Shown here: positions 1-55,446 of the stretch, piece by piece | Numbering within the stretch: position 1 is the stretch's first letter | Layout: each line of letters begins with the position of its first letter | Assembly (NCBI GenBank): GCA_002900535.1 | Contig: MUGC01000005.1 | Span: forward strand, 1-55,446 | From: Thermoplasmata archaeon M9B1D | GTDB taxonomy: Archaea > Thermoplasmatota > E2 > DHVEG-1 | Reading direction: 5' to 3' | DNA length: 55,446 nt | Translations under genes and position numbers: made by a program | Notes under the pieces: generated by a model | The model's database searches: none | Seen by the model: only the letters and a program-made list of their open reading frames with translations | Told to the model about the DNA's origin: nothing

Positions 1-302
1 CCATGGCCTTTTTCCCTTAACTTTTCAGCAATCCACCACTCAATATACTCAGCTTGTTTACGTTTGGCAATTGGATTAAATCTGGTAAAAATCTGTGGCA
101 CAAGTCTAAGACCATATTTTTTAGCAAATCTATTTGATTTATAACCCATTTTATGTTGCTTAAACCTAGTAGATGGATCATGAGTTGTTTGTCCAACATA
201 ATAACAAGCTTTTCTATTATCCATATGAGGATTTTTTTCTCTGAATTTTTTTGAACTCAATACTTCTTTATCAAGTTCTATTACGTAAACATTGTAGACC
301 AT
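1..302 (-). CDS. GIY-YIG-like small conserved protein, N-terminal ~100 codons (3' end runs off the window)
   Basis: Absent from the supplied ORF track because there is no stop inside the window. The reverse complement from 302 reads ATG then MVYNVYVIELDKEVLSSKKFREKNPHMDNRKACYYVGQTTHDPSTRFKQHKMGYKSNRFAKKYGLRLVPQIFTRFNPIAKRKQAEYIEWWIAEKLREKGHG with no stop. The VYVIEL..YVGQT..R..QH pattern resembles GIY-YIG/URI-type cores. The listed 17..199 ORF is an out-of-frame shadow of this ORF. Confidence 0.5.
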   Translation of the reverse strand, partial: MVYNVYVIELDKEVLSSKKFREKNPHMDNRKACYYVGQTTHDPSTRFKQHKMGYKSNRFAKKYGLRLVPQIFTRFNPIAKRKQAEYIEWWIAEKLREKGH

Positions 303-622
303 ATTCTCCTCACAATTACATTTTAGATAAGAATAAAAAATTTGCTAGTTATGATATCTACTCAATTCTTTCTAGCTCATATATTACTGGATTTTTTCCA
401 TCTGGACATGCATTTGTTGGATTTTCACTTTCTTTTAACCTGGGAAAACTAGCCCCATACATTATTGCGAATGCTTTAGGGATAATACTATAATTAGCAT
501 GAATACAAACATCTCCTTTAATATCATTTGTTAGAAAAGACACATAAGTATTATCAAATCTATAAATATATTAGAGCAAAGCCTATACACAATACAACAC
601 CAATATATCTTAAGGGGAAATA

Positions 623-1882
623 ATGAAAATCGATATACCTTATGGTAAAGAAAAAATTAAAGTCAACATTTCTGAGCCTTACGAAATCCTTGTTCCCAAT
701 AAAGTATCAGTCGAAAGCGAAGATAAATTAATTGAAAAAGCCTTAGAAAAACCAATTGGTTTTGAATCTTACGACGAATTTGCAGAAAAAGCTAATAGAT
801 TACTTGTTATCATTAATGATGCAACTAGACCAACTCCCACTTCTAAAATACTTAAGTACCTTCTTCCAGTTCTTTCATCACATCCAGATGTAAAATTCCT
901 TGTAGCCACTGGTGTGCATCGTGCTCCAACTGAAGAAGAATACAGATTTATTTTTGGAGAAACCTACGAAGTTTTTAGAAGAAGAACTTATGCTCATGAT
1001 GCCCGTAAAGATAAAGACATGGTTTATCTTGGTAAATCAAAAAATGGAACTGAAATGTATATCAATAAACTGGTCCCAGAGTATAGAAACATCCTTGTCA
1101 TTGGAAGCGTTGAACCACATTATTTTGCAGGTTACACAGGTGGACGTAAATCATTTTTGCCAGGTGTTGCATCATATAAAACCATTGAGATGAACCATAA
1201 ACTCGCCCTAAGCGATGAAGCATGTTCTTTAGCTCTAAAAGGCAATCCAGTTAATGAGGATATGGTTGACGCAATGAACGTCTTGAAGGATCTAAATATC
1301 TTCTCAATACAAACAGTTCTTACTGGTGATCATAAATTATATGCTGTCACTGCAGGTGATCTCCATAAATCATTTGATGCAGCGATTGAATTATCAAATC
1401 AGATTTTCTGCGTTCCTTTAATAGAAAAAGGAAATATCGTAGTTTCAGTCGCGCCATATCCTATGGATATTGATTTATACCAGTCACAAAAAGCGCTTGA
1501 CAACGGCAAACTTGCAATTAAAGACGGAGGCGTTATTATCGTTGTTTCGAAATGTCGCGATGGCGTTGGTGAAGATCAGTTTTTAAAGCTTTTATGTAAA
1601 GCAAAAAGCCCCAAGGAAGTCTTTGACATCTTAGATGTTGAATACAAACTAGGGTATCATAAAGCAGCAAAAATGGCACAAGTTGGTATACGTGCTGAGA
1701 TTTGGGGAGTTACAGACCTTGATGATGAAACCATGAAAAAAGCAATGCTCAAACCATATCGAAGTATTCAAAAAGCAGTTTATGATGCGATTAATTTTAT
1801 TAAATTAAAAGGTAAAAAACCAAAAATAATTATAATGCCTGCAGGAAGCCTTACAATCCCAATTTATAAAGGAGAAAAATAA
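623..1882 (+). CDS. larA: LarA-family (nickel-pincer cofactor dependent) 2-hydroxyacid racemase/epimerase
   Basis: 419 aa. It has the N-terminal IPYGKE..I.V.I fold signature and the motif VEPHYFAGYTGGRKSFLPGV, which holds the His and the cofactor-tethering Lys of lactate racemase. Its stop directly abuts the next ATG (TAAATG). Confidence 0.75.
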   Translation: MKIDIPYGKEKIKVNISEPYEILVPNKVSVESEDKLIEKALEKPIGFESYDEFAEKANRLLVIINDATRPTPTSKILKYLLPVLSSHPDVKFLVATGVHRAPTEEEYRFIFGETYEVFRRRTYAHDARKDKDMVYLGKSKNGTEMYINKLVPEYRNILVIGSVEPHYFAGYTGGRKSFLPGVASYKTIEMNHKLALSDEACSLALKGNPVNEDMVDAMNVLKDLNIFSIQTVLTGDHKLYAVTAGDLHKSFDAAIELSNQIFCVPLIEKGNIVVSVAPYPMDIDLYQSQKALDNGKLAIKDGGVIIVVSKCRDGVGEDQFLKLLCKAKSPKEVFDILDVEYKLGYHKAAKMAQVGIRAEIWGVTDLDDETMKKAMLKPYRSIQKAVYDAINFIKLKGKKPKIIIMPAGSLTIPIYKGEK

Positions 1883-3088
1883 ATGGATTTTAGTTGGACA
1901 ACCGAACAAGAATTATGGAGAAAAACAGTAAGAGAATTCGCTCAAAAGAAGATTAAGCCAAAAGTAAGAGAGATAGATACAAACAAAAAGATTCCAGAAG
2001 AAATAATCAAAGAAATGGGAAGACTAGGATTGCTAGCGCCAACTGTATCATCAGAATATGGCGGAGCAGATTTAGACTGGACAATGGCGGCAATCGCTGC
2101 AGAAGAAATAGGAAGAGCTGATATAAGCCTAGCAATACCAGTTCTATACCTTGTTGAGTCTTCATGGGGATTTATTCTAGATCGATATGGAACAAAAGAA
2201 GTAAAAGAGGAATTCCTACCAAAAATAACTAAGGGTGAAGCTTTCTGCGGAATAGCGGTAACAGAACCAGAAGGAGGTTCTGATATTTTAGGCGCTGGTA
2301 AAACCAAAGCAGAGAAAAAAAGTAAAAACTGGGTCTTGAACGGTGAGAAAATATTTATAAGCGGTGTCAAAGAATCCAGCAAATGGGGTGGTATTCATTT
2401 AACACTTGTCCGAACTGACCCTAAAGCTGGACATAAAGGTTTTAGTTTTTTCGCCGTCCCACTTAAGAATAATAAAAATATTGAAACTACTCTGTTTGAA
2501 GACATGGGACGCATGGGTATCTCTACAGGTGGTTTCACAATGAATAATTTAGAACTATCTCAAGAATATATGATTGGTGAAGAAAATCGTGGTTTCTACT
2601 ATACAATGGAAGGTTTCTCAGCTGCTCGGATGCTAATCGGTGCAACATGTGTAGGAGCATCAGAGACGGCACTTGAACTAGGTATTGAACATATAAAAAA
2701 CAGAAAAGCATTTGGTAGAGCAATAGGAAGTTTTGAAGGCATACAGTTCCCACTAGCAGAACATTATACAAACATTGAAAGTGTTAAATTATTGACGTAC
2801 AAAGCTGCATGGATCATGGATAAAAAGTACAAAGAAGGAAAGTTTTCACATAAAGATATATCACTTGCAGCTGCTATGAGTAAGCTCCGCGCACCTGTTT
2901 ATGGCTTCCAACTTATGAATGATGTAGCAGACTGGTTTGGAGCAATTGGTTATACAAAAGAATATCCAATTGAGATGGGCATACGTGGTATTAGATCATA
3001 TTCAATTGGTGCTGAAGGTACAATGAACGTTATGAAAATTATCATTGGCCGAGAGCTGTTAGGAAAAGATTTTCTACCGTACAAATAA
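1883..3088 (+). CDS. acyl-CoA dehydrogenase family flavoprotein
   Basis: 401 aa. Motifs seen: GIAVTEPEGGSD (TEPxxGSD), the C-terminal IGAEGTMNVMKIIIGRELL, and an overall ACAD three-domain length. Confidence 0.85.
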   Translation: MDFSWTTEQELWRKTVREFAQKKIKPKVREIDTNKKIPEEIIKEMGRLGLLAPTVSSEYGGADLDWTMAAIAAEEIGRADISLAIPVLYLVESSWGFILDRYGTKEVKEEFLPKITKGEAFCGIAVTEPEGGSDILGAGKTKAEKKSKNWVLNGEKIFISGVKESSKWGGIHLTLVRTDPKAGHKGFSFFAVPLKNNKNIETTLFEDMGRMGISTGGFTMNNLELSQEYMIGEENRGFYYTMEGFSAARMLIGATCVGASETALELGIEHIKNRKAFGRAIGSFEGIQFPLAEHYTNIESVKLLTYKAAWIMDKKYKEGKFSHKDISLAAAMSKLRAPVYGFQLMNDVADWFGAIGYTKEYPIEMGIRGIRSYSIGAEGTMNVMKIIIGRELLGKDFLPYK

Positions 3089-3094
3089 AATAAT

Positions 3095-4987
3095 TTAAAT
3101 TAGATTATATGGAGAGATGTAATCTCCATATCTATTTTGTGCTTCTAACAATCGCTCTTTTTGTTCTTTCAAGACATCAAATAATATTTCTGGTGTATCT
3201 TTAACTCTGGTGCTAAATATATCAAACATTCGCTCAATTTTTGATAGATTTTCAGGAGTTCTGATTGAAAATTGTGTGATATAATCCTCTTTTGTGTAAG
3301 TCTTTTTTAAAACTTGTTCGAACAATGTTTGTAAATCCTCATATTTTGGAATAAAACCTGTCGGAGTTTTAAGTGAGCCGACATTATTATTTGCTCTTAG
3401 TTCCATCCATTTTAGCCAAATCGCCTTATCGTTTTTATGGTTCAACCAGTTTCCATATCTATCTCTTAAAAAATAGTTAACCGAGAATATTTTAGGAGGG
3501 TTTTTTACGTTTTTTCCGAACTTCAAATTATCCTTTATGTATTTTCCAATTGGTATAGATAGAAAATCAATGTTTGACATTGGATTAAACACTCTAACAC
3601 CTTCTTTACCTAAAGTTGCAGCTGTGGTTTCAGATTCAAGACATGCCCCTATGGTTATAATTCCATGAGTCCAATCAAAGGCTTCTTGAACTGGTACAGA
3701 AGTATCTGAATCACGACCACCATAAATTATTCCGCTTATTTCCACACCCTTAGGATCATGTAATTTTTCATCTGCATTATTCAGGATATCCATTATAAAA
3801 GTAAAACGGGCGTTCTTGTGTGAAGCATTAATTACTTTCCCATCTTTGTCTTTTTTACCGTCATACCATTCGCCAGAGTGATTAAAACCTTTTTTTGGTT
3901 TTTGACCTGGTTTTCCATTCCAATAAACCTTGCCTTTATCATAGTATAGTTGGTTTGTGAAAATTATTTCTACCGGTTTATGAAGAGCATTCCACTGCAA
4001 TGGATCATCTTTATCATTAATGCCTTCTATAATACCAAATATTCCCGATTCAACATTAACTGCCCGTACTTTTCCACCAATATTATGTATGTAAGCAATG
4101 TCATCACCAACTATTGTTTCGCCTTTTACCATTGCAGTAGATGTTTTACCACACATTGAAGGAAAAGCGCCTGTGAAATAACTTTTACGATTGTTTGGTC
4201 CATGTATTCCCATAACAAGCATGTGTTCTGTTAACCAACCCTCCTTTGATGCACGGTTAATTGCCAAACGCATTGCTAATTTTTTTAGACCAATTGTGTT
4301 ACCACCATATTGAGTGTTAACACTGTAAATAACTTCATCTTCCAAATCAATGTAAACTCGTCTTTTATGAATATTCCTACTTACTAAAAGCCCAAGACTT
4401 GCTTCTTCTAACTCACCTTGTGAATGAACGAATTTGAAAAAATTTGCATTTTTTCCTAGCCTTAAAAAATCTTGATAACCCTGCCTGTAAAGTAAATCTT
4501 CGCTATGTGCAACATATGCAGAATCTGTTAATTGAATACATAGAATTGAAAATTTTGAATTTTTAGGACCCAAACAGAAAAATTTTACAAAAAGCTCATG
4601 GTCTTTCATGATGTTTTTTAGAATTCCAAATATTTCCTTAAGCCCCTTATCTCTGTTCATAGTATTTAATTCAGGTCCAAGATATTTACCTTGTGGGAGG
4701 AGAAACTTTGTTCTTATCTTATCACGGGCTTGATCATAATAGTTATCGTAATGAATTGTATGCCCTCCAATAGCCAATTTTGTTTCCTCATGATTCTTAA
4801 CTGCTGCCTCACGGGTATATTTGATATCCTCACTGCTATCGTCACATACTGTAACCTTTGAAGGATTACAAATATCAATATACTGTGCGATAAAAGAGTG
4901 TACTGTTTGATTTTTAATCCGTTCAACTTTTTGATAATCTGATTTGCTTAAACTATTTTTTAGAATCTCGAAGACTTTTTTACTCAT
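3095..4987 (-). CDS. pckG: phosphoenolpyruvate carboxykinase (GTP)
   Basis: 630 aa. The kinase-1a loop FPSMCGKTS (consensus FPSACGKTN), YFGGRDSD-like GGRDSDT, and the length are typical of GTP-PEPCK. Confidence 0.9.
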   Translation of the reverse strand: MSKKVFEILKNSLSKSDYQKVERIKNQTVHSFIAQYIDICNPSKVTVCDDSSEDIKYTREAAVKNHEETKLAIGGHTIHYDNYYDQARDKIRTKFLLPQGKYLGPELNTMNRDKGLKEIFGILKNIMKDHELFVKFFCLGPKNSKFSILCIQLTDSAYVAHSEDLLYRQGYQDFLRLGKNANFFKFVHSQGELEEASLGLLVSRNIHKRRVYIDLEDEVIYSVNTQYGGNTIGLKKLAMRLAINRASKEGWLTEHMLVMGIHGPNNRKSYFTGAFPSMCGKTSTAMVKGETIVGDDIAYIHNIGGKVRAVNVESGIFGIIEGINDKDDPLQWNALHKPVEIIFTNQLYYDKGKVYWNGKPGQKPKKGFNHSGEWYDGKKDKDGKVINASHKNARFTFIMDILNNADEKLHDPKGVEISGIIYGGRDSDTSVPVQEAFDWTHGIITIGACLESETTAATLGKEGVRVFNPMSNIDFLSIPIGKYIKDNLKFGKNVKNPPKIFSVNYFLRDRYGNWLNHKNDKAIWLKWMELRANNNVGSLKTPTGFIPKYEDLQTLFEQVLKKTYTKEDYITQFSIRTPENLSKIERMFDIFSTRVKDTPEILFDVLKEQKERLLEAQNRYGDYISPYNLI

Positions 4988-5135
4988 CGTAAAAATCGCC
5001 TCGGTACAGGCGTGAGGCTATAATATAAGATATATATTTAAAATAATTGAATTAAAAAAAGTGCATTTATAGTTTGTATTAAAACATATTTGGAAACGTT
5101 TATTAAATATTCTCTTTTTCATTGTCAAGATAAAA

Positions 5136-5477
5136 ATGACCGATCAACCAATATTAATGAGAAGTGGAGACGAAAAAAGTCGAACTCAGACCCCTGGGAA
5201 ACTATTTAGATTAATGATTAAATCAAAAAAGCTTGAGGCGATTATAGCTGAAATAGAACCAAATACCTCATCACGTTGGTATAAACATGACGGAGAAGAA
5301 CTTCATTATGTGCTTGAAGGCGAAATCGAATATGATGTTGGAGAAAAATCGTACAAACTTCATAAGGGAGACCTATTATGGCACAACTCAAATATTGAAC
5401 ACAGAGCTAAAAATATTAGTGATAAAAAAGCAAAATATGCAACAGTTGGAACACCACCTACATTTATGATAGAATAA
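5136..5477 (+). CDS. cupin-domain protein
   Basis: 113 aa. It has a two-motif cupin barrel pattern (HKHDGEELHYVLEGE ... GDLLWHNSNIEH). Confidence 0.55.
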   Translation: MTDQPILMRSGDEKSRTQTPGKLFRLMIKSKKLEAIIAEIEPNTSSRWYKHDGEELHYVLEGEIEYDVGEKSYKLHKGDLLWHNSNIEHRAKNISDKKAKYATVGTPPTFMIE

Positions 5478-5482
5478 AGAAA

Positions 5483-5917
5483 TTATTTTTTATTTTTCTC
5501 TGCTTTTTCTATTTCTTTTTTAAGCCATGGTCTAAGATTATCTACCTTAAACAGATTTTTTAATTCTTGTTTAAGATTTGATGGTTTTATTATTATTATC
5601 CAACCTTTATCATAGGGGCTTTTATTTAAAATAGTTGAGTTAAGCTCTAAATCTAAATTAGCCTTAATAATTACTCCAGATATAGGTGACACAAATTTAC
5701 CTATCCATTTTGATGACTGAATTCTTGCACATGTTTCACCTTGAATGACCTCATCATCTTCGAAAGGTAAATCAATATATGTAATTTCATCAGCACTTTT
5801 TAGATAAAAATCATTTATGCCAGCACGAATATTTCCATCAGACTCAATCTTTGCCCATGCATGGTCTTTATGATAGTATAAATCCTCTGGAAAATTATAC
5901 CCTTCAATTATTGTCAT
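5483..5917 (-). CDS. GcvH/LbpA-like lipoyl carrier protein
   Basis: 144 aa. It is colinear with glycine-cleavage H proteins: HAWAK..G..R.GI, and GETCARIQSSKWIGKFVSPISG aligns with [22 protein letters not shown], so the lipoyl-Lys (K70) is conserved. It is the last gene of the hdr operon, 47 nt after hdrA. Confidence 0.8.
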   Translation of the reverse strand: MTIIEGYNFPEDLYYHKDHAWAKIESDGNIRAGINDFYLKSADEITYIDLPFEDDEVIQGETCARIQSSKWIGKFVSPISGVIIKANLDLELNSTILNKSPYDKGWIIIIKPSNLKQELKNLFKVDNLRPWLKKEIEKAEKNKK

Positions 5918-5964
5918 ATGTTATCCTTCCCTTATTTTCTCTAATATTATTTGTTTTTTAAATT

Positions 5965-8900
5965 TTATTTTACTGCTGCATGAATCATTGATGAAATTTG
6001 TTCTCTTTTGAATCCTTTTTGGTCGATAGCATCACAGGGACATGCAACTACACAATTTCCACATCCTTTACATGCTCCTTCAATGATATGGAAAACTCTA
6101 ATTTTTTTACCATTTTTTAGTTTTGTTGTTAATTCTATTGCTTTATATGGGCATGTAGTTAAGCATATACCACACCCACTGCATAAATCCTCATTTATAC
6201 TAGCAATTGGAATATCAATGTAATATTTATTATTTGAAATAATTGTTAATGCTCGAGACACTGCACCATATGACTGAGTTAAAGTTTCACTAATTGATTT
6301 CGGTGAATGTGCTAAACCTGCAAGGAATATACCATCGGTTGCAAAATCAACAGGTCGTAGTTTTACATGAGCCTCTAAAAAGAAATTATCTTCATTTAAC
6401 GGTACCTTCAATTTTTTTGCGAGTTTAACATTATCTTTTAATGGAATGATTGCTGGGCTTAAAACAAGGTAGTCCGCATGTATATTCATTATTTCATTAA
6501 TTATGGGTTCTCTTACAGTAATTTCAAGATCTTTTTTACCTTTTCTAACCTTTGGTTTCTGCTCTTTATTGTATCTTATAAAAATAATTCCTCTTTCTCG
6601 TGCTTTTTCATAATATGTTTCTTTAAATGAATATGTTCTAATATCCCGATATAAGATGAAGATTTCTGCATTAGGATGTAATTCTTTTATTTTCAAAGCG
6701 TTTTTTATGGCATCATTACAACATATTCTACTACAGTATGGTCTTTGATTTTCACGTGATCCTACGCATTGTATCATAACAATAGTTTTTTTATTGAAAT
6801 TATGGTCTCTTACAAGTTTTTTCTCAAGTTCAAGCTGAGTCATTATTCGTTTATCTTCACCATAAAAATACTCATTTGGTTTATATTCTTCAGCGCCTGT
6901 AGCAACAATAATAACGCCATGTTTAACGTTTAGTTTTGCGTTAATATTTTTTAATGTAGTAGAATAACTTCCAACGTAACCTTCGACTCTGTCAATCTTT
7001 GCTTTTTTATAAATTTTAATTTTTGGATGTTTCTCAACTTTTTCTATAATTGATTTCATGAATGCTTGAACATCTTTGTTTTCTAGGGTATAAAAAATTT
7101 TTTTAAGGTTTCCGCCTAGTTCTTTTTCTTTTTCAACTAAAAAGACTTCAAATCCTTGATCTGCAATTGCAAGGGCAGATGTCATCCCTGCCAGTCCCCC
7201 ACCTATAACTAGAGCTTTTTGTATGACATCCAATTGAATAGTTGAAATAGGTTCAAGGCTTAATGCTTTTGAAACAGCCATTCTGATAAGATCCTTTGAC
7301 TTCTGTGTTGCAGCCATAGGGTTATTCATGTGCACCCAAGAACATTGATCACGAATATTAGCCATCTCAAAAAGATGAGGATTTAAACCAGCTTCTTGAA
7401 TAGTAATCTGAAATAAAGATTCGTGTGTTCTTGGAGTGCAAGACGCAACAACTACTCGATTTAACTTTTTTTCTTTGATTTTTTCTATAATTTTTATTTG
7501 AGTGTCATCAGAGCAAGAATAAAGATCCTCTTGAGCATATACAACGTTAGATAGTGTTTCTGCATATTTTACTAATGAAGATACATCGACATAGCCGCCG
7601 ATGTTAATACCGCAACGACAAATAAAAACACCAATTCGTGGAGTTTTATTTTTAACATCGATTTCCTTTGGATACGCACTTTTCTCAATTAAAGTGTTTC
7701 TCTTAGAAGCTATTATGCTACCAGCCTTTGCAGCTGCCGCTGAACCCTCTGTAACTGTTTCAGGGATATCTTTCGGTCCAGAAAAAGAACCACAAACAAA
7801 TATACCGTTTCTTGTAGTATCTATAGGATTAAATTCAGTGGTATTACAAAAACCAAAATCGTTTAGACTTACACCTATTTTATTTGCAATTTCTTTCATT
7901 TTTTTATTAGCAGTAATCCCAACTGAGAGTATGACCATATCAAATTTTTCTTCTTTTAGCCAACCATCCTCAGTCTCATATTTTATCAAAAGGTCTCTAG
8001 TTTTTGACTCTTCATTAATACAAGATATTCTACATCTTATAAATCTGACATTGTAATCTTTTTTTGCTCTGTTATAATATCTTTCGAATCCCTTGCTAAA
8101 AGTCCTCATATCAATAAAGAAGATAGTAGGTTCTATTTTTGGAGTATGCTCTTTAGACATTACCGCCTGCTTAATAGCATATATACAACATACAGATGAA
8201 CAATAGTTGTTACCAAAAACATTATCACGTGAACCTACACATTGAATCCAGGCAATTTTTTTCGGTTCTTTTTCATCAGATGGGCGTACTACACGACCTT
8301 GATATGGGCCAGATGCTGAAAGCATATATTCAAATTCTAATGCATTTAAAACATTTGGAAAACGTTCATAACCATATTCGCTTCTCAGTCTAGCATCAAA
8401 AAGATCATAACCAGTTGCAAGTACAATTGAGCCAACGTTTAACTCAAGTATTTTTTCGTTCATTTCGTGATTGATTGCCTCTGCTTCACAAACCTTTGAG
8501 CACTGCATACACTCTGAACAAATAGAACATGAAAGACACCTCTTTGCTTCCTTTACTGCTTCCTCTTCTGTATAACCAAGGTCAATTTCTCTAAAATCTT
8601 TAATACGTTTTTCAACTAGGAGTTTTTTCATTTGTACCCGTGGTTGATCTTTTCTTCTTTCTCTTAGTTCTTTGATTGTGTTTTCTTTTTTTCCACGCCC
8701 CTTTCGTAAATCCTGGTTTTTTATGTACCTATCAATTGATATCGCACCTTCAATACCATGCCCAATTGCCTCAACAACAGAAGCAGGACCAAAAACAACA
8801 TCCCCACCTGCAAATACACCGGGTATATTGGTTTCAAGTGTGACTTCATCTGCTTTTATAGTTTTTCTTTCAGTTAGCTCTAGTTTTTCAAAACCAGTTA

Positions 8901-10401
8901 AATCTGGTGTTTGCCCTATTGCAATTATTAATGTATCACCGTTGATAATCTGAGCATGGTCACTAGAAAACTTAGGTGAAAAATTACCTTTTTTATCATA
9001 AGAACGTTCACAAACTCTTGTTTCAAGACCAGAAACCTTATTATTTTTAATTCTAATATTAGATGGATTTAAAGACTCATAAATAACAACTCCTTCTTCT
9101 TTAGCATGTCTGATTTCCTCTGCTTTAGCTGGCATTTCTTTTTCTAAACCACGGTAGACAATATAGGATTTTTCCGCCCCGAGACGAAGAGCTGTACGGG
9201 CACAATCAATTGCGACATTTCCCCCGCCAATAGTAATTACTTTCTTGCCAAAGTTCTTAGGTTTTTTACCTTGTTTTACATTTTTTAAAAATTGAATACC
9301 GTAAAAAACATTTTCCGCATTTGAGCCATTGATTTTGAGTCTTGTTGAGTTTTGTGATCCTATAGCTAAAAAGACTGCTTTGTATTGTTTCCTAATTTCA
9401 TTTAATGTAATATCTTTACCAATTTTCACGTTTTTCTGAAATTTAATACCATGATCTAATATTCTGTTAATATCATACATAGCAATTTTACTAGGAATGC
9501 GATAATCAGGCATGCAGCTAGTCATCATACCGCCAGGTTTACTTGAGGCTTCAAATATGGAAACAGGGTATCCCATTTCTGTAAGTTTATATGCACATGT
9601 AAGTCCTGAGGGCCCAGCGCCTATTATAGCAATTTTTTCTTTTTTCTTTGGTTTAATAATTTCTGGAGGTTCTTCTCCATTTTTTATAATATAGTCTGTA
9701 ACAAAACGTTTAAGATTTTTTATTGCAATAGGATCATCTATCTTTGAGCGTAAACATTCGTTCTCACAAGGATGATGACATACACGACCACATACCACTG
9801 GAAAAGGATTATTTTCACGAAGTAAATCCAATGCTTCCTTGAATTTTCTTTTACTTATTAACTCTACATATCCTTGAGCGTTAACCTTTGAAGGACAAGC
9901 TGTTCTACATGGAGATTTACCATCGAGTTTATCGATAGTGTAAACATTTGGAATAGCTTGAGGATACATCTTATAGATTGCGTGTCGTTCTGCTAATTGT
10001 TGATCAAATTGTGAATGTATTGATACTGGACAAACCTGTTCGCATTCTCCACAGCCGTTACATTTATTTATATCTACATAGCTTGGTTTTTTTCTAATTT
10101 TAACTTTAAAATTACCCGCAGAGCCAGATATATCTTGTAAATCAGAATAAGTAATCAGTTCGATATTTGGATGTCTCCCGACGTTAACAAGCTTAGGGGA
10201 CATAATACACATTGAGCATTCATTTGTTGGAAATGTTTTATCAAGTTGAGCCATGACTCCTCCGATAGCTGGTTTTTCTTCTAAAAGAAATGTTTTAAAA
10301 CCAGAGTTAGCAAGGTCAAGAGCAGCTTGCATCCCACCAATACCACCGCCAACTACTAAAACAGAGCCGATCTTTTCATGGGATGATGATTTTTTACTCA
10401 T
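5965..10401 (-). CDS. hdrA: giant HdrA-type flavoprotein: HdrA core 1 with a nested NfnB/GltD-like NAD(P)H module, fused to HdrA core 2
   Basis: 1478 aa.
- aa 12-160 are an HdrA FAD core (VVGGGIGGMQAALDLA, DKTFPTNECSMC, CNGCGECEQVCPV).
- aa ~163-620 are GltD/NfnB-like (CRTACP..NPFPVVCGRVCHHPCENEC, IAIIGAGPSGLTCA, ITIGGGNVAIDCARTALRLGA..YRG..EMPA).
- The sequence then returns to HdrA (CLSCSICSECMQCSKVCEAEAI, IQCVGSRD..YCSSVCCIY).
- aa ~920-1478 are a second HdrA unit with the N-terminal Cys domain (RIGVFICRCGINIG), a GGGLAG FAD core and a C-terminal 2x[4Fe-4S] ferredoxin. Confidence 0.85.
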   Translation of the reverse strand: MSKKSSSHEKIGSVLVVGGGIGGMQAALDLANSGFKTFLLEEKPAIGGVMAQLDKTFPTNECSMCIMSPKLVNVGRHPNIELITYSDLQDISGSAGNFKVKIRKKPSYVDINKCNGCGECEQVCPVSIHSQFDQQLAERHAIYKMYPQAIPNVYTIDKLDGKSPCRTACPSKVNAQGYVELISKRKFKEALDLLRENNPFPVVCGRVCHHPCENECLRSKIDDPIAIKNLKRFVTDYIIKNGEEPPEIIKPKKKEKIAIIGAGPSGLTCAYKLTEMGYPVSIFEASSKPGGMMTSCMPDYRIPSKIAMYDINRILDHGIKFQKNVKIGKDITLNEIRKQYKAVFLAIGSQNSTRLKINGSNAENVFYGIQFLKNVKQGKKPKNFGKKVITIGGGNVAIDCARTALRLGAEKSYIVYRGLEKEMPAKAEEIRHAKEEGVVIYESLNPSNIRIKNNKVSGLETRVCERSYDKKGNFSPKFSSDHAQIINGDTLIIAIGQTPDLTGFEKLELTERKTIKADEVTLETNIPGVFAGGDVVFGPASVVEAIGHGIEGAISIDRYIKNQDLRKGRGKKENTIKELRERRKDQPRVQMKKLLVEKRIKDFREIDLGYTEEEAVKEAKRCLSCSICSECMQCSKVCEAEAINHEMNEKILELNVGSIVLATGYDLFDARLRSEYGYERFPNVLNALEFEYMLSASGPYQGRVVRPSDEKEPKKIAWIQCVGSRDNVFGNNYCSSVCCIYAIKQAVMSKEHTPKIEPTIFFIDMRTFSKGFERYYNRAKKDYNVRFIRCRISCINEESKTRDLLIKYETEDGWLKEEKFDMVILSVGITANKKMKEIANKIGVSLNDFGFCNTTEFNPIDTTRNGIFVCGSFSGPKDIPETVTEGSAAAAKAGSIIASKRNTLIEKSAYPKEIDVKNKTPRIGVFICRCGINIGGYVDVSSLVKYAETLSNVVYAQEDLYSCSDDTQIKIIEKIKEKKLNRVVVASCTPRTHESLFQITIQEAGLNPHLFEMANIRDQCSWVHMNNPMAATQKSKDLIRMAVSKALSLEPISTIQLDVIQKALVIGGGLAGMTSALAIADQGFEVFLVEKEKELGGNLKKIFYTLENKDVQAFMKSIIEKVEKHPKIKIYKKAKIDRVEGYVGSYSTTLKNINAKLNVKHGVIIVATGAEEYKPNEYFYGEDKRIMTQLELEKKLVRDHNFNKKTIVMIQCVGSRENQRPYCSRICCNDAIKNALKIKELHPNAEIFILYRDIRTYSFKETYYEKARERGIIFIRYNKEQKPKVRKGKKDLEITVREPIINEIMNIHADYLVLSPAIIPLKDNVKLAKKLKVPLNEDNFFLEAHVKLRPVDFATDGIFLAGLAHSPKSISETLTQSYGAVSRALTIISNNKYYIDIPIASINEDLCSGCGICLTTCPYKAIELTTKLKNGKKIRVFHIIEGACKGCGNCVVACPCDAIDQKGFKREQISSMIHAAVK

Positions 10402-11279
10402 TTTACTAACTCCAATTTTTCAAGTAAAGCATCGGGTTTGATTTTGTTCATATGAAAACCAAGTTTTTCTTGATTTATACCTAGAGCCAGTCCCAAAACC
10501 TGAGGATAATAAAGCACAGGAAGATTATAATTTACACCATACTTTGCCTCTATCTTTTTCTGATTATCTTCGTACATAATTGAACAAAATGGACAAATTG
10601 TCACAAGGGCATCAACTTTATTTGCTGTAACATTGTCAAGTTTAGGTTTTGCCATTGATAGTGCCATGTCTCCCTCGATTCCTAGTAAAGCACCACCGCA
10701 GCAATCAAGCTTATTTTTATAATCTATTACCTCTGCACCTGTTACTGATACGAGCTCCTCAATTGTAGATGGATTTTCCGCATCTTCAAAATAATCATAC
10801 AAACTACTTGGTCTTAGATAATGACACCCATAATGAATTGATAATCTTAATTTACCAAGATCATTCTTTATTTTGTTTTTTATAAAGTTTAAGCCTATAT
10901 CTTCATATAGTACTCGTGCGAAATGTTTGATTTCTACACCTGGTTTATATGTTCTTCCTATTTTTGCAAGTTCTTTGTTTATTTTTTCACGTAGCTTTCT
11001 ATTGCTCGTAAGCTCTTTGTTTGCTCCGGTTAGAACAGAGGTGCATGCACTACATAAAGTACATATTTTTTCATCTCTGTCAGCAGCAACAGCTAAATTT
11101 CGAGCTGCTATTAATAATGATATTTCAGAATTAATAGATCTGATAGGAAAACCACAACAAGAGAAATCCTCGAGGTTATCAAAATGTATTCCCAATGTTT
11201 TTGCAACTGTTCTTGTTGCCATCTCATAGTTTTGCCCACGAATCGGAATTGTACATCCTAGAAATAATGCATATTTCAC
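10398..11279 (-). CDS. hdrB: heterodisulfide reductase subunit B (two CCG domains)
   Basis: 293 aa. Two CCG-type motifs are present (LGC..SCCGFP..CSAC and GCHY..DCCGG..CPFC). There is a 4-nt overlap with hdrA. Confidence 0.85.
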   Translation of the reverse strand: MKYALFLGCTIPIRGQNYEMATRTVAKTLGIHFDNLEDFSCCGFPIRSINSEISLLIAARNLAVAADRDEKICTLCSACTSVLTGANKELTSNRKLREKINKELAKIGRTYKPGVEIKHFARVLYEDIGLNFIKNKIKNDLGKLRLSIHYGCHYLRPSSLYDYFEDAENPSTIEELVSVTGAEVIDYKNKLDCCGGALLGIEGDMALSMAKPKLDNVTANKVDALVTICPFCSIMYEDNQKKIEAKYGVNYNLPVLYYPQVLGLALGINQEKLGFHMNKIKPDALLEKLELVK

Positions 11280-11764
11280 TAAATCTTCTCCTTTATACGC
11301 ATGTTTTTTAATAGTTTTTTTACTTCTTCAAAAATTTTTTTAATTGGAGGTAATCCTAATTTTTCTCGTTTTTTATTATCAAAATCTTCTATAATGTTCA
11401 ATCGGCCAAATGTACTAATTATTCTTGCTTGTCCCCTAAAAAAAGGGTGAATATATCCTTCTTTTACTGCAATGTTTTTTAATGCCATCATAATTTTTGT
11501 TAATTCTACATTCTGCGGGCAACGATCATCACAGGTACAACATGTTGAACAAAGCCATATAAAATCACTTTTTAAAACTCGATCTCTCATACCTAAGAGT
11601 ATCATTCGAATGATTTTACGAGGGTTGTATGTTTCATCAATTTCACGAACAGGACAGCTTGCTGTACAAGTACCACAGGCAAAGCACTTTGTAATATTTA
11701 TTCCACCTGTTTCTGCGGCTACTTCATATTTAAAATTATGATCTAACTCTTTTGAATCAATCAT
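11279..11764 (-). CDS. hdrC: heterodisulfide reductase subunit C (2x[4Fe-4S])
   Basis: 161 aa. Motifs CFACGTCTASCPV and CSTCCTCDDRCPQ are present. It overlaps both neighbours (1 nt and 4 nt). Confidence 0.8.
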   Translation of the reverse strand: MIDSKELDHNFKYEVAAETGGINITKCFACGTCTASCPVREIDETYNPRKIIRMILLGMRDRVLKSDFIWLCSTCCTCDDRCPQNVELTKIMMALKNIAVKEGYIHPFFRGQARIISTFGRLNIIEDFDNKKREKLGLPPIKKIFEEVKKLLKNMRIKEKI

Positions 11765-12837
11765 ACCTTTTCGGCCTCTATTATAGCGTTGGTAAGATCC
11801 TCAGGTTCAACACCTGGACTTTCAATTTTATGTTTATCGTAATAGTTTTCAATTTTGGAAATTAAGATTTTTTCTTTTCGTTTTGTTTTTATTAAACTGT
11901 TTTCTAATCTATCAAGTTCTGATTTTGGAACTAACTGAAAGTCACCTGAAATATCGATATTTTTAATGAAATTATTTTTTACTTCCTGAGCGGTTCGTAT
12001 CAATCCGCCTCTTGCTTTAGAAGTACCATATAAGATTTCTACGCCTTCACGTATTTTAACTCCTTGAGGGATTCTCGGTGTTTTTTTATATAGGAATTTA
12101 TCAGAGGTAAGCCATTGTTCGAGTTCTATCATTTTATTAATTGTTTCAATAGTCAGATTTACTGGTTTTAATTTACCAGTAATCTTCTCATAATTATTGA
12201 TAAGAGAACAAATAATTTCCTTTCTATCTGGTACATTACCAAGTTCACGTTTCATATTTGTTAGATTTTCCTCCATGGATTTATATATTTTACCTCTAAA
12301 TTTCTCATCAGGTACTCTGAGTATTTTACTCATGGTTTGATAATCAAAATCAATTAGAATACCACCAACAAATACCATGCTTTGACCAATATCGCCACCA
12401 CCTTCACCAGCTATCTTTTGTTCTTTTTTTGTTACAATATCATTTTCTGGTCGAAAATGTGCGTCGATCCCAAAATCCTGATAGGTATCACAGACAGGCT
12501 GTGAAAGGTAAGAAAATATATCTTTTATCCTATTTGGAAAACAGGGATTACCATTACGCCATATTAGTTGATAAAAAATCTGATTTTTATCTAAATAAGT
12601 TGCGCCACCACCAACCTCACGTCGCATAACATAGATGCCTCTTTTTTTACAATATTCTAGATCTACTTCTTTTTCTGCATCTTGAAAATATCCTATTGAT
12701 GCCAAAGGCACTTCAGGGGATACTATCACTAGTCCTTCAAAACCCATCCTTGCTAAAGCATGAAATATAATCATGGATTGTTGACCTGGCAAATAATCTA
12801 GATTAAGAAGCTTCATCACTTTCATTAGCCTCCGCAA
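11761..12837 (-). CDS. lplA: lipoate-protein ligase A-like (catalytic plus C-terminal accessory domain)
   Basis: 358 aa. It has a BPL/LplA/LipB-type core (MRREVGGGATYLDKNQIFY, KIAGEGGG) and an LplA C-terminal domain pattern (DISGDFQLVP..LDRLENSL). It is the first gene of the hdr operon. Confidence 0.7.
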   Translation of the reverse strand: MRRLMKVMKLLNLDYLPGQQSMIIFHALARMGFEGLVIVSPEVPLASIGYFQDAEKEVDLEYCKKRGIYVMRREVGGGATYLDKNQIFYQLIWRNGNPCFPNRIKDIFSYLSQPVCDTYQDFGIDAHFRPENDIVTKKEQKIAGEGGGDIGQSMVFVGGILIDFDYQTMSKILRVPDEKFRGKIYKSMEENLTNMKRELGNVPDRKEIICSLINNYEKITGKLKPVNLTIETINKMIELEQWLTSDKFLYKKTPRIPQGVKIREGVEILYGTSKARGGLIRTAQEVKNNFIKNIDISGDFQLVPKSELDRLENSLIKTKRKEKILISKIENYYDKHKIESPGVEPEDLTNAIIEAEKV

Positions 12838-13012
12838 AGCTATATATGGCTACTGTTTATAAGTATAATATTATCATTAAATGTATTAATATTAATCATT
12901 ATAATTCTAAGATATAGTTTTTATAATAAATTGTTTTCGCTCTAATAACTATACAAATTCAATACATATTTATGAAAATAATATTTTTATTGTAAAAAAT
13001 GATAGATATGAA

Positions 13013-13561
13013 CTATATGTCGCCTCGTTCCAATTTACGTTCTTTAACTATATCTAAAGGTTTTGCTCTTACTGTCTCCTGATATCTCAATACTTCGTCT
13101 ACAGCAACTATAGCACATGCAGATACTTCATTTTTTCCAAGTCCCCCAACAATATCATCAGTAAGAGCCAATATTTCTTCTTTTGAAAGACCTGAATTCA
13201 ACGCATTAATTATACATTTTCTCAATTCTTTTCTTGCTAAACTACAGATACCAAAAGATTTTTTAAGTTTATTCTTAATTTTCTCATTTTCTTGTGGAGA
13301 TAACTTACCTGGCTTCACCTTTCCATATTTATCTTCATGTCTTAAAGCCTGACCAATAGCAGTAATTGAACATAGAGACACGTCTTGTTGATCATAATCT
13401 CTTCCTAACTCATTACTAAATAGCAGAATATCTTCTTTAGTCATACCTGCATTCATGGAATCTATCACACTTTTTCTAAGCTGCCTTCTTCCTAAAGCAC
13501 ATTTTTTAAAACTTTCTGTAATATCTTTTCTTATTTTTTCTAGATTCATATAAACAATCAC
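13013..13561 (-). CDS. hypothetical protein with two internal ~85-aa Cys-containing helical repeats (weakly AhpD/CMD-like)
   Basis: 182 aa. The repeat consensus is C-x2-(G/A)-R-x-(Q/E)-LRK-x6-(N/D)-x-G-(L/I/M)-(T/S)-KE(E/D)-IL ... S-x-C-(A/S)-I-x-A-(I/V). It is a paralog of 13700..14248. Confidence 0.6.
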   Translation of the reverse strand: MIVYMNLEKIRKDITESFKKCALGRRQLRKSVIDSMNAGMTKEDILLFSNELGRDYDQQDVSLCSITAIGQALRHEDKYGKVKPGKLSPQENEKIKNKLKKSFGICSLARKELRKCIINALNSGLSKEEILALTDDIVGGLGKNEVSACAIVAVDEVLRYQETVRAKPLDIVKERKLERGDI

Positions 13562-13699
13562 CCTTACTCAAATACCTTTAGCCAAAGTATCTAAATTTAT
13601 ATCTTTATCAAATCTAATTAGGAAATAATATTATCTTAGGATGAAAACAAGATAATCTTTATTTATGTTTCGATATTAAAAGTACAATTTTTTATTGTT

Positions 13700-14248
13700 T
13701 CATTCTGGGAATTCCATATAAGGCGCATACATTTTTACCATCTTTTTTAATTTATCGAAATCTTCATATTTTAAAACTTCGTCGACTGCGATAATGGCAC
13801 AAACCGAGACCTGGTCTTTTCCGAATCCCCCAACTAGATCATCGCATATAGCAAGTAGTTCTTCTTTTGTCAAACCTGAATTTAATGCATTGGCAACGCA
13901 TTTTCTTAGCTGTCTTCTAGCAAGACCACACTTTTTAAAACATTGTCTAAGCTTATTATAAATTTCAACCTTTTTTTGAGATGCAGGAGGTTCCGGTTTT
14001 ATTTTTTTATTTTCTCCTTCATATTTTAAAGCTTGGCCTATAGCTGTTATTGCACATAATGATGCTTCATCCTTGAAACCTTCTTCTTTCAATTTATTAG
14101 AAATAGCTAATATTTCTTCTTTGGTTATTCCCTTATCCATTGCAGAATCTACATATTTTCTTAGTTGGTTTCTTCCAGCAGCACATTTCCTAAAACAAAC
14201 CTCAAGTTTATCTTTTATTTCTCCTTTATTCAATTGGCCTTTCATCAA
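13700..14248 (-). CDS. hypothetical protein, tandem paralog of 13013..13561 (same double repeat), C-terminal YAPYMEFPE tail
   Basis: 182 aa, with the same length and repeat architecture as its neighbour. The C-terminal motif recurs in the degenerate fragment at 20808..20978. Confidence 0.6.
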   Translation of the reverse strand: MMKGQLNKGEIKDKLEVCFRKCAAGRNQLRKYVDSAMDKGITKEEILAISNKLKEEGFKDEASLCAITAIGQALKYEGENKKIKPEPPASQKKVEIYNKLRQCFKKCGLARRQLRKCVANALNSGLTKEELLAICDDLVGGFGKDQVSVCAIIAVDEVLKYEDFDKLKKMVKMYAPYMEFPE

Positions 14249-14372
14249 TTCTAGAATCTACAGTTCACAGATATATTTTTCTGATAATAACAACCAGTAT
14301 TTGAATAAAATCTTCTATATAGACCATATATCGACTTTAACAAAGAAGAGATTGTAAAATTTAAGGATTTTA

Positions 14373-16142
14373 TTAGATCTTTATCATAGGATAATATCTT
14401 GGAGTCCACATTTTAGATTTTATATCTTCAAGTGAATGCTTAGATGTTCCTCGTTCTTTTGCAATTTCTGTAATTGTTGTAAAAGCAATGTTTGCACTAA
14501 TATTTCGAATTTCGTTTATCGAAGGATAAACAGCGCCTTTACTGATTCTTTTATTTGGTGTCATTTCTGCTAATTTATAAGCTACTTCTGTAAAAACCGC
14601 ATCCGGAATATATTTTCCTTTACTAATAATTGCTCCTAATCCTACACCAGGAAAAATAAAAAAATTATTACATTGACCGATGATAATATTATTACCAGCA
14701 TGCTTAAATGACTCAAAAGGTGACCCTGTTGCAACAATGGCCTTTCCTTTTGTTACTTTATATATATCTTGAGGAGTTGCCTCAGAGTTTGACGTTGGAT
14801 TTGATAGTGGAAAAACAATTGGTCTCGAAGAATTATTATTCATTTCTGTAAGAATTTCTTTGGTGAAATGTCCTGGACGTCCAGATGTTCCAATGAGAAC
14901 AGTTGGTTTGAAATTTTTCACAACCTCTAAAAGTGTTATATTAGAAATATTTTCAACATTCCAATTTTTATAAACATTTTTCTTTTTCATGAATGGCTTT
15001 TTATAATCTTCCAATTCATTTTGATCCGTAACCAAACCTTTGCTATCTATTACAGCTATTTTATCATTAGCCTTTTCTTTTGAAATATGATATTTTAATA
15101 CAAGACATGCTGCTATTCGACGTGCGATACCTATTCCTCCAGCACCAGCACCATATATCACAAATTTTTGATCAACTATCTCCTCTTTTGATAATTTCAG
15201 AGCATTAATTATACCTGCAAGAGCCACAGAACCTGTACCTTGAATATCATCATTAAAACTAAGAATTTTATATCTATATTTATCTAAAATGGTAAATGCA
15301 TTCTGACGGCTGAAATCTTCCCATTGAATCAAAATATCAGGAAATTTTTTCCGTATTCCATCAACAAATTTATCAATAAATTCTTCATATTCTATACCTC
15401 TAAGGCGCCCTTTTTTATATCCCAAGTAATAAGAATCTAGTAAATCAGCAGAATTATCAGTTCCAACATCCAAAGTTAGTGGCATCGTCTCCCAAGGTCT
15501 GATACCTGCTCCTAGTACATATAACGCCAGTTTACCTATTGGGATATCAATTCCACCAACGCCTTGATCACCTAATCCAAGTATACCTTGATTATCTGTT
15601 ACTACAGCAATAGTCGGATGTTTAAATCGAAAATGATTAAATATTTTTTCAACAGATTCAATATTTTTTGGAGAAATAAAAATACCTCTGAAACGTGCTG
15701 AATCACGAGAATACCTGATTACTGCATCCCCAACAGTAGGAGTATAGATAATTGGAATTACCTCCTCTAAGTAACTATGACAAAATGCGTAAAAAAGAAT
15801 CTCATTTCTATCATGAAGATCACGTAAAAAATTAAAACGAGCTAAATCTCCTTCCTTTTTTATTGAGTTTTGTTCTAATTTACCAATTTTATCACAATTA
15901 ATACATATTTTCGAAGGGTTTCCTAGAGTATTATATCTCTGATAAACCTTTTCAACCTGTTGTTCAAGAGTAAGAACTCTTGGGGGAAGAAGACCATCTA
16001 AACCAAATCTTTCCCGTTCATCCTCATTAAATGCTGTACCTTTATTCAAAAGTGGAGCACGAATTATATCATTTCCCGTAGCACTGGTCAAAAACATGAT
16101 ATTTTTGTTTTCATCTTCTTTGATATCAAAATATATCGCCAT
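14373..16142 (-). CDS. NAD(P)-dependent malic enzyme (long, eukaryote-like form)
   Basis: 589 aa. The malic enzyme signature FNDDIQGTGSVALAGIINAL and the dinucleotide fold YGAGAGGIGIA are present. Confidence 0.9.
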   Translation of the reverse strand: MAIYFDIKEDENKNIMFLTSATGNDIIRAPLLNKGTAFNEDERERFGLDGLLPPRVLTLEQQVEKVYQRYNTLGNPSKICINCDKIGKLEQNSIKKEGDLARFNFLRDLHDRNEILFYAFCHSYLEEVIPIIYTPTVGDAVIRYSRDSARFRGIFISPKNIESVEKIFNHFRFKHPTIAVVTDNQGILGLGDQGVGGIDIPIGKLALYVLGAGIRPWETMPLTLDVGTDNSADLLDSYYLGYKKGRLRGIEYEEFIDKFVDGIRKKFPDILIQWEDFSRQNAFTILDKYRYKILSFNDDIQGTGSVALAGIINALKLSKEEIVDQKFVIYGAGAGGIGIARRIAACLVLKYHISKEKANDKIAVIDSKGLVTDQNELEDYKKPFMKKKNVYKNWNVENISNITLLEVVKNFKPTVLIGTSGRPGHFTKEILTEMNNNSSRPIVFPLSNPTSNSEATPQDIYKVTKGKAIVATGSPFESFKHAGNNIIIGQCNNFFIFPGVGLGAIISKGKYIPDAVFTEVAYKLAEMTPNKRISKGAVYPSINEIRNISANIAFTTITEIAKERGTSKHSLEDIKSKMWTPRYYPMIKI

Positions 16143-16265
16143 TTTTTCTAATATACCTCCAATGCAACAATTACCAATCGATAAACCTTATAAGTAACTC
16201 TAACTGACAATTCCTCGTAATTTATTAATTTTTCAGTAATTTTTTAAAAAAATTTAAAAAAACAA

Positions 16266-16745
16266 TCATTCGGAATTATATGCTATCAATTCTTTACTTA
16301 GAAGTTTAATATGACTCATTTCTTCCCTTATTATAGCATCAATTTTATCTTTTCCAATATGATCTGAAACTACGTCTTTCATTCCTAAATAAAAAACTAT
16401 AGAATCTTTTTCTGCAGTGATTGCAGATTTCAATATTTCTTTAATTGAACTAAAATCTATTTCTTTTTCATAAAAAATTCTAGTATCAGCAAGAGCTTTT
16501 AGATAGCTAGATGTTTCATCTTCGGGATCAAAACTTGTCATCATTTTTTCATCTTCGGAAAGATTTTTTCTCATTGTTTTAAATATTTGTTCATGATTAT
16601 CTTCCATTTCAGCAAGATTAATTAATAGTCTTTTTTTATCAACATTTGGAATTTTTTGTGCTGCATTTCTATAAAATCTTGCTCCATTTCTTTCGATTTG
16701 TTCAGCGATTTCCAATATTTCATCTATATTAAATTCAAAGCTCAT
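16266..16745 (-). CDS. ferritin-like diiron protein (rubrerythrin family, no rubredoxin domain)
   Basis: 159 aa. It has E..., ExxH, E..., ExxH ligand spacing (IERNG, EMEDNH, AEKDS, EEMSH). Confidence 0.65.
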   Translation of the reverse strand: MSFEFNIDEILEIAEQIERNGARFYRNAAQKIPNVDKKRLLINLAEMEDNHEQIFKTMRKNLSEDEKMMTSFDPEDETSSYLKALADTRIFYEKEIDFSSIKEILKSAITAEKDSIVFYLGMKDVVSDHIGKDKIDAIIREEMSHIKLLSKELIAYNSE

Positions 16746-16880
16746 AACATCTAGTCCTCATTACAATTTAACTGTTATAAAATATTCTTTTTTAAGTTTT
16801 AGTTATTTTAAAAAATATTGTGCAATTATATTAAAATAGCAAAAATAGATTACGATTCACTCACCATATTTAATAGTTGA

Positions 16881-17930
16881 ATGCTCATGGCATCATATAT
16901 TATTGACAAAAAAGATTTGAAAATTCTTCTAGATAAGTTTCTTAAAGAGTTTAAGGTCTATGGTCCAATAAAACCAGGTCTAGATTCATCTGTTGATGAA
17001 ATAAAATCAATAGATGATTTACATTTAGAATATAAATCAACTATTATTTCTCCTAAGAAATTTTTCCTTCCTCCAAAGGATACTTTATTTGAATTTAAAA
17101 TTCAAAAAGGAAATTATGAAATCAAAGAAATTGTAAATGATGAAAAGTTTATTTTATTTGGACTTCATCCATGCGATGTTAATGCTATTTTGAAATTAGA
17201 TGAGTTTTTTTCAGGGAAATTTAAAGATAAGTATTATCAAAATAGAAGAAAAAATTCAATTATTATTGCATTAAACTGTACACAACCTGGAGAAAATTCT
17301 TTCTGCAAATCTATGAATGCTGGTCCCTTCCTTTATAAAGGGTACGATATCTTACTTACAGATATCGATACAAAATATCTAATTGAAATCGGATCGGATA
17401 AAGGAAAAAAAATAATACAAGGATTAAAATTAAACATTGCTTCTAAAAATGATTTATTAAAAAAAGAAAAAAAATGTAAATTAGCCAACAAAAAAATAAA
17501 AAAAATTTTAGATCCAAATTGGCTTCCTAAACTTGCTGAAGAAAATCTTGACCACGAAATATGGATTGATCTTGGTGAACGTGGTGGTGTTGCTGGTTCC
17601 TTTCCTTGTTTATCATGCGGATCTTGCAGTCTTGTTTGTCCAACTTGCTATTGTTATGACATTTATGATACTGTAGATCTATCATTAAAAAATGGAAGCC
17701 GAGTAAGAGAACTTGATTCCTGTCAACTTCTTGAATATGGTCAAGTTGCTCTTGGAGGAAACTTTAGAAAAGATAGAAAAGATAGAATCAGGCATTGGAT
17801 GTTTTGTAAATTCGGTGCTGCAGCAGGGAGTAAAAACTCCAGTTGTGTCGGTTGCGGAAGATGCATAAGGGTTTGCCCATCTAAAATTGATATAACAAAA
17901 GTAGCAAAATCTTTATGGAGAAAAAAATAA
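16881..17930 (+). CDS. hydB: group 3b hydrogenase beta subunit-like Fe-S protein (HydB/AsrA family)
   Basis: 349 aa. Motifs FGLHPCDVNA, CLSCGSCSLVCPTCYC and CVGCGRCIRVCP are present. It is the first gene of a beta-gamma-delta-alpha arrangement like Pyrococcus sulfhydrogenase. Confidence 0.7.
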   Translation: MLMASYIIDKKDLKILLDKFLKEFKVYGPIKPGLDSSVDEIKSIDDLHLEYKSTIISPKKFFLPPKDTLFEFKIQKGNYEIKEIVNDEKFILFGLHPCDVNAILKLDEFFSGKFKDKYYQNRRKNSIIIALNCTQPGENSFCKSMNAGPFLYKGYDILLTDIDTKYLIEIGSDKGKKIIQGLKLNIASKNDLLKKEKKCKLANKKIKKILDPNWLPKLAEENLDHEIWIDLGERGGVAGSFPCLSCGSCSLVCPTCYCYDIYDTVDLSLKNGSRVRELDSCQLLEYGQVALGGNFRKDRKDRIRHWMFCKFGAAAGSKNSSCVGCGRCIRVCPSKIDITKVAKSLWRKK

Positions 17931-17931
17931 C

Positions 17932-18762
17932 ATGATGAATGAATATTATCCTAATTTTGCAATAATCAAAGAAATAAAAAAAGAAACTATCAATACAAAC
18001 ACATTTGTTTTAAAATTTACAGATCAAAAGATTGCAGACAAGTTTTCATGGAAACCTGGACAGTTTATGATGCTTAGCGTACTTGGAGTTGGTGAATCAG
18101 CAATTTCAATATCTAGTGTTGAAAACGATAATTCAATTAATGCAACAATTAGAAACGTTGGTAATGTCACAAATTCAATTTTTTCATTAAAAAAAGGTGA
18201 CAGCCTTGGTATGCGAGGACCATATGGTACAGGGTGGCCACTTGAAAAAATAATAGGAAAGGATATTTTAATTGTTGCCGGTGGAATGGGATTAGCACCA
18301 TTATATGGCGTAATAAATCACGTAATCAGAAATAGAACAGAATATGGTCATCTTGAAATTATTTATGGTGCTAGAACACCTGAAAATATGGTGTTTAAAG
18401 ACGAATTTTCCAAATGGAAGAGAATAAAGAATAGTACATTTTTTTTAACCGCTGATGAAATAACAAGGGAAAATCCTTTTGAGTGCAGAACAGGTCTTGT
18501 TACATCTTGTTTCCCGATGATGAAAACACATCATAGAAATGCAATAGCACTTTTATGTGGTCCTGAAATTATGATGAGGTTTGCTGCAAAATGTCTTGAA
18601 ACAATTGGTTTTGCTGATAAAAAAATTTACTTATCACTTGAACGACGTATGAAATGTGGAATTGGAAAATGTGGTCATTGTCAGATTGGTTTGAAGTATG
18701 TTTGTAAAGATGGGCCTGTGTTTAACTATGATGATATAAAACCCTTTATCCGACCGTTATGA
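17932..18762 (+). CDS. hydG: group 3b hydrogenase gamma subunit-like (FAD/NAD(P)-binding, C-terminal [2Fe-2S]; HydG/NfnA/SudB/PyrK family)
   Basis: 276 aa. Motifs PGQFMML, MRGPYG, AGGMGLAPL and the C-terminal MKCGIGKCGHCQIG..VCKDGPVF are present. Confidence 0.8.
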   Translation: MMNEYYPNFAIIKEIKKETINTNTFVLKFTDQKIADKFSWKPGQFMMLSVLGVGESAISISSVENDNSINATIRNVGNVTNSIFSLKKGDSLGMRGPYGTGWPLEKIIGKDILIVAGGMGLAPLYGVINHVIRNRTEYGHLEIIYGARTPENMVFKDEFSKWKRIKNSTFFLTADEITRENPFECRTGLVTSCFPMMKTHHRNAIALLCGPEIMMRFAAKCLETIGFADKKIYLSLERRMKCGIGKCGHCQIGLKYVCKDGPVFNYDDIKPFIRPL

Positions 18763-18776
18763 GGTGAAATTAAAAA

Positions 18777-19538
18777 ATGGCTAAGAAACCAAAGATTGGT
18801 GTATTCAAATTAACAGGTTGTGCAGGTTGCCAGATGGAAATATTTCGTATGGAAGATGAATTTTTGGATTTAATAAAATTATTTGATATTAGTTACTGGA
18901 AGATGGCTAAAAGGGATAATGATGATAAAGATTTAGACATTGCTCTAATTGAAGGTGGAATATCAACACCATGGGAAATTGAAGAAATCAAATGTATCAG
19001 AAAAAATACTAAATTTTTAGTTGCATTTGGCGACTGTGCAATTGGTGGTTGTATTCCAAGTATTCGCAATTGGATTCCTCAAATGGAAAGCGAAGAAATT
19101 GTTTATCCCGACCCATCAAAGATATGTTCCACCAAAGTACATGGTATTGGTGAATATGTAAAGGTCGATGCAGAATTAAAAGGATGTCCACCTCATCGAA
19201 AAACAATTCTTGAACTACTCAAATCTGCTCTTTTAAAAATTAGACCAAGACTTAGACAACATCCGGTTTGCGTAGAATGTAAATTTCAAGGTAATGCATG
19301 TTTGATTACCAGTAATAAATTGCCATGTATGGGACCTGTTATTAGTGGCGGTTGTGGTGCAATTTGTCCAACGCTTGGCAGAATATGTGAGGGTTGTTTT
19401 GGTCCAATGAGTAACCCAAACGCTTCTGCTCTTGCAAATATATTTAGGGACATTGGTCTAAATGATGAAGATATAAAACGTAAATTCAGGAAGTACTCAG
19501 GTATGAGCCCAGAATTTAGACTGGAGGCTGGACACTAA
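18777..19538 (+). CDS. hydD: [NiFe] hydrogenase small (delta) subunit, group 3b type
   Basis: 253 aa. It has the N-terminal KLTGCAGCQMEI motif and several distal Cys clusters. There is a 1-nt overlap with the large-subunit ATG. Confidence 0.8.
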   Translation: MAKKPKIGVFKLTGCAGCQMEIFRMEDEFLDLIKLFDISYWKMAKRDNDDKDLDIALIEGGISTPWEIEEIKCIRKNTKFLVAFGDCAIGGCIPSIRNWIPQMESEEIVYPDPSKICSTKVHGIGEYVKVDAELKGCPPHRKTILELLKSALLKIRPRLRQHPVCVECKFQGNACLITSNKLPCMGPVISGGCGAICPTLGRICEGCFGPMSNPNASALANIFRDIGLNDEDIKRKFRKYSGMSPEFRLEAGH

Positions 19539-20802
19539 TGACTGAGAAAACAATTAAAGTTGACTATATCGCACGAGTTGAAGGTCAAGGTGCAATTAGT
19601 ATAGATATAACAAAATATGGTAAAGTTGAAAATTTACAGTTTAAAATATTTGAACCGCCTCGTTTCTTTGAATCTTTTCTTGTTGGAAGAAAATATGATG
19701 AGGTGATGGAGCTTACAAGTAGAATATGTGGTATTTGTCCTGTTGCACATCAAATAACAGCGTTACGTGCTGTTGAAAATGCTATGGGCATAGTTATTAG
19801 CAATCAAACAAGAGATCTTAGAAAGCTTATGGCAATTAGTGCGCGCATATTCAGAGTAATGTTCTCAGCATGTATTTTTTAAGTCTACCTGATCTAATGG
19901 GTTATGAAAGCATTATTGCCATGGTGAAAGATCATTTGGATATTGTTAAAAGAGCTTTAATGCTTAAGAAACTCGGTAATGATATCATACAATTAATTGG
20001 TGGACGATCAGTTCATCCAGTTACAATGATTGTTGATGGTTTTACATCGATTCCTAGTAAAAAAAAGTTTGAAGTTATTAGAAAACGCCTTGTTGACGCC
20101 AAAAAAGTTGCTTTTGAAACCGTTGATATTTTCGCAAATATAAAAATTCCAGATTTCACTCGTAAATGTGAACATGTTGCTATTTCTAATTCTAAAAGTT
20201 ATGCTATAAACGAGGGGCGTTTAAAATCAACTGGAGGAATTGACATCGATGAGACAAACTATCGGGATTATATTTTTGAAAAACAAAAACCGTATTCTAC
20301 TGCTCTGCATAGTTATATTAAAAATCGTGATTCTTTTATGGTTGGACCCTTACCACGGGTTAATCTTAACCTTAAACAGATGTCAGATGATGCAAGAAAT
20401 ACTGCTGGAAATTGTGGTATGAAATTTCCTAATTATAATCCTTTTGTTTCTCATCTTGCAAGAGCAATAGAGCTAGTTCATGATATCGATGAATCCATTG
20501 AAATTATTGAGCGTTTACCACTAAAAGAGGAACATAGTACTCACATGTGCAAATCTGGTTTTGGAGCAGCAATAACTGAAGCCCCACGTGGAAGTCTATA
20601 TCATAGCTACGTTTTAAATAACAATGGAGTTGTCAAAAAAGCAGATATTGTTCCGCCTACTGCTCATAATGCATATAACATTGAAAAAGATATGAATGAG
20701 TTCGTTCAAACAATAATTGATGATCCATTGGATAAAATTACTTTAAAATGTGAAATGCTTGTTAGAGCATATGATCCTTGCATTTCTTGTTCTGCTCACT
20801 AA
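19538..20802 (+). pseudogene. hydA: [NiFe] hydrogenase large (alpha) subunit, group 3b type, split by a frameshift at (GC)3 19841..19846
   Basis: ORF 19538..19882 carries L1 RICGICPVAH. ORF 19870..20802 (-1 frame) carries C-terminal DPCISCSAH. The second frame is already open from 19840 as CAHIQSNVLSMYFLSLPD. 114 plus 310 aa sums to a normal alpha-subunit length. Confidence 0.8.
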
Positions 20803-20807
20803 TTTAA

Positions 20808-20978
20808 CTAATTATTATTCTTACGTTCATCTGGGAATTCCATGTATGGTGCATAATATCTAATAATATTTTTAAGCTGGTTAATTACTTTATTTTGTTC
20901 TTTTATTTTTGATTCCAGCTTATTTCCAATATTTTTTTCTAATAATGGTTAACATTCCTGACATTCAGGTCTACCCAT
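20808..20978 (-). other. degenerate small reading frame (56 codons with one in-frame TAA) ending in the YAPYMEFPDE motif
   Basis: The reverse complement reads MGRPECQEC-TAA-PLLEKNIGNKLESKIKEQNKVINQLKNIIRYYAPYMEFPDERKNNN-TAG. Its tail matches the C-terminus of 13700..14248 (KMVKMYAPYMEFPE). It is preceded by a 19-codon ORF (21042..20983) with a GGTGA Shine-Dalgarno. Confidence 0.3.
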
Positions 20979-21060
20979 AATATCACTCTAAGTCATCATC
21001 GGATATATAATCGTAGAATCCTATTATGTCTAGTGTTTTCATTTTTTTATCACCTACCTC

Positions 21061-21372
21061 CTACACATCTTCCCTTACATCTTCTAAAATTGAAATATGA
21101 GCTGCTATCTTGGATTCTCCATATCTTAACCTGTTGATAAGCTCCACTAAAGAAACCATAAGTTTTTTGTCAGTTATAACAAACGTTGCAACTCTTAGAA
21201 CATTTTTTATAAACGCACCTGAATCAAGTGCTTTTTCTGCATGAGTTGCAATAGACCGCATATCACCCTCAATCAACGCTTTTCCAATAGAGGACAATTC
21301 TCTTCTCTTATTATCAAGTACACCAATGTTTACAATCCCATTTTTTTTCAAACAAACCAATACCTGTTCCAT
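21061..21372 (-). CDS. hypothetical protein (103 aa)
   Basis: This is an ORF only, with no confident motif. There is a weak CMD/AhpD-like helix pattern (IATHAEKALDSGAF). Confidence 0.4.
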   Translation of the reverse strand: MEQVLVCLKKNGIVNIGVLDNKRRELSSIGKALIEGDMRSIATHAEKALDSGAFIKNVLRVATFVITDKKLMVSLVELINRLRYGESKIAAHISILEDVREDV

Positions 21373-21649
21373 TTTTCATTCCTAAGAAAAAATATCTCAT
21401 TCTTTACTTTTTTTAATCAATTTATATCATTTATGATATTATTTATGATAAATGTTTTATTTATACATATATTACAAAAAATTTCTTAAATATGTCAATA
21501 TTGATAATTTTTTTTTAAAAATTTGTATATCAATAACATTTTTGTAATTTTTATTTATTAATATTATCGACATAAATTAAAAAAGATTTATAAATATTGA
21601 TACTATTAACTATTATAAATAGCAATAATAACGAAAATTTGGTGAAATC

Positions 21650-22684
21650 ATGGAAAAATTACTAAATGATGAATTAAACCTGAAGATACTAAAAGATATT
21701 TGTTCAGGTCAAGGAATAGATGTAAATATTAGTGAACTATCAAAATTACTAAAAAAACACAGAAATACGATTCGTGATAGAGTTAATGCTCTGTTTAAAA
21801 ATGAGATAATAAACAGACCAACATTTCCATTTAACTGGCTATTTTCCGAATACCCCTTAATGGTCATTGCTAGAGCAGATTTACCACGTGATAATCAAAC
21901 TAAAAAATTTATTGAAAATGATCCACACATTTTTGCTGCTTTTTTTAAAAAAGATGAGATATATAACACTTTTCTAATAGAATATCATAAAGATATTGAT
22001 TCCCATCAAAGATGGAGAAATGCATTAGTCAAAGATGGAAAACTTCCACCAAGGGAAACTCGTTATCCTTCAGATGTTATGTATTTCAGTAACAAAAATT
22101 TTATAAAATATAATCCTGGACAGATGATGCAATTAATAGAAAACGATATAGGAGATCATAGAGGTATAATAAATAATTACAAATTAGATAAGTTATCTGT
22201 TCAAATCTTAAAAAAATTAGCACATGGTGAGGGGATTAAAACAAATGAATATTTTTTAGCTGAGAAACATGGCATTCATAGAAAGACTATTGAAAGACGC
22301 ATATCAAAACTTTTAGAGGAAAAAATCGTGTTGCCACCTGTTTGTCGGTTCCCTCGTTTGTTGGTTCCGCCTGATTATACCCTTGTTCTTTCATTAGTTG
22401 AGATCAGAAAGAATCCTGATCAGATTACAAATGTTTGGCAAGCAGATCCTCATATTTCAATAATTTTACCAGCTAGTACTGGTAGATATACTCATTTGTT
22501 ATTTTCTAGTTTTTACAGAGTAAAAGAACATTTAGCCTGGGATGAAAACTTAGATCTACGATTCCCTGGCTGTATTGGCGCTATATGGAATAAATATCTT
22601 TCCCCATCTATGATGTTTTCAATTGCGCAACAGTTCTTATCTTTAGAAATAATCGAGCTTTACCTAAAGCCTTTTGAAAGTTAA
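21650..22684 (+). CDS. putative transcriptional regulator with two Lrp/AsnC-type winged-HTH units
   Basis: 344 aa. It has two HTH segments (LNLKILKDI..ISELSKLLKKHRNTIRDRVNALFKNEII and LSVQILKKL..EKHGIHRKTIERRISKLLEEKIV), each followed by an alpha/beta segment of ~90-110 aa. It has the same architecture as 49112..50230. Confidence 0.55.
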   Translation: MEKLLNDELNLKILKDICSGQGIDVNISELSKLLKKHRNTIRDRVNALFKNEIINRPTFPFNWLFSEYPLMVIARADLPRDNQTKKFIENDPHIFAAFFKKDEIYNTFLIEYHKDIDSHQRWRNALVKDGKLPPRETRYPSDVMYFSNKNFIKYNPGQMMQLIENDIGDHRGIINNYKLDKLSVQILKKLAHGEGIKTNEYFLAEKHGIHRKTIERRISKLLEEKIVLPPVCRFPRLLVPPDYTLVLSLVEIRKNPDQITNVWQADPHISIILPASTGRYTHLLFSSFYRVKEHLAWDENLDLRFPGCIGAIWNKYLSPSMMFSIAQQFLSLEIIELYLKPFES

Positions 22685-22749
22685 TTTTTTTATATTACTG
22701 TGACTTGCCATAAAATTTATAAGCTAGTTATGAATATATATTCATAATT

Positions 22750-23556
22750 ATGAAAGACGAAACAACAATCAAATTGAATCTAGAAAAAAACTTAAAAAAA
22801 ATAAAACATAAAATCATAGTACTAAGTGGTAAAGGTGGGGTTGGAAAAAGTACAATATCAGCAAATCTTGCAGTAATGCTGGCAGACAAAGGATATAAAG
22901 TTGGAATATTAGACAGTGACTTGCATGGTCCTAGCATACCAAAATTACTTGGAATAGAAACTAAAAAACCAATGGTAACTGACACAGGCATACAACCAGT
23001 TTTTGCTATGCCAAATCTAGAAGTAATGTCGATAGCTTTTTTGTTGCAAGACAAAGATTCGCCCGTAATATGGCGTGGACCATTAAAAATGGGAGCGATA
23101 AAACAGCTCATTGGAGGTGTTGAATGGGGCAATTTAGATTATCTTATCGTAGATCTACCTCCTGGAACTGGTGATGAACCACTTAGCATATTACAAATCA
23201 TTAAAGATAATGATGGAGCAATAATCGTAACAACACCACAAGATGTTGCTCTTCTAAGTGTTAGAAAATCAATTAATTTTGTTAGAAAAATGAACGTACC
23301 AGTTATTGGAATAATTGAAAACATGAGCAGTTTTACATGTCCTCACTGTAATAGAACAATAAATATTTTCAAAACGGGAGGAGGATTAAAAGCTTCTATG
23401 GACTTAAATGTACCATTTTTAGGAAATATTCCATTAGATCCTGAAATTGTTGAAAAAGGAGATTTAGGTATAACAATCTTTTCTAAAAATAAAAAATCTG
23501 CTACTATGAATGCATTTATAGGTATTATAAAAAAAATTGAAGAAAAAAATAAATAG
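22750..23556 (+). CDS. Mrp/NBP35/ApbC-family Fe-S cluster carrier ATPase
   Basis: 268 aa. The deviant Walker A LSGKGGVGKST, DLPPGTGDE and CPHC motifs are present. Confidence 0.85.
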   Translation: MKDETTIKLNLEKNLKKIKHKIIVLSGKGGVGKSTISANLAVMLADKGYKVGILDSDLHGPSIPKLLGIETKKPMVTDTGIQPVFAMPNLEVMSIAFLLQDKDSPVIWRGPLKMGAIKQLIGGVEWGNLDYLIVDLPPGTGDEPLSILQIIKDNDGAIIVTTPQDVALLSVRKSINFVRKMNVPVIGIIENMSSFTCPHCNRTINIFKTGGGLKASMDLNVPFLGNIPLDPEIVEKGDLGITIFSKNKKSATMNAFIGIIKKIEEKNK

Positions 23557-23572
23557 GAGGTGAAAAAAGAAT

Positions 23573-23824
23573 ATGCCCGGTGGAGACGGAACAGGTCCTT
23601 GGTGGACTCAAAGAAGGGGGTGGAGATGCTGGTTACAATCATCTGGTTTTAGATTTGGTCAGCAAAGAAGATACTTGAGAAGATACCCTATAGATGAACC
23701 AGAAATTTTAACTAGAGCTGAGCAAAAAAGAGTATTACAAGATGAATTAAATAGCATTAATAAAGAAAAACATGAACTTGAAAAAAGAATACATGAATTA
23801 GAATCAGGTAAAGAAGATGCCTAG
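23573..23824 (+). CDS. DUF5320-like small protein
   Basis: 83 aa. It has the N-terminal MPGGDGTGPWW motif and a C-terminal coiled coil. This type is typically found next to Mrp, DUF134 and NifX-like genes. Confidence 0.55.
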   Translation: MPGGDGTGPWWTQRRGWRCWLQSSGFRFGQQRRYLRRYPIDEPEILTRAEQKRVLQDELNSINKEKHELEKRIHELESGKEDA

Positions 23825-24164
23825 ACCAAGACATTGTAGAAAAGTGGAATGCACACCAAATGTAATCTATTTTAAACCAGCAGGAATTCCAATGACAGAC
23901 CTTGATGAAATTAATTTAACAGTGGATGAGTTTGAATCACTCCGACTTAAAGATTTGGAAGGTTTTAATCAAGAAGAATGCGCTAAAAAAATGAATATTT
24001 CTCAGCCAACTTTTCATCGTTTAGTTATTACAGCTAGAAAAAAAATAGCAGATTCAATTGTTAATGGGAAAGGAATTAAAATAGAAGGTGGAAATTTTGT
24101 TGTATCATATCATAGGAAAAGGAAACATATTAGATATCATGGAAAAAGAGAGGTGCAAAAATGA
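23817..24164 (+). CDS. DUF134/UPF0251 family HTH protein
   Basis: 115 aa. It has the MPRPRHCRKV..P....FKP.G motif plus a sigma-70 region-4-like HTH (ECAKKMNISQPTFHRLV). Confidence 0.7.
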   Translation: MPRPRHCRKVECTPNVIYFKPAGIPMTDLDEINLTVDEFESLRLKDLEGFNQEECAKKMNISQPTFHRLVITARKKIADSIVNGKGIKIEGGNFVVSYHRKRKHIRYHGKREVQK

Positions 24165-24508
24165 AAGTTGCAGTTGCAACAGATGATAAAGTAAATATTG
24201 CTAATCATTTTGGAAGAGCATTAGGTTTTGTAATCTTTGAAATAGATGAAAATAAAGTCATAAATCAGGAATATAGAGAAAATATCGGTAAGCATCAAGA
24301 AGATTGTGGAAGCTGCGATCACGACACAATGATTAATAATTTAAGCGATTGCCAAGTGATTATAAGTTATGGAATGGGTAGAAGAATTTTTGCTGATTTA
24401 ACAAAAAACAACATACAAGCAGTTGTAACTGATGAAAAAACAGTTAAAGATGCAATAAGTAAATTCATCAACAACGATTTAAGAAATAGACTTGATAGGT
24501 TGCATTAA
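24161..24508 (+). CDS. NifX/NifB-C-terminal-like (dinitrogenase FeMo-cofactor-binding fold) protein
   Basis: 115 aa. It has MKVAVATDD..IANHFGRA..F.IFE and the later ISYGMG motif. There is a 4-nt overlap with the upstream gene. Confidence 0.65.
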   Translation: MKVAVATDDKVNIANHFGRALGFVIFEIDENKVINQEYRENIGKHQEDCGSCDHDTMINNLSDCQVIISYGMGRRIFADLTKNNIQAVVTDEKTVKDAISKFINNDLRNRLDRLH

Positions 24509-24512
24509 TATT

Positions 24513-25337
24513 CTATTTTTCTCCAAGTACCTTAATCATGCTAAGTATCTGACCATCTGTAAAACCCAAATGACCAATAGCTTGATTCAAGCAAGCTGCA
24601 GCACAAGAGCCACAACCTTTACAGAGTGCTTCATTTACTTCCGCTACAAGAACTTTATGTCCAAATCGATCTTTTTCAACAAGTTCAATCGCTTTATATG
24701 GGCATACCTCAACACAGAACCCGCAACCACGGCACAACTCTTCATTAACAGTTGCAATTGTCGCCTCAATTTCAAGCTTCTTTTTAGATAAAATATCGGT
24801 GGCACGTGATGCTGCTCCACTTGCTTGAGCAACTGTGTCGGGAACATCTTTTGGACTTTGGCAGCAACCGGCAAGAAAGATTCCATCTGTAAATGTATCA
24901 ACAGGTCTTAGCTTTGGATGTGCCTCTAAAAAGAACCCATCAGCACTCTGATTAATATTTAAAATTCGGGCAATTTCTTTTGAATCGTTACGAGGTACAA
25001 GACCAGCTGCAAGAACAACTAAATCTGCCTCAATATCTGGATGACCTTTAGCTTTTACAACAGCTTTAGCACCTTTTTGCTCGACTTTTATAGGATCATC
25101 AAGTTCACGGCGGCGATAATTAACATTTTCACCTTTAACACGGTTATAAAACTCTTCAAAGCCTTTCCCAAAAGCACGTACATCGGTATAATAAATTGTA
25201 AGATCTGCATCAGGGATTTTATCCCTGACCATATGAGCCTGCTTTGCTGTATACATACAACAAACACGACTACAGTACTCATTACCCTCTTTGTCACGGC
25301 TGCCTACACATTGAATAAATACAACTTTTTTACAAAT
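24513..25337 (-). CDS. hdrA: 3' segment (-1 frame) of the interrupted hdrA::gltD-like gene: HdrA C-terminal FAD-domain half plus 2x[4Fe-4S] ferredoxin
   Basis: The track ORF 24513..25256 begins MYTAKQAHMVRDK. The frame is open upstream to 25337 and reads ICKKVVFIQCVGSRDKEGNEYCSRVCCMYTAKQ, which is the conserved HdrA motif. It is colinear with, and partly identical in DNA to, the 3' end of 28095..29987. Confidence 0.75.
   Translation of the reverse strand: MCKKVVFIQCVGSRDKEGNEYCSRVCCMYTAKQAHMVRDKIPDADLTIYYTDVRAFGKGFEEFYNRVKGENVNYRRRELDDPIKVEQKGAKAVVKAKGHPDIEADLVVLAAGLVPRNDSKEIARILNINQSADGFFLEAHPKLRPVDTFTDGIFLAGCCQSPKDVPDTVAQASGAASRATDILSKKKLEIEATIATVNEELCRGCGFCVEVCPYKAIELVEKDRFGHKVLVAEVNEALCKGCGSCAAACLNQAIGHLGFTDGQILSMIKVLGEK
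25189..25333. repeat. 145-nt tract 100% identical to 28771..28915 (hdrA paralogs)
   Basis: Compared base by base by eye. The flanks drop to mismatched paralog-level similarity. The tract ends exactly at the frame break of the 25304..28123 gene. Confidence 0.85.
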
Positions 25338-28123
25338 TCAAGACCAGTTTTAACATTTTTAGATTTTCCATAAGCATACTCAAGTTTTTGAGTTGGATCA
25401 AATAAATCAAAACCAGTTGCAACAACAATAGCACCAACATCAAGTTCAACGATTTCTTCTTTCATATCATGGCATATTGCTCCCGCTTCACAAGTATTAA
25501 CACACTCGTAACATTCTGAGCAGCCACCACAGTTAAGACAACGCCTCGCTTCTTCTATTGCTTCTTCTTCAGAATAACCCAACTCTACTTCTTTGAAATT
25601 TTTGATTCTTTCTTTAACTGGAAGATACCTCATTGGAACCATATGTTTCTTTCTCAAACCTTCAACCGAAGGTTTTGCAATTTCAGGTTTTTCTTCACGT
25701 CCTTCTCTTAAGTCTTTTCCGTTGATATATCTATCAATGCTATCTGCTGCTCTTTTCCCAGCACCAATTGCTTCAATAACAGTTCCAGCACCCCAAACCG
25801 CGTCACCACCACTAAAAACACCTTCGATGTTTGTTTCAAGAGTAACAGGATCAGAATGAATAGTATCCCATTTTGTTAATTTTAAATCATCAAATTCATT
25901 TTTTGGAAAAGCAACAGGAACAACCTTTTTAGAACTCCATCGAGTCATTTCTAAATCAATTTCTTTAGATAAAAAATCAGTATCTAATTCTTGTCCAATT
26001 GCGAGGATAATGCTGTCTGCTCTTATTTTAAATTCAGAATCGAGAATTGGCTTGACCTTTCGTCTTCCACTTGTATCTTTTTCATCAAGAAGTTGCATTC
26101 TGATACATTCAACCTCTTTAACATTACCGTTTTTATCACCGACTACCCTAGTTGGTGCAACAAGATATACAAGTTTAACTCCTTCTTTTTCTGTTTCATC
26201 GATTTCCCAATCTGGTTCTGCTGGCATTTCTTCACGAGTACGACGATATAAAATAGAAACATCATTTGCCCCTAAACGTATAGCAGAACGAGCGGCATCT
26301 AAAGCTGCATTACCACCACCGATGACTAATACTTTTTTACCTATTTTTGGAGATAAATCTCTAAAACCTGATAACTTAATTGCTTTAGATGGACAAACTG
26401 ATGCGCATTTTCCACAGCCTCTACAAAGATATTTCTTATAAATCTGAGGATTTTTTTTCTTTGGATTTTTCGTATCCGGTTTTGTTTTAATTACTCCGTA
26501 ATAACAAACTTCTTCACATTTTCCACATCCTATACAGAGATTTTCGTTAATCTCAACAAGAGACGACGTAATAACTCGACCTAGATTTATATCTTTTAAA
26601 AAATCTATAGCCTGAAAAACGCCATTTAAATCTTCACCAGGGATATTCATCTTTTTGCCTTTTTGAGCACCTATTGATAAGAAAACGGATTTAAATCCAC
26701 GATTAAACAAATCTTGCAGAGTAAAATCTTTACCAAGCGCTGTATTAAGATGAACCTGTACTCCAAGTGCTAAAATATCAGAAATCTCTCGCTCAAGAAT
26801 TTCTTTAGGAAGCCTGAATGCTGGAATTCCAAAACGCATCATTCCTCCAAGTACTGATGCTGCCTCAAAGATAGATACGTGATACCCTTTTAATGCTAAA
26901 TCATGAGCACAGGTAAGACCTGCAGGTCCTCCACCAACTATAGCTATTTTTTCTGCTCTTGTCTCAATTGGAGGAATCTCTATAGCTGGAATCTTTAGCT
27001 CTAAATCACCAACAAATCTTTTAATATGTGCAATTTGGATAGGATCATCAAGATCTTTACGAGTACAAGCTTCTTCACATGGTCTATGACATATGCGACC
27101 ACAAATTGATGGAAAAGGTAGACGTTCCTTAATAACCCTGAGAGCTTCATAGAATTTCCCACGACCTACAAGAGTAACATAACCAGGAGCACCAACGCCC
27201 GCGGGACATACATCTCTACAAGGGTGCTTACCACGTTTATCAATCGTAGCTTTAAGAGGTACCGCCTGTGGAAAAGGAGTATATATAGCATGTCTAGTAC
27301 CATAGCCCTCATCAAATTCATTTGGTAATTCAACAGGACAGCCATTAAAGCACTCACCACAGCCTGTACATTTCTCCATATCGACATATCTTGGCTTCTT
27401 TTTCACTTTAACTTTAAAGTTACCAACGTAACCCTCAACACTTTCAATTTCGGAATAAGTCAATAATTCAACATTACAATGACGAGCAACATCAACCATT
27501 TTAGGAGTTAAAATACAAGCAGAGCAATCCATAGTTGGAAAAGTCTTATCAAGCTGAGCCATATGACCACCAATGCTTGGTGATCGTTCAACAAGATAAG
27601 TTTTAAAACCCATATTACCTATATCAATTGCTGCTTGAATACCAGCAATACCACCACCAACAACCAGAGCAGCAGGTGTTACACCAACTGTCTTTTTTTC
27701 AAGTGGTTTTAAAAGACCTACTTTAAAAACAGCACTTTGAACAAGTGATTTTGCTTTTTCTGTTGCTTCTTCCTTATTTTTATGAACCCAACTACATTGC
27801 TCACGAATATTTACCATCTCAAGGCAATATTCATTTAAACCCATATCTTTGAGTACTTTTCTAAATGTTGGTTCATGCATACGAGGAGAGCAACTTGCTA
27901 CAACAACCCGATCAAGTTTTAACTCTTTTATATCTTTTTTAATGAGTTCTTGCCCTGGATCAGAGCACATATACTTGTAAAATCTACTAACAGCAACATA
28001 TGGTAGTCTTTTTACATGTTCTACAACTTTTTCAACATCAACTGTTGCCGCAATATTGATTCCACATTCACAAACATATGCTCCAATTCGCAAATCACTT
28101 GCCTCCCTTGCTTTTATGAGCAA
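25304..28123 (-). CDS. hdrA: 5' segment of an interrupted HdrA::NfnB/GltD-like fusion (HdrA N-domain and FAD core, nested GltD-like module carrying its own inserted ferredoxin)
   Basis: 939-aa ORF.
- IGAYVCECGINIA (HdrA N-domain), VVGGGIAGIQAA, DKTFPTMDCSAC, CTGCGECFNGCPV.
- The GltD-like module follows, aa ~299-860 (LPFPSICGRICHRPCEEAC, IAIVGGGPAGLTCA, VIGGGNAALDAARSAIRLGA..YRRTREEMPA), with an extra CIGCGKCEEVC..CRGCGKCASVCP insert.
- The sequence then reads CLNCGGCSECYECVNTCEAGAI.
- The likely true start is TTG 28093 (LRIGAY aligns with MKIGVY of the paralog), 8 nt after GGGAGG and 1 nt after the upstream stop. Confidence 0.8.
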   Translation of the reverse strand: MLIKAREASDLRIGAYVCECGINIAATVDVEKVVEHVKRLPYVAVSRFYKYMCSDPGQELIKKDIKELKLDRVVVASCSPRMHEPTFRKVLKDMGLNEYCLEMVNIREQCSWVHKNKEEATEKAKSLVQSAVFKVGLLKPLEKKTVGVTPAALVVGGGIAGIQAAIDIGNMGFKTYLVERSPSIGGHMAQLDKTFPTMDCSACILTPKMVDVARHCNVELLTYSEIESVEGYVGNFKVKVKKKPRYVDMEKCTGCGECFNGCPVELPNEFDEGYGTRHAIYTPFPQAVPLKATIDKRGKHPCRDVCPAGVGAPGYVTLVGRGKFYEALRVIKERLPFPSICGRICHRPCEEACTRKDLDDPIQIAHIKRFVGDLELKIPAIEIPPIETRAEKIAIVGGGPAGLTCAHDLALKGYHVSIFEAASVLGGMMRFGIPAFRLPKEILEREISDILALGVQVHLNTALGKDFTLQDLFNRGFKSVFLSIGAQKGKKMNIPGEDLNGVFQAIDFLKDINLGRVITSSLVEINENLCIGCGKCEEVCYYGVIKTKPDTKNPKKKNPQIYKKYLCRGCGKCASVCPSKAIKLSGFRDLSPKIGKKVLVIGGGNAALDAARSAIRLGANDVSILYRRTREEMPAEPDWEIDETEKEGVKLVYLVAPTRVVGDKNGNVKEVECIRMQLLDEKDTSGRRKVKPILDSEFKIRADSIILAIGQELDTDFLSKEIDLEMTRWSSKKVVPVAFPKNEFDDLKLTKWDTIHSDPVTLETNIEGVFSGGDAVWGAGTVIEAIGAGKRAADSIDRYINGKDLREGREEKPEIAKPSVEGLRKKHMVPMRYLPVKERIKNFKEVELGYSEEEAIEEARRCLNCGGCSECYECVNTCEAGAICHDMKEEIVELDVGAIVVATGFDLFDPTQKLEYAYGKSKNVKTGLEFVKKLYLFNV
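27860..27999. repeat. 140-nt tract 100% identical to 29774..29913 (5' parts of the tandem hdrA paralogs)
   Basis: Compared base by base by eye. It encodes YKYMCSDPGQELIKKDIKELKLDRVVVASCSPRMHEPTF in both genes. Confidence 0.85.
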
Positions 28124-29987
28124 CTATTCCATCTATTTGTGCGATAATTTGTTTAACAGCAAAATGTCTCATTGAAATCGCGCCAGACGGACACGTAGAT
28201 GCGCAAGAACCGCATCCTTTACACATAACTTCGTTTACTCGCATAACGCCTGCTTTTTCATCAAATTCAAGAGCAGAATAAGGACACATCCTTTCACAGA
28301 CTTTACATCCACTGCATAAATCTTCATTAATAGTAGATGTAATTGCTTCAACCTCAACTTTACCTTGTGCAAGCGGTTCAGATGCGCGAACTGCTGCACC
28401 ACTTGCTTGAGCAACAGCATCAGGAATATCCTTTGGCCCTTGGCAGCAGCCAGCAAGAAAGATTCCATCTGTAAATGTATCAACAGGTCTTAGCTTTGGA
28501 TGTGCCTCTAAAAAGAACCCATCACTACTTTGACTAATATTTAATACTCGTGAAAACTCTTTAGCATCTTCTTTTGGAACTAACCCTACTGCTAGAACTA
28601 CAAGGTCTGCCTCAATATCAGAATAACCCTTTGCCTTAACAACTGTTTTATCGGCATTCGTTACAACCTCGATTGGATCATCAAGTTCACGGCGGCGATA
28701 ATTAATATTTTCACCTTTAACACGGTTATAAAACTCTTCAAAGCCTTTTCCAAAAGCCCTGACATCCGTGTAATAAATTGTAAGATCTGCATCAGGGATT
28801 TTATCCCTGACCATATGAGCCTGCTTTGCTGTATACATACAACAAACACGACTACAGTACTCATTACCCTCTTTGTCACGGCTGCCTACACATTGAATAA
28901 ATACAACTTTTTTACCATTGAGTACATTTTCACATGTTCCGTAACCATACTTGGGTTTTGTAAGAGGATCAAAAATATCATAACCTGTAGCAACAACAAT
29001 AGTTCCAACATCGATTGTGATTATTTCTTCTTCTTGACTAAAATCTATTGCTTCACGGTCACATGCCTCTTTACATAAAGGATGATCTCCGCATTTCCCA
29101 CGTTTAACCATTAAACAATTATTTGGATCAATTGTATATTTCAAAGGAACTGCCTGAGGAAATGGGACATAAATTGCACTACGTTTGCTAAGTTTCATGT
29201 CAAACTCATTAGGAATTCTTCCATGAAGACGACATGATTCAGCACAAACCCCACATCCAACACATTTATCTATATCAACGTAACGTGGTTTCTTTTTAAT
29301 TTTTACTTTAAAGTTACCAATATAACCATCAATATTTTCAACTTCCGAATAAGAAAGCAATTCGATGTTTGGATGCCGAGCAACATCGACCATTTTAGGA
29401 GTCAAGATACAAGCAGAGCAATCCATAGTTGGAAAAGTCTTATCAAGCTGAGCCATATGACCGCCAATACTTGGAGATCGTTCAACAAGATAAGTTTTGA
29501 AACCTTTATCAGCAATCTCAAGTGATGCCTGAATACCGGCAATACCACCACCAATCACAAGAGCCTTTGGTATTACACTTACCTCTTTTTTCTCAAGGGG
29601 CTCAAGAAATTCAGCTCGGCAAACAGCACCAGTAATAAGTTCAATTGCTTTTTCAGTTGCTACATCCTTGTCTAAATGAACCCAACTACAATGCTCACGT
29701 ATATTTACCATTTCAAAAAAATAAGGGTTTAAACCTGCTTCTTCAACAGCGGCTCTAAATGTTGGTTCATGCATACGAGGAGAGCAACTTGCTACAACAA
29801 CCCGATCAAGTTTTAACTCTTTTATATCTTTTTTAATGAGTTCTTGCCCTGGATCAGAGCACATATACTTGTAAAATCTACTAACAGCAACATTTGGAAT
29901 TTTCTCAATTTCTTTTGCAACTTTTTCAACATCAACTGTTGCTGCGATGTTGATTCCACATTGGCAAGTATATACTCCGATCTTCAT
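28095..29987 (-). CDS. hdrA: HdrA (single-core, canonical domain order: N-domain, FAD core with inserted ferredoxin, C-terminal ferredoxin)
   Basis: 630 aa. Motifs KIGVYTCQCGINIA, VIGGGIAGIQAS, DKTFPTMDCSAC, CVGCGVCAESC, IQCVGSRDKEGNEYCSRVCCMY, CSGCKVCERMCP and CKGCGSCASTCP are present. It lacks ~26 residues present in the other in-window HdrA cores (see findings). Confidence 0.85.
   Translation of the reverse strand: MKIGVYTCQCGINIAATVDVEKVAKEIEKIPNVAVSRFYKYMCSDPGQELIKKDIKELKLDRVVVASCSPRMHEPTFRAAVEEAGLNPYFFEMVNIREHCSWVHLDKDVATEKAIELITGAVCRAEFLEPLEKKEVSVIPKALVIGGGIAGIQASLEIADKGFKTYLVERSPSIGGHMAQLDKTFPTMDCSACILTPKMVDVARHPNIELLSYSEVENIDGYIGNFKVKIKKKPRYVDIDKCVGCGVCAESCRLHGRIPNEFDMKLSKRSAIYVPFPQAVPLKYTIDPNNCLMVKRGKCGDHPLCKEACDREAIDFSQEEEIITIDVGTIVVATGYDIFDPLTKPKYGYGTCENVLNGKKVVFIQCVGSRDKEGNEYCSRVCCMYTAKQAHMVRDKIPDADLTIYYTDVRAFGKGFEEFYNRVKGENINYRRRELDDPIEVVTNADKTVVKAKGYSDIEADLVVLAVGLVPKEDAKEFSRVLNISQSSDGFFLEAHPKLRPVDTFTDGIFLAGCCQGPKDIPDAVAQASGAAVRASEPLAQGKVEVEAITSTINEDLCSGCKVCERMCPYSALEFDEKAGVMRVNEVMCKGCGSCASTCPSGAISMRHFAVKQIIAQIDGIVAHKSKGGK
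28771..28915. repeat. partner copy of 25189..25333
   Basis: Identical 145-nt string, offset 3582 nt. Confidence 0.85.
29774..29913. repeat. partner copy of 27860..27999
   Basis: Identical 140-nt string, offset 1914 nt. Confidence 0.85.
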
Positions 29988-29996
29988 ATTTATCCT

Positions 29997-30836
29997 TCAC
30001 ATTTCTCCTTTCAAATTCTTAAGTTGATCATATGAAAAAACTGGTCCGTCTTTACACACATAAAGATTTCCAATGTTGCAACGACCACATTTGCCTATTC
30101 CGCATTTCATTCTCATTTCAAGTGTTGTAAATATTTGGTCTTCAGAAAAACCAATCTTTAGTAAGTTTTGTATTACAAACTTAATCATAATAGGAGGTCC
30201 ACATGTAATTGCAATTGTATTTTTTGGAGAAGGTTTAATCTTAAGCAAATTATCTGGAACAAAACCGACAAACTTTTTCCAACCTTTTTCTTCTTTATCT
30301 ATTGAAAGGTGAACATTAACATCTTTTCTTTTTTCAAGTTCCTCGAACTCGGGTTTGAAACAAATATCATTTGTTGAACGTGCACCATAAATAACATCGA
30401 TTTTACCGTAATTTTTACGATTATCAACAACGTAGTTAATCAATGAGCGGAGTGGTGCCTGACCGATACCACCACCAATAAATACTAGATTTTTGCCCTC
30501 CCATCCTTTAACATCAAAATTGTTACCATAGGGACCTCGTACACCTAGAGTATCACCTATTTCACATTCATGTAACGCAGAGGTTACCTTACCAAGTTTC
30601 ATCACACTAACTTCAATGTATTCTTTTTTTGTAGGAGCCGAGGATATTGCAAAGAAACATTCACCAAAACCAAAATGTGAAACCATTATGCATTGACCTG
30701 GAAGATATGAAAAATTTTTTTTGATTTTGTCATCTTGAAATATTAAGCGGAGGGTTTTAATTGCCCTTTCGCCTGTATTTTCCTGAACGATTTTTTCAAT
30801 TTTTGCAAGCCATGGTTGATATGGATTTTCTGTTAT
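29997..30836 (-). CDS. FlxA/HydG/NfnA-family FAD/NAD(P)-binding [2Fe-2S] flavoprotein (extended N-terminus, apparent ATA start)
   Basis: The track ORF 29997..30686 starts mid-domain. The same frame is open 150 nt further upstream and encodes ITENPYQPWLAKIEKIVQENTGERAIKTLRLIFQDDKIKKNFSYLPGQCIM, homologous to the N-terminus of 17932..18762. The C-terminal MKCGIGKCGRCNIG..VCKDGPVF is present. Confidence 0.75.
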   Translation of the reverse strand: MTENPYQPWLAKIEKIVQENTGERAIKTLRLIFQDDKIKKNFSYLPGQCIMVSHFGFGECFFAISSAPTKKEYIEVSVMKLGKVTSALHECEIGDTLGVRGPYGNNFDVKGWEGKNLVFIGGGIGQAPLRSLINYVVDNRKNYGKIDVIYGARSTNDICFKPEFEELEKRKDVNVHLSIDKEEKGWKKFVGFVPDNLLKIKPSPKNTIAITCGPPIMIKFVIQNLLKIGFSEDQIFTTLEMRMKCGIGKCGRCNIGNLYVCKDGPVFSYDQLKNLKGEM

Positions 30837-31858
30837 GCTTTCACCTCTCTTGCTTGATCAATAATATCAATTATGTCAATGTTAACAGGACAATCATTAA
30901 TGCAACGACCACAACCAACACAAGCAATTATGTTATAGTTTTTAGGATAATAGTTAAACTTATGATACACACGGTTACGGGTTCTATTCATCCTCGCAGG
31001 TCGTGGATTATGACCTGAAGCATGTACAGTATATTCAGGGTTCATACATGTATCCCAAACACGAACACGGGCACCATCTGAAAGTGTTGTTTCATCCTGG
31101 ATGTCAAAGCAATGACACGTTGGACATTGATAAGTACATATTCCACAGCCTAAGCATTTCAATGAAATGTTTTTCCAAATAGGATCTTCAAATATTTTGT
31201 CAAGTTTTTCAACAATACCTTTTGTATTCATATTTCTTGTAATTGCTTTTTCTACTTTTTCGGAAATTTCCTGTTTTTTATTTTTATCTGAAGAAGAAGC
31301 TTTGGAAAACAAGTCTTTACTAGTTTTTACAACTTCGTTTCCTTTACTAGTTTTTATTTCGACATAATATTTATCACCAATATCTGTTAAAAGAATATCT
31401 ACATCCTCAGCAAATGCAGGTCCACCATTCATTGATGTACAGAAACAGTTAACGCCAGGTTTTATACAAGAAAGTCCAATAAGAACTGTATTTTCTCTTT
31501 TATTCATATAATACGGATCGACAAAATCGTCCTTAAACACAAAATCAACAATGGAAAAACTTTTTGCATCGCAAGGTCTAATTCCAAAAATCACATTTTT
31601 TGAATTTGGAAAATCAACAGATTTGACCTCTGCAGAAATACCTTGTTTAAATTTAAATAAAGTTTCAGTCTGGCAAAATAAAATAGATTTTGGTGACACC
31701 TTTGAATTTAAAAAATCAAGATTTATTTCTTTATAATCATTTATAGGTTTAAATAATGTAATATTATCACATTTTGTCGGTGCTAAAACTGTGTATCTTG
31801 ATTGAATTTTTTTAATTAGTTGAGGAAGTTTATTTTTTTCTAATGTTAACGTTTCCAT
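30833..31858 (-). CDS. FlxB/HydB/AsrA-family Fe-S protein
   Basis: 341 aa. It is a paralog of 16881..17930 (FGIRPCDAKS, CLGCGICTYQCPTCHC, CVGCGRCINDCP). Confidence 0.7.
   Translation of the reverse strand: METLTLEKNKLPQLIKKIQSRYTVLAPTKCDNITLFKPINDYKEINLDFLNSKVSPKSILFCQTETLFKFKQGISAEVKSVDFPNSKNVIFGIRPCDAKSFSIVDFVFKDDFVDPYYMNKRENTVLIGLSCIKPGVNCFCTSMNGGPAFAEDVDILLTDIGDKYYVEIKTSKGNEVVKTSKDLFSKASSSDKNKKQEISEKVEKAITRNMNTKGIVEKLDKIFEDPIWKNISLKCLGCGICTYQCPTCHCFDIQDETTLSDGARVRVWDTCMNPEYTVHASGHNPRPARMNRTRNRVYHKFNYYPKNYNIIACVGCGRCINDCPVNIDIIDIIDQAREVKA
30841..30847 (-). promoter_or_regulatory. Shine-Dalgarno GAGGTGA placed 4 nt upstream of ATA 30836..30834, which overlaps the upstream TAA as ATAA
   Basis: Reverse complement of 30833..30848: AGAGAGGTGAAAGCATAA. 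Confidence 0.5.
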
Positions 31859-31875
31859 ATTATTTTTTTCTCTCC

Positions 31876-32859
31876 CTAAAGTATGAATTCTTCTGGATCA
31901 TCCGGTTTAAACATAGATAAAAGTGGTTTTACATCAACATCTAGACCTGCTCTGTAGTCAAACAACTCAAGTACTTCTTTTTCTAGCTTTTTATTTAATT
32001 TAACTAAAGGAATCTCAGCGGGACATACTCTTTCACATTCACCGCAGTCAATACAACGACCAGCAAGATGAAAAGCTCGCATAATATTCCAAGCAGTGTT
32101 TTCTGAAACATTCACCGACCTGCGAATCCATTGAGGATTAAGTTGATCTACCATACATTCTTTACAATAGCACATAGGACAAACATTACGACAAGCATAA
32201 CAACGAATACATTTTTCAAACTGTTTTTCCCAGTATTCCCATTTTTCTTTTAAAGATTTTTTTTCAAAAGATTCAACGTCTTTATAATTGGGTTTACCGG
32301 TAGTTTTAATTTCAGACCCTACCAGTACATCATAAATAATCGGGTTAGGAAACTGGCATTGTTTGCATTTATCCATTAATAATTCTTCTTTTGGAACTTT
32401 GTGAGTTTTCCCGTCTATTTTAATTACAAAGTTATTTGCATCTTCATCGATATCTACAGTTTTTGTCTGATTTGGAAATTTTTTATTTATCTTTTTAGGA
32501 TCAATAACACCCGTGCAAGGAATCCCGATTATAACCACATCATCGCGATTCAAACCTTTTTCTTGGATGATTTGAACTATAGCCCGAGAATCACATCCTT
32601 TAACAATAACGCCAACTTTACGTTTATCTTCCTCTGCTCCTTTTCGCAAAGGTAGTTTTTCTTGAAGCATTAGAAAAACAGTAAGATTATGAACACATAA
32701 AGGATTGAAAATTAATCTTTCTACATCATCGGAGGATGTTATAAACAAAGGTGTAACCTGGAATCCATGTGTTCCTTTTTCCCAGCCGATTACGTATTTT
32801 ACATCATCGCGGTTTATGATTTTTTCTGTGCTTTCTCTAAGTTTTTTAAGGTCTACCAA
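31876..32859 (-). CDS. Fe-S oxidoreductase subunit, FlxC-like (2x[4Fe-4S])
   Basis: 327 aa. Motifs VKGCDSRAIV..IIGIPCTG, CIRCYACRNVCPMCYCKEC and CIDCGECERVCP are present. The call follows from its position between the MvhD-like and FlxB-like genes. Confidence 0.5.
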   Translation of the reverse strand: MVDLKKLRESTEKIINRDDVKYVIGWEKGTHGFQVTPLFITSSDDVERLIFNPLCVHNLTVFLMLQEKLPLRKGAEEDKRKVGVIVKGCDSRAIVQIIQEKGLNRDDVVIIGIPCTGVIDPKKINKKFPNQTKTVDIDEDANNFVIKIDGKTHKVPKEELLMDKCKQCQFPNPIIYDVLVGSEIKTTGKPNYKDVESFEKKSLKEKWEYWEKQFEKCIRCYACRNVCPMCYCKECMVDQLNPQWIRRSVNVSENTAWNIMRAFHLAGRCIDCGECERVCPAEIPLVKLNKKLEKEVLELFDYRAGLDVDVKPLLSMFKPDDPEEFIL

Positions 32860-33293
32860 GAATTCGACCTCCTTATCTGATGCGTTGGACCAAGTTTACG
32901 AATATCATCTGTTACTTCTCTGATTACATCTGCAAATTTTTTACCTTCTGCTGCTGACACCCAGGTCATACGAACTCTTCGTTCATCTATCCCTAGATAT
33001 TCAAGTAATTTTTTTAAAACAGCAATACGACGACGGGCAAAATAATTACCTTGAATATAATGACAATCACCCGGGTGACATCCACCTATTAATACCCCAT
33101 CAGCTCCCTCATGTAGAGCATTTACTATAAACATAGGGTTAACACGACCAGAACACATAACACGTATTATTTTCACATTTGGTGGATACTCTATTCTACT
33201 GGTACCTGCTAAATCAGCTCCAGCATAAGAGCACCAATTACATAAAAAAGCTACAATATTAGGCTCAAAACTATCTTTTGACATATGCTTCAA
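32853..33293 (-). CDS. mvhD: MvhD/FlxD-type [2Fe-2S] adaptor protein (copy 2)
   Basis: 146 aa. Motifs FLCNWCSYAGADLAGTSR, VMCSGRV and GGCHPGDCHY are present. It is close to 35677..36096 in sequence. Confidence 0.8.
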   Translation of the reverse strand: MKHMSKDSFEPNIVAFLCNWCSYAGADLAGTSRIEYPPNVKIIRVMCSGRVNPMFIVNALHEGADGVLIGGCHPGDCHYIQGNYFARRRIAVLKKLLEYLGIDERRVRMTWVSAAEGKKFADVIREVTDDIRKLGPTHQIRRSNSW

Positions 33294-34239
33294 TTGGTCC
33301 CATGTTTTCTAATTCTTTGACAAATTTATTAATCTCTTGTTGTAATTTTGCTGATTCACCTGTTGAAAACCAATCAAGTTTTAAACGTTTAGGATTAATA
33401 TTTAATTCTTTTAAAATATTTTTAAGAAGAATAAGTCTTCTGCGGGTTTTATAATTTCCATCATGGTCACATTCTTCAGGTGGACAACCAGCTACCATAA
33501 CACCCCATGCACCTGATTCAAATGCATCAAGAATTAATTCAGGGGCAACACGACCGGAGCACATTGTAACAATTATACCATATGGTGTTTTAACAAGTGT
33601 TTCTGTTTCACTTAGTTGCATACCAGGAAAAATCGAATAATTGCAAGCAAACACGAGTAATTTTTTATCATCTTTTTTCAAAATTTCTTTCACGCTTTCA
33701 TGAAGTTCAGGTAACGTTACATTACATCCTTCTTTTTGAGAAATAGCACCAGAAGGGCAAGCTGCAAGACAGAGCCCACAGCCGCGACATTCAACCTTGT
33801 CTACTTCGATTTTCTTTTTGTCTTTTCCTTTATCAACTATTTTGAGTGCATCATACTTACATAGAGGTACGCATACACCACAGACACTACATAGATCTTC
33901 ATCAATTTGAACAATAGTGCCTTGAACTTCAAAACCTGCATTGATTAAATCAGCACGTGCATCGGTTAAGATATCTGTTACTGGTACTCCAGCAGAACAA
34001 TTATCGCTACAGTTTTTACAATAAAAACATTGAAAGATTTTATCAACAACTTCCTGTGTAGGTGCTATCTTTCCAGTAATCATTCCGTGAACCATTAAAA
34101 GTTTTCCACGAGGGGTATCTGATTCCCAGCTGTAAGATTTAAATAAAGGACAAAGTTCATAACAATATCCACAACGAATGCATTTATCAAGCTCATTTTC
34201 CCATTTTTTTGAGCGTTTAAAATCGACTTTTTTGACCAT
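33271..34239 (-). CDS. fusion protein: GlcF/HdrC-type N-terminal 2x[4Fe-4S] domain, ferredoxin domain and degenerate MvhD-like domain
   Basis: 322 aa.
- CIRCGYCYELCP..TPRGK..CFYCKNCSDNC (GlcF/HdrD-type N-domain).
- CSVCGVCVPLC..CRGCGLCLAACP (ferredoxin).
- FACNYSIFPG..TMCSGRV..AGCPPEECDHDGN (MvhD-like, with CNWC degraded to CNYS). Confidence 0.65.
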   Translation of the reverse strand: MVKKVDFKRSKKWENELDKCIRCGYCYELCPLFKSYSWESDTPRGKLLMVHGMITGKIAPTQEVVDKIFQCFYCKNCSDNCSAGVPVTDILTDARADLINAGFEVQGTIVQIDEDLCSVCGVCVPLCKYDALKIVDKGKDKKKIEVDKVECRGCGLCLAACPSGAISQKEGCNVTLPELHESVKEILKKDDKKLLVFACNYSIFPGMQLSETETLVKTPYGIIVTMCSGRVAPELILDAFESGAWGVMVAGCPPEECDHDGNYKTRRRLILLKNILKELNINPKRLKLDWFSTGESAKLQQEINKFVKELENMGPIEAYVKR

Positions 34240-34241
34240 GA

Positions 34242-35675
34242 TTACTTTACCACCCTATATCGTAAATCTGTTGCTTTCACCCAGTCATCTGGAGCATCCA
34301 TGAGTTTATGTGGATTTAAAATATTATTTGGATCAAGTGCTTTTTTAATAGCACGCATCATAGGAATTATATCTGCTCTTGCTTTTTTCCAAGGAGGCGC
34401 CTTAGATAAGCCAATTCCATGCTCAGCAGACGTTACACCGCCAACTGAATGAATATAATCATAAAGTTCTTCTATTACCTTATCAGCATCCTTCCATTGA
34501 TCCTTCTTTTTTGGATCAAGCATAATCTTTGTATGAATTACTCCAGATCCACAATGACCATAAACTGCCATAATTACATTATTTCGTTTAGCTATTTCAT
34601 GGATTTTTGCAGCTGCTTCAGCAATTTTTGAATTTGGAACACCCATGTCATCTGCAAGGTCGGTACAGATGATTCCCTCTTTATATCTAGAAAGCGCGGC
34701 AAAAAGTTTTTTTCTTCCACTAAAGATACGTTTTCTTTCCTCTGCATCGTAGCTAAGTTCTATTCCGAAACCATTATGTGCTTTACAGATTTCTTTCATT
34801 TTATTAATTTCAAAATCAACTGCTTCTTTCACATTACCATCTGCTTCAAATAAGATAATTGCTCCAACCTCTTTCAATCCAAGATCTAATGCCTTATTAA
34901 CAGCAACAATTCCAATTCCATCCATCAGCTCAAGCATAGAAGGCTGACACCCGCTAGTGATAATTTCTGATATAGCATTTCCTGCGTCTTCCAATTTATT
35001 AAAATTTGCAACACCTAGACAACGAAATTTTGGAAGCGGATAAATTCTTATAGTTGCCTCAACAACAATACCAAGAGTACCCTCGGAACCAACGATAAGG
35101 CGTTCAAGCTGATAACCCGAAGAATGAACACGGGTATTTGCACCAAGGTTAACTAGGCTGCCATCTGCAAGTACAACTTTTAAACCTAAAATATAGTCGC
35201 GAGTGGCACCATATTTCACAGATCTAACACCTGAAGCATTAGCTGCAATCTCACCACCAATTGTGGCAATTCTACTAGATGCTGGTGCTGGCGGATAAAA
35301 AAAACCATATGGCAAAAGCGCACGATTTAAATCATCATCAACAACACCAGGTTCCACCCGAACAAGTACATCTCCAGGTTTTATCTCAAGAATATGATTC
35401 ATTTGTTTCATATCCATGACAATTCCACCGTCGATAGGGACTGCATGGCCACTGGTACCAGTACCTGCACCACGTGGAATAACAGGAATCCTGTTTTTAT
35501 TTGCATATCTCATAATTTTTTGAACTTGTTCAATTGTTTTTGGACGAACTACAACATTAGGCATTGCTTGATGAACTGATGCATCTCCAGAATATGCATA
35601 TAAATCCACGGGGTTGTCAGTTGCATTTTCAGATCCAACGATTTTTTTAAGGTTTTCAACATCAACTTTTTTCAT
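34242..35675 (-). CDS. glcD: FAD-linked oxidase, GlcD/D-lactate dehydrogenase family
   Basis: 477 aa. It has a PCMH-type FAD-binding N-domain (VVRP.T.EQV..I..A....IPV.PRGAGTG.SG) and a C-terminal FAD-oxidase domain (SAEHGIG). Confidence 0.8.
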   Translation of the reverse strand: MKKVDVENLKKIVGSENATDNPVDLYAYSGDASVHQAMPNVVVRPKTIEQVQKIMRYANKNRIPVIPRGAGTGTSGHAVPIDGGIVMDMKQMNHILEIKPGDVLVRVEPGVVDDDLNRALLPYGFFYPPAPASSRIATIGGEIAANASGVRSVKYGATRDYILGLKVVLADGSLVNLGANTRVHSSGYQLERLIVGSEGTLGIVVEATIRIYPLPKFRCLGVANFNKLEDAGNAISEIITSGCQPSMLELMDGIGIVAVNKALDLGLKEVGAIILFEADGNVKEAVDFEINKMKEICKAHNGFGIELSYDAEERKRIFSGRKKLFAALSRYKEGIICTDLADDMGVPNSKIAEAAAKIHEIAKRNNVIMAVYGHCGSGVIHTKIMLDPKKKDQWKDADKVIEELYDYIHSVGGVTSAEHGIGLSKAPPWKKARADIIPMMRAIKKALDPNNILNPHKLMDAPDDWVKATDLRYRVVK

Positions 35676-35676
35676 A

Positions 35677-36096
35677 TTATGCGATCTCCTTCAGAGGTGT
35701 TGGTCCCAATTTTTTTAATTGATTTACAAAATCAGTTACTACTTGTGCAAACTTTTGTCCCTCTGAAGCAGACACATATTCAAATCGTACTCGCTCAGGT
35801 TCTACACCCATATCATTAAGAAATTTTTTCAAAAGCCTAATCCTTCGATTAGTTTTGTAGTTTCCAGATTGGTAATGGCAATCACCAGGGTGACAACCAG
35901 CAATGAGAACACCATCAGCACCCTTTCGAAGTGCTTCAAGGATAAAAACCGTGTCAACCCGACCGGAGCACATTACTCTTATGGATTTGATATTTGGTGG
36001 ATATTTTATCCTACTAGTACCTGCTAAATCAGCTCCAGCATATGAGCACCAGTTACATAGAAAACCAATAATGTTTGGTTCAAATTCTTTTGCCAT
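35677..36096 (-). CDS. mvhD: methyl-viologen-reducing hydrogenase delta subunit
   Basis: 139 aa. Motifs FLCNWCSYAGADLAGTSR, VMCSGRVD and AGCHPGDCHY are present. Confidence 0.85.
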   Translation of the reverse strand: MAKEFEPNIIGFLCNWCSYAGADLAGTSRIKYPPNIKSIRVMCSGRVDTVFILEALRKGADGVLIAGCHPGDCHYQSGNYKTNRRIRLLKKFLNDMGVEPERVRFEYVSASEGQKFAQVVTDFVNQLKKLGPTPLKEIA

Positions 36097-36108
36097 AATT
36101 TTTTCACC

Positions 36109-36582
36109 TCAAATATCTAATTTTATCTTTTTTATCTCATTAAGTGTTAATTCTACGGCATTTGGAACAGCCGCAGCAATATCTTTGCTTAGTTTTTCCC
36201 TAAACTCACAAGGGATTTCTTTCATCATTATTCCAATGATTATGATATCTTTAGGAATTCTGGTTTCTCCCATTTTTTTTGCCATTTCAATGGCTTCTAT
36301 CAGCGATACATCATGTGGGTTGCATGAATGCATCGTGTTGAAATCGCTAAGAGGAATTCTTTTTACTTCCCCGTTTTCTGCATCTTTTGATTTTACTGCA
36401 TCAATGATTATCGCTCTATCGTATCCTATTATTAGATCTAACAGGTTCATACCACCTGTTATTGCTTCGTCAAGTGTTACATCTGGGTCATTGATTTGTT
36501 TTTTCAGCTCGTTTACTACGTGTATTCCTACACCATCATCGCCAAGAATGAGATTTCCCACTCCCAGTACGATGGTTTTCAT
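36109..36582 (-). CDS. [NiFe] hydrogenase maturation endopeptidase (HycI/FrhD/HyaD family)
   Basis: 157 aa. It has the N-terminal VLGVGNLILGDDGVGIHV motif plus later D and H ligands. Confidence 0.8.
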   Translation of the reverse strand: MKTIVLGVGNLILGDDGVGIHVVNELKKQINDPDVTLDEAITGGMNLLDLIIGYDRAIIIDAVKSKDAENGEVKRIPLSDFNTMHSCNPHDVSLIEAIEMAKKMGETRIPKDIIIIGIMMKEIPCEFREKLSKDIAAAVPNAVELTLNEIKKIKLDI

Positions 36583-36595
36583 AGATATTTTTCCT

Positions 36596-37987
36596 CTACA
36601 AATTTTGTCTTAGTGTTTTGTATAATTTTTTGTTATGGTCAAATATTTTTACCTCTAGTGGCATACCACCAGGTAATGTATGTGTTGCACATGCAAAACA
36701 TGGGTCATATGCGCGAAATGCCATTTCTACCATGTTTAGTGTTTTGTTGCTGACATCTCCTTTTTTAATTACCCCTTTTGCTGCGTCTCTTACACTCATA
36801 TTTATTGCACCAGCATTGTTTGTTGTTGCAACAATAAGATTTGCTTTGTCAATAAGTCCATCTTTTGTTAGTTTATAGTGATGAATTAATGTTCCTCTTG
36901 CTGCTTCTGTTACGCCCATTCCTTCACCTGGTTCACCTACAGGGTTTCTGATTTTTTGGCTGGTGATTTCAGGGTCATTTACCAGTTCTTTTGCTCTTTC
37001 AGTTGCATATAAAAGTTCGATGAGTCTAGCCCAGTGAAATGCAAGAGTACTGTTGACTGCTTTCCCACCTAGAGTTTCATACATTCTTTTGTATTCTTTA
37101 TCTGCGAGTGGTGTTGCCATACCTTCTGCTGCATTAAGTCTTCCTAGTGGTCCTACACGATATATCCCACTGTCTTTTCCATCTTTGAATCCTTTCCAAC
37201 CTACAGATTTTAGATAAGTGAATTTTATATATGTCCATTCCTCAACGTGTTCTGCTATATGTTTATAATAGTCTTTTACATCAAATTTTAACTTTTCTTT
37301 TCCTTGCTGGTCAGTTACTCTAATTTTTCCGTCATAAAAGTTCACCTTGTTATTTTTGTCAACAAGCCCCATGTTATATGTTGCAAGTTGATATGGGTCA
37401 CTTAGAATCAAGTTAACATAGTCTTTATTTTTAAGCACTATATCATCAAATAGTTTGAGTGAAAATTGTGCAAATTTGATACATGAGTCAACCATTGTTT
37501 TTATATCTTTTACTTCATCTTTGTTTAAACCTTTTGAAACACCGCCAGGTAAACCACACACAGGATGTGTTGCCTTACCGCCAAGAATTGCTGTAATTTT
37601 TTGACCGTATGCTCTGTGTTTTATTACTTCTTTTCCGATTTCCACTCCTGCTTTTTCAATTACACCTATTACATTTCGTTTTGCTGGTGGTGCATCAGGA
37701 CCAACAACAAAATCAGGCCCCCCAAGATAATAGAAATGTAATATATGATCATAGATATAGTAACCCACATACATTAATTCACGAAGTTTTTTAGCAGCAC
37801 TAGTTGGCTCTACATTGAACGCTGCATCAAGGGCTTTTGTTGATGCAAAATGATGAGCAACAGGAAAACCACGAAGTTCAGGAATCTGTAAATATGCGTT
37901 TTCAACATCGCCTTTGTCGTCCAAAAATATACTTATTTTTCCATGACCTTCAAGACGGGTTATCGGGTCTATTGTAACTGTTCTCAT
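36596..37987 (-). CDS. mvhA: MvhA-like [NiFe] hydrogenase large subunit (group 3c context) lacking the N-terminal RxCGxC motif
   Basis: 463 aa. It has the N-terminal ITRLEGHGKISIFLDD and the C-terminal DPCFACATH plus a cleavable tail. After ELRGF the sequence jumps straight to PVAHH, so there is no CxxC. Confidence 0.8.
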   Translation of the reverse strand: MRTVTIDPITRLEGHGKISIFLDDKGDVENAYLQIPELRGFPVAHHFASTKALDAAFNVEPTSAAKKLRELMYVGYYIYDHILHFYYLGGPDFVVGPDAPPAKRNVIGVIEKAGVEIGKEVIKHRAYGQKITAILGGKATHPVCGLPGGVSKGLNKDEVKDIKTMVDSCIKFAQFSLKLFDDIVLKNKDYVNLILSDPYQLATYNMGLVDKNNKVNFYDGKIRVTDQQGKEKLKFDVKDYYKHIAEHVEEWTYIKFTYLKSVGWKGFKDGKDSGIYRVGPLGRLNAAEGMATPLADKEYKRMYETLGGKAVNSTLAFHWARLIELLYATERAKELVNDPEITSQKIRNPVGEPGEGMGVTEAARGTLIHHYKLTKDGLIDKANLIVATTNNAGAINMSVRDAAKGVIKKGDVSNKTLNMVEMAFRAYDPCFACATHTLPGGMPLEVKIFDHNKKLYKTLRQNL

Positions 37988-38988
37988 TTTTTCATCACTC
38001 TCCTGTTTATAAGAGCAGAGGGCAGACCATATTTGTAAAACGTCCCAATAGGATCTACAACTTGATCTATCAATTTTTGTACTTCTTCATCACTCATTTT
38101 TTCTTCACCCTCTATACCGAGAATACTAGCAAGTGCAGATATCATCTTAGCACCTTGATCAAGCGAGTTGGGTGTTGGCCCTCCACAACCAGTACATGGC
38201 ATATTTGCATCTAAACATCGTGCACTACATCCACCACGGGTTGCTGGACCAAGGCAAATAATACCTTGTTCAAGAAGGCATTTTTCTTCTATTTTATCTA
38301 CTTCATATACTCTTTTTATCTCCTTGATTTTTTTCTCGGTTTTTTCAAATCTGCATTCATCACATACAGATTTCATTGGGCCAATAATTGATCCTTTTGG
38401 TGGTAGTTTATTTTCAACAATTGCACCTACAGCAGTCATAATTTGATCGGGTGTAGGTGGACAACCAGGTAGATAATAATCAACATCAACTGTTTGATCC
38501 AATGTTTTTACAGTATCATAAAACTCTGGAAGTGTAAGAGTACCCTCCTTTACTTTAACAGATGTTTTTGGAACAATTTTTTTAGGATTATCAGTCGATG
38601 GATTATCTAAATAAGCAACTCTAAAGACTTCCTCACGGTTTGCAACATTTGCAAGACCAGGTATCCCACCGTTAACTGCACATGCCCCAAATGCCACCAT
38701 AAATTTGGATTTCTTACGCAATAGTTTTGCGATATGTTCTTGTTCTTCAGTTCTTATTGACCCATTGAAGAAACAAACATCTATTTGTTTATCCTTCATT
38801 GCTTCTACATCTTTGTACTTGAAATCCATTGCAACTGGCCAGAATAAAATATCTGCAATGCCAATTACATCTAGTATTTTTTCATCGATATCAAGTACAG
38901 CGATTTCACATCCGCCACAACTTGCGGCCCAATAAAAAGCAAGTTGCAGTTTCTTTTTTGCTTCACTTTTCTTTTTTTCTTTTGTCAT
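37984..38988 (-). CDS. mvhG: MvhG-like [NiFe] hydrogenase small subunit
   Basis: 334 aa. It has WAASCGGCEIAVLD and multiple distal Cys motifs (CDEC, CLGPATRGGC, CTGCGGP). Confidence 0.8.
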   Translation of the reverse strand: MTKEKKKSEAKKKLQLAFYWAASCGGCEIAVLDIDEKILDVIGIADILFWPVAMDFKYKDVEAMKDKQIDVCFFNGSIRTEEQEHIAKLLRKKSKFMVAFGACAVNGGIPGLANVANREEVFRVAYLDNPSTDNPKKIVPKTSVKVKEGTLTLPEFYDTVKTLDQTVDVDYYLPGCPPTPDQIMTAVGAIVENKLPPKGSIIGPMKSVCDECRFEKTEKKIKEIKRVYEVDKIEEKCLLEQGIICLGPATRGGCSARCLDANMPCTGCGGPTPNSLDQGAKMISALASILGIEGEEKMSDEEVQKLIDQVVDPIGTFYKYGLPSALINRRVMKK

Positions 38989-39010
38989 ATACTACCACCT
39001 TTTTCAAATC

Positions 39011-39892
39011 TTATTTTCTATAAACTCCCTTTTTTTTCAATAATAAATTAGGATCAACAGCATGTTGTTCAAATCCACATACTGTTGGATCAAGCCCTAG
39101 TGCAATTGCGATTAGCTGGGTGTAATAATAAACAGGTATTTGTTTGTATCCCCTATGTAGTTTTTCTGCTTCTTTTCCACGTACATCAATGTTGAACCTA
39201 CAAAGCGGGCAAGACAAAACAATAGCATCAGCCCCGCGTTCAAGGGCAAAGTTTGTAATTCTATGAGCACGGTTTGAAACAATTTCCTTATGCTCAACAG
39301 TATGATAAGAACCACAGCATTCAATATTAAATGGATTGTCAACTATATCTGCACCAAGGACCTTTAAAAGATCAGAGAGAATTTGTGGATCTTCTGCATC
39401 ATCAATTGCGACTTCTCTTGGACGAAGCATCATACAACCATAATATGGCATTATTTTCATTCCGCGAAGTGGATTTTTAACCATTTTTTTAAGAGTTTTA
39501 AATCCTACTTCGTCACGTAAAAACTCAAGGAAATGATAAACTGTAACCGTACCCTTGTAATCGTTTTCCTGGTCCATAAACGCATTCAATGTCTCAAGAT
39601 CATCTGCCTTTTCTTTAACACGAAGATTGGTTTGTTTTAGTGTATTGCAACACATATCGCAAAGTGTTAAAACTTTATCTTCACCCTGATCTTCAACATG
39701 AATAAGGCTACGCAGAGGTGCCAAGTGTCGCATTAAATCATCATCTGATAAGGATGACACAACACCGCAACAGGTCCAGTCATCCATTTCAACCATCTCA
39801 TGGCCTAACTTTTCCATTATTGCAAAAGCTGTTTTTTCCAAATTTTTTGCAGATGTCTTAAGTGTACAACCTGGGAAATATAACATTTTCAT
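39011..39892 (-). CDS. hdrB: heterodisulfide reductase subunit B (two CCG domains), copy 2
   Basis: 293 aa. Motifs PGC..TCCG..CDMC and YGC..ECCG..CPLC are present. Confidence 0.85.
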   Translation of the reverse strand: MKMLYFPGCTLKTSAKNLEKTAFAIMEKLGHEMVEMDDWTCCGVVSSLSDDDLMRHLAPLRSLIHVEDQGEDKVLTLCDMCCNTLKQTNLRVKEKADDLETLNAFMDQENDYKGTVTVYHFLEFLRDEVGFKTLKKMVKNPLRGMKIMPYYGCMMLRPREVAIDDAEDPQILSDLLKVLGADIVDNPFNIECCGSYHTVEHKEIVSNRAHRITNFALERGADAIVLSCPLCRFNIDVRGKEAEKLHRGYKQIPVYYYTQLIAIALGLDPTVCGFEQHAVDPNLLLKKKGVYRK

Positions 39893-39897
39893 AGTTA

Positions 39898-40326
39898 TCA
39901 GCCTATGTTTTTTCTAAATAAACTTACAAACGCAATCTGAGGAATTGCCTCTCTTTCCTTTTTTGAGGTTTTTTGAGCATAACTATGATCAATTTTTCTT
40001 CGCAAGATTATTTGACGAAGTGCTTCCATGATTTTTGTGATGTTAATGTCGCGAGGACATCTTTCAGCACAAGTAAAACATGCAGAGCAAAGCCATATGG
40101 TCTTTGAACTCAACACTTCCTGTCGATCAAGAACAACATAACGTATAACTTCATCAGGTGTTAAATCCATATCATCAACATAAGGACAACCCGCAGAACA
40201 TGTTCCACACTGATAACAGCCAAATAAGTTTTCACCACAGATATCTTCAACTTCTTTTACAAGCTCGCCTTTTTTAAAAACAATTTTGCTGATTTCTTTG
40301 TTTTTTGGGAGTTGTTTTCTAGCCAT
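39898..40326 (-). CDS. hdrC: heterodisulfide reductase subunit C, copy 2
   Basis: 142 aa. Motifs CYQCGTCSAGCP and CSACFTCAERCP are present. Confidence 0.8.
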   Translation of the reverse strand: MARKQLPKNKEISKIVFKKGELVKEVEDICGENLFGCYQCGTCSAGCPYVDDMDLTPDEVIRYVVLDRQEVLSSKTIWLCSACFTCAERCPRDINITKIMEALRQIILRRKIDHSYAQKTSKKEREAIPQIAFVSLFRKNIG

Positions 40327-40328
40327 AT

Positions 40329-43300
40329 CTAATTCTCCTTTCCAAGAAGAGCATCTACCATGACTCTGATTTGTTTATTTTTAAATCCTTTTTGTTCAAT
40401 TGCTCCAGACGGACAAGCCGCGGCACACGCGCCACAGCCTTTACATAAAGCTCTGTTAACCGTTGCTACTAGATGGTCAGGTTTATCCTGTCTTGGTTTT
40501 ACTTCAATTGCACTATAAGGACAAATTCCTTCACAAGTCTGACAACCACTACATAAATCATCGTTTACCTCTGCAACTTGACCCTCACCTTTCATTTTCT
40601 CTTGCATTATTGGAATCGCTGCACGTGATGCTGCTCCTTCAGCCTGTGCAATTGAATCAACAAGGTTTTTTGGGTAATGTGCAGCACCACAAAGATATAT
40701 TCCATCTGTAGCAAAATCAAGTGGTCTTATTTTTGCATGAGCTTCTAAGAAAAATCCGCCTGCATCAGCAGGTATTTTAAGCATATTTTTAAGTGTATTA
40801 GTAAGCACTTCACCTTCAGTGTTGACTGTTAGTACTACTAGATCCGCATCAAGAACTAGCTCTTCATTTAGGATGTCGTCATATACCTTAACAGTCATAG
40901 GTCCTTCTTTTGGATCTTTTTTATCAAGTTTTATCTCAGGTTTTTTATCACCAGGATACCTAACTACTGTGACATGATGATTTTTTAAAACATTTGAGTA
41001 ATACTCCTCTTCTTCTTTTCCAAAAACACGCATATCACGATAGAGCAGCCAAATCTTTACACCAGGATATCTCTCAGAAATAAGTTTAGCATTTTTAATT
41101 GCAACACCACAACCTATACGACAGCAATATGGTCGTTTTTCATCCATTGCCCCAGCGCAGTTAACAATAACAACGTTTTTAGGTTTCTTTTTAAGTGTAC
41201 CTTCCTTGATTTTTTCTTCAAGTTCAGTTTGAGATATTATATTTTTATTTTTACCATAATGATATCGACCTTCAAGGTCTATTTCTCTAAAACCAGTTGA
41301 AACAATTATTGTTCCAAACTCAATTTTTCTCTTTTTGCTCTTATGTTTAATTATTCCCTCATAGTTCCCAATAAAACCATCAATGTCAACCAGTTCCGAT
41401 TCTGTCATGACAGTTATAAGTCTATTTTTAGTAACTTGTTTAATCAATGGATCAATAATATCTTTTGCTTTAATATCAGATGGGAACATTGAGTGCAGAT
41501 GTTTAAGTCGTCCACCTAATTCTTTTTCTTTTTCAATTAAATATGATTTAACACCCATATCTGCAAGTGCAAGAGCTGCCTTCATACCTGATACTCCACC
41601 GCCAATCACAAGTACCGATGGAATAATAGAAAATTCTTCTTCACTAAGTGGCTCTAACAGTCGTACTTTAGCAACTGCTGCATTTACAAGATTTATAGCT
41701 TTATCTGTTGCCTTGTCCCAGTCGTCAGAATGAACCCAACTACAGTGATTACGAATATTTGCCATTTCAAACAAATACTTGTTTAAACCTGATTCAAGCA
41801 ATGTATCTTGGAATAAACCACCATGCGTTCTTGGCGAGCAAGCTGCAACAATGATTCTATTAAGTTTTTGATCCTTTATAGTATCGCGTATCTTCTTACA
41901 AGTATCTTCAGAACATGCAAACATCACATGTTCTGCATAAACCACATTTGGTCGCTTTTTGACTTCTTCGGTTACTTTTTCAACATCGAGATAACTGGCA
42001 ATATTTTTACCACAATGACAAATGAAAACACCAATTCTTGGCTCCTCTAAAGATACATCTTTTTCTGGAGGAAAGTCACGACCCACATGTCGTTTTCTGT
42101 CTTTCACTGGTGCGACTGCTTTTGCGGCAGCACCACTAGCCATACTAACGCTGTCGGGGATATCCTTTGGACCCTGTATACATCCTGCTAAAAATATTCC
42201 TGGTTTAGTTGATTGTACAGGGTTTTGTAAAAGTGAATCCTGCTTGAAAAAACCATTTTCATCCACTTCAATTCCAAGGATTTTTGCAATTTTTTTATTA
42301 TCTTTTGCAGGAATAATTGCTGTTGAAAGGACAAGAAGGTCGACTTTATCTTCCTTTACTTTACCAGAAAGCGTGTCTCTGTATCGTATTGTTAAACTCT
42401 TATCCTTGTTTTCATAGACATTAGAGGGGCGACCTCGGATATATTTTACACCCAGATCTTTTGCATGATCATAATATTGTTGGAAATCCTTACCATATGC
42501 TCGGATATCCATATAATAAATATTAATATTAATACCAGGATTTGCCTCTTTTACAATACTTGCCTCTTTAGTCGCATACATACAGCAAACACGGGAACAA
42601 TAGGGATATCCTTCTTGTTCACTACGTGAGCCTACACATTGTATCCAACCAATCTTTTTAGGCTTGTTTAAATCTGAAGGACGGAGTACTTTGCCTGCAG
42701 TAGGGCCAAAACTTGATAAAAGACGTTCGAACTGCATAGCAGTCATAACATTTTCGTATTTACCATAGCCATATTCCTTACGTAATTCACTTGGTTCAAA
42801 TACTTCAAAACCAGTTGCTATAACAATTGCGCCTGCTTTAACCTCGATTTCTTCTGATTTTTCTAGAAAAGTTATTGCCCCTGGCTCACAAACCCTATCA
42901 CAAGCACCACATCCAGTACAATGTTCATGATCAATTGTATAAACAATCGGAACCGCTTGTGGAAACTCTATATAAATTGCTTTTCGAGTTGAAATTTTTT
43001 CATTAAAACTACTAATAACATCCACAGGACAAACCGCGGTACAGTCATCACAACCAGTACATTTGTCTGGATCAACATATTTCGTTTTCTTCCAAATCTG
43101 TGCTGTGAAATCTCCTTTTTTACCTTCTAATTTGTTAAGTTCTGCATAAGTAATAAGTTCAATGTTAGGGTGACGAGCAAGTTCTACCATTTTAGGTGCA
43201 GCTGTACATATACTGCAGTCATTTGTTGGAAAAGTCTTATCTAATTTAACCATTGATCCGCCAATTGTTGAGGTTTTATCAATTATAACTACCTTGTAGC

Positions 43301-43544
43301 CTTTATCAGCGACATCCAGGGCAGATTGCATACCAGAAATCCCAGCACCAATAATTAGCACATCTGAGTCGATTACCCGTTTTTTCTTTTTAAAAGCCAT
43401 CTGCGTTATACCCTTAACTGTTGTCTCAGGCGAAGGCATTTTGTCTTCTAAAATAGCTAGTTCAGGCTCATCTAAAAAGTAATCATCAGCAAGAGGAATT
43501 CCTTGGTCATGATCTATTTTTTGGTTATATCTTCTTGAGGGCAT
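40329..43544 (-). CDS. hdrA: tandem HdrA-HdrA fusion (two FAD cores with complementary accessory domains)
   Basis: 1071 aa.
- Core 1: [76 protein letters not shown].
- Core 2: [14 protein letters not shown] N-domain, [12 protein letters not shown], no inserted ferredoxin, C-terminal [24 protein letters not shown].
- The start is uncertain, because there is a 20-nt overlap with the upstream gene. Confidence 0.85.
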   Translation of the reverse strand: [1071 protein letters not shown]

Positions 43545-44067
43545 TCTTTCCTGCCTCTACTCCTTTTTGATATGCTTTTTCATTTAGCTCTAAAAATCTT
43601 TTTGGGACACTATCAAGAACGGCTTTTTTTACTGCTTCTTCATCAATTAATCCAAATATTGCCATTGATGCTCCTACCATTACAATATTTGTAACAATTT
43701 TGTTACCAAGTTCTTCTGCGATTTTTTGCGCTTGAACTTTGTACACAGGTCTGCCAATATCATGTTTTGGAACAAGATCGGGGTCTATGACAATCTTTGT
43801 ATCTTTGTTAAGATCATCTCGATATGTGTCAAATGATTCCTGACTCATTGCAACAAGTAAATCTACACCAGTGGGGCGAGGATATCCTATTTTTTCATCA
43901 GAAATAATTACTTCTGATCGTGCTGCGCCTCCTCGTGCTTCAGGACCATATGATTGAGATTGAACAGCATTATAATCCATAAAAACAGCTGCTGCTTTTC
44001 CAATGATAAATCCTGAAAGAATTACACCTTGACCGCCAAAACCACAGATTCGGATTTCTTTTTTCAT
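43525..44067 (-). CDS. korG: 2-oxoacid:ferredoxin oxidoreductase gamma subunit
   Basis: 180 aa, with ICGFGGQGVILSG. The delta-alpha-beta-gamma gene order favours a 2-oxoglutarate-type (Kor) enzyme, but specificity cannot be read from the sequence. Confidence 0.8.
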   Translation of the reverse strand: MKKEIRICGFGGQGVILSGFIIGKAAAVFMDYNAVQSQSYGPEARGGAARSEVIISDEKIGYPRPTGVDLLVAMSQESFDTYRDDLNKDTKIVIDPDLVPKHDIGRPVYKVQAQKIAEELGNKIVTNIVMVGASMAIFGLIDEEAVKKAVLDSVPKRFLELNEKAYQKGVEAGKNALKKI

Positions 44068-44960
44068 TTTTGCACCACCGCCTTTGCCTTAACAGGTGTT
44101 TTTGGTGATCCGCCCATAACTCTGTCGACTAGTTTTTCATATCTTTCAAAAAATCCCGGGTTATTCAAATCCTGGAAAACCCCTATTGGAAACATATCTT
44201 TGACTTCTTCTTTTTCTTTTTCAGTTCCATAATTCATGATTCTTTCATAATCCTCAATAAGAATAGTGTTGTTATCATACCATTCCCAGTGTTTCTTGAT
44301 ATCACCAAGTTTGTTACGTCTTCCAAAAGCTGTTGGGCATGGTGCCAAAAATTCTACTAATGAAAAACCTTTCTTGCTAAGTGCATCCTTAACTGATTTA
44401 ATTGGCTGATAAGGATGAGTAACGGTCCAACGTGCAACATAATTTGCACCAAGAGCTTTTGCAAGATTACAAATATCAAATGGTGGTTCAATGTTTCCAT
44501 AAGGAGCTGTCGTTGCAATACTACCTAATGGTGCAGTAGGTGCAAGCTGACCTCCAGTCATACCATAAATAAAATTATTTATCATAATTACGGTCATGTC
44601 CATATTTCTTCTAGCTGCGTGAATAAAGTGATTTCCACCTATTCCTGCACAGTCTCCGTCTCCTGTAAAAATTATTAGATTTAGATCAGGATTTGCAGCT
44701 TTTATTCCAGTGGCAAATGCTATTGCTCTACCATGGGTTGTATGAAGACCATCCGCGTTTATGTAACCAGGCATTCTAGATGAGCAACCTATCCCTGAGG
44801 CAAAAACTGTTTTATCCATATCCCAGCCTAATTCCTCAAGAGCCCAAAGAGTATACTCTAATACTACTCCATGACCACATCCATTACAGAAAATAGTGGG
44901 CCACATCCCGTCTCTGAGGAATTTTTTATTTAACTGATCTGCGGTTTTTACTTCAACCAT
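44064..44960 (-). CDS. korB: 2-oxoacid:ferredoxin oxidoreductase beta subunit (TPP-binding)
   Basis: 298 aa. Motifs CNGCGHG, GIGCSS and FTGDGDCAGIGGNH are present. Confidence 0.9.
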   Translation of the reverse strand: MVEVKTADQLNKKFLRDGMWPTIFCNGCGHGVVLEYTLWALEELGWDMDKTVFASGIGCSSRMPGYINADGLHTTHGRAIAFATGIKAANPDLNLIIFTGDGDCAGIGGNHFIHAARRNMDMTVIMINNFIYGMTGGQLAPTAPLGSIATTAPYGNIEPPFDICNLAKALGANYVARWTVTHPYQPIKSVKDALSKKGFSLVEFLAPCPTAFGRRNKLGDIKKHWEWYDNNTILIEDYERIMNYGTEKEKEEVKDMFPIGVFQDLNNPGFFERYEKLVDRVMGGSPKTPVKAKAVVQK

Positions 44961-44961
44961 T

Positions 44962-46146
44962 TTATTTCACTCCCAGATATTTTAAAAGTTCAACAGGCAG
45001 ATGCATTTCACCGCCTATTTTTGGAGCAACCTCAACTTCACAGTTTCCGCATGCTGCTTCTCTAACTGGATGATAGATTTGGCCAAGGTTCATCTCTGGA
45101 ACAATTATTTTATCAACCTGCTTTGCAAGTTTGGCTACAATTTTCTCAGGAAAGGGCCAAACAATTTTTAATGTTAGAAGCCCTACTTTTTTACCTTTTG
45201 ACCGTGCTATTTCCATAGCTGTTTCAGCAGGACGAGCACTAGCACCATATGTTACAAAAACCGTATCTGCATCATCAAGATTGAATTTTTCAACTTTCAC
45301 AAGTTTATCAGCATCATCCGTAATTTTTTCAGTGATTCTTTTAACAAGTCTTTCATGATCTTTTTGTTTATCAGTTGCTGGAAAACCTTTCTCATTATGA
45401 GTAAGACCTGTAACATATGTATGATACCCTATACCAAATGTTGGAAAATCAGGAACTTTACTACCTTTTACTGTTTGAGAATTTGTAAATGGTATGTATT
45501 TATTTTTTGAAATTGTTGCCTCAACTCTATTAATAAGTTTTAGATCTTTTTCATCTGGAATAACTATTCTTTCACGTAAATGTCCCATCTCACCATCTGT
45601 CATAACACATACAGGATTACGATATTTCTCAGAAAGATTAAATGCTTCAATTGTAAGATCTAGACATTCCTGTACTGTGCTTGGCGCAAATGCTAATGCT
45701 TCAAGATCGCCATGAGTCCCGTAGCGCGCTTGCATCATATCACCCTGGGCACCTAGTGTTGGTTGTCCAGTGCTGGGACCTGTTCTTTGAACATTTACTA
45801 TTACACAAGGTGTTTCAGTCATGACAGCAAAACCATAATTTTCCATCATAAGTGAAAAACCAGGTCCAGATGTCGCAGTCATGGATTTTGCACCACCCCA
45901 AGCAGCACCAATTACTGCAGCAATACTTCCGATCTCATCTTCCATCTGAATATATGTTCCACCAACACGTGGAAGCATTCTTGCCATTCCTTCAGCAACT
46001 TCTGATGCTGGAGTAATCGGATATCCACCAAAAAATGAAACACCAGCGAGTAGACCTCCATAAACACAGGCCATGTCGCCTAGTAGAAACTGGACTTTAT
46101 TTCCTAATACCTCTCTTATCTTTTTAGGATCACGCTTATATACCAT
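44962..46146 (-). CDS. korA: 2-oxoacid:ferredoxin oxidoreductase alpha subunit
   Basis: 394 aa. Motifs GGYPITPASE and TATSGPGFSLM are present. Confidence 0.9.
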   Translation of the reverse strand: MVYKRDPKKIREVLGNKVQFLLGDMACVYGGLLAGVSFFGGYPITPASEVAEGMARMLPRVGGTYIQMEDEIGSIAAVIGAAWGGAKSMTATSGPGFSLMMENYGFAVMTETPCVIVNVQRTGPSTGQPTLGAQGDMMQARYGTHGDLEALAFAPSTVQECLDLTIEAFNLSEKYRNPVCVMTDGEMGHLRERIVIPDEKDLKLINRVEATISKNKYIPFTNSQTVKGSKVPDFPTFGIGYHTYVTGLTHNEKGFPATDKQKDHERLVKRITEKITDDADKLVKVEKFNLDDADTVFVTYGASARPAETAMEIARSKGKKVGLLTLKIVWPFPEKIVAKLAKQVDKIIVPEMNLGQIYHPVREAACGNCEVEVAPKIGGEMHLPVELLKYLGVK

Positions 46147-46147
46147 A

Positions 46148-46402
46148 TTATTTCCTTCCCCCTACCGGTCTTAAAAGAGTTTTTCTACTTTCTTTCTTTT
46201 TATCATCAGTAAATACAGTTATTGCAAGATCTGGACACAATAACTCGCAGAGTCTGCAATAATTGCATTCATTAACCTTCTTGAGCCTTGGTGGGCGCAC
46301 ACCTCTCTTATTCATTTTATCAGATTCTTCTAGTGCATTCACTGGACAACGCTCTATGCAGATCCTGCAACCTTTGCACCAATCTTCATTTACTTCAATC
46401 AT
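46148..46402 (-). CDS. korD: 2-oxoacid:ferredoxin oxidoreductase delta subunit (2x[4Fe-4S] ferredoxin)
   Basis: 84 aa. Motifs CKGCRICIERCP and CNYCRLCELLCP are present. Confidence 0.8.
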   Translation of the reverse strand: MIEVNEDWCKGCRICIERCPVNALEESDKMNKRGVRPPRLKKVNECNYCRLCELLCPDLAITVFTDDKKKESRKTLLRPVGGRK

Positions 46403-46411
46403 GCTTTTTCC

Positions 46412-48058
46412 TCAGAAAATATCAAGTGATCTAGAAATTGCCATTTCACCGCGGTATTCAGGTAAGATTATTGGTGCGGTTTTCTTTGGTTTTATTCCAG
46501 CGTTATCAAGGATCTTATTATATTTATTCAAGTGTGAAAGGGTTAGTTTCCCGATTTTTGCTTTTTTAACATATTTTGCAGCATAAATACCTGCTCGTCT
46601 ACCAAACACATTGAAATCCAAAAGTGAGTTACCCATCAGTCTATTTTTGCCATGTACCCCTCCAGATACTTCACCAGCAGCAAAAAGTCCAGGTATACGA
46701 GTTTCACATTTTTCATTTATTTCTACACCGCCATTCTGGTAGTGAAGTGTTGGGTAAACAAGAATTGGATGTTTGGTAATGTCTATGTTAAATCTTTTAA
46801 ATTTTCGAACCTCCCCAGAGAGTTTAGTTGCAATGGTTCCTTCACCATGAATTATTTCAATCATTGGTGTATCTAGCCAAACGCCGGGCATTCCAGTTGG
46901 TGTAACTACGCCTCTTCCTTCTTTGCATTCACGAATGAGTGATGCTGATTCAACATCACGAGGTTCAAGTGGAAAAACAAATGGGTCACCATCAGCGTTA
47001 AGCGGAATGGCACCAAGACCTCGAATTTTTTCAGTTGACAATATACCTACTATGGGCTCTGGAAATGCGTCACCCGTTGGGTGAATCTGAATCGTGTCAA
47101 GATCAAGTAAGTTTGCTCCCACATGATATGCCATTACAAGACCATCACCAGTTGCACCATAATGATTTGTTGTTGGATAATTAGATAGATGAAGTCTACC
47201 AGATCCACCAGTTGCAAGAATTGTTGCTTTAGCACGTATTACATAATATTCATATGTTTCAAGGTTAAATGCTACTGCTCCAGCGACTTGTCCTTTATCA
47301 TCCATAATTAGCTCTGCTATAGGGCAAAACTCAAGAACTGGGATTTGAAGATTTCTTGCATTGTCTCGAATGTTTCTCATTATTTCCATACCGGAATAAT
47401 CCTTACAGCTGTGCATACGATTACGGCAGGTTCCACCGCCTGAGAGTTCTTGAAATTCTCCATCATCAAGTCTATCATACATTACACCTAGTTGTTCATG
47501 CCAGTTGATAATAAGAGGAGCATCGAGTGCTAGTGCACGAGCAAGTTCAGGTTTATTTGTGAAATGTCCTCCACCATAAATATCAAGATAATGTAATGCA
47601 GGGTTGTCATTAGGACGATCTGCTGCTTGAATACCACCTTGAGCCATCATGCTGTTTGCATCACCATGGCGAAGTTTTGTAACAATTAAGATTTTCTCGA
47701 TTGGAATCCCTGATTCACGGGCAAAAAGAGCAGCAACTGTTCCTGCTCCACCTCCTCCAATTATTAAAAGATCAACATCGTAATCAATCTTGCTAAGATC
47801 AACATCTTTTGGGTCTAGAACTGGGCGTGATTCAAGTAGATCTACAATTCCATTGTAAAAAATTTGACCTTTGTCAACTCCAACACGGAGTTCACGTCGA
47901 GTTCCCTGCATATAATCTGGATGATACTTACCTAGCATGTCCTCCCTTTCTTTCATGTTCATTGGTTTAATCGGATGCTTCATGTTGTGTTCTCGTTTCT
48001 TTTCTACAAGTTTTATTGATTCCATCATATAATCTGGATAACCATCAATAAGTTTCAA
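46412..48058 (-). CDS. succinate dehydrogenase/fumarate reductase-family flavoprotein (soluble type, ~95-aa N-terminal extension)
   Basis: 548 aa. Motifs IIGGGGAGTVAA, NSMMAQGGIQAA, LATGGSGR, IQIHPTG and GLFAAGEVSGGVHGKNRL are present. Confidence 0.65.
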   Translation of the reverse strand: MKLIDGYPDYMMESIKLVEKKREHNMKHPIKPMNMKEREDMLGKYHPDYMQGTRRELRVGVDKGQIFYNGIVDLLESRPVLDPKDVDLSKIDYDVDLLIIGGGGAGTVAALFARESGIPIEKILIVTKLRHGDANSMMAQGGIQAADRPNDNPALHYLDIYGGGHFTNKPELARALALDAPLIINWHEQLGVMYDRLDDGEFQELSGGGTCRNRMHSCKDYSGMEIMRNIRDNARNLQIPVLEFCPIAELIMDDKGQVAGAVAFNLETYEYYVIRAKATILATGGSGRLHLSNYPTTNHYGATGDGLVMAYHVGANLLDLDTIQIHPTGDAFPEPIVGILSTEKIRGLGAIPLNADGDPFVFPLEPRDVESASLIRECKEGRGVVTPTGMPGVWLDTPMIEIIHGEGTIATKLSGEVRKFKRFNIDITKHPILVYPTLHYQNGGVEINEKCETRIPGLFAAGEVSGGVHGKNRLMGNSLLDFNVFGRRAGIYAAKYVKKAKIGKLTLSHLNKYNKILDNAGIKPKKTAPIILPEYRGEMAISRSLDIF

Positions 48059-48060
48059 AA

Positions 48061-48825
48061 TTAGTCACCTCCAAGGCTTTCGGTTTCATCTGCTTCGATT
48101 TTTCTATTTTTATAAAGCTCCATGATTTCTTTTTTTGTTATTTTTATAAGTTTTTCTATTTCATCATTATATTTTCGGTTATCAATTTCTTTTAGTCTTT
48201 TTGCTAGATTTTTTGACTTCGGATCGATATATTTTCCCCTTAACCTTCTGGCAAGTTGAGCTAAATGATAATGTTTAATATCTGCAGGACAACGCATAGC
48301 ACAAAGACCACATTGAATGCAATCAAACGACAATTCTGCACAACGTGCAATGTCGCCTCTTATCGCCATCTGGATATATTTCATTGTTTCAATATCCTGT
48401 GGACAAGACTTAGTGCAAGTATTACAAGATACACATCGAGCAATCTCAGGATACATTTCTAAGAGAATAGTATCACTTGGCAGTATTTTTTCAATATCAT
48501 ATTCTGTTTTTGAAGCAGGAACAAACGGAAGTTGAACAAGATACATTTTATCTTCAACGACTTTTTGACATGCAAGATCAAAGCCTAGCTTTTGTTCATC
48601 CTCAATTCTATAAACCGTTGAACATGCACCACAAAAACCAGCACGGCATCCACAACCTCTAATAAAACGGTAACCGGCATATTCAAGTGCTTTCATAATT
48701 GTAAGTCCAGCTGGAACTTTGTAACTTTTACCCATTATGAAAACTTCAACTTCACCAGCTTTTGTTTTTTCATCCTTAGATTTTTTCTTCTGCTTTTCAA
48801 TAAGGACCTGTTTACTTTCACCCAT
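48061..48825 (-). CDS. SdhB/FrdB-like Fe-S subunit ([2Fe-2S] plus two Cys clusters), no CCG domain
   Basis: 254 aa. Motifs GCGCRAGFCGACS, CVSCNTCTKSCP and CIQCGLCAMRCP are present. It is the first gene of the long minus-strand array. Confidence 0.65.
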   Translation of the reverse strand: MGESKQVLIEKQKKKSKDEKTKAGEVEVFIMGKSYKVPAGLTIMKALEYAGYRFIRGCGCRAGFCGACSTVYRIEDEQKLGFDLACQKVVEDKMYLVQLPFVPASKTEYDIEKILPSDTILLEMYPEIARCVSCNTCTKSCPQDIETMKYIQMAIRGDIARCAELSFDCIQCGLCAMRCPADIKHYHLAQLARRLRGKYIDPKSKNLAKRLKEIDNRKYNDEIEKLIKITKKEIMELYKNRKIEADETESLGGD

Positions 48826-48870
48826 GTTATTTTCCCCACAAAAAAGATAATATTAATTTCATAAATCTCT

Positions 48871-48878
48871 CTATATAA
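48871..48878 (-). promoter_or_regulatory. candidate archaeal TATA box (TTATATAG on the minus strand) ~46 nt upstream of the 48825 start
   Basis: This is the only strong TATA-like octamer at a sensible distance. The background is AT-rich, so support is weak. Confidence 0.25.
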
Positions 48879-49111
48879 TCATCTGCATATGTATCCGGGT
48901 TGATGGCCTTAAATGCCATATTTATAACCAGAATGGTTCCTCCCACGCAATGCAAATTCTAATATATATTATATAATATAAACTTTTTGTTAAAATTCTC
49001 AAAAATATAATAAAATATCAGTGGATTACTTTTTAGGGCAAAAATAATTGATAAATTGAGCGTTTTATCAAAATATGGATGTTTAGATGTTAATATGATA
49101 AAAAGATTTAT

Positions 49112-50230
49112 ATGCAAATTTTACTTATTCTTATTATTACAATGGGAAGGATAGAATTAACTCCAAAGGAAAAATTAATGTTATACGGTTTAATTAAATA
49201 TCCCAATTTTACAGATAAACAATTATCAAATAAATTAAAATTAAAACATTCTACCGTAACATCAATTAGACAGAGACTTAAAGAAAACGAGTACATTAGA
49301 AAATTAATCATTCCTCATATTCAGAACATGGGATGCCAGATGCTCGTAGCAATTTACACTAACTTTAACCCACTAATCCCCCTAGAAGAAAGAATTGAAA
49401 TAACTGGTAAAACCATAGAAGTATTTGAAGAAATCTTCTTTTCAGTCGGTGAGCAAGATAAAGGTTTTTCATTGAGTCTTTCTCATGATTATGCTACCGT
49501 TGGTAAAATCAATGACATTAGAACTCAGACTTTCGGAAGCCGAGGCCTTTTAGAAGAGGAGTACCCAGGCATGGTTGTTTTTCCATTTGATATAAGTAAG
49601 ATATATCGATTTTTTGATTTTGCTCCATTAATAGGTAATAACTTTAACATAAAAACCGAAGAAGAAAAAAATATTATAGATCTTGCATTTAGACACATAA
49701 AAAATGTTGATTTTTCAGATACAGAGAAAAATGTATTTTGCATGATGGTCAGCTATCCCGAAATGTCAGATAGTGATATAGGTCGGGAAATAGGTGTTTC
49801 TCGTCATACTGTTTCCCGGTTACGTCGTGGTTTTGAAGAAAAAAAACTGATAAAAAGAATTAGTCTTCCAAATCTTCAAAAACTTGGTTATGAAATCCTT
49901 GCCTTTTGTCATATCCGTTTTGATCCGAGAAACCCACCAACTATGGATAATGATGAAGCAACAACACTAATGAGTGATTCAACTGTGTTTTTTGCAAGTC
50001 GTATGTTTGAAGCGGTAATGATTTCTGTATATAGAGATTACGATGGCTATAAATCTGATATGATGAAGGTGATGCAAATCTTAAAAGAGAATCGTTGGAT
50101 TGCACAAGATCCAATTATTAAAACATATGGTTTAAATACGATGATTTTTATAAAAGATTTCAAGTTTGCACCCATCACACATAAAATTGTTGGATGTGAT
50201 TTCTGGGTTAAAAAGCTATTAAATATGTGA
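49112..50230 (+). CDS. putative transcriptional regulator with two Lrp/AsnC-type winged-HTH units (paralog-type of 21650..22684)
   Basis: 372-aa ORF. The likely start is Met11 (49142, MGRIELTPKEK). HTH segments are KQLSNKLKLKHSTVTSIRQRLKENEYI and SDIGREIGVSRHTVSRLRRGFEEKKLI. It is divergent from the large redox array. Confidence 0.55.
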   Translation: MQILLILIITMGRIELTPKEKLMLYGLIKYPNFTDKQLSNKLKLKHSTVTSIRQRLKENEYIRKLIIPHIQNMGCQMLVAIYTNFNPLIPLEERIEITGKTIEVFEEIFFSVGEQDKGFSLSLSHDYATVGKINDIRTQTFGSRGLLEEEYPGMVVFPFDISKIYRFFDFAPLIGNNFNIKTEEEKNIIDLAFRHIKNVDFSDTEKNVFCMMVSYPEMSDSDIGREIGVSRHTVSRLRRGFEEKKLIKRISLPNLQKLGYEILAFCHIRFDPRNPPTMDNDEATTLMSDSTVFFASRMFEAVMISVYRDYDGYKSDMMKVMQILKENRWIAQDPIIKTYGLNTMIFIKDFKFAPITHKIVGCDFWVKKLLNM

Positions 50231-50248
50231 ATTTGTATTCAGTGTGCC

Positions 50249-51355
50249 ATGAAACTTTTTGAATATCGGGGGAAGGAACTTTTTAAAAAATATGGTTTAG
50301 AGGTTCCAAATGGCAAGCTGGTAAGCACTGAAAAAGATTTTTCTGGCCTTAATTTTCCTTTGGTTTTAAAAGCTCAGGTTCCAATTGGTGGACGTGGCAA
50401 AGCAGGTGGTATAAAATCTACTGAAAATAAAAAGGATGCAATATCAAAACTTAGCCAGATTATCGGCATGGATATCCGTGGATACAAAGTTGGAAAGGTT
50501 CTTGCTGAAGAAAAAGCAGATATAAAAAATGAGCTATACCTTAGTATTTCTCTTGACAGAACAAAGAAAATGCCTTTGATTATGGCTAGCGCCTCGGGCG
50601 GCATGGATATTGAAAGTGTTCCTGATGAAAAAATTATTAAAGAATGGATCAACCCACTAATTGGCATTCAACCTTTTAATATTCGAAACGTTGTCTCAAA
50701 GCTAAAATTAGGAAAAGAAGAAAGTAAAGAGACATCAAAAACTCTTACTAAAATTTACAAATTATTTCGTGATTATGATTGCGAACTTGTAGAAATTAAT
50801 CCATTGATAATAACTAGCAATGGTGGCGTGATGGCTCTTGATTCTAAAGTAATTATAAATGACGATGCTATGTATCGCCATACAGATATTATTCCTGAAC
50901 ATGTTGAGCTAACACCTCTTGAAAAAGATGCAAAGGAAAAAGGTATTACATTCATCCAGCTTGATGGAGATATTGGTGTTATTGCAAATGGTGCTGGGCT
51001 TACCATGGCAACTCTCGACGCACTTACTTATTATAAAGGTCAAGGTGGAGTATTCTTAGACCTAGGTGGTACAGATGATCCTGAAAAAGTAAAACAAGCT
51101 TTTGAGCTTATGAAAAAAGCAAAACCTAGAGTTATATTTTTAAATCTTTTTGGTGGAATTACTAAATGTGATACAGTTGCAACAGGTGTAAAAGCAGTGA
51201 TTACAAAAGAAGGAATTAATTGCCCAGTTATTACTCGAATTAAAGGTATGAATGAAGAAGCTGCTAAAGAGATTTTAAAAGATGCTGGTCTTATAACTGC
51301 TACAACCTTACAGGATGCGGCTCAACGAAGTAGTGAACTTGTAGGAGGAAAATAA
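50249..51355 (+). CDS. sucC: succinyl-CoA synthetase beta subunit (ATP-grasp)
   Basis: 368 aa. Motifs MKLFEYRGKELFKKYGL.VP.G, VLKAQV..GGRGKAGG and GVIANGAGLTMAT are present. Confidence 0.85.
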   Translation: MKLFEYRGKELFKKYGLEVPNGKLVSTEKDFSGLNFPLVLKAQVPIGGRGKAGGIKSTENKKDAISKLSQIIGMDIRGYKVGKVLAEEKADIKNELYLSISLDRTKKMPLIMASASGGMDIESVPDEKIIKEWINPLIGIQPFNIRNVVSKLKLGKEESKETSKTLTKIYKLFRDYDCELVEINPLIITSNGGVMALDSKVIINDDAMYRHTDIIPEHVELTPLEKDAKEKGITFIQLDGDIGVIANGAGLTMATLDALTYYKGQGGVFLDLGGTDDPEKVKQAFELMKKAKPRVIFLNLFGGITKCDTVATGVKAVITKEGINCPVITRIKGMNEEAAKEILKDAGLITATTLQDAAQRSSELVGGK

Positions 51356-52222
51356 ATGTCTATTTTTGTCGATGAAAAAAATAAGGTTCTTGTTCAAGGT
51401 GCAACTGGTCATCAAGGTGTCTTCCATATCGCTGAGATGCTAGGTTTTGGAACAAAAGTTGTTGCTGGTGTGACACCTGGTAAAGCAGGACAAGAAGTTC
51501 ATAAAGTTCCTATATTTGACAATGTTCAAGAGGGTGTAGATGAAACCGGTGCTGATACGAGTCTTATTTTAGTTCCTGCTCGTTTTGCAAAGGATGCAGT
51601 TTTTGAAACACTTGATGCTGGGGTTAAAACCGTTGTTGTAATTACTGAAAATATTCCTTTTCATGATGCTATGGAATTTGTGCATTATGCCAAGTATAAA
51701 GATGCTATTCTTATTGGACCGAACTGCCCTGGAATTGCAAGTCCAGGTAAAACAAAAATCGGAATCTTACCTGGAAGTATTTTTAAACAAGGAAATGTAG
51801 GTGTTGCAAGTCGCTCTGGAACTCTTACCTATGAGATTGTTAATTCATTAACTGAGAAAGGTATCGGTCAGAGTACTTGCGTTGGTCTTGGTGGAGATCC
51901 GATAATTGGTACAACATTCATTGACTCTCTTAAAGAATTTGAAAAAGATAAGGATACAAAAGCAATTGTCTTGGTAGGTGAAATAGGTGGAACTGCTGAA
52001 GAAGATGCTGCAGAGTTCATAACTGAACATATCAACAAACCCGTGTTTGCATTTATCGCAGGTCGCACGGCTCCACCTGGAAAACGTATGGGTCATGCAG
52101 GTGCAATTATTGCAAGGGGAAAAGGTACTGCTGCGTCAAAAATAAAAGCTTTTGAAAAAGCAGAGGTAAAACTTGCTAAGTTCCCAACAGATATCGCTGA
52201 TTTAGTTGAGCAACACATCTAA
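51356..52222 (+). CDS. sucD: succinyl-CoA synthetase alpha subunit
   Basis: 288 aa. Motifs VQGATGHQG, SRSGTLTYE and the phosphohistidine loop MGHAGAII are present. Confidence 0.9.
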   Translation: MSIFVDEKNKVLVQGATGHQGVFHIAEMLGFGTKVVAGVTPGKAGQEVHKVPIFDNVQEGVDETGADTSLILVPARFAKDAVFETLDAGVKTVVVITENIPFHDAMEFVHYAKYKDAILIGPNCPGIASPGKTKIGILPGSIFKQGNVGVASRSGTLTYEIVNSLTEKGIGQSTCVGLGGDPIIGTTFIDSLKEFEKDKDTKAIVLVGEIGGTAEEDAAEFITEHINKPVFAFIAGRTAPPGKRMGHAGAIIARGKGTAASKIKAFEKAEVKLAKFPTDIADLVEQHI

Positions 52223-52239
52223 TTTTTCTAGAGATTAAG

Positions 52240-52253
52240 TTTTTTTCTTTTTT
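52240..52253 (+). terminator. oligo-T tract (TTTTTTTCTTTTTT) after sucD
   Basis: An archaeal-style T-rich terminator candidate in the 65-nt convergent gap. Confidence 0.3.
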
Positions 52254-52287
52254 AAATAAATATAATCGTAAAAAGAAAAAAATAGAA

Positions 52288-53589
52288 TTAGACAAGAGGA
52301 TTCACAATACTTCCAAGAAACAGTATTGTTCCTGTTTCTTTATGTTGAATTAAAAACAAAAATGGATGATCGGCATTAAATGTAAGTCTTGAACTTCCAC
52401 CGTCATCAATAGATGTTTTATCCATAACTACGGCTGTTGCAGCAGCAGCTTCTGTTCCTTCTTCACTAACATTAATAAATGCTTTATGCAAAACAGCGCT
52501 AATAAATAAATCAGGACGACCATCAATTCCTGAAAAATCAGCAAAATCACTAAAAGCATCTTGCATTCCAAGTTCTATTAAGTAATCATTAAGCCCATAA
52601 CTTGTTTCAAATTCAAATTTTGGAAGATAAATATCAACTTCAGTTTCATACATCGAATCAATCCATTCGGAAACGCTATCCTTATCAATGGAATTTATCA
52701 CATCTTCTAATTCAACACCTTCTCTTGGTAAAAATATAGTCATAGATATTTCATTTCCAGTATAAGGAAGTTCAATTATCTGCAAATCCTCTGTTTCAGT
52801 ATAATTAAATCTATCTTTTGTCCCAGTTAAACGCATAGTCGGAACTTTGATTAGATTTTCTTCAAAATCCGTAAAATCTCTATCCGTAGTGTTGAGTTCA
52901 TCAAATTTTACTTGCCAGGTTCCTTTGAAATAAATAGCATTAGTTAGAATAAGCATTGTCAAAAATGGATTAATAACATCAGAAGGGACTAGATCTTTTA
53001 TTAAATTATTTGTTTGATCTTCAACCCATTGATTAATTATTTCTGCTGCTTCTTTAGGTTTAGAAAAATCAACTTCTGAAGATATACCACCATAATAAGT
53101 CTCAATAGTATTAATGTATTCATCTAAAAGCTCAAAGTTTTCTCTTACCCACAAAGCATTAGCCGTACTTATATTGTAATCAGTATTTTCATTTAAATAT
53201 TCATATAGGCTTTTCATATATTGATGGAATGAATCATTGTCTTGCTCAATACTAAGAACGCTCTCCATCTCATCAGCTGTATTATTTTTAGCACCCTCGT
53301 ATGTCATGGCAAGCGCTGTAAAAACACTATATGGTGAATAAAAAATATTACCTTCATTAACTGGATCATTGGATATTTTTCTAAACAAATCAAATGCAAA
53401 AGCATTTACTGCATCGTTAAAAGAAGTTTTATTTCCTAAAGCCTCAGGAGTTTCATCTTCAGATTCTTTATTATCGTCAATAGTATTTGAATCAATAAAT
53501 AAATCGCTTGTTAAAACTACAAAAGCAGCACCTAATACTACTAAACTCACGATAATTGCAACTATAGCATTTGATTTCATATCTATCAC
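52288..53589 (-). CDS. serpin (serine protease inhibitor) with N-terminal signal-anchor helix
   Basis: 433 aa. It has a hydrophobic segment AIVAIIVSLVVLGAAFVVL, the serpin motifs FSPYSVFTALAMTYEGA and NAIYFKGTWQVKF, the hinge EEGTEAAAATAVVM, and FNADHPFLFLI. Confidence 0.85.
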   Translation of the reverse strand: MIDMKSNAIVAIIVSLVVLGAAFVVLTSDLFIDSNTIDDNKESEDETPEALGNKTSFNDAVNAFAFDLFRKISNDPVNEGNIFYSPYSVFTALAMTYEGAKNNTADEMESVLSIEQDNDSFHQYMKSLYEYLNENTDYNISTANALWVRENFELLDEYINTIETYYGGISSEVDFSKPKEAAEIINQWVEDQTNNLIKDLVPSDVINPFLTMLILTNAIYFKGTWQVKFDELNTTDRDFTDFEENLIKVPTMRLTGTKDRFNYTETEDLQIIELPYTGNEISMTIFLPREGVELEDVINSIDKDSVSEWIDSMYETEVDIYLPKFEFETSYGLNDYLIELGMQDAFSDFADFSGIDGRPDLFISAVLHKAFINVSEEGTEAAAATAVVMDKTSIDDGGSSRLTFNADHPFLFLIQHKETGTILFLGSIVNPLV

Positions 53590-53634
53590 TAAATAGAGGT
53601 ATAAGTTTTTTTACTATTTAATATAATTGAAAAC

Positions 53635-53653
53635 GTTTGGAAAAAACCAAACA
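53635..53653 (-). terminator. hairpin GTTTGG-N7-CCAAAC between the aminotransferase stop and the serpin start
   Basis: A perfect 6-bp inverted repeat. The loop is T7 on the minus strand. Confidence 0.25.
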
Positions 53654-53718
53654 AGGCATAATTTAACTTATAAGTATAAATTCAAACCATTAACATGCAT
53701 AAGCCAATACTGATTTTA

Positions 53719-54876
53719 TTAAAAAGATTCTTTAATTTTCTCAATCGCAACATCGATATTTTTAAGAGTGTTTGCATAAGAAAAACGGATATAACCTTCA
53801 CCAAAAGGACCAAAAGCAGTACCGGGCAAGGTTGCCACATCTGCATTGTATAATAGATGATCTGCACATTCTTGAGAATTCATACCTGTTTTTTTGATAT
53901 TTGGAAAAGCATAAAATGCTCCACGAGGGGATAGACAGCTAAAACCAGGAATTATGTTCAATCCATTTACTATACGATCTCTCTTTTCTTTAAAACGTTT
54001 CATCATTTCACTTATAAAACTCTGATCGCCAGTAAGTGCTTCTACACCAGCCCACTGGGTAAAAGCAGCTGTACAAGAAACAGCACTAACTAAAAAATCT
54101 TGAAGGCGTTGAGCCATCTTTTTTGGTGCAACCATGAAACCTAATCGCCAACCAGTCATTGCAAAATATTTTGAAAAACCATCTAAAAGGACTGTTCTTT
54201 CTTTTGCTTCATCTATTGCAGTTGCTGAAAAATGTTTTGATTCATATGTCATCTTACTATAAATTTCATCTGAAACAACAAAGATATCATGTTCTTCAGC
54301 GAGCATTGCTATTTCATCAAGTTCTTTTTTTGTCATAACAGAACCCGTTGGATTTTGAGGAGAATTTACAATAATTAATTTTGTTTTTTTAGTAATTCTT
54401 TTCTTAACATCGTCAGGGTTCATACGAAACTCATTTTCTTCAAGCAAAGGAATTAGTACTCCTTTTGCACCAAGAAAGGAAGAAACCGAACCATAAGTTG
54501 GATAACCAGGATCTTGATAAATTACTTCATCCCCCGGATTTACTGTTGCAAGCATTGAGAAAAAAATCCCTGGTTTAAGACCAGGTGTAATCACAATTTG
54601 TTCAAGATCAGGTCGATATCCACGTGTTTTTTCTACTTCATCTTGCACAGCTTTACGAAGCTCAAGTATTCCAACTGAGGGAGTATAATGTGTTTTTTTG
54701 TTTAGTATTGCTTTGATTCCTGCTTCTGCAATATTTTTTGGTGTTTCCATATCTGGTTCGCCGATTTCAAAATGAATGATATGCTTTCCTTTTCGCTCCA
54801 ATTCTTGTGCTTTTGCAAGTACTTCAAAAGCAGCCTCTCCATAGATTTTATGTGCTCCCTTACTAAGTTCTGGCAT
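53719..54876 (-). CDS. class I/II pyridoxal-phosphate aminotransferase (aspartate/aromatic type)
   Basis: 385 aa. Motifs NSPQNPTG and FSKYFAMTGWRLGF (PLP lysine) are present. Confidence 0.85.
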   Translation of the reverse strand: MPELSKGAHKIYGEAAFEVLAKAQELERKGKHIIHFEIGEPDMETPKNIAEAGIKAILNKKTHYTPSVGILELRKAVQDEVEKTRGYRPDLEQIVITPGLKPGIFFSMLATVNPGDEVIYQDPGYPTYGSVSSFLGAKGVLIPLLEENEFRMNPDDVKKRITKKTKLIIVNSPQNPTGSVMTKKELDEIAMLAEEHDIFVVSDEIYSKMTYESKHFSATAIDEAKERTVLLDGFSKYFAMTGWRLGFMVAPKKMAQRLQDFLVSAVSCTAAFTQWAGVEALTGDQSFISEMMKRFKEKRDRIVNGLNIIPGFSCLSPRGAFYAFPNIKKTGMNSQECADHLLYNADVATLPGTAFGPFGEGYIRFSYANTLKNIDVAIEKIKESF

Positions 54877-54882
54877 GTATAA

Positions 54883-55446
54883 TCATACTCCAATTAAATT
54901 TGCATATTCTAATAGATCAAGTTCCTTCAGTTTTTCTTTTTTTGGCAATCCTTTTTCATCCCAACCTCGAAGACTGTAATACTCTTTTAGACTTTGCTCA
55001 AATCGATCTTTTGTCAAAACTATTCCTTTCGCAGGACCTTTTGTAAATGATTCATTGAAAAGCCTAGGTGGAAGTTTATCACTGTCGGGTTTTAATCCTT
55101 CACGTAAATTGAAAAGCCGTATCAAGTTCCAAATCCGCTCACCACATTTTAGATAGCTTTCAACTGTGTGATTAAAACCAGTTGCAAGATTCCACATATC
55201 AACACAATCTTCTTCTGAAATTGGTGCAAAATCACAAAGAACTAGTGAAAAAAATGATGCTCGCTCATCTTGAACATTCTTTACAATTCCTGCTTTTTTA
55301 TCAAATGAAAATCTTTCAAGTTCAGGATCGTTAAGCTCTGCTCTAACAGTCCAAGCACGCTGGTGACATGCACCCCTATCCGATGTTGCATATGCAAGTC
55401 CCATACCAAATGTACCACGTGGATCATAACCTGGTATATCCATCCC
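54883..55446 (-). CDS. aldehyde:ferredoxin oxidoreductase family (tungstopterin), C-terminal part; 5' end off window
   Basis: The frame is open to the window edge. Motifs DPRGTFGMGLAYATSDRGACHQRA and the C-terminal RGWDEKG.P are typical of AOR domains 2/3. Confidence 0.85.
   Translation of the reverse strand, partial: GMDIPGYDPRGTFGMGLAYATSDRGACHQRAWTVRAELNDPELERFSFDKKAGIVKNVQDERASFFSLVLCDFAPISEEDCVDMWNLATGFNHTVESYLKCGERIWNLIRLFNLREGLKPDSDKLPPRLFNESFTKGPAKGIVLTKDRFEQSLKEYYSLRGWDEKGLPKKEKLKELDLLEYANLIGV

Follow-up and report, generated by a model that had tools for sequence, protein, structure and literature searches.

Five co-directional genes on the minus strand of the window, the whole 55,446-nt stretch of DNA that was analysed, are found in the order lplA–hdrC–hdrB–hdrA–gcvH-like in the ORF listing (Table 1). 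The lplA and hdrC genes overlap by 4 nt, hdrC and hdrB by 1 nt, and hdrB and hdrA by 4 nt, while the gcvH-like gene follows hdrA after a gap of 47 nt, the same layout that was given in the preliminary description. Together, lplA, hdrC, hdrB, the 1478-aa hdrA and the 144-aa gcvH-like gene form a single operon. A T-rich stretch is located 3' of the gcvH-like stop codon. The AT-rich region in front of lplA is the likely operon promoter, an assignment made by reading the sequence directly. The lplA reading frame can be opened at TTG 12837, but ATG 12825 appears to be the more likely start, since it is preceded by GGAGG.

Table 1. Coordinates of the features in the operon and directly upstream of it.
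Feature	Position	Strand	Remarks
gcvH-like lipoyl carrier gene, 144 aa	5483..5917	-	Pfam GCV_H, 6e-28; extra C-terminal helix at aa 129–143
Lys70 codon, AAA	5708..5710	-	Predicted lipoyl attachment site; aligned with the lipoyl-lysine of E. coli GcvH
hdrA–gcvH spacer, 47 nt	5918..5964	-	GGGAAGGA, a ribosome-binding-like site; no T-run terminator; read directly from the sequence
Giant hdrA, 1478 aa, HdrL-like	5965..10401	-	NfnB/GltD insert interrupts the first flavin domain; a second full HdrA follows
Second complete HdrA copy, aa 922–1478	5965..7638	-	N-terminal Cys domain, FAD domain, C-terminal 2x[4Fe-4S] ferredoxin domain
NfnB/GltD-like insert of HdrA, aa 158–637	8491..9930	-	Two [4Fe-4S], FAD, NAD(P)H site; PDB matches over aa 158–637
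hdrB, 293 aa, catalytic subunit	10398..11279	-	Pfam CCG in two stretches; noncubane [4Fe-4S] disulfide site
hdrC, 161 aa, ferredoxin-like	11279..11764	-	Two [4Fe-4S] motifs; Pfam Fer4_8
lplA-type lipoate–protein ligase, 358 aa from TTG	11761..12837	-	C-terminal LplB-like accessory domain
lplA upstream region, 175 nt	12838..13012	-	AT-rich; candidate operon promoter; read directly from the sequence
Two tandem paralogous 182-aa Cys-containing helical proteins	13013..14248	-	Immediately 5' of lplA where the operon is of the window type
NAD(P)-malic enzyme	14373..16142	-	Pfam malic, Malic_M; conserved upstream neighbour

LplA matched Pfam LplA-B_cat (1.3e-34) and, barely above the cut-off of 24, Lip_prot_lig_C (24.8 bits, 2e-5), and has a KIAG motif with the adenylate-binding lysine at aa 141. 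Its NCBIfam scores were below the cut-offs for lipoyltrans (134.9 vs. 280) and LplB (49.1 vs. 65). HdrC has CxxCxxCxxxC motifs at aa 27 and 72, and scored 122.3 against TIGR03290 (cut-off 160). HdrB displays the cysteine pattern C9, C41C42G, C73xxC76; C152, C193C194G, C229xxC232. It is collinear over 289 aa with the methanogen HdrB structures 9SFI_C (2e-67) and 5ODC_B (4e-63), and scored 272.7 against TIGR03288 (cut-off 345). The operon HdrB is nearer to methanogen HdrB than is the Mvh-linked HdrB of the window (2e-67 vs. 1e-38), and a small-molecule heterodisulfide substrate would therefore fit as well.

The giant HdrA contains the Pfam domains Pyr_redox_2, Fer4_20, FAD_oxidored and Fer4. A PDB sequence search matched it to 5ODC_A in four stretches (1e-202), and to the NfnB-type proteins 4YLF_B (1e-88) and 5JCA_L (5e-82), whereas the match to sHdrA (6TJR) reached just 5e-38. 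Its internal map was drawn by BLAST against the 630-aa HdrA of the window: in the second copy, aa 922–1232 correspond to residues 2–314 of that protein, and aa 1157–1477 to residues 323–622, with GxGxxG at aa 1067 and CxxCxxCxxxC at aa 1407 and 1444. The insert matched Fer4_20 and Pyr_redox_2 over aa 162–549, has GxGxxG at aa 261, and scored 566 bits against NCBIfam PRK12771 (NAD(P)-binding), above the cut-off of 516. By these matches, the HdrA is classed with the methanogen bifurcating type, carrying an NfnB/GltD insert (HdrL-like), and not with the sHdrA type. The preliminary description had named an LplA-type ligase with a C-terminal accessory domain, an HdrB with both CCG motifs kept and a 1478-aa bifurcation-type HdrA with an NAD(P)H module, all of which agree with the domains and motifs found here.

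The carrier has the predicted fold of an H-protein, with the lysine at the tip of a hairpin. Its AlphaFold (AF2) model (pLDDT 93.7) superimposes on the lipoylated E. coli H-protein (3AB9) with an rmsd of 1.0 Å (TM 0.85/0.96), and places Lys70 at the hairpin between strands 62–68 and 72–76. The segment ETCARIQSSK70 aligns with the lipoyl-lysine segment of E. coli GcvH, and Lys70 is invariant in the aligned members of the carrier subfamily (30/30), so that the conservation of the lipoyl-lysine claimed previously was upheld. In contrast, where true H-proteins have the near-invariant flanks ESVKAxSDxY, the whole subfamily has QSxKWxGK, the core of a signature C-G-K-I-Q-S-x-K-W-x-G-K. The carrier also scored below both NCBIfam GcvH equivalog cut-offs (93.7 vs. 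115.85 and 104 vs. 117). Because of these scores and its own signature, we assign the carrier on sequence to a separate, non-standard GcvH subfamily; a profile comparison of this kind had been proposed at the outset. The two conserved cysteines of LbpA (PMC6067878) are absent from the carrier in the alignment.

All ORFs of at least 100 aa in the window, those inside longer annotated genes on the opposite strand excepted, were identified by Pfam, apart from a 1071-aa hdrA (40329–43544) that was assigned by BLAST to other HdrA genes. None of the ORFs thus identified encodes GcvT, GcvP, Lpd or E2, in line with the earlier statement that gcvT, gcvP and lpd are absent from the 55 kb. A tblastn search of the window gave no second gcvH, second lplA, OsmC, DsrE or TusA, and no rhodanese was found in it. 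The 1071-aa hdrA is part of a second hdrB–hdrC–hdrA set (39011–43544) adjoining mvh genes, and there are five HdrA-like genes in the window.

Carrier loci were compared in 59 clusters at 90% identity, in which 40 lineages could be assessed. The carrier gene is directly 3' of an Hdr, MvhD, hydrogenase or OsmC gene on the same strand in 26/40 lineages, and no more than three genes from one in 28/40; the association with Hdr-type genes spans at least six operon architectures. The neighbourhoods contain HdrA (30/40), OsmC (19/40), HdrB (15/40) and LplA (13/40), and sulfhydrogenase-like NiFe hydrogenases are frequent neighbours. In the remaining 12 lineages the carrier gene follows sucCD or LplA–LipT–radical-SAM genes, or stands by itself next to fumarase. 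Three hydrogenase- or HdrA-linked loci (L013, L031, L055) have no HdrB/CCG gene within 10 kb. Hdr paralogues are abundant in these genomes, as the HdrA-like genes of the window alone illustrate; the region resembles a redox island whose genes are reshuffled, and this inflates the neighbour counts. GcvT, GcvP, Lpd and E2 were found neither in 11 related loci with precomputed Pfam annotation nor among the recurrent unlabelled neighbours that were scanned. In the closed Lokiarchaeota genome CP070831.1, the two 182-aa genes and the five-gene operon recur as the same seven-gene block with 62–77% identity (72–77% for LplA, HdrC, HdrB and HdrA), compared to 50% for the flanking PEPCK, which suggests that the block travels as a unit. 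Conservation of the adjacency in relatives, raised as a question in the preliminary description, is thus seen both in the majority of lineages and as an identical operon.

GcvH-fold domains also occur fused to Hdr subunits. P0218 consists of a receiver domain, a GcvH fold and an HdrC sharing 62% identity with that of the operon, and is followed by hdrB and hdrA. P0121 comprises three GcvH folds, a GlcD-like domain, Fer4_8 and two CCG domains, an order mirrored by the genes gcvH–glcD–hdrD in four loci (L094, L100, L107, L108). In the alignment, the lipoyl lysine is absent from the fused domains of both proteins, which argues for docking rather than for lipoyl chemistry.

The best explanation is that the operon encodes a predicted cytoplasmic complex of the HdrABC type, the protein on which this complex acts, and an activating enzyme for that protein. 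LplA would place lipoate (or octanoate) on Lys70 of the carrier, as its domain content and the invariant lysine suggest. The swinging lipoyl arm would then serve as the dithiol/disulfide couple on which both noncubane clusters of HdrB act, replacing CoM-S-S-CoB. By analogy with 5ODC and the Nfn structures, electrons would pass via HdrC to the tandem HdrA, where the NfnB/GltD insert, judged from its domains, would exchange hydride with NAD(P)H, and the flavin and ferredoxin domains would exchange single electrons with ferredoxin.

At about −290 mV, the potential of the lipoyl/dihydrolipoyl couple is low, and lipoyl, unlike CoM-S-S-CoB, does not act as a high-potential acceptor. A simple swap of lipoyl into the methanogen bifurcation scheme with NAD(P)H was rejected, as it fails energetically. 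With a potential this low, only an Nfn-like coupling is energetically sensible, in which 2 NADPH would be interconverted with reduced ferredoxin plus dihydrolipoyl-protein. The complex would in effect be an Lpd-independent, ferredoxin-coupled lipoyl-protein reductase/oxidase, and its probable role would be to maintain the carrier in reduced form, so that it can serve as a thiol reductant in, for instance, the lipoyl-dependent reduction of peroxides.

A link between Hdr and lipoate has precedents. Hdr-like CCG subunits cooperate with a lipoyl protein in the sHdr–LbpA system (PMC6067878, PMC11094781). This system of sulfur oxidisers had been taken to be the only described link, but Kohtz et al. 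(2022) had already suggested that a GcvH beside HdrA2B2C2 in Culexarchaeia could carry the disulfide for HdrB (PMC9723716); the idea is not wholly new outside sulfur oxidisers. The present cluster was rejected as an sHdr–LbpA system, and the difference noted earlier stands: LbpA has a cysteine pair, whereas the carrier has none, the HdrA is of the methanogen bifurcating rather than the sHdrA type, and no DsrE or TusA is found in the window. The reported absence of sulfur-transferase genes holds for the window but not beyond it, with TusA in 2/40 and DsrE in 1/40 lineages.

The association with OsmC was overlooked in the preliminary description. An OsmC gene is directly upstream of the carrier gene in 19/40 lineages, and the OsmC proteins of carrier loci retain both cysteines. 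In sister lineages, the carrier gene follows genes for MvhD, NiFe hydrogenase and the two-Cys OsmC-family protein. Ohr/OsmC proteins are lipoyl-dependent peroxidases (PMC5384416), and in Trichomonas vaginalis, OsmC is used together with H and L proteins that are orphans (PMC7946386). The proposed system resembles that of the Trichomonas hydrogenosome, except that Hdr replaces the L protein. The recurrence of OsmC points to the reductase direction and an antioxidant sink, and the in-operon OsmC peroxidase of the sister lineages is a likely consumer of the reduced carrier.

We give about even weight for and against the reading of the lipoyl-GcvH as the dithiol/disulfide partner of HdrBC, in an NAD(P)H/ferredoxin-linked lipoyl-protein reductase. 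It is favoured by the operon anatomy, the intact CCG, Fe-S, FAD and NAD(P) motifs, the fold and separate subfamily of the carrier, the absence of GcvT, GcvP, Lpd and E2 from the window and the related loci scanned, the synteny, the fusions, the OsmC link and the sHdr–LbpA precedent. Against it count the low lipoyl potential, which removes the large driving force of the methanogen enzyme, the lineages with the carrier elsewhere, the deltaproteobacterial clusters without hdr described below, the loci without HdrB, the crowding with Hdr paralogues, the closeness of HdrB to methanogen HdrB, the lack of OsmC in this window, and the fused domains without the lipoyl lysine. Since a carrier and its loading enzyme sit in an Hdr operon, here in an anaerobic sediment archaeon and also in many relatives, protein-bound lipoate may be the disulfide partner of Hdr in non-methanogens.

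The carrier and LplA could instead be a general hub for lipoate assembly in a conserved redox-gene island, with Hdr using another thiol/disulfide. GcvH would then act as first acceptor, in the manner of the Bacillus relay, and LipS1/S2-type sulfur insertion would use it as a scaffold. This is rather unlikely, but could simply account for the gcvH–lplA–radical-SAM clusters in 12 Desulfobacteraceae and other deltaproteobacterial genomes, where the subfamily occurs with no hdr nearby. It is also consistent with the 12/40 lineages that have no Hdr-type gene directly upstream, and with the archaeal LplA–LipT(FAD)–radical-SAM–radical-SAM–(OsmC)–gcvH clusters (L015, L056, L067, L102), which match the sLpl(AB)–LipS1/S2–LipT pathway (PMC10332631). 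However, a hub requires clients, and E2, GcvT and GcvP were found at none of the examined loci. Moreover, the 4-nt overlap couples lplA translationally to hdrC and not to the carrier gene, which stays operon-terminal behind Hdr, MvhD, hydrogenase or OsmC genes despite many rearrangements, and both HdrC and HdrD occur as fusions with GcvH-fold domains.

Archaea of this kind are thought to degrade proteins. A housekeeping H-protein with its T and P genes elsewhere would suit such a life, with Hdr as a ferredoxin-coupled Lpd replacement in a glycine cleavage or reductive glycine system, re-oxidising dihydrolipoyl-H during amino-acid fermentation. The close match to the E. coli H-protein, the annotation of relatives as GcvH by NCBI and the absence of lpd from the window agree with this, and the reaction of dihydrolipoyl and reduced ferredoxin to 2 NAD(P)H would be favourable. 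It is nevertheless improbable in view of the sub-threshold GcvH scores, the replaced lysine flanks, the absence of adjoining gcvT or gcvP at the examined loci, and the OsmC pairing, which suggests a reductant role.

A reductive or anaerobic counterpart of sHdr–LbpA, in which sulfur transferases would deliver sulfane sulfur (persulfide or polysulfide) to the lipoyl arm for transport or reduction while Hdr supplies or removes electrons, fits the sulfhydrogenase-like neighbours, but is very improbable given the scarcity of DsrE and TusA, the lack of rhodanese in the window, the missing LbpA cysteines and the HdrA type.

The 182-aa proteins presumably belong to the lplA–hdr–gcvH system. The gene pair is found at the same position in six other loci (L001, L032, L038, L043, L048, L112); C22, C65, C107 and C150 are invariant, the AF2 model is all-helical, and no known fold or family was found in Pfam, NCBIfam or by comparison of the model with PDB folds. 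That this pair, conserved directly 5' of lplA even in Lokiarchaeota, is the true protein-disulfide substrate of HdrB, like DsrC for DsrK, with the carrier just an accessory, is hardly credible, as it is confined to the window-type architecture (≈5/40 lineages), is separated from lplA by 175 nt, and has its conserved cysteines as the sole link to thiol chemistry. Further upstream, the malic enzyme, also present in L001 and L032, is a possible source of NAD(P)H; in L005–L007 and L064, the operon's first gene and that of a non-orthologous malic enzyme (26% identity) overlap.

The five genes of the operon are co-directional, with overlaps of 4, 1 and 4 nt and a single 47-nt gap, and the ORF table, in which lplA overlaps hdrC by 4 nt, thus agrees with the preliminary description. 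The more probable start codon of lplA is ATG 12825, not TTG 12837. The 47-nt spacer contains a purine-rich, ribosome-binding-like site and no T-run, the carrier gene is followed by a T-rich stretch and then a convergent cupin gene, and an AT-rich region of 175 nt precedes lplA. A single transcription unit is therefore the natural reading.

Features of the operon, the genes upstream of it and the second hdr set of the window
Feature	Coordinates	Strand	Description
lplA	12837..11761	-	358 aa; Pfam LplA-B_cat and Lip_prot_lig_C
hdrC	11764..11279	-	161 aa; Pfam 2x[4Fe-4S] HdrC-type ferredoxin
hdrB	11279..10398	-	293 aa; two Pfam CCG domains
hdrA	10401..5965	-	1478 aa; HdrA-like flavoprotein with Fer4_20/Pyr_redox_2 module (Pfam)
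gcvH-like carrier	5917..5483	-	144 aa; Pfam GCV_H
two tandem paralogous 182-aa genes	13013-13561; 13700-14248	-	directly upstream of lplA
second hdrB-hdrC-tandem hdrA set	39011-43544	-	adjoins mvhG, mvhA, hycI and mvhD; hdrA of 1071 aa (40329-43544) without GltD insert

Apart from those nested in a longer annotated gene on the opposite strand, all ORFs of at least 100 aa in the window were assigned with Pfam or, in the case of the 1071-aa hdrA, by BLAST against the other HdrA genes. As had been claimed for the 55 kb, none of the window ORFs encodes GcvT, GcvP or Lpd by Pfam or BLAST, and none of the three was found in the related loci examined. There was no E2 among the window ORFs of at least 100 aa, and the window has no second gcvH, second lplA or OsmC gene and no mcr or coenzyme-biosynthesis (CoM/CoB) genes. 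Scans of the window for tRNAs and Rfam families gave no matches.

The AlphaFold model of the 144-aa carrier (pLDDT 93.7) has the H-protein fold and could be superimposed on the lipoylated E. coli H-protein (3AB9) with TM scores of 0.85/0.96 and an rmsd of 1.0 Å (Foldseek). The predicted lipoyl attachment residue, K70, sits at the tip of a hairpin between strands 62–68 and 72–76. It was invariant in 30 aligned members of the subfamily, in line with the lipoyl-lysine conservation first described, as were W71 and K74. The model also has an extra helix at the C-terminus. The profile placement called for in the preliminary description gave scores of 93.7 against TIGR00527 (cut-off 115.85) and 104 against NF002270 (cut-off 117), both below the GcvH equivalog level, which sets the carrier apart from standard GcvH; for its relation to LbpA, we relied on motifs and on the Cys hallmark of LbpA, besides curated cut-offs. 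In place of the ESVKAxSDxY that is near-invariant in true H-proteins, the subfamily has the signature C-G-K-I-Q-S-x-K-W-x-G-K-x-V-x-P. Judged by these scores and motifs, the carrier is not a standard GcvH.

For LbpA, a conserved lipoyl-Lys and two conserved Cys, one close to each terminus, are described (PMC6067878). The carrier contains C63 alone, and terminal Cys are absent across the subfamily; by this published sequence hallmark, it is not LbpA. The hallmark is not absolute, since the Cys pair is also missing from some archaeal LbpAs, and in the published tree the deep branches are unresolved.

The subfamily comprises >230 close homologues of 143–146 aa, and 432 stretches of it were confirmed in JGI metagenomes. 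Its nearest relatives, with 45–51% identity and the same signature, are found in Desulfobacteraceae and other deltaproteobacterial MAGs. Alongside canonical ESVKA proteins, a broader ESxKWxG H-like group emerged from a profile-free scan of 1.84 billion representatives. In P0164, P0187, P0200 and about 40 other representatives of 540–580 aa, a Lys-containing GcvH domain is located at residues ~375–510, and the N-terminal ~370 aa of this family have no Pfam match. Another GcvH-like protein, P0125 (160 aa), has Ala at the lipoyl-Lys position, an N-terminal Cys and a C-terminal SAGCG tail, Cys features that recall the SoxY-like Cys described for LbpA.

Both CCG motifs claimed for HdrB are complete, and both cubane motifs are present in HdrC. 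The carrier-linked HdrB is collinear with methanogen HdrB structures over 289 residues (9SFI_C, 2e-67) and has ~40% identity to methanogen HdrB. The Mvh-linked HdrB of the window is less methanogen-like (1e-38 vs. 2e-67), and the two HdrB proteins share only 28% identity. The 1478-aa HdrA matched methanogen HdrA (5ODC_A) at 1e-202, compared to 5e-38 for the sulfur-oxidizer sHdrA (6TJR_A). When its layout was mapped against the ordinary 630-aa HdrA of the window and the PDB matches, residues 11–157 and 628–901 were found to make up one HdrA flavin domain, interrupted by an inserted NfnB/GltD module (residues 158–637; 4YLF_B, 1e-88) with two Fe-S clusters, FAD and an NAD(P)H site. Residues 922–1478 form a second complete HdrA, with an N-terminal Cys domain and a C-terminal 2x[4Fe-4S] domain. 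The methanogen-type match and the insert bear out the initial assignment as a bifurcation-type HdrA with an NAD(P)H module. HdrB (272.7 vs. 345) and HdrC (122.3 vs. 160) fell short of the NCBIfam cut-offs for CoB-CoM reductase, and HdrA scored 1004.8 against a cut-off of 1100 (HdrA2) and 762 against 1400.

For comparison, 112 related loci were collected and annotated by BLAST comparison to a reference set with Pfam assignments. Clustering of the carriers at 90% identity yielded 59 lineages, and the 40 with at least 1.5 kb of upstream sequence were counted. The preliminary description had proposed synteny in relatives as a test; in 26 of the 40 lineages, the carrier gene lies directly downstream, on the same strand, of an Hdr, MvhD, NiFe-hydrogenase or OsmC gene. 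In a further two, such a gene was within three genes upstream. Carriers were otherwise found after sucCD (4/40), after lipoate-assembly genes (2/40) or in other contexts (6/40). By lineage, the neighbourhoods contained HdrA in 30, OsmC in 19, HdrB in 15 and LplA in 13 of the 40. The recurring gene orders are listed below; the order lplA-hdrC-hdrB is repeated in L001, L005, L038, L048, L052 and L112. The operon-terminal position of the carrier is kept throughout these rearrangements, which chance can hardly account for, even where genomes are rich in Hdr.

Gene orders around the carrier gene in the window and in related loci
Gene order	Found in
malic-unk-unk-lplA-hdrC-hdrB-hdrA-gcvH	window, L001, L038, L048
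malic-hdrD-like-lplA-hdrC-hdrB-osmC-hdrA-mvhD-gcvH	L005-7, L064
glcD-hdrD-lplA-hdrC-hdrB-hdrA-gcvH	L052
hdrB-hdrA-mvhD-hdrA-osmC-gcvH	L030, L056
hdrA-hdrA-frhB-like x2-mvhD-hydBGDA-hycI-osmC-gcvH	L013, L055, L066
dsrE-tusA-mvhD-hdrA-hdrA-...-osmC-gcvH	L031, L086
hdrC-hdrB-hdrA-gcvH-glcD-hdrD	L094, L107, L108

In several lineages (L042, L050, L054, L057, L088 and L091), sucC-sucD precedes the carrier, sometimes with a 140-aa ORF between. The block is otherwise identical to that of window 44962-52222 (POR-hdrA-FAD_binding_2-Fer4-regulator-sucCD), where the carrier's place after sucCD is taken by a serpin gene.

A window-type block that includes two 182-aa genes is also present in locus L112 (CP070831.1 479227-488476), in the closed 3.34-Mb genome of Lokiarchaeota bin108 (PMC10833476). 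Its gene order is unk-unk-lplA-hdrC-hdrB-hdrA (1478 aa)-gcvH (144 aa). Between the window and CP070831.1, LplA, HdrC, HdrB and HdrA are 72–77% identical and the carrier and the 182-aa proteins 62–65%, compared to only 50% for the neighbouring PEPCK. Thus, the block appears to move as a unit between phyla, and these identities suggest that it was transferred whole between Thermoplasmatota and Lokiarchaeota.

In 19 of the 40 lineages, the gene directly upstream of the carrier encodes an OsmC protein with two invariant Cys and a PF02566 match. Protein-bound lipoyl groups serve as reductants of Ohr/OsmC enzymes (PMC5384416). In loci L067, L015, L102 and L056, the gene order is LplA-LipT-like FAD protein-radical SAM-radical SAM-OsmC-gcvH, and the sLpl(AB)-LipS1/S2-LipT pathway (PMC10332631) matches such archaeal LplA-LipT-like-radical SAM loci. 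The Desulfobacteraceae relatives have gcvH-lplA-radical SAM clusters from which hdr is absent. The OsmC pairing and the lipoate-assembly contexts make it very probable that the carrier is lipoylated. Its role in some genomes may be limited to that of a hub for lipoate assembly. This alternative stays alive because the carrier is found without adjacent hdr genes in about a third of the lineages and in all bacterial relatives.

A link between the H-protein fold and Hdr modules is also seen in fused proteins. The best match in the representative library, P0121 (1391 aa), contains three GcvH folds, a GlcD-like FAD domain, Fer4_8 and two CCG domains, an arrangement that mirrors the gene order gcvH-glcD-hdrD. 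P0218 consists of a receiver, a GcvH fold and an HdrC part that is 62% identical to the window HdrC, and its gene is followed by hdrB and then an hdrA-like gene. We had considered these fusions as decisive support for a lipoyl partnership, but downgraded them, since the lipoyl lysine is missing from the fused GcvH-fold domains in the alignment. They support a tie between the H-protein fold and the HdrC/CCG module that reflects docking, not lipoyl chemistry. At the P0218 locus (L113 2608-5549), a histidine kinase, hdrB and hdrA lie beside the fusion. The P0121/P0218 type has the look of an H-fold module that is attached to Hdr, phospho-regulated and not lipoylated.

Gene content, motifs, fold, conserved linkage and fusions were observed directly; from these, we infer the remaining steps of a scheme in which the lipoyl carrier serves HdrB. 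LplA would load Lys70 of the carrier, and the lipoyl arm would be reduced or oxidized at the CCG clusters of HdrB. Electrons would pass via HdrC to the tandem HdrA, where the NfnB-like insert would provide the coupling to NAD(P)H and the HdrA flavin that to ferredoxin. On the sequence data, we consider the chances evenly balanced that the carrier is a direct redox partner of HdrB.

The relevant potentials are ~-290 mV for lipoyl/dihydrolipoyl, ~-140 mV for CoM-S-S-CoB, -320 mV for NAD(P)H, ~-450 to -500 mV for ferredoxin and -414 mV for H2. The methanogen scheme cannot simply be transplanted to a lipoyl carrier, and NADH-driven bifurcation to ferredoxin and lipoyl is uphill. A reaction of 2 NADPH <-> reduced ferredoxin + dihydrolipoyl would have the same energetics as Nfn, and the module inserted in HdrA is a homologue of the bifurcating subunit of Nfn. 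The upstream malic enzyme would be a plausible source of NAD(P)H; this slot is filled by two non-orthologous versions in different lineages, one version overlapping the first gene of the operon. The OsmC pairing in sister lineages suggests a reductive direction, with the reduced carrier as a thiol reductant. A Tfr-like thiol:fumarate reductase, prompted by the fumarase, malic enzyme and FAD_binding_2 neighbours, is not supported as a consumer: the flavoprotein partner in the window (48061-48825) has no CCG domain.

A more speculative and rather doubtful generalization is that protein-bound lipoyl on a dedicated GcvH-like carrier might be the general physiological dithiol/disulfide couple of bifurcating HdrABC in non-methanogenic anaerobic archaea (sediment Thermoplasmatota and Lokiarchaeota included), as CoM-S-S-CoB is in methanogens. 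NAD(P)H, ferredoxin, H2, OsmC peroxidases and, via HdrD-like proteins, lactate/malate dehydrogenases would then be connected by one mobile lipoyl pool.

The sHdr-LbpA system (Hyphomicrobium denitrificans, Aquifex, Sulfolobales; PMC6067878, PMC10332631, PMC11094781) resembles the operon in that genes for HdrB/HdrC-type CCG and Fe-S subunits are accompanied by those for a dedicated lipoate ligase and for a single-domain lipoyl protein homologous to GcvH, the latter being regarded as a partner of the CCG subunit. In the window, the dedicated ligase gene overlaps hdrC, and loci related to the operon also bear LipS1/S2-LipT-type assembly genes. The syntenic core of sHdr, however, is shdrC1B1AHC2B2 (type I) or shdrC1B1AHB3-etfAB-emo (type II) (PMC11094781), whereas the operon has one hdrC, one hdrB and one hdrA, and no sHdrH, second C2B2/B3, etf or emo. 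Its HdrA is of the 650-aa bifurcating methanogen type, duplicated and with the NfnB insert, rather than a short sHdrA (6TJR); its carrier lacks the LbpA Cys pair; and the hosts are anaerobic sediment archaea, not sulfur oxidizers. The absence of sulfur-transferase genes claimed in the preliminary description holds for the window, in which tblastn detected no DsrE or TusA and Pfam no DsrE, TusA or rhodanese, but not for the related loci, with DsrE and TusA in L031 and L086 and DsrE in L029. Because the gene set, sHdrA type, sulfur transferases and LbpA Cys pair all fail to match, the operon falls outside sHdr-LbpA. It is an analogue and not a member, sharing only the ligase and the idea of a lipoyl carrier working with a CCG subunit.

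The DsrE/TusA genes share an operon with MvhD, two HdrA-like, two FrhB-like, OsmC and carrier genes (L031 2651-3255, L029 4975-5573, L086, L073 and L081), downstream of a group-4-like hydrogenase module. These loci hint at a sulfur-linked variant of the system.

Compared to MvhAGD-HdrABC of methanogens (5ODC, 8RVU, 9SFI), HdrB, HdrC and HdrA are clear homologues: HdrB has two CX31-39CCX35-36CXXC motifs, HdrC two [4Fe-4S] and HdrA the FAD and Fe-S domains, and MvhD and NiFe-hydrogenase genes occur in sister loci of the operon. The window HdrA differs in its tandem fusion and NAD(P)H module, none of the three subunits reaches the equivalog cut-offs, and the operon includes a lipoyl carrier and its ligase. 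HdrL of Desulfobacterium autotrophicum, in which heterodisulfide reductase and glutamate synthase are fused, has been proposed to connect NAD(P)H with Hdr chemistry (PMC2702500). The window HdrA is similarly large, with a GltD-type NAD(P)H module (NfnB, GltD and DPD matches), and has the layout of a tandem pseudo-dimer. In the HdrL loci, mvhD comes after the HdrL gene, dsr or fdh genes lie alongside, and HdrBC, lipoyl carrier and ligase are absent (PMC2702500), whereas hdrA in the window is followed by the gcvH-like gene and not by mvhD, although mvhD does come next in L005-L007 and L064. With regard to NfnAB/NfnSL (4YLF/4YRY, 5JCA), the HdrA insert is an NfnB homologue, and the proposed energetics copy the Nfn logic (NADPH to ferredoxin and an acceptor near -290 mV). 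The mid-potential partner, however, would be a protein-bound lipoyl disulfide reached via HdrC/HdrB instead of NAD+ on NfnA, which is absent.

In Trichomonas hydrogenosomes, OsmC acts with H and L proteins that are orphans, as P and T are lacking (PMC7946386, citing Nyvltova 2016). The T. vaginalis system pairs an anaerobe's orphan H-protein with a two-Cys OsmC, as the 19 of 40 lineages with OsmC directly upstream of the carrier may do, but its reductase is an NADH-dependent Lpd, where we propose an Hdr or hydrogenase complex, and OsmC is missing from the window. In the Culexarchaeia, a GcvH gene adjoins bifurcating-type Hdr genes in a non-methanogenic archaeon (Ehe-HdrA2B2C2-GcvH), and the authors suggested that GcvH may hold a disulfide for HdrB (Kohtz et al. 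2022, PMC9723716). Contrary to the preliminary description, the sHdr-LbpA system is thus not the only Hdr-lipoate link to have been put forward. This likeness is at the level of GcvH annotation and gene context; that cluster is from another phylum, with a membrane-bound group-4 hydrogenase, SdhA and CdhA, no ligase reported and no conservation survey (PMC9723716). Our literature search, including papers on Thermoprofundales/Thermoplasmatota, found none on the window operon or the carrier subfamily.

Non-methanogenic anaerobes, among them Asgard archaea, MBG-D-type Thermoplasmatota, Bathyarchaeia, Chloroflexota and sulfate reducers, carry HdrABC-type genes in abundance, and these genes are part of metabolic models, including those of the archaeal ancestor of eukaryotes. 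The organisms are not known to make CoM or CoB. For the thiol/disulfide substrate of their HdrABC, the operon offers a concrete, clonable candidate: a 144-aa lipoyl protein together with its ligase, in one block with HdrC, HdrB and the NAD(P)H-linked HdrA. This block is conserved in many lineages and occurs in the closed Lokiarchaeota genome. If correct, the Hdr-lipoate partnership would extend from aerobic sulfur oxidizers to anaerobic energy and redox metabolism, an Lpd-independent, ferredoxin-coupled reduction of lipoyl proteins would be defined, and the orphan H-proteins of anaerobes would be explained.

The 182-aa genes were also found in L001, L032, L038, L043, L048 and L112. Each protein is an internal duplication with invariant C22, C65, C107 and C150, and the AlphaFold model is all-helical (pLDDT 84.8). 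There was no Pfam or NCBIfam family and no match in a PDB fold search, and an AhpD-like lipoyl adaptor identity was dropped on these grounds. The proteins may be Cys-based redox or metal-binding partners, or regulators.

The window has a G+C content of ~33%. The flanking LarA, acyl-CoA dehydrogenase, PEPCK and malic enzyme are 75–81% identical to genes on NCBI contigs named Thermoplasmatales or Thermoplasmata archaeon, several of them from cold-seep or estuary sediment. We accordingly regard the host as an uncultured Thermoplasmatota archaeon of anaerobic sediment. Redox genes are also dense elsewhere in the window and encode two further HdrA-like proteins, a sulfhydrogenase-like NiFe hydrogenase, a GlcD-like flavoprotein, a 2-oxoacid:ferredoxin oxidoreductase, succinyl-CoA synthetase and rubrerythrin. 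The large subunit of the NiFe hydrogenase is split between two overlapping ORFs in different frames, 19538-19882 (+) and 19870-20802 (+), whereas in relatives it is intact, as a single gene of 414–437 aa; the split is a frameshift, a pseudogene or an assembly error.

What the first reader, a model, noticed from the sequence alone, without database searches (positions are those of the whole stretch)
5965..10401. 1478-aa HdrA with an NfnB/GltD-type flavoprotein module nested inside its inserted-ferredoxin domain, fused to a second HdrA core
Seen in the sequence:
- The HdrA core 1 sequence is interrupted after the first cluster motif of its inserted ferredoxin domain (CNGCGECEQVCPV ... AIYKMYPQAIP).
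- The interrupting segment is ~455 aa with every hallmark of glutamate-synthase small subunit/NfnB/SudA proteins: the Cys-rich alpha domain, GAGPSGL FAD fold, and GGGNVAIDCARTA..YRG..EMPA NAD(P)H fold (nt ~8542-9915).
- HdrA then resumes at CLSCSICSECMQCSKVCEAEAI.
- A complete second HdrA unit follows (nt 5965-7644).

Established knowledge: the HdrA FAD and the NfnB L-FAD are each bifurcating flavins in their own complexes.

Inference: one polypeptide would hold two bifurcation-type flavin sites plus a third FAD core. I am not aware of this architecture having been characterised.
Basis: partly seen in the sequence, partly recalled or inferred. Interest (0 to 1): 0.8.

Follow-up and report, generated by a model that had tools for sequence, protein, structure and literature searches.

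The report
NAD(P)H-module-bearing double HdrA fusion protein
This intact 1478-residue gene is a real, widespread and biochemically untested redox protein: two heterodisulfide-reductase A units fused together, with an NAD(P)H-binding flavoprotein nested inside one of them, an architecture already noted in the genomics literature that here sits in an archaeal operon pointing to a lipoylated protein as its disulfide partner.

Summary
ORF 5965..10401(-) encodes a 1478-aa protein. A 469-aa GltD/NfnB-type flavoprotein (aa 159-627) is nested between the two cluster motifs of the inserted-ferredoxin domain of an HdrA unit, and a second HdrA unit follows.

It is not a chimera. More than 100 cluster representatives, and 48 genes in species-representative genomes from many bacterial and archaeal phyla (including cultured Desulfotomaculales), share the full architecture.

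- The two HdrA units are complementary, not complete, so together they form a single-chain pseudo-dimer. Unit 1 lacks the N-terminal and C-terminal domains but keeps Cys197. Unit 2 has both of those domains but lacks the inserted ferredoxin and Cys197.
- The insert is of the StnC/NfnA(Bfu) type: permuted topology and an invariant Lys, not Glu, at the proximal-cluster ligand position. The flavin of that type has been shown not to bifurcate. "Two bifurcating flavins" is therefore unlikely.

The insert is best read as a hard-wired NAD(P)H port. The architecture was already described genomically (HdrL 2009; ANME-1 HdrA9-11 2022, with the same speculation). I found no biochemistry and no solved structure.

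The local operon, LplA-HdrC-HdrB-HdrA*-GcvH, is conserved in Asgard/Thermoplasmatota relatives. It suggests lipoyl-GcvH as the disulfide substrate.

The parts
5965..10401 (-). hdrA* : 1478-aa HdrA(unit 1, with nested NAD(P)H flavoprotein)-HdrA(unit 2) fusion. Predicted cofactors: 3 FAD and 9 [4Fe-4S].
   Evidence: all cluster Cys are invariant in 20-30 homologs
9928..10362 (-). Unit 1, first part (aa 14-158 = HdrA 146-290). Contains the FAD GxGxxG motif, the 'QLDKTFPTNECSMC' motif with the Cys194/Cys197 equivalents (C62, C65), and inserted-ferredoxin motif 1 (C114, C117, C120, C124).
   Evidence: alignment to 5odc_A; for invariance
8521..9927 (-). Nested StnC/NfnA(Bfu)/NfnB-like module (aa 159-627). 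It holds 2 [4Fe-4S] clusters (C165, C169, C204, C208, C212, C216, K231, C622, C625), an FAD site (GAGPSGL; R301) and an NAD(P)H site (GGGNVAID...IVYRGLEKEMPA). Its topology is permuted: the 'RCLSC' helix lies after the flavoprotein part.
   Evidence: AF2 block-mean pLDDT mostly 82-97 across the module, lower (65-75) around aa 351-360 and 461-480; Foldseek rmsd 2.3 A over 473 columns to 9bov_A
7708..8520 (-). Unit 1, second part (aa 628-898 = HdrA 293-566). Contains inserted-ferredoxin motif 2 (C628, C631, C634, C638), the thioredoxin-reductase-domain [4Fe-4S] (C721, C734, C738, C739) and the Lys409 equivalent (K744).
7246..7644 (-). HdrA N-terminal domain of unit 2 (aa 920-1052), with cluster Cys C928, C930, C963, C988 (and C1020).
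6217..7236 (-). Unit 2 thioredoxin-reductase-like FAD domain (aa 1056-1395). GxGxxG, C1212/C1223/C1227/C1228 and K1233 are present. There is no inserted ferredoxin and no Cys194/197.
5968..6216 (-). C-terminal 2x[4Fe-4S] ferredoxin domain (aa 1396-1478). This is the likely port to ferredoxin or MvhD.
   Evidence: MvhD is fused directly after this domain in P0065, P0037 and P0034
10398..11279 (-). hdrB (293 aa, two CCG domains); its stop overlaps the hdrA* start codon.
   Evidence: TIGR03288: 272.7 bits, below the cut-off of 345
11279..11764 (-). hdrC (161 aa, 2x[4Fe-4S]).
11761..12837 (-). Lipoate-protein ligase LplA-like gene (358 aa; catalytic and C-terminal domains). The 'RREVGGGATYLD' motif and the catalytic-Lys 'QKIAG' motif are conserved. 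The gene overlaps hdrC.
   Evidence: conserved directly upstream of hdrCB in L001, L084, L085, L086 and L043
5483..5917 (-). GcvH-like lipoyl-carrier protein (144 aa). The lipoyl-Lys is conserved ('IQSSKW').
   Evidence: adjacent in L001 and L084, nearby in L086 and L039

Best explanation
The gene encodes the flavoprotein core of a soluble HdrABC-type complex with three electron ports.

Shown by sequence and homology:
- The polypeptide is a single-chain pseudo-dimer of HdrA. Unit 1 carries the canonical flavin environment (Cys194/197 motif, Lys409 equivalent) and the only inserted-ferredoxin domain.
- Unit 2 contributes the only N-terminal-domain cluster and the only C-terminal ferredoxin domain.
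- A StnC/NfnA(Bfu)-type GltD-fold module is spliced between the two halves of the inserted-ferredoxin domain. The Cys of its distal [4Fe-4S] (C622, C625) lie two residues before the next ferredoxin-cluster Cys (C628).

Inferred:
- The nested FAD is an ordinary two-electron/one-electron converter. It oxidises NAD(P)H (or reduces NAD(P)+); here the 'YR' motif suggests NADPH.
- It exchanges single electrons along the chain: its two clusters, then the two inserted-ferredoxin clusters, then the N-domain cluster, then the HdrA unit-1 FAD. That last FAD is the only bifurcating/confurcating flavin.
- The second port is HdrC/HdrB, which handles a disulfide.
- The third port is the C-terminal ferredoxin domain, which talks to ferredoxin here and to MvhD in many bacterial homologs.
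- The net reaction is Nfn-like: 2 NAD(P)H + 2 Fd(ox) + R-S-S-R' <-> 2 NAD(P)+ + 2 Fd(red) + 2 thiols.
- In this archaeon the conserved LplA-hdrCB-hdrA*-gcvH operon makes the lipoyl disulfide of the GcvH-like protein the most likely R-S-S-R'. Its E0' of about -290 mV is close to the NAD+/NADH couple that serves this role in Nfn. The physiological direction may therefore be confurcation: dihydrolipoyl-GcvH plus reduced ferredoxin giving NAD(P)H.
For: Architecture:
- Domain map against 5odc_A and NfnB/StnC.
- All 9 cluster-ligand sets, 3 GxGxxG motifs and both Lys409 equivalents are invariant in 20-30 homologs of 50-76% identity.
- An insert-free protein with the same unit order lies in the same window (orf1071) and in many archaeal loci.
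- A 'split' version occurs in Bathyarchaeia L045: GcvH, then a stand-alone insert-like gene with a ferredoxin domain, then an insert-free double HdrA.

Insert as a non-bifurcating NAD(P)H port:
- Collinear match to StnC 98-575, including the C-terminal RCLxC, whereas NfnB residues 6-43 map behind the flavoprotein part.
- K231 aligns with StnC K170. NfnB has Glu there (PMC10482914).
- K231 is invariant.
- The best structural matches of the AF2 model are the NfnA subunits of NfnABC and StnC.
- Those flavins only feed electrons to a separate bifurcating module.
- No NfnA-like gene lies in the operon.

Third port: MvhD is fused after the C-terminal ferredoxin domain in P0065, P0037 and P0034. An mvhD gene follows hdrA* in 33 of 48 loci.

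Lipoyl-GcvH:
- LplA-hdrC-hdrB-(double HdrA)-GcvH recurs in the window, L001, L084, L085, L086, L043 and L039.
- The lipoyl-Lys is kept exactly in the clade that has LplA.
- Ligase motifs are intact.
- A GcvH domain is fused to HdrC in Cloacimonas L003.
- GcvH has been proposed before as an Hdr disulfide carrier in Culexarchaeia (PMC9723716).
- Lipoamide E0' is -0.29 V (PMC6067878).
Against: - No activity, cofactor or structural data exist for any member.
- Whether a flavin bifurcates cannot be read from sequence. The StnC argument rests partly on Arg geometry that sequence cannot show, and that Arg (R301) is conserved here as in both types.
- In canonical Mvh-Hdr the inserted-ferredoxin branch is the low-potential exit to ferredoxin. 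Using it as the NAD(P)H entry swaps branch roles.
- A lipoyl couple at -290 mV gives almost no driving force for ferredoxin reduction by NAD(P)H.
- GcvH-like partners in L003, L045 and L052 lack the lipoyl-Lys. GcvH may therefore be an adaptor, and the real disulfide may be something else, for example the Cys-rich 182-aa proteins upstream or a sulfur carrier.
- Most bacterial homologs sit next to MetFV or AsrAB-like genes, not GcvH, so the HdrBC substrate is not uniform across the family.
- I could not measure cluster distances, because no model coordinates are available.
Confidence: 0.5

Rival explanations
1. Dual-bifurcation enzyme. Both the nested NfnB-like FAD and the HdrA FAD bifurcate, giving two coupled bifurcation sites in one polypeptide. 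An NfnA-like or other partner would provide the second exit at the nested flavin.
For: - The insert is 36-42% identical to bifurcating NfnB/NfnL and keeps the Arg that hydrogen-bonds N5 in NfnB (R301).
- NfnA/PyrK-like genes (FAD, NAD and [2Fe-2S] domains) occur in the same operon as hdrA* in about 9-10 of 48 loci (cluster c7).
- Two such genes lie in this window, at 17932..18762 and 29997..30686. The second is close to the other insert-bearing HdrA paralog.
- The idea is published as speculation (PMC9012536).
Against: - The proximal-cluster ligand is Lys (StnC-type), not the Glu held responsible for the very low cluster potential in NfnB.
- The topology is StnC-like.
- In StnABC and NfnABC the homologous FAD does not bifurcate.
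- No NfnA-like gene lies in this operon.
- The NfnA-like genes elsewhere are always paired with AsrA-like genes, as in sulfhydrogenase-type modules.
Confidence: 0.12
2. No bifurcation at all. The protein is a linear NAD(P)H:disulfide oxidoreductase, for example an iron-sulfur substitute for dihydrolipoamide dehydrogenase acting on lipoyl-GcvH. The HdrA flavins and clusters would serve only as a wire. The C-terminal ferredoxin domain would be structural, or a side entry.
For: - NAD(P)H (-320 mV) and lipoyl (-290 mV) are nearly isopotential, so no coupling is needed thermodynamically.
- The sHdr-LbpA system shows Hdr-like proteins working with lipoate and without demonstrated bifurcation.
- No mvhD and no dedicated ferredoxin gene lies in this operon.
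Against: - All features of bifurcating HdrA are kept and invariant: the Lys409 equivalent, the Cys197/N-domain cluster, and both ferredoxin domains.
- Simple disulfide reductases do not need 3 FAD and 9 clusters.
- The organism encodes several ferredoxin-generating 2-oxoacid oxidoreductase subunits in the same window.
- Homologs couple to MvhD, MetFV or hydrogenases.
Confidence: 0.2
3. Sulfur-relay enzyme. The complex is an anaerobic counterpart of the sHdr-LbpA system. It would use lipoyl-GcvH as an LbpA-like carrier to reduce or oxidise protein-bound persulfide/polysulfide sulfur with NAD(P)H and ferredoxin.
For: - The combination of a lipoate-binding protein, a dedicated ligase and Hdr mirrors sHdr-LbpA-sLplAB.
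- DsrE and TusA genes directly follow hdrA* in Cloacimonas L003. Four or five DsrE-family genes, TusA and OsmC lie about 5 kb downstream in L085.
Against: - No DsrE, TusA or rhodanese gene was found among the window ORFs that I scanned against Pfam; these were most, but not all, ORFs of at least 100 aa.
- There is only one HdrB/HdrC pair, and a large HdrA instead of the ~350-aa sHdrA.
- tblastn with the L003 DsrE and TusA sequences found such genes in only 3 of 86 loci in all: DsrE in L003 and L085, TusA in L003 and L006. Pfam also marks a TusA in L085.
Confidence: 0.1
4. Assembly chimera or pseudogene that joins separate hdrA and gltD genes.
For: The MAG contains at least two apparent frameshifts elsewhere in the window: 25306-25340, and the hydrogenase large subunit at 19870-19882.
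Against: - The same collinear architecture, at 50-76% identity over 98-100% of the length, occurs in more than 100 cluster representatives.
- It occurs in 48 genes from GTDB species representatives.
- It occurs in complete genomes and cultured strains.
- The junction-spanning segment alone finds 103 representatives of 50%-identity clusters at E <= 1e-30.
Confidence: 0.01

Closest known systems
ANME-1 HdrA9/10/11 (Chadwick et al. 2022, PLoS Biol, PMC9012536)
   Same: [quoted passage not shown] Genomic description only.
   Different: [quoted passage not shown] Here the insert sits in a fused double HdrA, in a non-methanotroph, and the family spans many bacterial phyla. I could not check whether HdrA9-11 also carry a second unit. 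The window's other paralog (25304..28123) is the single-unit form.
HdrL of Desulfobacterium autotrophicum and Syntrophobacter fumaroxidans (PMC2702500; PMC5947623)
   Same: [quoted passage not shown] It was detected in proteomes under sulfate reduction. Homologs of the window protein with the full architecture occur in Desulfobacteraceae and Syntrophobacterales.
   Different: I could not compare sequences with the named HdrL proteins. HdrL1 and HdrL3 are selenoproteins; this one has no in-frame TGA. There is no mvhD in the window operon.
StnC of StnABC (8oh5) and NfnA of NfnABC/Bfu (9bov, 9n5u)
   Same: The nested module has the same permuted GltD fold, two [4Fe-4S] clusters, a Lys at the proximal-cluster ligand position, the conserved Arg and an NADPH-type site. 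These are the best sequence and structure matches.
   Different: In those enzymes the module is fused to NuoG/FdhF-like domains and feeds a HydBC-type FMN bifurcation site. Here it is spliced into the HdrA ferredoxin domain.
NfnB/NfnL of NfnAB (4ylf, 5jca)
   Same: GltD fold, FAD, an NAD(P)H site and 2 [4Fe-4S]; 36-39% identity.
   Different: NfnB has a Glu cluster ligand, the N-terminal position of the RCLQC helix, and an NfnA partner that provides the second exit. None of these three applies here.
Fused double HdrA (ANME HdrA3/4; HdrA of the Moorella MetFV-HdrABC-MvhD complex)
   Same: Two HdrA units in one chain with complementary presence of the N-terminal domain and Cys197. Two FAD were measured in Moorella HdrA. 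Many bacterial homologs of the window protein sit next to mvhD-metV-metF.
   Different: Those were described without the GltD-like insert. As described by Chadwick, the N-domain-bearing unit comes first, whereas here it comes second. I could not establish whether Moorella HdrA carries the insert, because Mock 2014 is not held in the library.
sHdr-LbpA-sLpl(AB) sulfur-oxidation system (Cao et al. 2018, PMC6067878)
   Same: An Hdr-like complex genetically tied to a GcvH-like lipoate-binding protein and a dedicated lipoate-protein ligase.
   Different: sHdr has a ~350-aa HdrA without ferredoxin domains, two HdrB/HdrC pairs and obligatory DsrE/TusA sulfur transferases, and it occurs in sulfur oxidisers.
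MvhADG-HdrABC of methanogens (5odc)
   Same: All HdrA domains and ligands are present once per polypeptide. HdrB and HdrC are adjacent.
   Different: It is a homodimer of complete HdrA, has no NAD(P)H site, uses H2 via MvhD as donor and reduces CoM-S-S-CoB.

Membership tests
HdrA (bifurcating heterodisulfide reductase subunit A) | Thioredoxin-reductase-like FAD domain with GxGxxG and the Lys409 equivalent at N5 | tested here: met
   Both units. G18-G23 with K744, and G1067-G1072 with K1233; all invariant.
HdrA (bifurcating heterodisulfide reductase subunit A) | [4Fe-4S] of the FAD domain (C386/C399/C403/C404 motif) that leads to HdrC | tested here: met
   C721/C734/C738/C739 and C1212/C1223/C1227/C1228.
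HdrA (bifurcating heterodisulfide reductase subunit A) | N-terminal-domain cluster completed by Cys197 of the partner subunit | tested here: met
   Met in trans within one chain. The N-domain is found only in unit 2 (aa 920-1052). The Cys194/197 equivalents (C62, C65) are found only in unit 1.
HdrA (bifurcating heterodisulfide reductase subunit A) | Inserted and C-terminal 2x[4Fe-4S] ferredoxin domains | tested here: met
   One of each per polypeptide. The inserted domain is split by the 469-aa module; the C-terminal domain is aa 1396-1478.
HdrA (bifurcating heterodisulfide reductase subunit A) | Reaches the curated NCBIfam HdrA/HdrA2 score | tested here: not met
   NF040770: 1004.8 bits against 1100. 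NF041778: 762 bits against 1400.
HdrA (bifurcating heterodisulfide reductase subunit A) | Ferredoxin-dependent bifurcating reduction of CoM-S-S-CoB | not testable with these tools
   Needs enzymology. I did not check whether the organism makes CoM/CoB or carries mcr. Related non-methanogenic archaea are reported to use an unidentified disulfide.
NfnB (bifurcating subunit of NfnAB) | GltD fold with FAD, an NADPH site and two [4Fe-4S] | tested here: met
NfnB (bifurcating subunit of NfnAB) | Glu as fourth ligand of the proximal cluster | tested here: not met
   K231 aligns with E of 'RLERFV' (T. maritima) and 'KLERFV' (P. furiosus), and is invariant in homologs.
NfnB (bifurcating subunit of NfnAB) | NfnA partner ([2Fe-2S], a-FAD) giving a second exit | tested here: not met
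   None in the operon. PyrK/NfnA-like genes elsewhere in the window are paired with AsrA-like genes.
StnC / NfnA(Bfu)-type GltD-like NADPH input module | Permuted order (Cys-rich domain, flavoprotein, then the RCLxC helix), with Lys at the proximal-cluster position | tested here: met
   Collinear with 8oh5_C residues 98-575 and with 9bov_A. K231 = StnC K170 (PMC10482914).
StnC / NfnA(Bfu)-type GltD-like NADPH input module | Delivers electrons to a HydBC/BfuBC FMN bifurcation core | tested here: not met
   No NuoF/HydB-like gene in the operon. The module is embedded in HdrA.
HdrL (Strittmatter 2009) | One polypeptide with HdrA and glutamate-synthase-like NAD(P)H-binding parts | tested here: met
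HdrL (Strittmatter 2009) | Gene followed by mvhD | tested here: not met
   Not in the window operon. True for 33 of 48 homologous loci.
ANME-1 HdrA9-11 type (Chadwick 2022) | ~500-aa NfnB-like insertion inside the inserted-ferredoxin domain | tested here: met
   The insertion lies between HdrA residues 290 and 293.
sHdr-LbpA system | Lipoate-binding GcvH-like protein with the Lys, plus a dedicated ligase next to hdr genes | tested here: met
sHdr-LbpA system | Short sHdrA, two HdrB/HdrC pairs, DsrE/TusA sulfur transferases | tested here: not met
   One hdrB and one hdrC in the operon. No DsrE or TusA among the window ORFs scanned.
MetFV-HdrABC-MvhD methylene-THF reductase | metF, metV and mvhD adjacent to hdrABC | tested here: not met
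   Absent next to this gene. Present next to about 16-19 bacterial homologs.

The most novel reading that the evidence does not exclude
In Asgard/Thermoplasmatota-type archaea, the long-sought 'unknown heterodisulfide' of non-methanogenic Hdr complexes would be the lipoyl group of a dedicated GcvH-like protein. This protein would then be the core of an Nfn-like NADPH / ferredoxin / lipoyl-protein electron-confurcating enzyme: a flavin/iron-sulfur replacement for dihydrolipoamide dehydrogenase that couples lipoate redox chemistry to the ferredoxin pool.
Probability: 0.3. Interest if true: 0.75.

Novelty: new member of a known kind. Interest (0 to 1): 0.45.

Why it matters
HdrA-based complexes are one of the four known solutions to flavin-based electron bifurcation. 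Their non-methanogenic versions are abundant in anaerobes, but their donors and disulfide substrates are mostly unknown.

This family is very widespread, from Desulfotomaculales, Syntrophales, Chloroflexota and Acidobacteriota to Thermoplasmatota and Asgard archaea. It builds the NAD(P)H site into HdrA itself. That makes it a tractable candidate for settling how NAD(P)H is coupled to Hdr chemistry, for example in MetFV-Hdr-type methylene-THF reductases.

The present analysis does three things:
- It lowers the appeal of the 'two bifurcating flavins' idea.
- It gives a concrete, testable wiring diagram.
- It points to lipoyl-GcvH as a candidate for the unidentified disulfide in Asgard/Thermoplasmatota Hdr systems.

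It is not a new kind of system. The architecture has been in the literature since 2009 and 2022, and in genomes of cultured bacteria under misleading names such as 'glutamate synthase beta chain' and 'YgfK'.

Tried and rejected
Hypotheses tested and rejected:
1. Assembly chimera. Rejected by the homolog surveys.
2. Selenocysteine or read-through in hdrA*. There is none; the ORF is uninterrupted.

Things I could not do:
3. Measure cluster-to-cluster distances. Structure prediction returns no coordinates. I could use only pLDDT/pTM (81.7/0.72 for aa 1-920) and Foldseek matches. The proximity argument therefore rests on the two-residue spacing between C625 and C628.
4. Decide whether the biochemically studied Moorella MetFV-HdrABC-MvhD complex contains this architecture. 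Mock et al. 2014 and Pereira et al. 2011 are not held. Moorella did not appear among the 120 best relatives of the Desulfotruncus homolog, which does not exclude it.
5. Confirm HdrL identity at sequence level. The named HdrL sequences were not retrievable.
6. Look up the second insert-bearing paralog (orf939) by exact sequence. It is not on record. It turned out to be frameshifted.
7. Settle the taxonomy. The NCBI label is Thermoplasmata. The operon is 72-77% identical and syntenic to a complete Promethearchaeota genome, while the neighbouring PEPCK is only 50% identical. Lateral transfer or a binning error remains open.
8. Test for gcvP, gcvT or lpd in the genome.
9. One paper search failed on term length.

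Full report
**1. The observation**

The minus-strand ORF 5965..10401 is an uninterrupted 1478-codon frame. Its ATG overlaps the stop of the upstream hdrB (10398..11279). Pfam and NCBIfam find HdrA-type and GltD/NfnB-type signatures at very high significance. HdrA2 model NF040770 scores 1004.8 bits in four stretches. The NAD(P)-binding family NF009410 scores 566.5 bits, above its cut-off of 516, over aa 157-657. Fer4_20 covers aa 162-241 and Pyr_redox_2 covers aa 256-549.

Alignments to the solved HdrA of *Methanothermococcus thermolithotrophicus* (5odc_A) give a precise map:
- aa 14-158 = HdrA 146-290
- aa 628-898 = HdrA 293-566
- aa 920-1149 = HdrA 3-233
- aa 1159-1474 = HdrA 319-647

The 469 residues between HdrA positions 290 and 293 (aa 159-627; nt 8521-9927) match NfnA of NfnABC, StnC and NfnB with E = 1e-90 to 1e-111. 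The insertion lies exactly between the two Cys motifs of the HdrA inserted-ferredoxin domain.

**2. Corrections to the anatomy**

The two HdrA units are not equivalent.
- Unit 1 (aa 14-158 plus 628-898) has no N-terminal domain and no C-terminal ferredoxin domain. It keeps the 'QLDKTFPTN(E/D)C..C' motif with the equivalents of Cys194/Cys197 (C62, C65), and it holds the only inserted-ferredoxin domain.
- Unit 2 (aa 920-1478) has the N-terminal cluster domain and the C-terminal 2x[4Fe-4S] domain. Its inserted-ferredoxin domain is replaced by about 9 residues. None of 20 homologs has a Cys at the Cys194/197 positions of unit 2.

This is the complementarity that Chadwick et al. described for fused or tandem HdrA and read as a built-in heterodimer (PMC9012536). 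Both units keep GxGxxG, the FAD-domain [4Fe-4S] motif and the Lys409 equivalent (K744, K1233). All are invariant across homologs. The predicted cofactor load is 3 FAD and 9 [4Fe-4S].

An insert-free protein with the same unit order lies in the same window (orf1071, 40329..43544). The same form is common in archaeal relatives. hdrA* is thus that double HdrA plus one insertion.

**3. What kind of module is nested**

The insert aligns collinearly with StnC (8oh5_C residues 98-575) and with the NfnA subunits of NfnABC (9bov_A, 9n5u_A), including a C-terminal '...EA.RCLxC' helix. In NfnB the equivalent helix (residues 6-43) is N-terminal. The module therefore has the StnC-type permuted topology. 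Its chain ends fall inside the distal-cluster motif: C165/C169 lie at the start of the insert and C622/C625 at its end. Only two residues separate C625 from C628, the first Cys of the resumed HdrA ferredoxin motif.

From this spacing I infer that the distal cluster of the insert and an HdrA ferredoxin cluster are within tunnelling distance. I could not measure this directly.

The fourth ligand position of the proximal cluster is Lys (K231, 'KNLKRFV'). StnC has K170 there, whereas NfnB has Glu (PMC10482914). K231 is invariant in 30 homologs.

An AlphaFold2 model of aa 1-920 is confident (mean pLDDT 81.7, pTM 0.72; block means across the insert mostly 82-97, with dips to 65-75 near aa 351-360 and 461-480). 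Its best structural matches are Csac NfnABC NfnA (rmsd 2.3 A over 473 columns), *T. sibiricus* NfnABC and StnC. HdrA cores come next (TM 0.91 relative to the target), and NfnL/NfnB only after those.

[quoted passage not shown] In NfnABC it is treated as the NADPH entry that feeds a chain of clusters.

The NAD(P)H site varies within the family. The window protein and a few relatives have the NfnB/GltD-like 'YR(R/G)' motif. Most members have 'CLE(T/S)R', with an acidic residue typical of NADH sites. Specificity remains untested.

**4. Not an artefact, and not rare**

- The exact protein is on record as 'MAG: 4Fe-4S ferredoxin [Thermoplasmata archaeon M9B1D]', on a 55,446-bp contig. More than 100 cluster representatives share 50-76% identity over 98-100% of the length.
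It gave 48 genes with the full order: unit 1a, insert, unit 1b, N-domain, unit 2, C-terminal ferredoxin. They come from Thermotogae, Clostridia, Syntrophales, Smithella, Syntrophobacterales, Desulfobacteraceae, Acidobacteriota, Planctomycetota, Chloroflexota, Nitrospinaceae, Spirochaetes and others.
- A second search shows the architecture in many cultured Desulfotomaculales: Desulfoscipio gibsoniae, Desulforamulus ruminis, Desulfotomaculum nigrificans, Pelotomaculum propionicicum and Sporotomaculum syntrophicum. There it is annotated as 'glutamate synthase beta chain', 'YgfK' or 'FAD-dependent oxidoreductase'.
- An exhaustive HMMER search with only the junction segment (aa 575-720) found 103 representatives of 50%-identity clusters at E <= 1e-30, with matches running across the junction.

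Variants exist:
- a ~1650-aa form with a partly duplicated Rossmann part (L085);
- forms with MvhD fused directly after the C-terminal ferredoxin domain;
- a single-unit form, which is the window's own second copy at 25304..28123;
- a split form in Bathyarchaeia, where a stand-alone insert-like gene lies next to an insert-free double HdrA (L045).

**5. Genomic context**

In the window the operon is: LplA-like ligase (11761..12837), hdrC, hdrB, hdrA*, GcvH-like protein (5483..5917).

The ligase keeps its lipoyl-AMP loop and catalytic Lys motif. The GcvH-like protein keeps the lipoyl-Lys but scores below the curated GcvH cut-offs.

LplA directly upstream of hdrCB recurs in:
- a complete Promethearchaeota genome (L001, 72% identity);
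- three further archaeal lineages (L084, L085, L086);
- upstream of an insert-free double HdrA in a Thermoplasmatota MAG (L043).

GcvH is adjacent or nearby in L001, L084, L086 and L039. The lipoyl-Lys is conserved exactly where LplA is present. It is lost in GcvH-like partners of L003, L045 and L052. In Cloacimonas a GcvH domain is fused to HdrC.

Bacterial homologs sit mainly in two other contexts:
- hdrA*-mvhD-metV-metF (+hdrCB), reminiscent of the Moorella MetFV-HdrABC-MvhD enzyme;
- hdrA*-mvhD-FeS protein-hdrCB-AsrA-like-AsrB/NfnA-like.

The partner at the HdrBC and MvhD ports therefore differs between lineages, while the built-in NAD(P)H port is the constant.

**6. Mechanism proposed**

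Shown: the cofactor-binding anatomy, its conservation, and the conserved neighbours.

Inferred:
- NAD(P)H is oxidised at the nested, non-bifurcating FAD.
- Electrons pass singly through the insert's two clusters, the two inserted-ferredoxin clusters and the N-domain/Cys65 cluster to the unit-1 FAD.
- Bifurcation or confurcation occurs at the unit-1 FAD, between the HdrC/HdrB branch (disulfide) and the C-terminal ferredoxin branch (ferredoxin, or MvhD-linked partners elsewhere).

With lipoyl-GcvH (E0' about -290 mV) as the disulfide, the reaction is energetically analogous to Nfn. It is probably close to equilibrium, or runs towards NAD(P)H formation from reduced ferredoxin plus dihydrolipoyl-GcvH. 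The window also encodes 2-oxoacid:ferredoxin oxidoreductase subunits, so a ferredoxin pool is plausible.

Weak points:
- The roles of the inserted-ferredoxin and C-terminal branches are swapped relative to Mvh-Hdr.
- There is little driving force with lipoate.
- GcvH may be only an adaptor.
- No experimental data exist.

I put 0.5 on the overall scheme. The anatomy is much more certain. The lipoyl-GcvH substrate is less so, at about 0.3-0.4.

**7. Rivals**

- Dual bifurcation (0.12). Favoured only by overall similarity to NfnB, and by NfnA-like genes in some homologous operons and elsewhere in this window. Disfavoured by the Lys ligand, the StnC-type topology and the lack of an NfnA partner in this operon.
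- Linear NAD(P)H:lipoyl-protein reductase (0.2). Thermodynamically sufficient, but it does not explain why every bifurcation-associated HdrA feature is retained.
- Sulfur-relay role akin to sHdr-LbpA (0.1). Suggested by DsrE/TusA genes near two homologs. Unsupported in this window.
- Chimera or pseudogene. Excluded.

**8. Comparison with the known, and novelty**

The architecture class is already in the literature. [quoted passage not shown] The ANME-1 HdrA9-11 paper states that the NfnB-like insertion potentially gives '2 electron bifurcation sites'.

No PDB chain covers the architecture. I found no enzymology in the searched library. I could not settle whether Moorella's purified HdrA carries the insert.

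I therefore rate the finding as a new member of a known but uncharacterised kind. This analysis adds:
- the pseudo-dimer domain logic;
- assignment of the insert to the StnC/NfnA(Bfu) type;
- the breadth of distribution;
- the LplA/GcvH linkage in Asgard/Thermoplasmatota-type archaea.

That linkage bears on the 'unidentified heterodisulfide' repeatedly noted for such archaea.

Interest is 0.45. The finding is solid and worth biochemical follow-up, but it would not surprise specialists.

Noticed in passing
window 40329..43544 (-), with neighbours 28095..40326: A second Hdr cluster. It starts with a 1071-aa double HdrA that has the same unit order as the target but no insert. Downstream on the minus strand follow hdrC, hdrB, MvhG/MvhA-like [NiFe] hydrogenase subunits, HycI, MvhD, a GlcD-like FAD oxidase, a FlpD-polyferredoxin, another FlpD, an AsrA-like/NfnA-like pair and a canonical 630-aa HdrA. 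The window is an 'Hdr island' with four HdrA paralogs.
   Followed up: partly
window 25304..28123 (-) and 24513..25256 (-): A single-unit HdrA with its own NfnB/StnC-like insert. The insert has the Lys ligand and carries an extra 2x[4Fe-4S] ferredoxin inside the NAD domain. The gene is split by a frameshift in an A-run near 25306-25340, and it lacks about 24 residues before the 'IQCVGSRD' motif. It is either a pseudogene or an assembly error.
   Followed up: partly
window 19538..19882 (+) and 19870..20802 (+): The large subunit of a group-3-type [NiFe] hydrogenase is split into two overlapping ORFs. It lies downstream of AsrA-like, AsrB-like and small-subunit genes at 16881..19538. This is the second apparent frameshift in the contig and suggests homopolymer errors in the MAG.
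   Followed up: no
window 13013..13561 (-) and 13700..14248 (-): Two paralogous 182-aa proteins with no Pfam family. Each is an internal duplication with four invariant Cys (C21, C64, C106, C149). They are conserved directly upstream of the LplA-hdrCB-hdrA*-gcvH operon in L001 and L084. They may be thiol/disulfide proteins linked to the system.
   Followed up: partly
whole window compared with L001 (Promethearchaeota CP070831.1) and L084: The Hdr operon proteins are 72-77% identical and syntenic to a complete Promethearchaeota (Asgard) genome. The neighbouring PEPCK is only 50% identical, and the record is labelled Thermoplasmata. This points either to lateral transfer of the operon or to a taxonomic/binning problem.
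   Followed up: partly
L045:9441-15440 (Bathyarchaeia): A 'split' arrangement: a GcvH-like gene without the lipoyl-Lys, then a stand-alone 587-aa NfnB/StnC-like protein with a C-terminal ferredoxin domain, then an insert-free double HdrA. It looks like the unfused counterpart of the target.
   Followed up: partly
L003:4387-6692 (Cloacimonas): Response-regulator receiver domains are fused to GcvH-like domains, and one such protein is further fused to HdrC. In this fused domain the lipoyl-Lys position holds Arg.
   Followed up: partly
window 52288..53589 (-): A full-length serpin (PF00079, E = 5e-120) encoded in this archaeal contig.
   Followed up: no

Follow-up and report, generated by a model that had tools for sequence, protein, structure and literature searches.

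Gene content and gene model

As shown in Table 1, the locus lies on the minus strand of the window, that is, the whole 55,446-nt stretch of contig MUGC01000005.1 that was analysed, from the metagenome-assembled genome M9B1D, which belongs to the Thermoprofundales. A complete type III HdrA gene follows directly on an ordinary type I HdrA, a candidate dimer partner of the fusion, and a cluster of Flx-, GlcD- and Mvh-type genes lies further upstream. The frame of the 279-aa protein has ATA at the position of the ATG start of its orthologues, and the MvhA-like gene has a 69-nt gap at 37865|37866. No hdrBC genes adjoin the fusion gene at this locus, and the window ORFs that were scanned include no GltB-like gene. 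Residue numbering throughout is that of the intact 1213-aa protein.

Table 1. Features of the fusion gene and of the surrounding locus, with positions in the window.
Feature	Position	Strand	Remarks
Other in-window fusion, 1478-aa HdrA	5965..10401	-	same-site cassette, second TrxR-type half, extra ferredoxin absent
Complete type III HdrA gene	24513..28093	-	TTG start 28093, TAG stop 24513-24515; intact product 1213 aa
HdrA C-terminal 2x[4Fe-4S] ferredoxin domain of the fusion	24555..24770	-	
124-nt exact repeat	25209..25332	-	second copy at 28791..28914, in the neighbouring HdrA paralogue
61-nt gap	25332/25333 (25332..25333)	.	61 nt retained by sibling assemblies; source of the frameshift
Inserted-ferredoxin Cys motif 2, CSECYECVNTCE	25487..25522	-	residues 858-869; HdrA sequence restarts
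GltD/NfnL-like FAD + NAD(P)H cassette	25523..27232	-	residues 288-857, 570 aa
Segment homologous to the stand-alone NfnB N-terminus (…NFKEVELGYSEEEAIEEARRCLNC)	25529..25648	-	at the cassette C-terminal end
26-aa lineage-specific insertion in the cassette	25892..25969	-	residues 709-734; disorder predicted
Extra 2x[4Fe-4S] ferredoxin	about 26345..26575	-	residues ~507-583; FAD-to-NAD(P)H fold crossover
N-terminal 4-Cys domain, first part of the thioredoxin-reductase-like (TrxR-like) FAD domain, initial half of the inserted ferredoxin	27233..28093	-	residues 1-287
Inserted-ferredoxin Cys motif 1, CTGCGECFNGCP	27335..27370	-	residues 242-253; alignment
Ordinary type I HdrA, directly upstream	28095..29987	-	630 aa; ~654 aa with a 72-nt in-frame gap restored
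HydG/AsrB/FlxA-type FAD-NAD(P)H-[2Fe-2S] protein	29997..30836	-	279 aa; family models, structure matches
HydB/ShyB/AsrA-type Fe-S protein (FlxB-like)	30833..31858	-	341 aa; cognate partner of the 279-aa protein
FlxC-like Fe-S protein (RnfC-type dicluster)	31876..32859	-	orthologue matches FrhB_FdhB_C
MvhD/FlxD-like [2Fe-2S] protein	32853..33293	-	PF02662, E 4e-58
HdrC/GlcF-like dicluster + ferredoxin + MvhD domain fusion	33271..34239	-	
GlcD-type FAD-linked 2-hydroxyacid dehydrogenase	34242..35675	-	
MvhD, hydrogenase maturation protease, MvhA-like [NiFe] large subunit, MvhG-like small subunit	35677..38988	-	

The fusion was initially read as an ORF at 25304..28123; an open frame does exist there, but it is a truncated version of the real gene. 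A 61-nt gap at 25332|25333 shifts the frame and creates the false stop at 25304; at this point 'ERLVSASGPTEGHIKINGKEP' is kept in a 100%-identical JGI contig and in two other assemblies. Joining the window with L001 gives a single open frame of 1213 aa, a length shared by the 91%-identical P0001, and the TTG at 28093 is the start call of both NCBI and JGI. The borders of the 124-nt repeat coincide with the break points in all assemblies.

Domain architecture of the fusion protein

Residues 2-287 and 858-1205 match residues 5-291 and 293-644 of M. thermolithotrophicus HdrA (5ODC) with E 1e-227, and, the insert excepted, the protein aligns end to end with 5ODC_A, 8RVV_A and 7BKB_A (E 1e-187 to 1e-229); the region of residues 1-287 gives 422 bits against 5ODC_A residues 5-291. 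The N-terminal Cys-rich domain, the TrxR-like FAD domain, and the inserted and C-terminal 2x[4Fe-4S] domains of HdrA are all present with invariant Cys motifs, and the N-terminal part contains the DCSAC motif (Cys197 equivalent). The marks of the bifurcating flavin, K409 and E356 in M. thermolithotrophicus numbering, are found in the composite sequence as CCMYTAKQ and LEFER, the E356 equivalent being encoded within the missing 61 nt and supplied by L001, P0029 and P0131. As in type III HdrA, a GltD-like insert lies between the equivalents of 5ODC residues 291 and 293. Since the HdrA alignments flank residues 288-857, the cassette is placed directly ahead of Cys motif 2 of the inserted ferredoxin; in motif 1, C242, C245, C248 and C252 are unchanged across 40 sequences, and 16/16 Cys in the four clusters that surround the junction are likewise invariant (40 diverse sequences).

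The cassette has an FAD fold marked by GxGxxG and an NAD(P)H fold marked by GxGxxA, the latter with LYRRTREEMPA. Its eight cluster Cys are invariant, and its two [4Fe-4S] sites are made up of C292, C296, C331, C335, C339, C343, C852 and C855. It matches NfnABC, Stn, NfnB and GltD modules with E 1e-113 to 1e-60; its top matches are C. saccharolyticus NfnABC, T. sibiricus NfnABC and StnC (383, 371 and 311 bits), and its fold matches the NfnL-like cassettes of NfnABC/StnC with a TMq of 0.66-0.67. Judged from its sequence, the cassette is circularly permuted, in the same order as in StnC and the NfnA of NfnABC. The 25529..25648 segment is the counterpart of residues 3-42 in T. maritima NfnB and of residues 7-45 in P. 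furiosus NfnL, and the overall order is Cx3CP...GRxCx3Cx3C - FAD - NADPH - FAD - ...RCLxCG, set between host Fe-S domains; 67 of the 77 classifiable close cluster representatives have this permuted order. The 26-aa insertion is missing from the 1478-aa protein and from 1184-1190-aa homologues.

Several features of NfnB are found in the cassette, namely the FAD and NADPH Rossmann folds with GGGPAG, GGGNAA...YRR and IPAFRLPK (R187 equivalent); the Arg, which contacts flavin N5, does not discriminate, because it is also conserved in the non-bifurcating StnC. The contiguous N-terminal motif RCx2Cx4Cx3CPV of NfnB/NfnL is absent from the cassette and appears in split form, with Cx3CP (HPCRDVCP) at the cassette start and RCx2C (RRCLNC) at its end. 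Also absent from the cassette is GRVCPQExQCx3C, the NfnB signature for the non-canonical proximal cluster; in its place stands GRICHRPCEEAC, a Cx3Cx3C motif of the StnC, NfnABC NfnA and GltD type. There is no co-evolving nfnA immediately upstream; hdrA occupies that position, and the nearest FNR-like gene is HydG-type. By these motifs the cassette is not a canonical NfnB. The label 'NfnB-like' in the preliminary description holds for the match to the NfnB/GltD superfamily, but the NfnB hallmark motifs are lacking and the closest relatives are the StnC/NfnABC cassettes, which are non-bifurcating NADPH input modules. Identity with GltD proper was rejected, as the scores reach 217 for TIGR01317 (cut-off 448) and 274 for TIGR01318 (cut-off 483).

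The extra ferredoxin noticed initially between the two dinucleotide folds of the GltD-like module is real, with CIGCGKCEEVC...CRGCGKCASVCP placed at 26390..26536, and no solved relative has a ferredoxin between its FAD and NAD(P)H folds. All 8 Cys are invariant. Its best matches are the C-terminal ferredoxins of all four in-window HdrA paralogues (39-41% identity, E 4e-16 to 2e-11), the inserted-ferredoxin domains being far poorer matches, and AlphaFold gives the domain a pLDDT of ~75-87 with linkers below 50. The proposed nesting of a 2x[4Fe-4S] ferredoxin in a 570-aa GltD-like cassette, in the inserted ferredoxin, in HdrA is borne out. The 1478-aa protein is colinear over both junctions and the insertion point is therefore identical, as was first suggested; the two fusions also differ in the way then described, with no extra ferredoxin in the 1478-aa protein and an N-terminal domain in the 1213-aa protein.

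Distribution and comparison with known systems

Intact homologues of 1180-1215 aa number in the dozens and the cassette occurs in several archaeal phyla, which, together with the 16 invariant Cys, agrees with the earlier view of an old, maintained architecture. The extra ferredoxin marks one clade, mainly Thermoplasmatota. Most other extra-ferredoxin fusions are linked to MetVF, EtfAB or HdrCB and have no HydG-like neighbour; some of the homologues (L004, L006 and L024) adjoin metVF and mvhD, as in Moorella. Every complete short-backbone locus but one, the EtfAB-linked L007, has a type I HdrA gene directly ahead of the fusion, and MvhD is found in the cluster at almost every locus.

It has been reported that the type III HdrA of ANME-1 (HdrA9-11) and Bathyarchaeota contains a GltD/NfnB-like insert of ~500 aa in the inserted ferredoxin, and the proposal was made that this insert connects NAD(P)H directly with the bifurcating FAD (Chadwick et al. 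2022, PMC9012536; Microbiol Spectr 2025, PMC12054007). Here, too, an FAD-NAD(P)H domain breaks the inserted ferredoxin domain, but the host is a non-methane-metabolising Thermoprofundales, the NAD(P)H motif is GxGxxA where GxGxxG was reported, and the cassette has an added 2x[4Fe-4S] domain and the 26-aa loop. The extra domain appears to be missing in the published proteins, to judge from their stated insert size of ~500 aa. The overall design is already known, and the new element is the extra iron-sulfur domain nested within the NAD(P)H module.

The MetFV-HdrABC-MvhD complex of Moorella thermoacetica was purified as a methylene-THF reductase that oxidises NADH (Mock et al. 2014 via PMC5861303, PMC9430772), and a GltD domain with [4Fe-4S], FAD and NAD(P)H sites breaks up the TrxR-like domain of its HdrA (PMC5861303, PMC9430772). 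An extra ferredoxin is not reported for Moorella. The GltD domain is at the same place in the present protein; however, the Moorella HdrA is a 1487-aa two-TrxR form with the architecture of the 1478-aa protein of the window, while the 1213-aa protein has one TrxR domain and an N-terminal domain, and Flx-, Mvh- and GlcD-type genes stand in place of metVF.

The best matches in both sequence and fold are the NfnL-like cassettes of Bfu-family NfnABC/StnABC (9BOV_A, 9N5U_A, 8OH5_C), which share the permuted order, the ...RCLxCG module end and GRxCx3Cx3C, and likewise sit within a larger protein, flanked by its Fe-S domains. The NfnABC/StnABC cassette feeds a remote bifurcating flavin, and the arrangement in the present HdrA may be similar. 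Their host is NuoG/Fdh-like with the bifurcating FMN in the B subunit, whereas here it is an HdrA with its own FAD, and these three structures have no ferredoxin between the dinucleotide folds. NfnAB/NfnSL (4YLF and 5JCA; 343 and 300 bits) shares with the cassette its fold, the sites for FAD and NADPH, a pair of [4Fe-4S] clusters and the IPxFRLPK Arg. NfnB differs in three features that are absent here: the non-permuted canonical order, GRVCPQExQCx3C, and the obligatory partner NfnA, which has an Asp(Cys)3 [2Fe-2S] site and is encoded immediately upstream.

For the 341-aa and 279-aa neighbours, the best solved relatives are the beta and gamma subunits of P. furiosus sulfhydrogenase I (9NEZ_B/C; 176 and 211 bits), but the group-3b alpha and delta genes are absent and the pair stands between MvhD/FlxC-like genes and hdrA. 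The FlxABCD-HdrABC of Desulfovibrio, described by Ramos et al. in 2015, is reportedly a proposed NADH-dependent bifurcating Hdr. Beside hdrA here stand genes for a HydG-like NAD(P)H flavoprotein, for two Fe-S proteins and for a protein of the MvhD type; by domain content, this set fits the description of the Desulfovibrio Flx and may be akin to it. The gene order here is D-C-B-A, followed by two HdrA paralogues instead of HdrABC, and one of the two HdrAs has its own NAD(P)H cassette.

Proposed electron path and alternative readings

From the observed domain order, cofactor motifs with their conservation, and gene neighbourhoods, we infer the electron path, partners and reaction direction given here. 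The protein is probably a complete, bifurcation-competent HdrA whose inserted ferredoxin is interrupted by a permuted cassette that feeds in NAD(P)H electrons. With FAD and NAD(P)H bound, the cassette would accept hydride, and single electrons would pass from its two [4Fe-4S] clusters to the two clusters of the HdrA inserted ferredoxin domain and on to the bifurcating FAD of HdrA, or in reverse. Because cassette electrons would enter via the inserted ferredoxin domain, pyridine nucleotide would take the arm used by free ferredoxin in methanogen Mvh-Hdr. The fusion probably dimerises with the ordinary HdrA encoded just upstream, and the probable MvhD-type partners would dock FlxABC-like (HydB/HydG-type), MvhAG hydrogenase and GlcD-type dehydrogenase modules. 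In terms of pyridine nucleotide preference, the cassette motifs resemble those of NADPH enzymes, yet the Moorella complex uses NADH. The position of the cassette on the low-potential arm, which complicates the thermodynamic logic and the reaction direction, counts against the proposed mechanism, as do the missing hdrBC neighbours and the disruption of the copy in this contig. In its favour are the intact HdrA core, the NADPH-input role of the cassette in its closest relatives, NADH oxidation by the Moorella complex, and the MvhD and type I HdrA genes that recur at these loci; the ANME-1 and Bathyarchaeota type III HdrA have been read in the same way. In a sister metagenome-assembled genome, the GltD-type HdrA genes rank among the most transcribed.

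The gene could instead be a decaying pseudogene, in which case the frame break, the in-frame losses in the neighbouring HdrA and in MvhA, and the missing ATG start of the HydG-like frame would be genuine; the gaps in three cluster genes take out essential residues, and the ATG-to-ATA change is seen in both assemblies. However, two 100% identical assemblies of the same population each lack different pieces that the other keeps, every break falls at the borders of a paralogue-shared repeat, the assembly was made by IDBA-UD on 150-bp reads followed by re-assembly, zero further stops or frameshifts occur across 3.6 kb, and the orthologues are intact, so that decay is scarcely credible. More weight, though still small, attaches to the suggestion of the preliminary description that an Nfn-like NAD(H)/NADP(H) unit was grafted onto HdrA, with the cassette FAD bifurcating as in NfnB and the 279-aa protein docking as NfnA, the usual partner of NfnB. 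Both proteins do fall within the NfnB and NfnA superfamilies, and a two-bifurcation-site idea was also raised by Chadwick et al. The neighbour, taken initially for an NfnA/SudB/HydG-family protein, gives 211 bits to P. furiosus sulfhydrogenase gamma (9NEZ_C) versus 54 to T. maritima NfnA (4YLF_A), and its NCBIfam model scores are PRK08345 261, HydG 211, AsrB 203 and the NfnA model NF004862 79 bits. DGTGMCGxCR with the Asp ligand of NfnA/SudB is absent from it; it has KCGIGKCGRC...C, with four Cys ligands of the [2Fe-2S] site against Asp(Cys)3. Its gene is translationally coupled to the directly upstream HydB/AsrA-like gene, and the neighbour invariably stands behind a HydB-like gene, together with FlxC and MvhD. 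Identification as NfnA is rejected on these grounds, and the neighbour is, from these sequence criteria, a sulfhydrogenase-gamma/AsrB/FlxA-type protein. As regards its conservation, it is retained in the closest clade and otherwise recurs only, in a different gene order, by a Hadarchaeota HdrA::GltD gene, and it is absent beside most other extra-ferredoxin fusions, including the MetVF-, EtfAB- and HdrCB-linked loci. Since the cassette also lacks GRVCPQExQC and shares the topology of Stn/NfnABC, where the FAD is non-bifurcating, an Nfn transhydrogenase on HdrA is very unlikely.

Somewhat less unlikely, but still doubtful, is that the extra ferredoxin serves as a second electron port of the cassette, giving a protein with two branch points; it would be either a second outlet of the cassette FAD, which would then bifurcate, or a tethered site at which MvhD or ferredoxin docks. 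The resemblance of the extra domain to the HdrA C-terminal ferredoxin, which is the entry from MvhD, is consistent with this, as are its full set of invariant Cys, the folded domain between low-confidence linkers predicted by AlphaFold, and the multiple MvhD genes at each locus. However, MvhD adjacency is just as common in fusions without the extra domain, which could serve merely as a structural or relay element. In a sister metagenome-assembled genome, the GltD-type HdrA genes rank among the most transcribed.

Architecture of the fusion and of its cassette

On the numbering of the intact 1213-aa protein, which is used throughout, residues 2-287 and 858-1205 of the fusion align to HdrA of M. 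thermolithotrophicus (5ODC residues 5-291 and 293-644, E 1e-227); the equivalents of K409 and E356, both markers of the bifurcating flavin, are present, and the GltD/NfnL-like cassette enters immediately before the second Cys motif of the inserted ferredoxin domain of HdrA. Bit scores of the 570-aa cassette are 383 against the NfnL-like module of C. saccharolyticus NfnABC (9BOV_A), 371 against its T. sibiricus counterpart (9N5U_A), 311 against that of StnC, 343 against T. maritima NfnB, 300 against P. furiosus NfnL, 216 against GltD and 141 against DPD, and Foldseek with an AlphaFold model of residues 236-901 (pLDDT 82.8, pTM 0.79) returned the same structures in the same ranking. The 1478-aa protein, the other HdrA fusion in the window, is colinear with the fusion over both junctions (50% and 42% identity), confirming the shared insertion point; the only parts missing from it are residues ~506-582 and a loop of 26 aa. 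From the 5ODC alignment, the cassette matches, the colinear junctions and the nested 2x[4Fe-4S] domain, it follows that the three-level nesting was correctly described in the preliminary description; the ORF boundaries given there were wrong.

The fusion architecture as a whole is already known. It has been reported that HdrA9-11 of ANME-1 (PMC9012536) and the 'type III HdrA' of ANME-1 and Bathyarchaeota (PMC12054007) have the same kind of insert, and such an insert is also found in the 1487-aa HdrA of the Moorella MetFV-HdrABC-MvhD complex, which was purified and oxidizes NADH (secondary descriptions in PMC5861303 and PMC9430772). A modest new point is the recognition that the cassette is circularly permuted relative to stand-alone NfnB: the 40 residues that close it (…NFKEVELGYSEEEAIEEARRCLNC) are the counterpart of NfnB residues 3-42, and the halves of the first NfnB cluster motif, RCx2Cx4Cx3CPV, lie at opposite ends of the insert. 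This order is common to StnC, the NfnA subunits of NfnABC and 67 of the 77 classifiable close cluster representatives, and the second cluster motif, GRICHRPCEEAC, is of the Stn/NfnABC/GltD type and not the GRVCPQExQCx3C of NfnB. Because BLAST finds HdrA parts in 27 of the 107 representatives classed as 'other' by a regular expression for HdrA context, that expression overstates the share of non-HdrA hosts.

In StnABC and NfnABC, the cassette oxidizes NADPH and feeds a bifurcating flavin located elsewhere, and the FAD of StnC is not itself bifurcating. The GxGxxA and YRR…EMPA motifs of the present cassette are like those of relatives specific for NADPH, but NADH is the substrate of the Moorella enzyme. 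In the most likely mechanism of the fusion, a hydride from NAD(P)H would be taken up on the cassette FAD, and single electrons would pass through the two cassette clusters and the inserted-ferredoxin clusters to the bifurcating FAD of HdrA, or in the reverse direction; on this arm, NAD(P)H would thereby take the place of free ferredoxin. Permuted and portable, the same input module serves StnC, NfnABC and many HdrAs, a view that eases predictions of what type III HdrAs do; only four scaffolds of flavin-based electron bifurcation are known, HdrA among them. In the expression table of the sister MAG M8B2D (PMC6461988), two '(HdrA)' genes, not assigned to particular paralogues, are among the top-expressed, one glutamate-synthase-beta-like (9,708 TPM) and one pyridine nucleotide-disulfide oxidoreductase (3,091 TPM). 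Judged from this sister MAG, GltD-type HdrA genes rank among the most transcribed in Thermoprofundales, one of the most abundant archaeal groups in sediment and one whose energy metabolism is unexplored.

Features of the redox island and of the fusion gene (window positions)
Feature	Position	Content
Redox island	5965-48825	
Redox island, HdrA		four paralogues: 1478, 1213, ~654 and 1071 aa
Redox island, HdrB/HdrC		two HdrB-like genes, one HdrC-like gene
Redox island, Mvh		MvhAG, three free MvhD genes, one fused MvhD
Redox island, oxidoreductases		GlcD, 2-oxoacid:ferredoxin oxidoreductase, fumarate-reductase-like flavoprotein
Redox island, other enzymes		LarA, PEPCK, malic enzyme
1478-aa HdrA fusion	5965..10401 (-)	
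Fusion, intact gene	24513..28093 (-)	TTG start
Fusion, ORF of the preliminary description	25304..28123 (-)	GenBank PNX49707.1, 929-aa 'hypothetical protein'
Next ORF	24513..25256	remainder of an HdrA
Identical 124-nt stretch	25209-25332 = 28791-28914	in the two tandem HdrA paralogues
Gap in fusion	between 25332 and 25333	61 nt absent
Extra ferredoxin	26345..26575	77-aa 2x[4Fe-4S] domain
Gap in adjacent HdrA gene	~28914	72 nt absent
HydG-like neighbour	29997..30836 (-)	279 aa
HydG-like start codon	30834-30836	ATA
Gap in MvhA gene	between 37865 and 37866	69 nt absent

Gene model and assembly gaps

The window, a contig of 55,446 bp, belongs to the MAG 'Thermoplasmata archaeon M9B1D'; this Thermoprofundales/MBG-D archaeon was sampled in mangrove sediment at Mai Po. 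The ORF of the preliminary description was confirmed and has an abnormal end, '...NVKTGLEFVKKLYLFNV*'. Identity between the window and L001, a JGI contig of the same sample, is 100% apart from short pieces absent from one or the other. The piece missing from the fusion encodes ERLVSASGPTEGHIKINGKEP; the window copy of the adjacent HdrA has lost its LEFER…SASGPT segment, E356 equivalent included; and from a reading of the translation, the gap in MvhA, the [NiFe]-hydrogenase large subunit, appears to remove the region normally bearing the N-terminal Ni-binding Cys motif. The JGI contig lacks three other pieces kept in the window (its junctions 12946/12947, 9373/9374 and 410/411), so that the gaps between the two assemblies are reciprocal, of 40-72 nt, in three genes (fusion, HdrA and MvhA).

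Both HdrA-gene breaks fall at borders of the identical 124-nt stretch, the peptide missing from the window is present in two further assemblies, and the MAG was assembled with IDBA-UD on 150-bp reads and then re-assembled; on these grounds, together with the reciprocity of the gaps, the ORF break is treated as an assembly artefact. Two other readings of the break, a TGA/selenocysteine codon and a slip of 1 nt within an A6 run that might be a programmed frameshift, were dropped when the identical JGI contig revealed the 61-nt gap. Joined, the window and the JGI contig give a single open frame whose 1213-aa product agrees in length with homologues of 1212-1213 aa (77-91% identical), and the GenBank entry shortened by the gap is now corrected. 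Near the 5' ends of the tandem hdrA paralogues, there are further patches of 100% identity, 60-120 nt long, in a background of ~80% nucleotide identity, which suggests gene conversion between them.

HydG-like neighbour and gene neighbourhoods

The preliminary description raised the possibility that the 279-aa neighbour is an NfnA partner and that an Nfn-like unit is grafted onto HdrA, which is not supported. The protein scores 211 bits against P. furiosus sulfhydrogenase gamma and 54 bits against NfnA; among NCBIfam models, it matches hydrogenase-gamma (261 bits), HydG (211), ShyC (208) and AsrB (203), compared with 79 for NfnA/SudB-like; its [2Fe-2S] site has four Cys versus Asp(Cys)3 in NfnA; and over 25 related loci, a HydG-like protein is not constant beside the fusions. 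The overlapping upstream gene is HydB/ShyB/AsrA-like and is preceded by genes for a FlxC-like Fe-S protein and MvhD, and the set resembles FlxD-C-B-A, with hdrA and the fusion next in line, a likeness to Flx drawn by description. In the HydG-like gene, ATA replaces the ATG of three orthologues (…GGAGGTGAAACCATGAAAG versus …GAGGTGAAAGCATAACAG). Both assemblies have the same base and the Shine-Dalgarno sequence is retained; ATA is either a non-canonical start codon or a lost start.

Among the 25 loci, the expected conservation of the neighbour held in part: members of the closest clade (72% identity or more) retain the trio with HdrA, which recurs, in different order, by a Hadarchaeota HdrA::GltD gene without the extra ferredoxin, but some other extra-ferredoxin fusions adjoin MetV-MetF and two MvhD genes, and others EtfAB and an HdrD-like protein. 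Long, two-TrxR forms adjoin MvhGA-MvhD-GlcD…HdrC-HdrB. MvhD is in the cluster of nearly every locus, and every complete short-backbone locus, except the EtfAB-linked one, has a type I HdrA as the gene directly upstream. In the Hadarchaeota contigs L025/L026 (6630-15105), the order is HdrA, HdrA::GltD (no extra ferredoxin), MvhD, FlxC-like, HydB-like, HydG-like, which is the window's gene set, rearranged, in a distant lineage. In contig L006 (1-15447), an 8,240-nt unit (MetV-MetF-HdrA-MvhD-fusion-MvhD) is present almost twice and may be a circular or tandem assembly artefact.

Distribution and possible origin of the extra ferredoxin

The extra ferredoxin, located between the FAD and NAD(P)H folds, is absent from all solved relatives. 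Among the best 120 homologues, it occurs in 75, including every one of the 36 with a length of 1180-1215 aa and 27 of the 40 long forms of the two-TrxR type, and all eight of its Cys are invariant. Forms of ~1100-1135 aa (Theionarchaea, Methanofastidiosia and Asgard) lack it, as does a group in which the NAD(P)H fold is duplicated. In three homologues (P0066, P0072 and P0112, ~1287-1292 and 1688 aa), type III HdrAs, this duplicated fold replaces the extra ferredoxin. GTDB species genomes gave 17 full-length matches, nearly all Thermoplasmatota MAGs. The 150 top-ranking hits among 1.84 billion cluster representatives all lack the domain; this search, which did not return the family's own representative, shows only that the domain is uncommon within the superfamily. 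A rough NJ tree built from 158 cassettes, in which the deep branching of HdrA-embedded against other cassettes is not resolved, groups those with the extra ferredoxin in a single clade (17/17 members; 19/30 bootstraps). The window's two fusions fall into different subclades. This nested-ferredoxin clade is a modest new point.

With the C-terminal ferredoxin domain of each of the four HdrA paralogues in the window, the extra ferredoxin shares 39-41% identity (E 4e-16 to 2e-11); its similarity to the inserted ones is much lower. MvhD feeds HdrA via the C-terminal domain, and AlphaFold gives the extra ferredoxin as a folded domain flanked by low-confidence linkers; MvhD adjacency does not differ between fusions with and without it. 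It is conceivable, though improbable, that the domain is a clade-specific copy of the MvhD-facing C-terminal domain, flexibly tethered at the hinge of the cassette FAD and NADPH folds, which may act either as a second outlet for single electrons from the cassette flavin or as a second docking port for MvhD or ferredoxin. If so, two coupled branch points would lie in one protein, and NADPH, NADH (via Flx), H2 (via Mvh) and 2-hydroxyacid (via GlcD) could join in one bifurcating machine; the domain delimits a clade in which such a second electron port can be tested. A 2.7-kb contig binned as 'Candidatus Thorarchaeota' (L008, JBHLQZ010000303.1) encodes a cassette 76% identical to the Thermoprofundales one; its placement in that bin is possibly an error.

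Follow-up and report, generated by a model that had tools for sequence, protein, structure and literature searches.

Thermoprofundales (also called Marine Benthic Group D, or MBG-D) are among the most widespread archaea of marine sediments. Hdr and Mvh genes are common in such non-methanogens. The stretch of DNA analysed here (the window, 55,446 nt; contig MUGC01000005.1 of Thermoplasmata archaeon M9B1D) corresponds to M9B1D scaffold_99 of this group and carries an array of 21 genes that joins Frd-like, Kor, Hdr and Mvh functions. The question raised by this locus is whether its products work as a single hub, as the first-pass annotation had proposed, or as separable units. Our preferred reading, which we hold at about an even chance, is that the array is a conserved Thermoprofundales redox super-operon with one promoter, a fixed core of 13 genes, exchangeable modules and Hdr-linked electron paths.

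Layout of the array and its promoter region

The 21 genes correspond to 22 consecutive ORFs between 48825 and 24513, all on the minus strand, the last two ORFs being parts of one frameshifted hdrA. The operon-like array described at first pass was thus recovered, and Pfam, NCBIfam and PDB matches agreed with its gene list for all array genes. From 5′ to 3′, the junction gaps are 2, 9, 1, 1, −4, −20, 2, 5, 22, −4, 13, 12, 1, 2, −23, −7, 17, 146, 9, −29 and 47 nt. The earlier statement that no gap exceeds 22 nt holds for most junctions but not for two, the 146 nt before gene 19 and the 47 nt before the ORF at 24513–25256. The former turns into a 4-nt overlap only with an ATA start (30834–30836), and an ATG lies at exactly this position in six orthologous loci; judged from these alignments, gene 19 probably starts at ATA 30836. 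The latter reflects a frameshift near 25335, within an A6 run, that splits one hdrA, whose counterpart in the closed MAG CP070836.1 is a single ORF of 1294 aa. Selenocysteine recoding at this split was ruled out: the ORFs do not share a reading frame, and the break falls inside the A6 run.

Two more lesions were judged against metagenome contigs otherwise 100% identical to the window. In mvhA, 69 nt are absent between 37865 and 37866, and with them the RICGVC Ni-binding motif. In the hdrA at 28095–29987, 72 nt are absent at about 28914, equal to 24 aa, LEFERLVSASGPTEGHIKINGKEP. No tRNA or Rfam family was found within the window.

The region 48826–49111 had been named as the one obvious promoter space, shared with a divergent double-wHTH regulator. 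Our analysis bears this out and places there one conserved BRE/TATA-like element, AAAAAGTTTATATTATAT (48971–48988, minus strand), about 160 nt upstream of gene 1, which is conserved across an alignment of 17 intergenic regions from MBG-D. Within 24000–49200, no other minus-strand sequence matches AAA-N1-3-TTTATA(A/T), and BRE/TATA pattern scans of the array, with a pattern that is narrow and predicts poorly in an AT-rich genome, gave no convincing internal promoter. The array is probably transcribed from this one archaeal promoter at about 48980, and would then form a single transcript. Alignment of the 17 loci also revealed the leader elements GGGAGGA(A/G)CC..TTGG and an imperfect palindrome ATGGCA-N5-(T/G)GCCAT (48903–48944, minus strand), which could be an operator of the wHTH regulator or a 5′-UTR element.

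The regulator (49112–50230, plus strand) has two wHTH domains by Pfam, MarR-like at the N-terminus and TrmB-like at the C-terminus, and its divergent position is kept in all relatives. It is followed by SucC and SucD (succinyl-CoA synthetase; 50249–52222, plus strand; Pfam), a divergent operon that is syntenic in relatives. The central-carbon neighbours of the array are SucCD, an aminotransferase, malic enzyme and PEPCK. A second hydrogenase, of group 3b and with a frameshift, lies 4 kb downstream on the opposite strand. Counts from sigma-70 and intrinsic-terminator scans did not exceed shuffle expectation, except for a mild excess of terminator-like sites in 36500–50000 (14 vs 7.5 expected); both scans were set aside, since their models are unsuited to an archaeon. 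None of the scaffold_99 array genes is listed in the transcript table of the PMC6461988 supplements.

Gene content of the core and the accessory modules

All genes below lie on the minus strand unless stated. Gene 1 (48061–48825) encodes a FrdB-like Fe-S protein of 254 aa, with Pfam Fer2 and Fer4 matches and weak NCBIfam matches to TfrB and SdhB. Its translation contains a 2Fe-2S motif and two CxxCxxCxxxCP motifs; Pfam found Fer2 and Fer4 only, and no CCG domain (PF02754). Gene 2 (46412–48058; PF00890) encodes a FrdA/TfrA-like flavoprotein with a 95-aa N-terminal extension, whose best NCBIfam match is TfrA (314 bits, under the 718 cutoff). Alignment to E. coli FrdA/SdhA showed an intact dicarboxylate site in gene 2, which keeps the catalytic residues equivalent to E. 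coli FrdA H232, R287, H355 and R390. It has Asn in place of the covalent-FAD His44 of E. coli, which indicates non-covalent FAD. In FrdA/SdhA mutants, loss of this His favours fumarate reduction over succinate oxidation. The Asn thus suggests the same preference for gene 2. Relatives of the FrdA-like gene were surveyed within MBG-D.

Genes 3–6 (43525–46402; Pfam) encode KorD, KorA, KorB and KorC, a four-subunit 2-oxoacid:ferredoxin oxidoreductase with delta ferredoxin, alpha, TPP-binding beta and gamma subunits. The alpha subunit scored 542.6 bits against NF006412, over the 411 cutoff, and beta, gamma and delta fell under theirs. Specificity for 2-oxoglutarate is suggested by the adjoining SucCD genes only. 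KorC overlaps the next gene, hdrA, by 20 nt, and this overlap is kept in every relative.

Gene 7 (40329–43544) is an HdrA of 1071 aa that contains two cores resembling thioredoxin reductase (type II in PMC12054007; NCBIfam HdrA2, 1034 bits). Its residues 90–425, 494–680 and 916–1068 align to residues 182–517, 4–190 and 509–654 of the HdrA in PDB 8rvu, and the DKTFPTxDCSxC motif and inserted ferredoxin domain are present in the first core only. Genes 8 and 9 (39011–40326; Pfam) encode HdrC (142 aa) and HdrB (293 aa, two CCG domains), both under their NCBIfam cutoffs (84.7 vs 160 bits and 166.9 vs 345 bits); the runner-up match of HdrB is SdhE (141 bits). Genes 10–12 (36109–38988; Pfam, NCBIfam VhuG/VhuA) encode the small (MvhG) and large (MvhA) subunits of a group 3c-type NiFe hydrogenase and a HycI-type maturation protease. 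The window copy of MvhA retains the nickel motif DPCFAC and has lost RICGVC with the 69-nt deletion, while RICGVC is present in the otherwise identical contigs L001 and L002. MvhA is 486 aa long in both L002 and L047, and the intact L002 copy scored 429 bits for VhuA, under the 800 cutoff. Gene 13 (35677–36096) encodes MvhD (FlpD domain, PF02662, 194 bits) and by synteny is the last gene of the conserved core. As NCBIfam equivalog cutoffs were missed by all but KorA, substrate specificities are uncertain.

Genes 14 and 15 (33271–35675; Pfam, NCBIfam) encode a GlcD-type FAD dehydrogenase and a GlcF-like Fe-S, ferredoxin and MvhD fusion. Gene 14 has FAD_binding_4 and FAD-oxidase_C domains, and its GlcD equivalog score is 388 bits, under the 568 cutoff. 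Gene 15 keeps the GlcF-like N-terminal Fe-S domain, the CCG part being replaced by ferredoxin and MvhD; this MvhD domain matches PDB MvhD chains. A GlcD, FeS/MvhD, LarA triplet was found at three distant, unrelated loci among the matches listed, two of them from records named bacterial, and neither HdrA nor hydrogenase occurs within 7 kb of the three. One bacterial triplet runs on into a DUF5981 gene (MetV-like by our reading) and one for MTHFR (MetF).

Genes 16–19 (29997–33293; Pfam, NCBIfam) form a Flx-like module in the order MvhD, FdhB-C-terminal-like Fe-S protein, HydB/AsrA-like Fe-S protein and HydG/AsrB-like FAD/NAD(P)-binding protein. The PDB matches of gene 17 show homology to the C-terminal portion of FdhB, with E-values from 1e-31 to 6e-24. 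Gene 20 (28095–29987) is a canonical type I HdrA, short of 72 nt in the window and intact as a 648-aa orthologue in L047. Genes 21 and 22 (24513–28123) are one type III HdrA, split in the window by the frameshift near 25335; it carries a GltD-like insert of the NAD(P)H type, several hundred residues long, on both sides of which it is 69–70% identical to gene 20. The Flx-like block contains no hdrBC; the array has a single hdrCB pair, located 7 kb upstream next to the hydrogenase. Within the array, the earlier counts of three MvhD-type domains and one hydrogenase are both correct.

Elsewhere in the window, a second cluster (12837–5483) comprises LplA, HdrC, HdrB, HdrA and a GcvH-like protein with a lipoyl-lysine motif. 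Its HdrA, 1478 aa long, combines two cores with a GltD insert, and sulfur-transferase genes (DsrE, TusA) were not seen near this cluster.

Conservation, proposed electron paths and alternative readings

The two-core HdrA matched 24 Thermoplasmata-type genome loci with 72–88% identity. Sixteen of these have at least genes 1–6, and 13 have the whole of genes 1–13 in the same order, with junction gaps of −25 to +63 nt in the core. The order is invariant: wHTH/SucCD divergent, FrdBA-like, KorDABC, two-core HdrA, HdrCB, MvhGA, protease and MvhD. The comparative synteny proposed as a check on the array was therefore positive for genes 1–13, whose order and spacing do not vary in any MBG-D locus long enough to include them. 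Recurrence of this arrangement in about 20 species-level MBG-D genomes indicates that it is not due to chance.

Downstream of gene 13, the relatives vary. Genes 14–19 directly follow the core in four loci (L016, L020, L021 and L024), where genes 1–19 are contiguous; in L047, the bin105 copy goes on through genes 21/22. In L012 and L015, gene 13 runs straight to gene 16, the GlcD/FeS-MvhD genes being absent. In seven loci (L007–L010, L017, L025 and L044), the Flx block is replaced by GlcD-GlcF-LplA-HdrC-HdrB; in L007, the one such locus examined for this, the GlcD partner is a Fer4 and CCG protein and not the FeS-MvhD fusion. In L011, GlcD/FeS-MvhD is followed by a 3b-type hydrogenase, and neither Flx nor extra HdrA genes adjoin the core. 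The modules are thus accessory, which does not support the single hub of 21 genes. The array resembles a modular operon, a conserved core with exchangeable parts, more than a hub in which everything is obligatory; each module probably has its own HdrA.

The paths, substrates and direction of the electrons may be proposed as follows. H2 would be oxidised (or made) by MvhAG, and electrons would pass through the [2Fe-2S] cluster of MvhD to the two-core HdrA with its bifurcating flavin. The low-potential branch would lead to ferredoxin and the translationally coupled Kor, and the high-potential branch through HdrC and HdrB to a sink. This sink would be a disulfide, or fumarate that is reduced to succinate on the FrdA-like flavoprotein via the FrdB-like Fe-S protein. 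The disulfide-reductase site of HdrB appears complete, which points to a real thiol/disulfide substrate rather than to direct wiring to Frd. Together with the divergent SucCD, fumarate, succinate, succinyl-CoA and 2-oxoglutarate would be wired to H2 and ferredoxin. The GlcD add-on would act as a 2-hydroxyacid (probably D-lactate) dehydrogenase whose Fe-S subunit ends in MvhD, and the Flx-like add-on as an NAD(P)H dehydrogenase equipped with a separate MvhD and two HdrA proteins, one canonical and one with the GltD insert. Most likely, each add-on forms a complex of its own around HdrA, with ferredoxin and the high-potential sink in common, and no mega-complex is formed.

A possible alternative, although we consider it unlikely, is that the genes are co-regulated and their products electronically independent. 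The Frd-like pair, Kor and SucCD would then be a TCA branch (glutamate/aspartate) working with free ferredoxin, Mvh-Hdr and the others would do ordinary ferredoxin, H2 and NAD(P)H balancing, and clustering would reflect shared wHTH control. This agrees with the central-carbon neighbours, with the full disulfide site kept in HdrB, and with a published analysis that puts FrdAB in the TCA cycle and Kor in amino-acid breakdown. In Chloroflexota, moreover, relatives of the two-core HdrA have only MvhD-HdrCB alongside and neither Frd nor Kor, so the Frd/Kor link is lineage-specific and could be co-regulation only. However, the Frd-like pair is soluble, lacks a membrane anchor and has the co-encoded Fe-S/Hdr proteins as its one obvious electron donor, and the invariant 20-nt KorC/HdrA overlap and gene order over about 20 species suggest stoichiometric co-production.

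It is also doubtful, and less probable than independent enzymes, that the core products form an Mvh-Hdr-Frd-Kor supercomplex, in which the two-core HdrA would bifurcate electron pairs from H2, one branch reaching fumarate through HdrCB and FrdBA with no free heterodisulfide and the other passing through KorD straight into 2-oxoglutarate synthase, for the reductive carboxylation of succinyl-CoA. If it did exist, such a complex would be a bifurcating, CO2-fixing TCA-branch counterpart of the methanogen Fdh/Mvh-Hdr-Fmd complexes and would give Hdr/Mvh a concrete role in a non-methanogen.

Slightly more improbable still is the single physical hub, in which all 21 products would form one soluble mega-complex or obligatory network, H2, NAD(P)H, lactate, ferredoxin and fumarate would exchange electrons at shared HdrA sites, and three MvhD adaptors would dock three dehydrogenases onto the HdrA cores. 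The co-directional packing is unbroken, with overlaps across module borders; the four relatives with contiguous genes 1–19 and the extension in L047 fit this too, the three MvhD domains roughly equal the three HdrA genes, and Fdh-Hdr-Fmd (PDB 7bkb) is a precedent for a large Hdr supercomplex. But the modules are separable in evolution, as the variant loci above illustrate, and the GlcD-FeS/MvhD-LarA unit occurs in three other lineages with neither HdrA nor hydrogenase inside 7 kb.

Decay of the array into pseudogenes is highly improbable and was rejected as the main reading: lesions do occur in the window copy (the loss of the MvhA motif, the HdrA deletion and frameshift, and the ATA start), the group 3b hydrogenase has a further frameshift, and two IMG contigs of the same population each have different indels of their own, but L001, an independent assembly of the same sample that is 100% identical to the window barring indels, contains both segments that the window lacks (69 and 72 nt), genes 6 through 21/22 are all intact in the closed MAG CP070836.1, and orthologous proteins 72–93% identical across about 20 species indicate purifying selection. 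The HdrA lesions also flank a 124-nt perfect repeat common to the two hdrA paralogues, and such repeats between paralogues are typical sites of misassembly. Barring the lesions of the window copy, the catalytic motifs of the array are intact.

Relation to known systems and significance

The array is not described in the Thermoprofundales literature of PMC6461988 and PMC9585477. The super-operon reading follows the same logic as methanogen Mvh-Hdr with thiol:fumarate reductase and Kor, which is here encoded in one operon. The array core resembles MvhADG-HdrABC of methanogens (PDB 5odc, 8rvu) in having the same subunit set, contiguously encoded. It differs in that its HdrA is a 1071-aa two-core fusion, its subunits all fall under NCBIfam equivalog cutoffs, and Frd-like and Kor proteins are co-encoded. 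CoM-S-S-CoB is unlikely as a substrate here, given the non-methanogen host.

Genes 1 and 2 are comparable to TfrAB, the Methanothermobacter thiol:fumarate reductase (Heim et al. 1998, as cited in PMC11237513): they lack a membrane anchor, the Fe-S partner has 2Fe-2S and two 4Fe-4S motifs, and the functional neighbourhood includes Hdr-type CCG chemistry and Kor. On the other hand, the fused CCG domains of TfrB are absent from gene 1, the only CCG protein nearby being the separate HdrB, and gene 2 has the N-terminal extension and a TfrA score far from its cutoff (314 vs 718 bits).

The accessory modules recall complexes in which MvhD serves other partners. In the Fdh-Hdr-Fmd complex of Methanospirillum, FdhB is reportedly the subunit that contacts MvhD, and the same structure study reportedly sets a precedent for direct wiring of a ferredoxin-dependent, CO2-fixing enzyme to HdrA. 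As proposed for our array, Fdh-MvhD-HdrABC-Fmd (PDB 7bkb; also 8rvu, 9t1s) uses MvhD to join a non-hydrogenase dehydrogenase to HdrA; unlike it, the array has neither a formate dehydrogenase catalytic subunit nor Fmd, and its candidate partners are NAD(P)H modules of the HydB/HydG-like kind, and Kor. MetFV-HdrABC-MvhD, the methylene-THF reductase of acetogens in the accounts of PMC5861303 and PMC9430772, likewise has MvhD and HdrA serving a non-hydrogenase partner, but the window has no MetFV genes.

The Flx proteins comprise the FAD/NAD(P)-binding FlxA, the Fe-S proteins FlxB and FlxC, and the MvhD-like FlxD. By these subunit descriptions, genes 16–19 have a Flx-like domain inventory beside an hdrA. 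Compared with FlxABCD-HdrABC, the NADH dehydrogenase/heterodisulfide reductase of Desulfovibrio (Ramos et al. 2015, as cited in PMC12054007 and PMC5861303), however, their order is D-C-B-A, and they are followed by two hdrA genes (type I and type III) with no hdrBC of their own. The earlier proposal that MvhD acts as a generic plug was right in spirit, but this is already established by Fdh-MvhD-Hdr (PDB 7bkb), MetFV-HdrABC-MvhD (PMC5861303) and FlxD; what is new here is the GlcD-FeS/MvhD-LarA unit, an added case of MvhD with a non-hydrogenase partner.

HdrA types I, Ia, II and III have been reported in methane-metabolising archaea, type III with only nine sequences (PMC12054007), and Asgard and TACK archaea are reported to have a double HdrA in fused form (PMC11237513). 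Gene 7 fits type II, gene 20 type I and genes 21/22 type III, with the GltD insert in the inserted-ferredoxin region. Unlike in that report, types I, II and III occur here together in one operon, in a Thermoplasmata lineage that does not metabolise methane.

The second cluster is similar to the sHdr-LbpA-lipoate ligase system of sulfur oxidisers (PMC6067878) in having LplA, HdrCB, HdrA and the lipoyl-motif GcvH-like protein, and LplA-HdrC-HdrB is joined to the main array in seven relatives. It differs in its two-core, GltD-insert HdrA, and in that the host is an anaerobic fermenter and not a sulfur oxidiser. One speculative option is that the lipoyl-GcvH-like protein provides the Hdr disulfide of this lineage.

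For Thermoprofundales, the strictly conserved operon of Hdr/Mvh, Frd-like, Kor and SucCD genes leads to a testable proposal for the substrate, namely fumarate or the disulfide of a lipoyl protein. That the GlcD/MvhD and Flx-like/HdrA modules are exchangeable would mean that nature uses the MvhD-HdrA interface again for donors of the lactate and NAD(P)H types.

Conserved core and modular remainder of the array

M9B1D is a Marine Benthic Group D (Thermoprofundales; MBG-D) MAG from the mangrove sediment of Mai Po, and its FrdA, FrdB and SucC were listed as M9B1D_scaffold_99_47/48/50 in the MAG paper (PMC6461988). The array comprises 22 ORFs, all on the minus strand, running from 48825 to 24513. 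Our Pfam, NCBIfam and PDB searches bore out the gene list of the first-pass annotation. Genes 1 and 2 encode an FrdB-like 2Fe-2S/4Fe-4S protein and an FrdA/TfrA-like flavoprotein, and genes 3–6 encode KorD, KorA, KorB and KorC. These are followed by a 1071-aa HdrA with two thioredoxin-reductase-like cores (gene 7), HdrC and an HdrB with two CCG domains (genes 8–9), the small and large subunits of a group 3c-type NiFe hydrogenase (genes 10–11), a HycI-type protease and MvhD (genes 12–13). Genes 14–16 encode a flavoprotein of the GlcD type, a 322-aa protein in which a GlcF-like Fe-S domain is fused to a ferredoxin domain and MvhD, and a second free MvhD. Gene 17 encodes an Fe-S protein homologous to FdhB's C-terminal part (PDB 9t1s, 7bkb and 8rvu; E = 1e-31 to 6e-24), gene 18 a HydB/AsrA-like Fe-S protein, gene 19 a HydG/AsrB-like FAD/NAD(P)-binding protein, gene 20 a canonical HdrA, and genes 21/22 an HdrA with a GltD-like insert.

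We scanned the GTDB species representatives with the two-core HdrA and then mapped all window proteins onto the matching loci. There were 24 Thermoplasmata-type loci at 72–88% identity; loci of Chloroflexota and other bacteria reached 35–42%, and the Chloroflexota loci contained HdrA-MvhD-HdrCB only. The comparative-synteny check proposed in the first-pass annotation was positive for part of the array. Genes 1–13 keep one order, and their junctions range from −25 to +63 nt, in every MBG-D locus that extends far enough; the content after MvhD varies. In the MBG-D loci the core is preceded by SucD, SucC and a double-wHTH regulator on one strand and then a 250–300-nt spacer. The two-core HdrA starts within the KorC gene, and the resulting overlap up to the KorC stop (43525–43544) is 20 nt in every MBG-D locus examined; the N-terminal HdrA extension within it is kept at the protein level, which suggests that Kor and HdrA would be translationally coupled.

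After MvhD, the window and four relatives (L016, L020, L021 and L024) carry the GlcD block and the Flx-like block, which in the relatives were traced to gene 18 or 19, the extent of the fetched sequence. In L012 and L015, MvhD (or the protease) leads directly into the Flx-like block, and in L011 the GlcD/FeS-MvhD genes are followed by 3b-type hydrogenase genes. Seven other relatives (L007–L010, L017, L025 and L044) have a 62–65%-identical GlcD, a stretch of ~2.1 kb and, by tblastn, weak HdrC-/HdrB-like matches. In L007, Pfam searches placed a Fer4+CCG protein of GlcF/HdrD-like type in this stretch together with a lipoate-protein ligase, and HdrC and HdrB after it. Judged by Pfam in L007 and by the tblastn pattern in the other six, the LplA-HdrC-HdrB block joined to the array in these relatives is the cluster that stands separately in the window (12837–5483). 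Because genes 1–13 are fixed and the downstream content varies, the array is a conserved core with a modular remainder.

The separate cluster (5483–12837, minus strand) encodes an LplA-like lipoate-protein ligase (11761–12837), HdrC (11279–11764), HdrB (10398–11279), a 1478-aa HdrA with two cores and a GltD insert (5965–10401) and a GcvH-like lipoyl carrier with an SSK lipoyl-lysine motif (5483–5917). It is reminiscent of the association of sHdr, LbpA and ligase in sulfur oxidisers (PMC6067878) and suggests a lipoyl protein as a possible Hdr disulfide of this lineage. Two tandem 182-aa ORFs (13013–13561 and 13700–14248, minus strand), lying between this cluster and a malic enzyme gene, gave no significant family match.

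Several other genes of the window were also noted. A group 3b (sulfhydrogenase-type) NiFe hydrogenase operon lies at 16881–20802 on the plus strand, with beta, gamma, delta and alpha subunits; a frameshift near 19850 splits its large subunit into ORFs 19538–19882 and 19870–20802. In convergent orientation, just past the downstream end of the array (22750–24508, plus strand), lie genes for a carrier ATPase of Fe-S clusters (Mrp/NBP35 type), a DUF134 HTH protein and a NifX/NifB-C-like protein (Nitro_FeMo-Co), all of which may help in Fe-S maturation. In the closed relative MAG CP070836.1, too, the array is followed by a Nitro_FeMo-Co gene (20177–20542 of the fetched locus). This archaeal contig further encodes a full-length serpin (52288–53589, minus strand; PF00079, 401 bits), adjoining an aminotransferase and an aldehyde:ferredoxin oxidoreductase truncated at the contig end.

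MvhD domains with non-hydrogenase partners

The two free MvhD proteins share 66% identity, and the fused MvhD domain of gene 15 is 35–38% identical to them. Few full-length relatives of gene 15 were found, forming about eight 50%-identity clusters among 1.84 billion representatives. For one relative that is 39% identical, there are homologues in records named Acidobacteriota, Desulfobacterales, Syntrophorhabdaceae and Desulfovibrionales. In all three distant loci examined, GlcD (477–480 aa), FeS/MvhD and the lactate racemase LarA occur in the same order (L049, 5559–9227; L050, in a record named Deltaproteobacteria, 5550–9205; L051, 2528–6191), and no hydrogenase or HdrA was found within 7 kb of the unit. 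In L049 the unit runs on into a DUF5981 gene, presumably MetV-like, and an MTHFR gene. The constancy of LarA in the triplet points to lactate as the probable substrate of the GlcD/MvhD module. The window has a LarA-like gene at 623–1882, 32 kb from the module and beside an acyl-CoA dehydrogenase gene.

As judged from gene order, these loci speak independently for an MvhD domain serving a predicted non-hydrogenase dehydrogenase, and they uphold the earlier proposal that MvhD works with such partners. The principle itself was already known: FlxD is one case, and our PDB search returned Fdh-MvhD-Hdr structures. MetFV-HdrABC-MvhD is another (PMC5861303).

Junctions, lesions and promoter region

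It had been noted that every intergenic gap is at most 22 nt or an overlap. This is true of 19 of the 21 junctions, the others being those before gene 19 (146 nt) and before the last ORF (47 nt). The 146 nt form an open reading frame without a canonical start, and if gene 19 starts from ATA at 30834–30836 the gap becomes a 4-nt overlap. An ATGA stop/start overlap (ATG) occupies this exact position in six orthologous loci; ATAA (30833–30836) occurs in the window and two same-population metagenome contigs. Since the G-to-A change was found in three assemblies from two samples, we regard it as a real variant, which implies a non-canonical start or termination-reinitiation.

The 47-nt gap is a frameshift within an A6 run, and the affected hdrA is a single 1294-aa ORF in CP070836.1. 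Apart from indels, IMG contig Ga0136851_10004029 (same sample) is 100% identical to the window and Ga0118657_10003302 ~99.98%. Compared with both, the window lacks 69 nt of mvhA at 37865/37866, encoding ERFAQGRRAEDMPQITSRICGVC with the N-terminal nickel ligands, and 72 nt (24 aa) of the canonical hdrA at ~28914. Both deletions are in frame, and both IMG contigs have their own, different indels. In mvhA and the two hdrA paralogues, the window (37865/37866, ~28914 and ~25335) and these two near-identical contigs (L001, 8416 and 17379; L002, ~17380) thus each have different short deletions (23–72 nt) or frameshifts. The hdrA lesions border a perfect 124-nt repeat common to the two paralogues (28791–28914 = 25209–25332); no repeat was found at the edges of the mvhA deletions. 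We take the window lesions to be errors of assembly or minor variants within the population. Gene decay was not adopted as an explanation, because near-identical contigs have the missing mvhA and hdrA segments.

The divergent spacer, proposed earlier as the shared promoter space, contains a AAAAAGTTTATAT element at 48971–48988, ~160 nt upstream of gene 1, which is conserved in 17 MBG-D loci and fits a putative archaeal BRE/TATA box. It is the sole minus-strand match to the BRE/TATA pattern in 24000–49200, a pattern that is a weak predictor in this AT-rich contig. After it come a GGGAGGA(A/G)CC..TTGG block and a palindrome, ATGGCA-N5-(T/G)GCCAT (48903–48988 overall), both conserved in the same 17 loci, among which a 30-codon ORF (MAFKAINPD...) in the window leader showed no obvious conservation. 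For an archaeon the leader of gene 1 is unusually long, and an operator or RNA element may lie within it. Given the conserved element and the lack of another match, it is plausible that the array would form one transcript. The array genes do not appear in the transcript table of PMC6461988, and bacterial promoter and terminator scans, whose models are inapplicable here, were uninformative.

Predicted electron flow and its meaning

All four residues of the FrdA-like protein aligned with the catalytic positions of E. coli FrdA, which we take to be H232, R287, H355 and R390, are kept, and Asn occupies the covalent-FAD histidine position. Mutant work on FrdA/SdhA has indicated that a non-histidine at this site favours fumarate reduction, so the Asn would favour this direction. 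Non-covalent FAD and the standard potentials (fumarate/succinate, +33 mV; PMC5861303) together point, with some uncertainty, to fumarate reduction. The FrdA-like protein has no membrane anchor. Methanogen TfrB has CCG domains, whereas the FrdB-like partner here lacks them; both CCG domains are kept in HdrB, whose NCBIfam score against the SdhE fumarate-reductase subunit nearly equals that against HdrB.

Residues 90–425, 494–680 and 916–1068 of the two-core HdrA correspond to residues 182–517, 4–190 and 509–654 of HdrA in PDB 8rvu. The DKTFPTNDCSIC motif and an inserted ferredoxin domain are found in the first core only, which suggests an asymmetric pseudo-dimer built into the protein. In the scheme of PMC12054007 this HdrA is type II, gene 20 is type I and genes 21/22 are type III; the latter share 69–70% identity with gene 20 on either side of a GltD-like insert that spans several hundred residues.

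The best explanation, to which we give about an even chance, is an Mvh-Hdr-type core serving the Kor and disulfide/Frd sides, with donor add-ons. The main rival, co-regulation of these enzymes without direct coupling, seems rather unlikely. A single hub joining the whole array is quite improbable, as the content after MvhD is modular among the MBG-D loci. Under the core-and-add-on explanation, the core would carry out flavin-based bifurcation or confurcation, with ferredoxin and Kor served on the low-potential side and, via HdrCB, either a disulfide or the Frd-like enzyme on the high-potential side. Together with SucCD, it would tie fumarate, succinate, succinyl-CoA and 2-oxoglutarate to H2. 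Lactate-type and NAD(P)H-type donors would enter through the add-on modules, via their own MvhD and HdrA proteins. We infer all of these electron paths from the encoded proteins. A known parallel to the proposed core is the set of Mvh-Hdr, Tfr and Kor in methanogens.

The individual modules are of known kinds. The Thermoprofundales papers PMC6461988 and PMC9585477 give FrdAB, Kor and HdrA separately or leave Hdr unmentioned, a 2024 study gives hydrogenase groups and a fumarate reductase flavoprotein only, and no fumarate-linked Hdr system is listed among the known bifurcating complexes in a 2018 review (PMC5861303). As it is missing from these sources, we regard the conserved core of Frd, Kor, Hdr and Mvh, together with its exchangeable MvhD/HdrA modules, as a new arrangement of such known parts. 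This core gives a concrete handle on the role of Hdr/Mvh in non-methanogenic sediment archaea.
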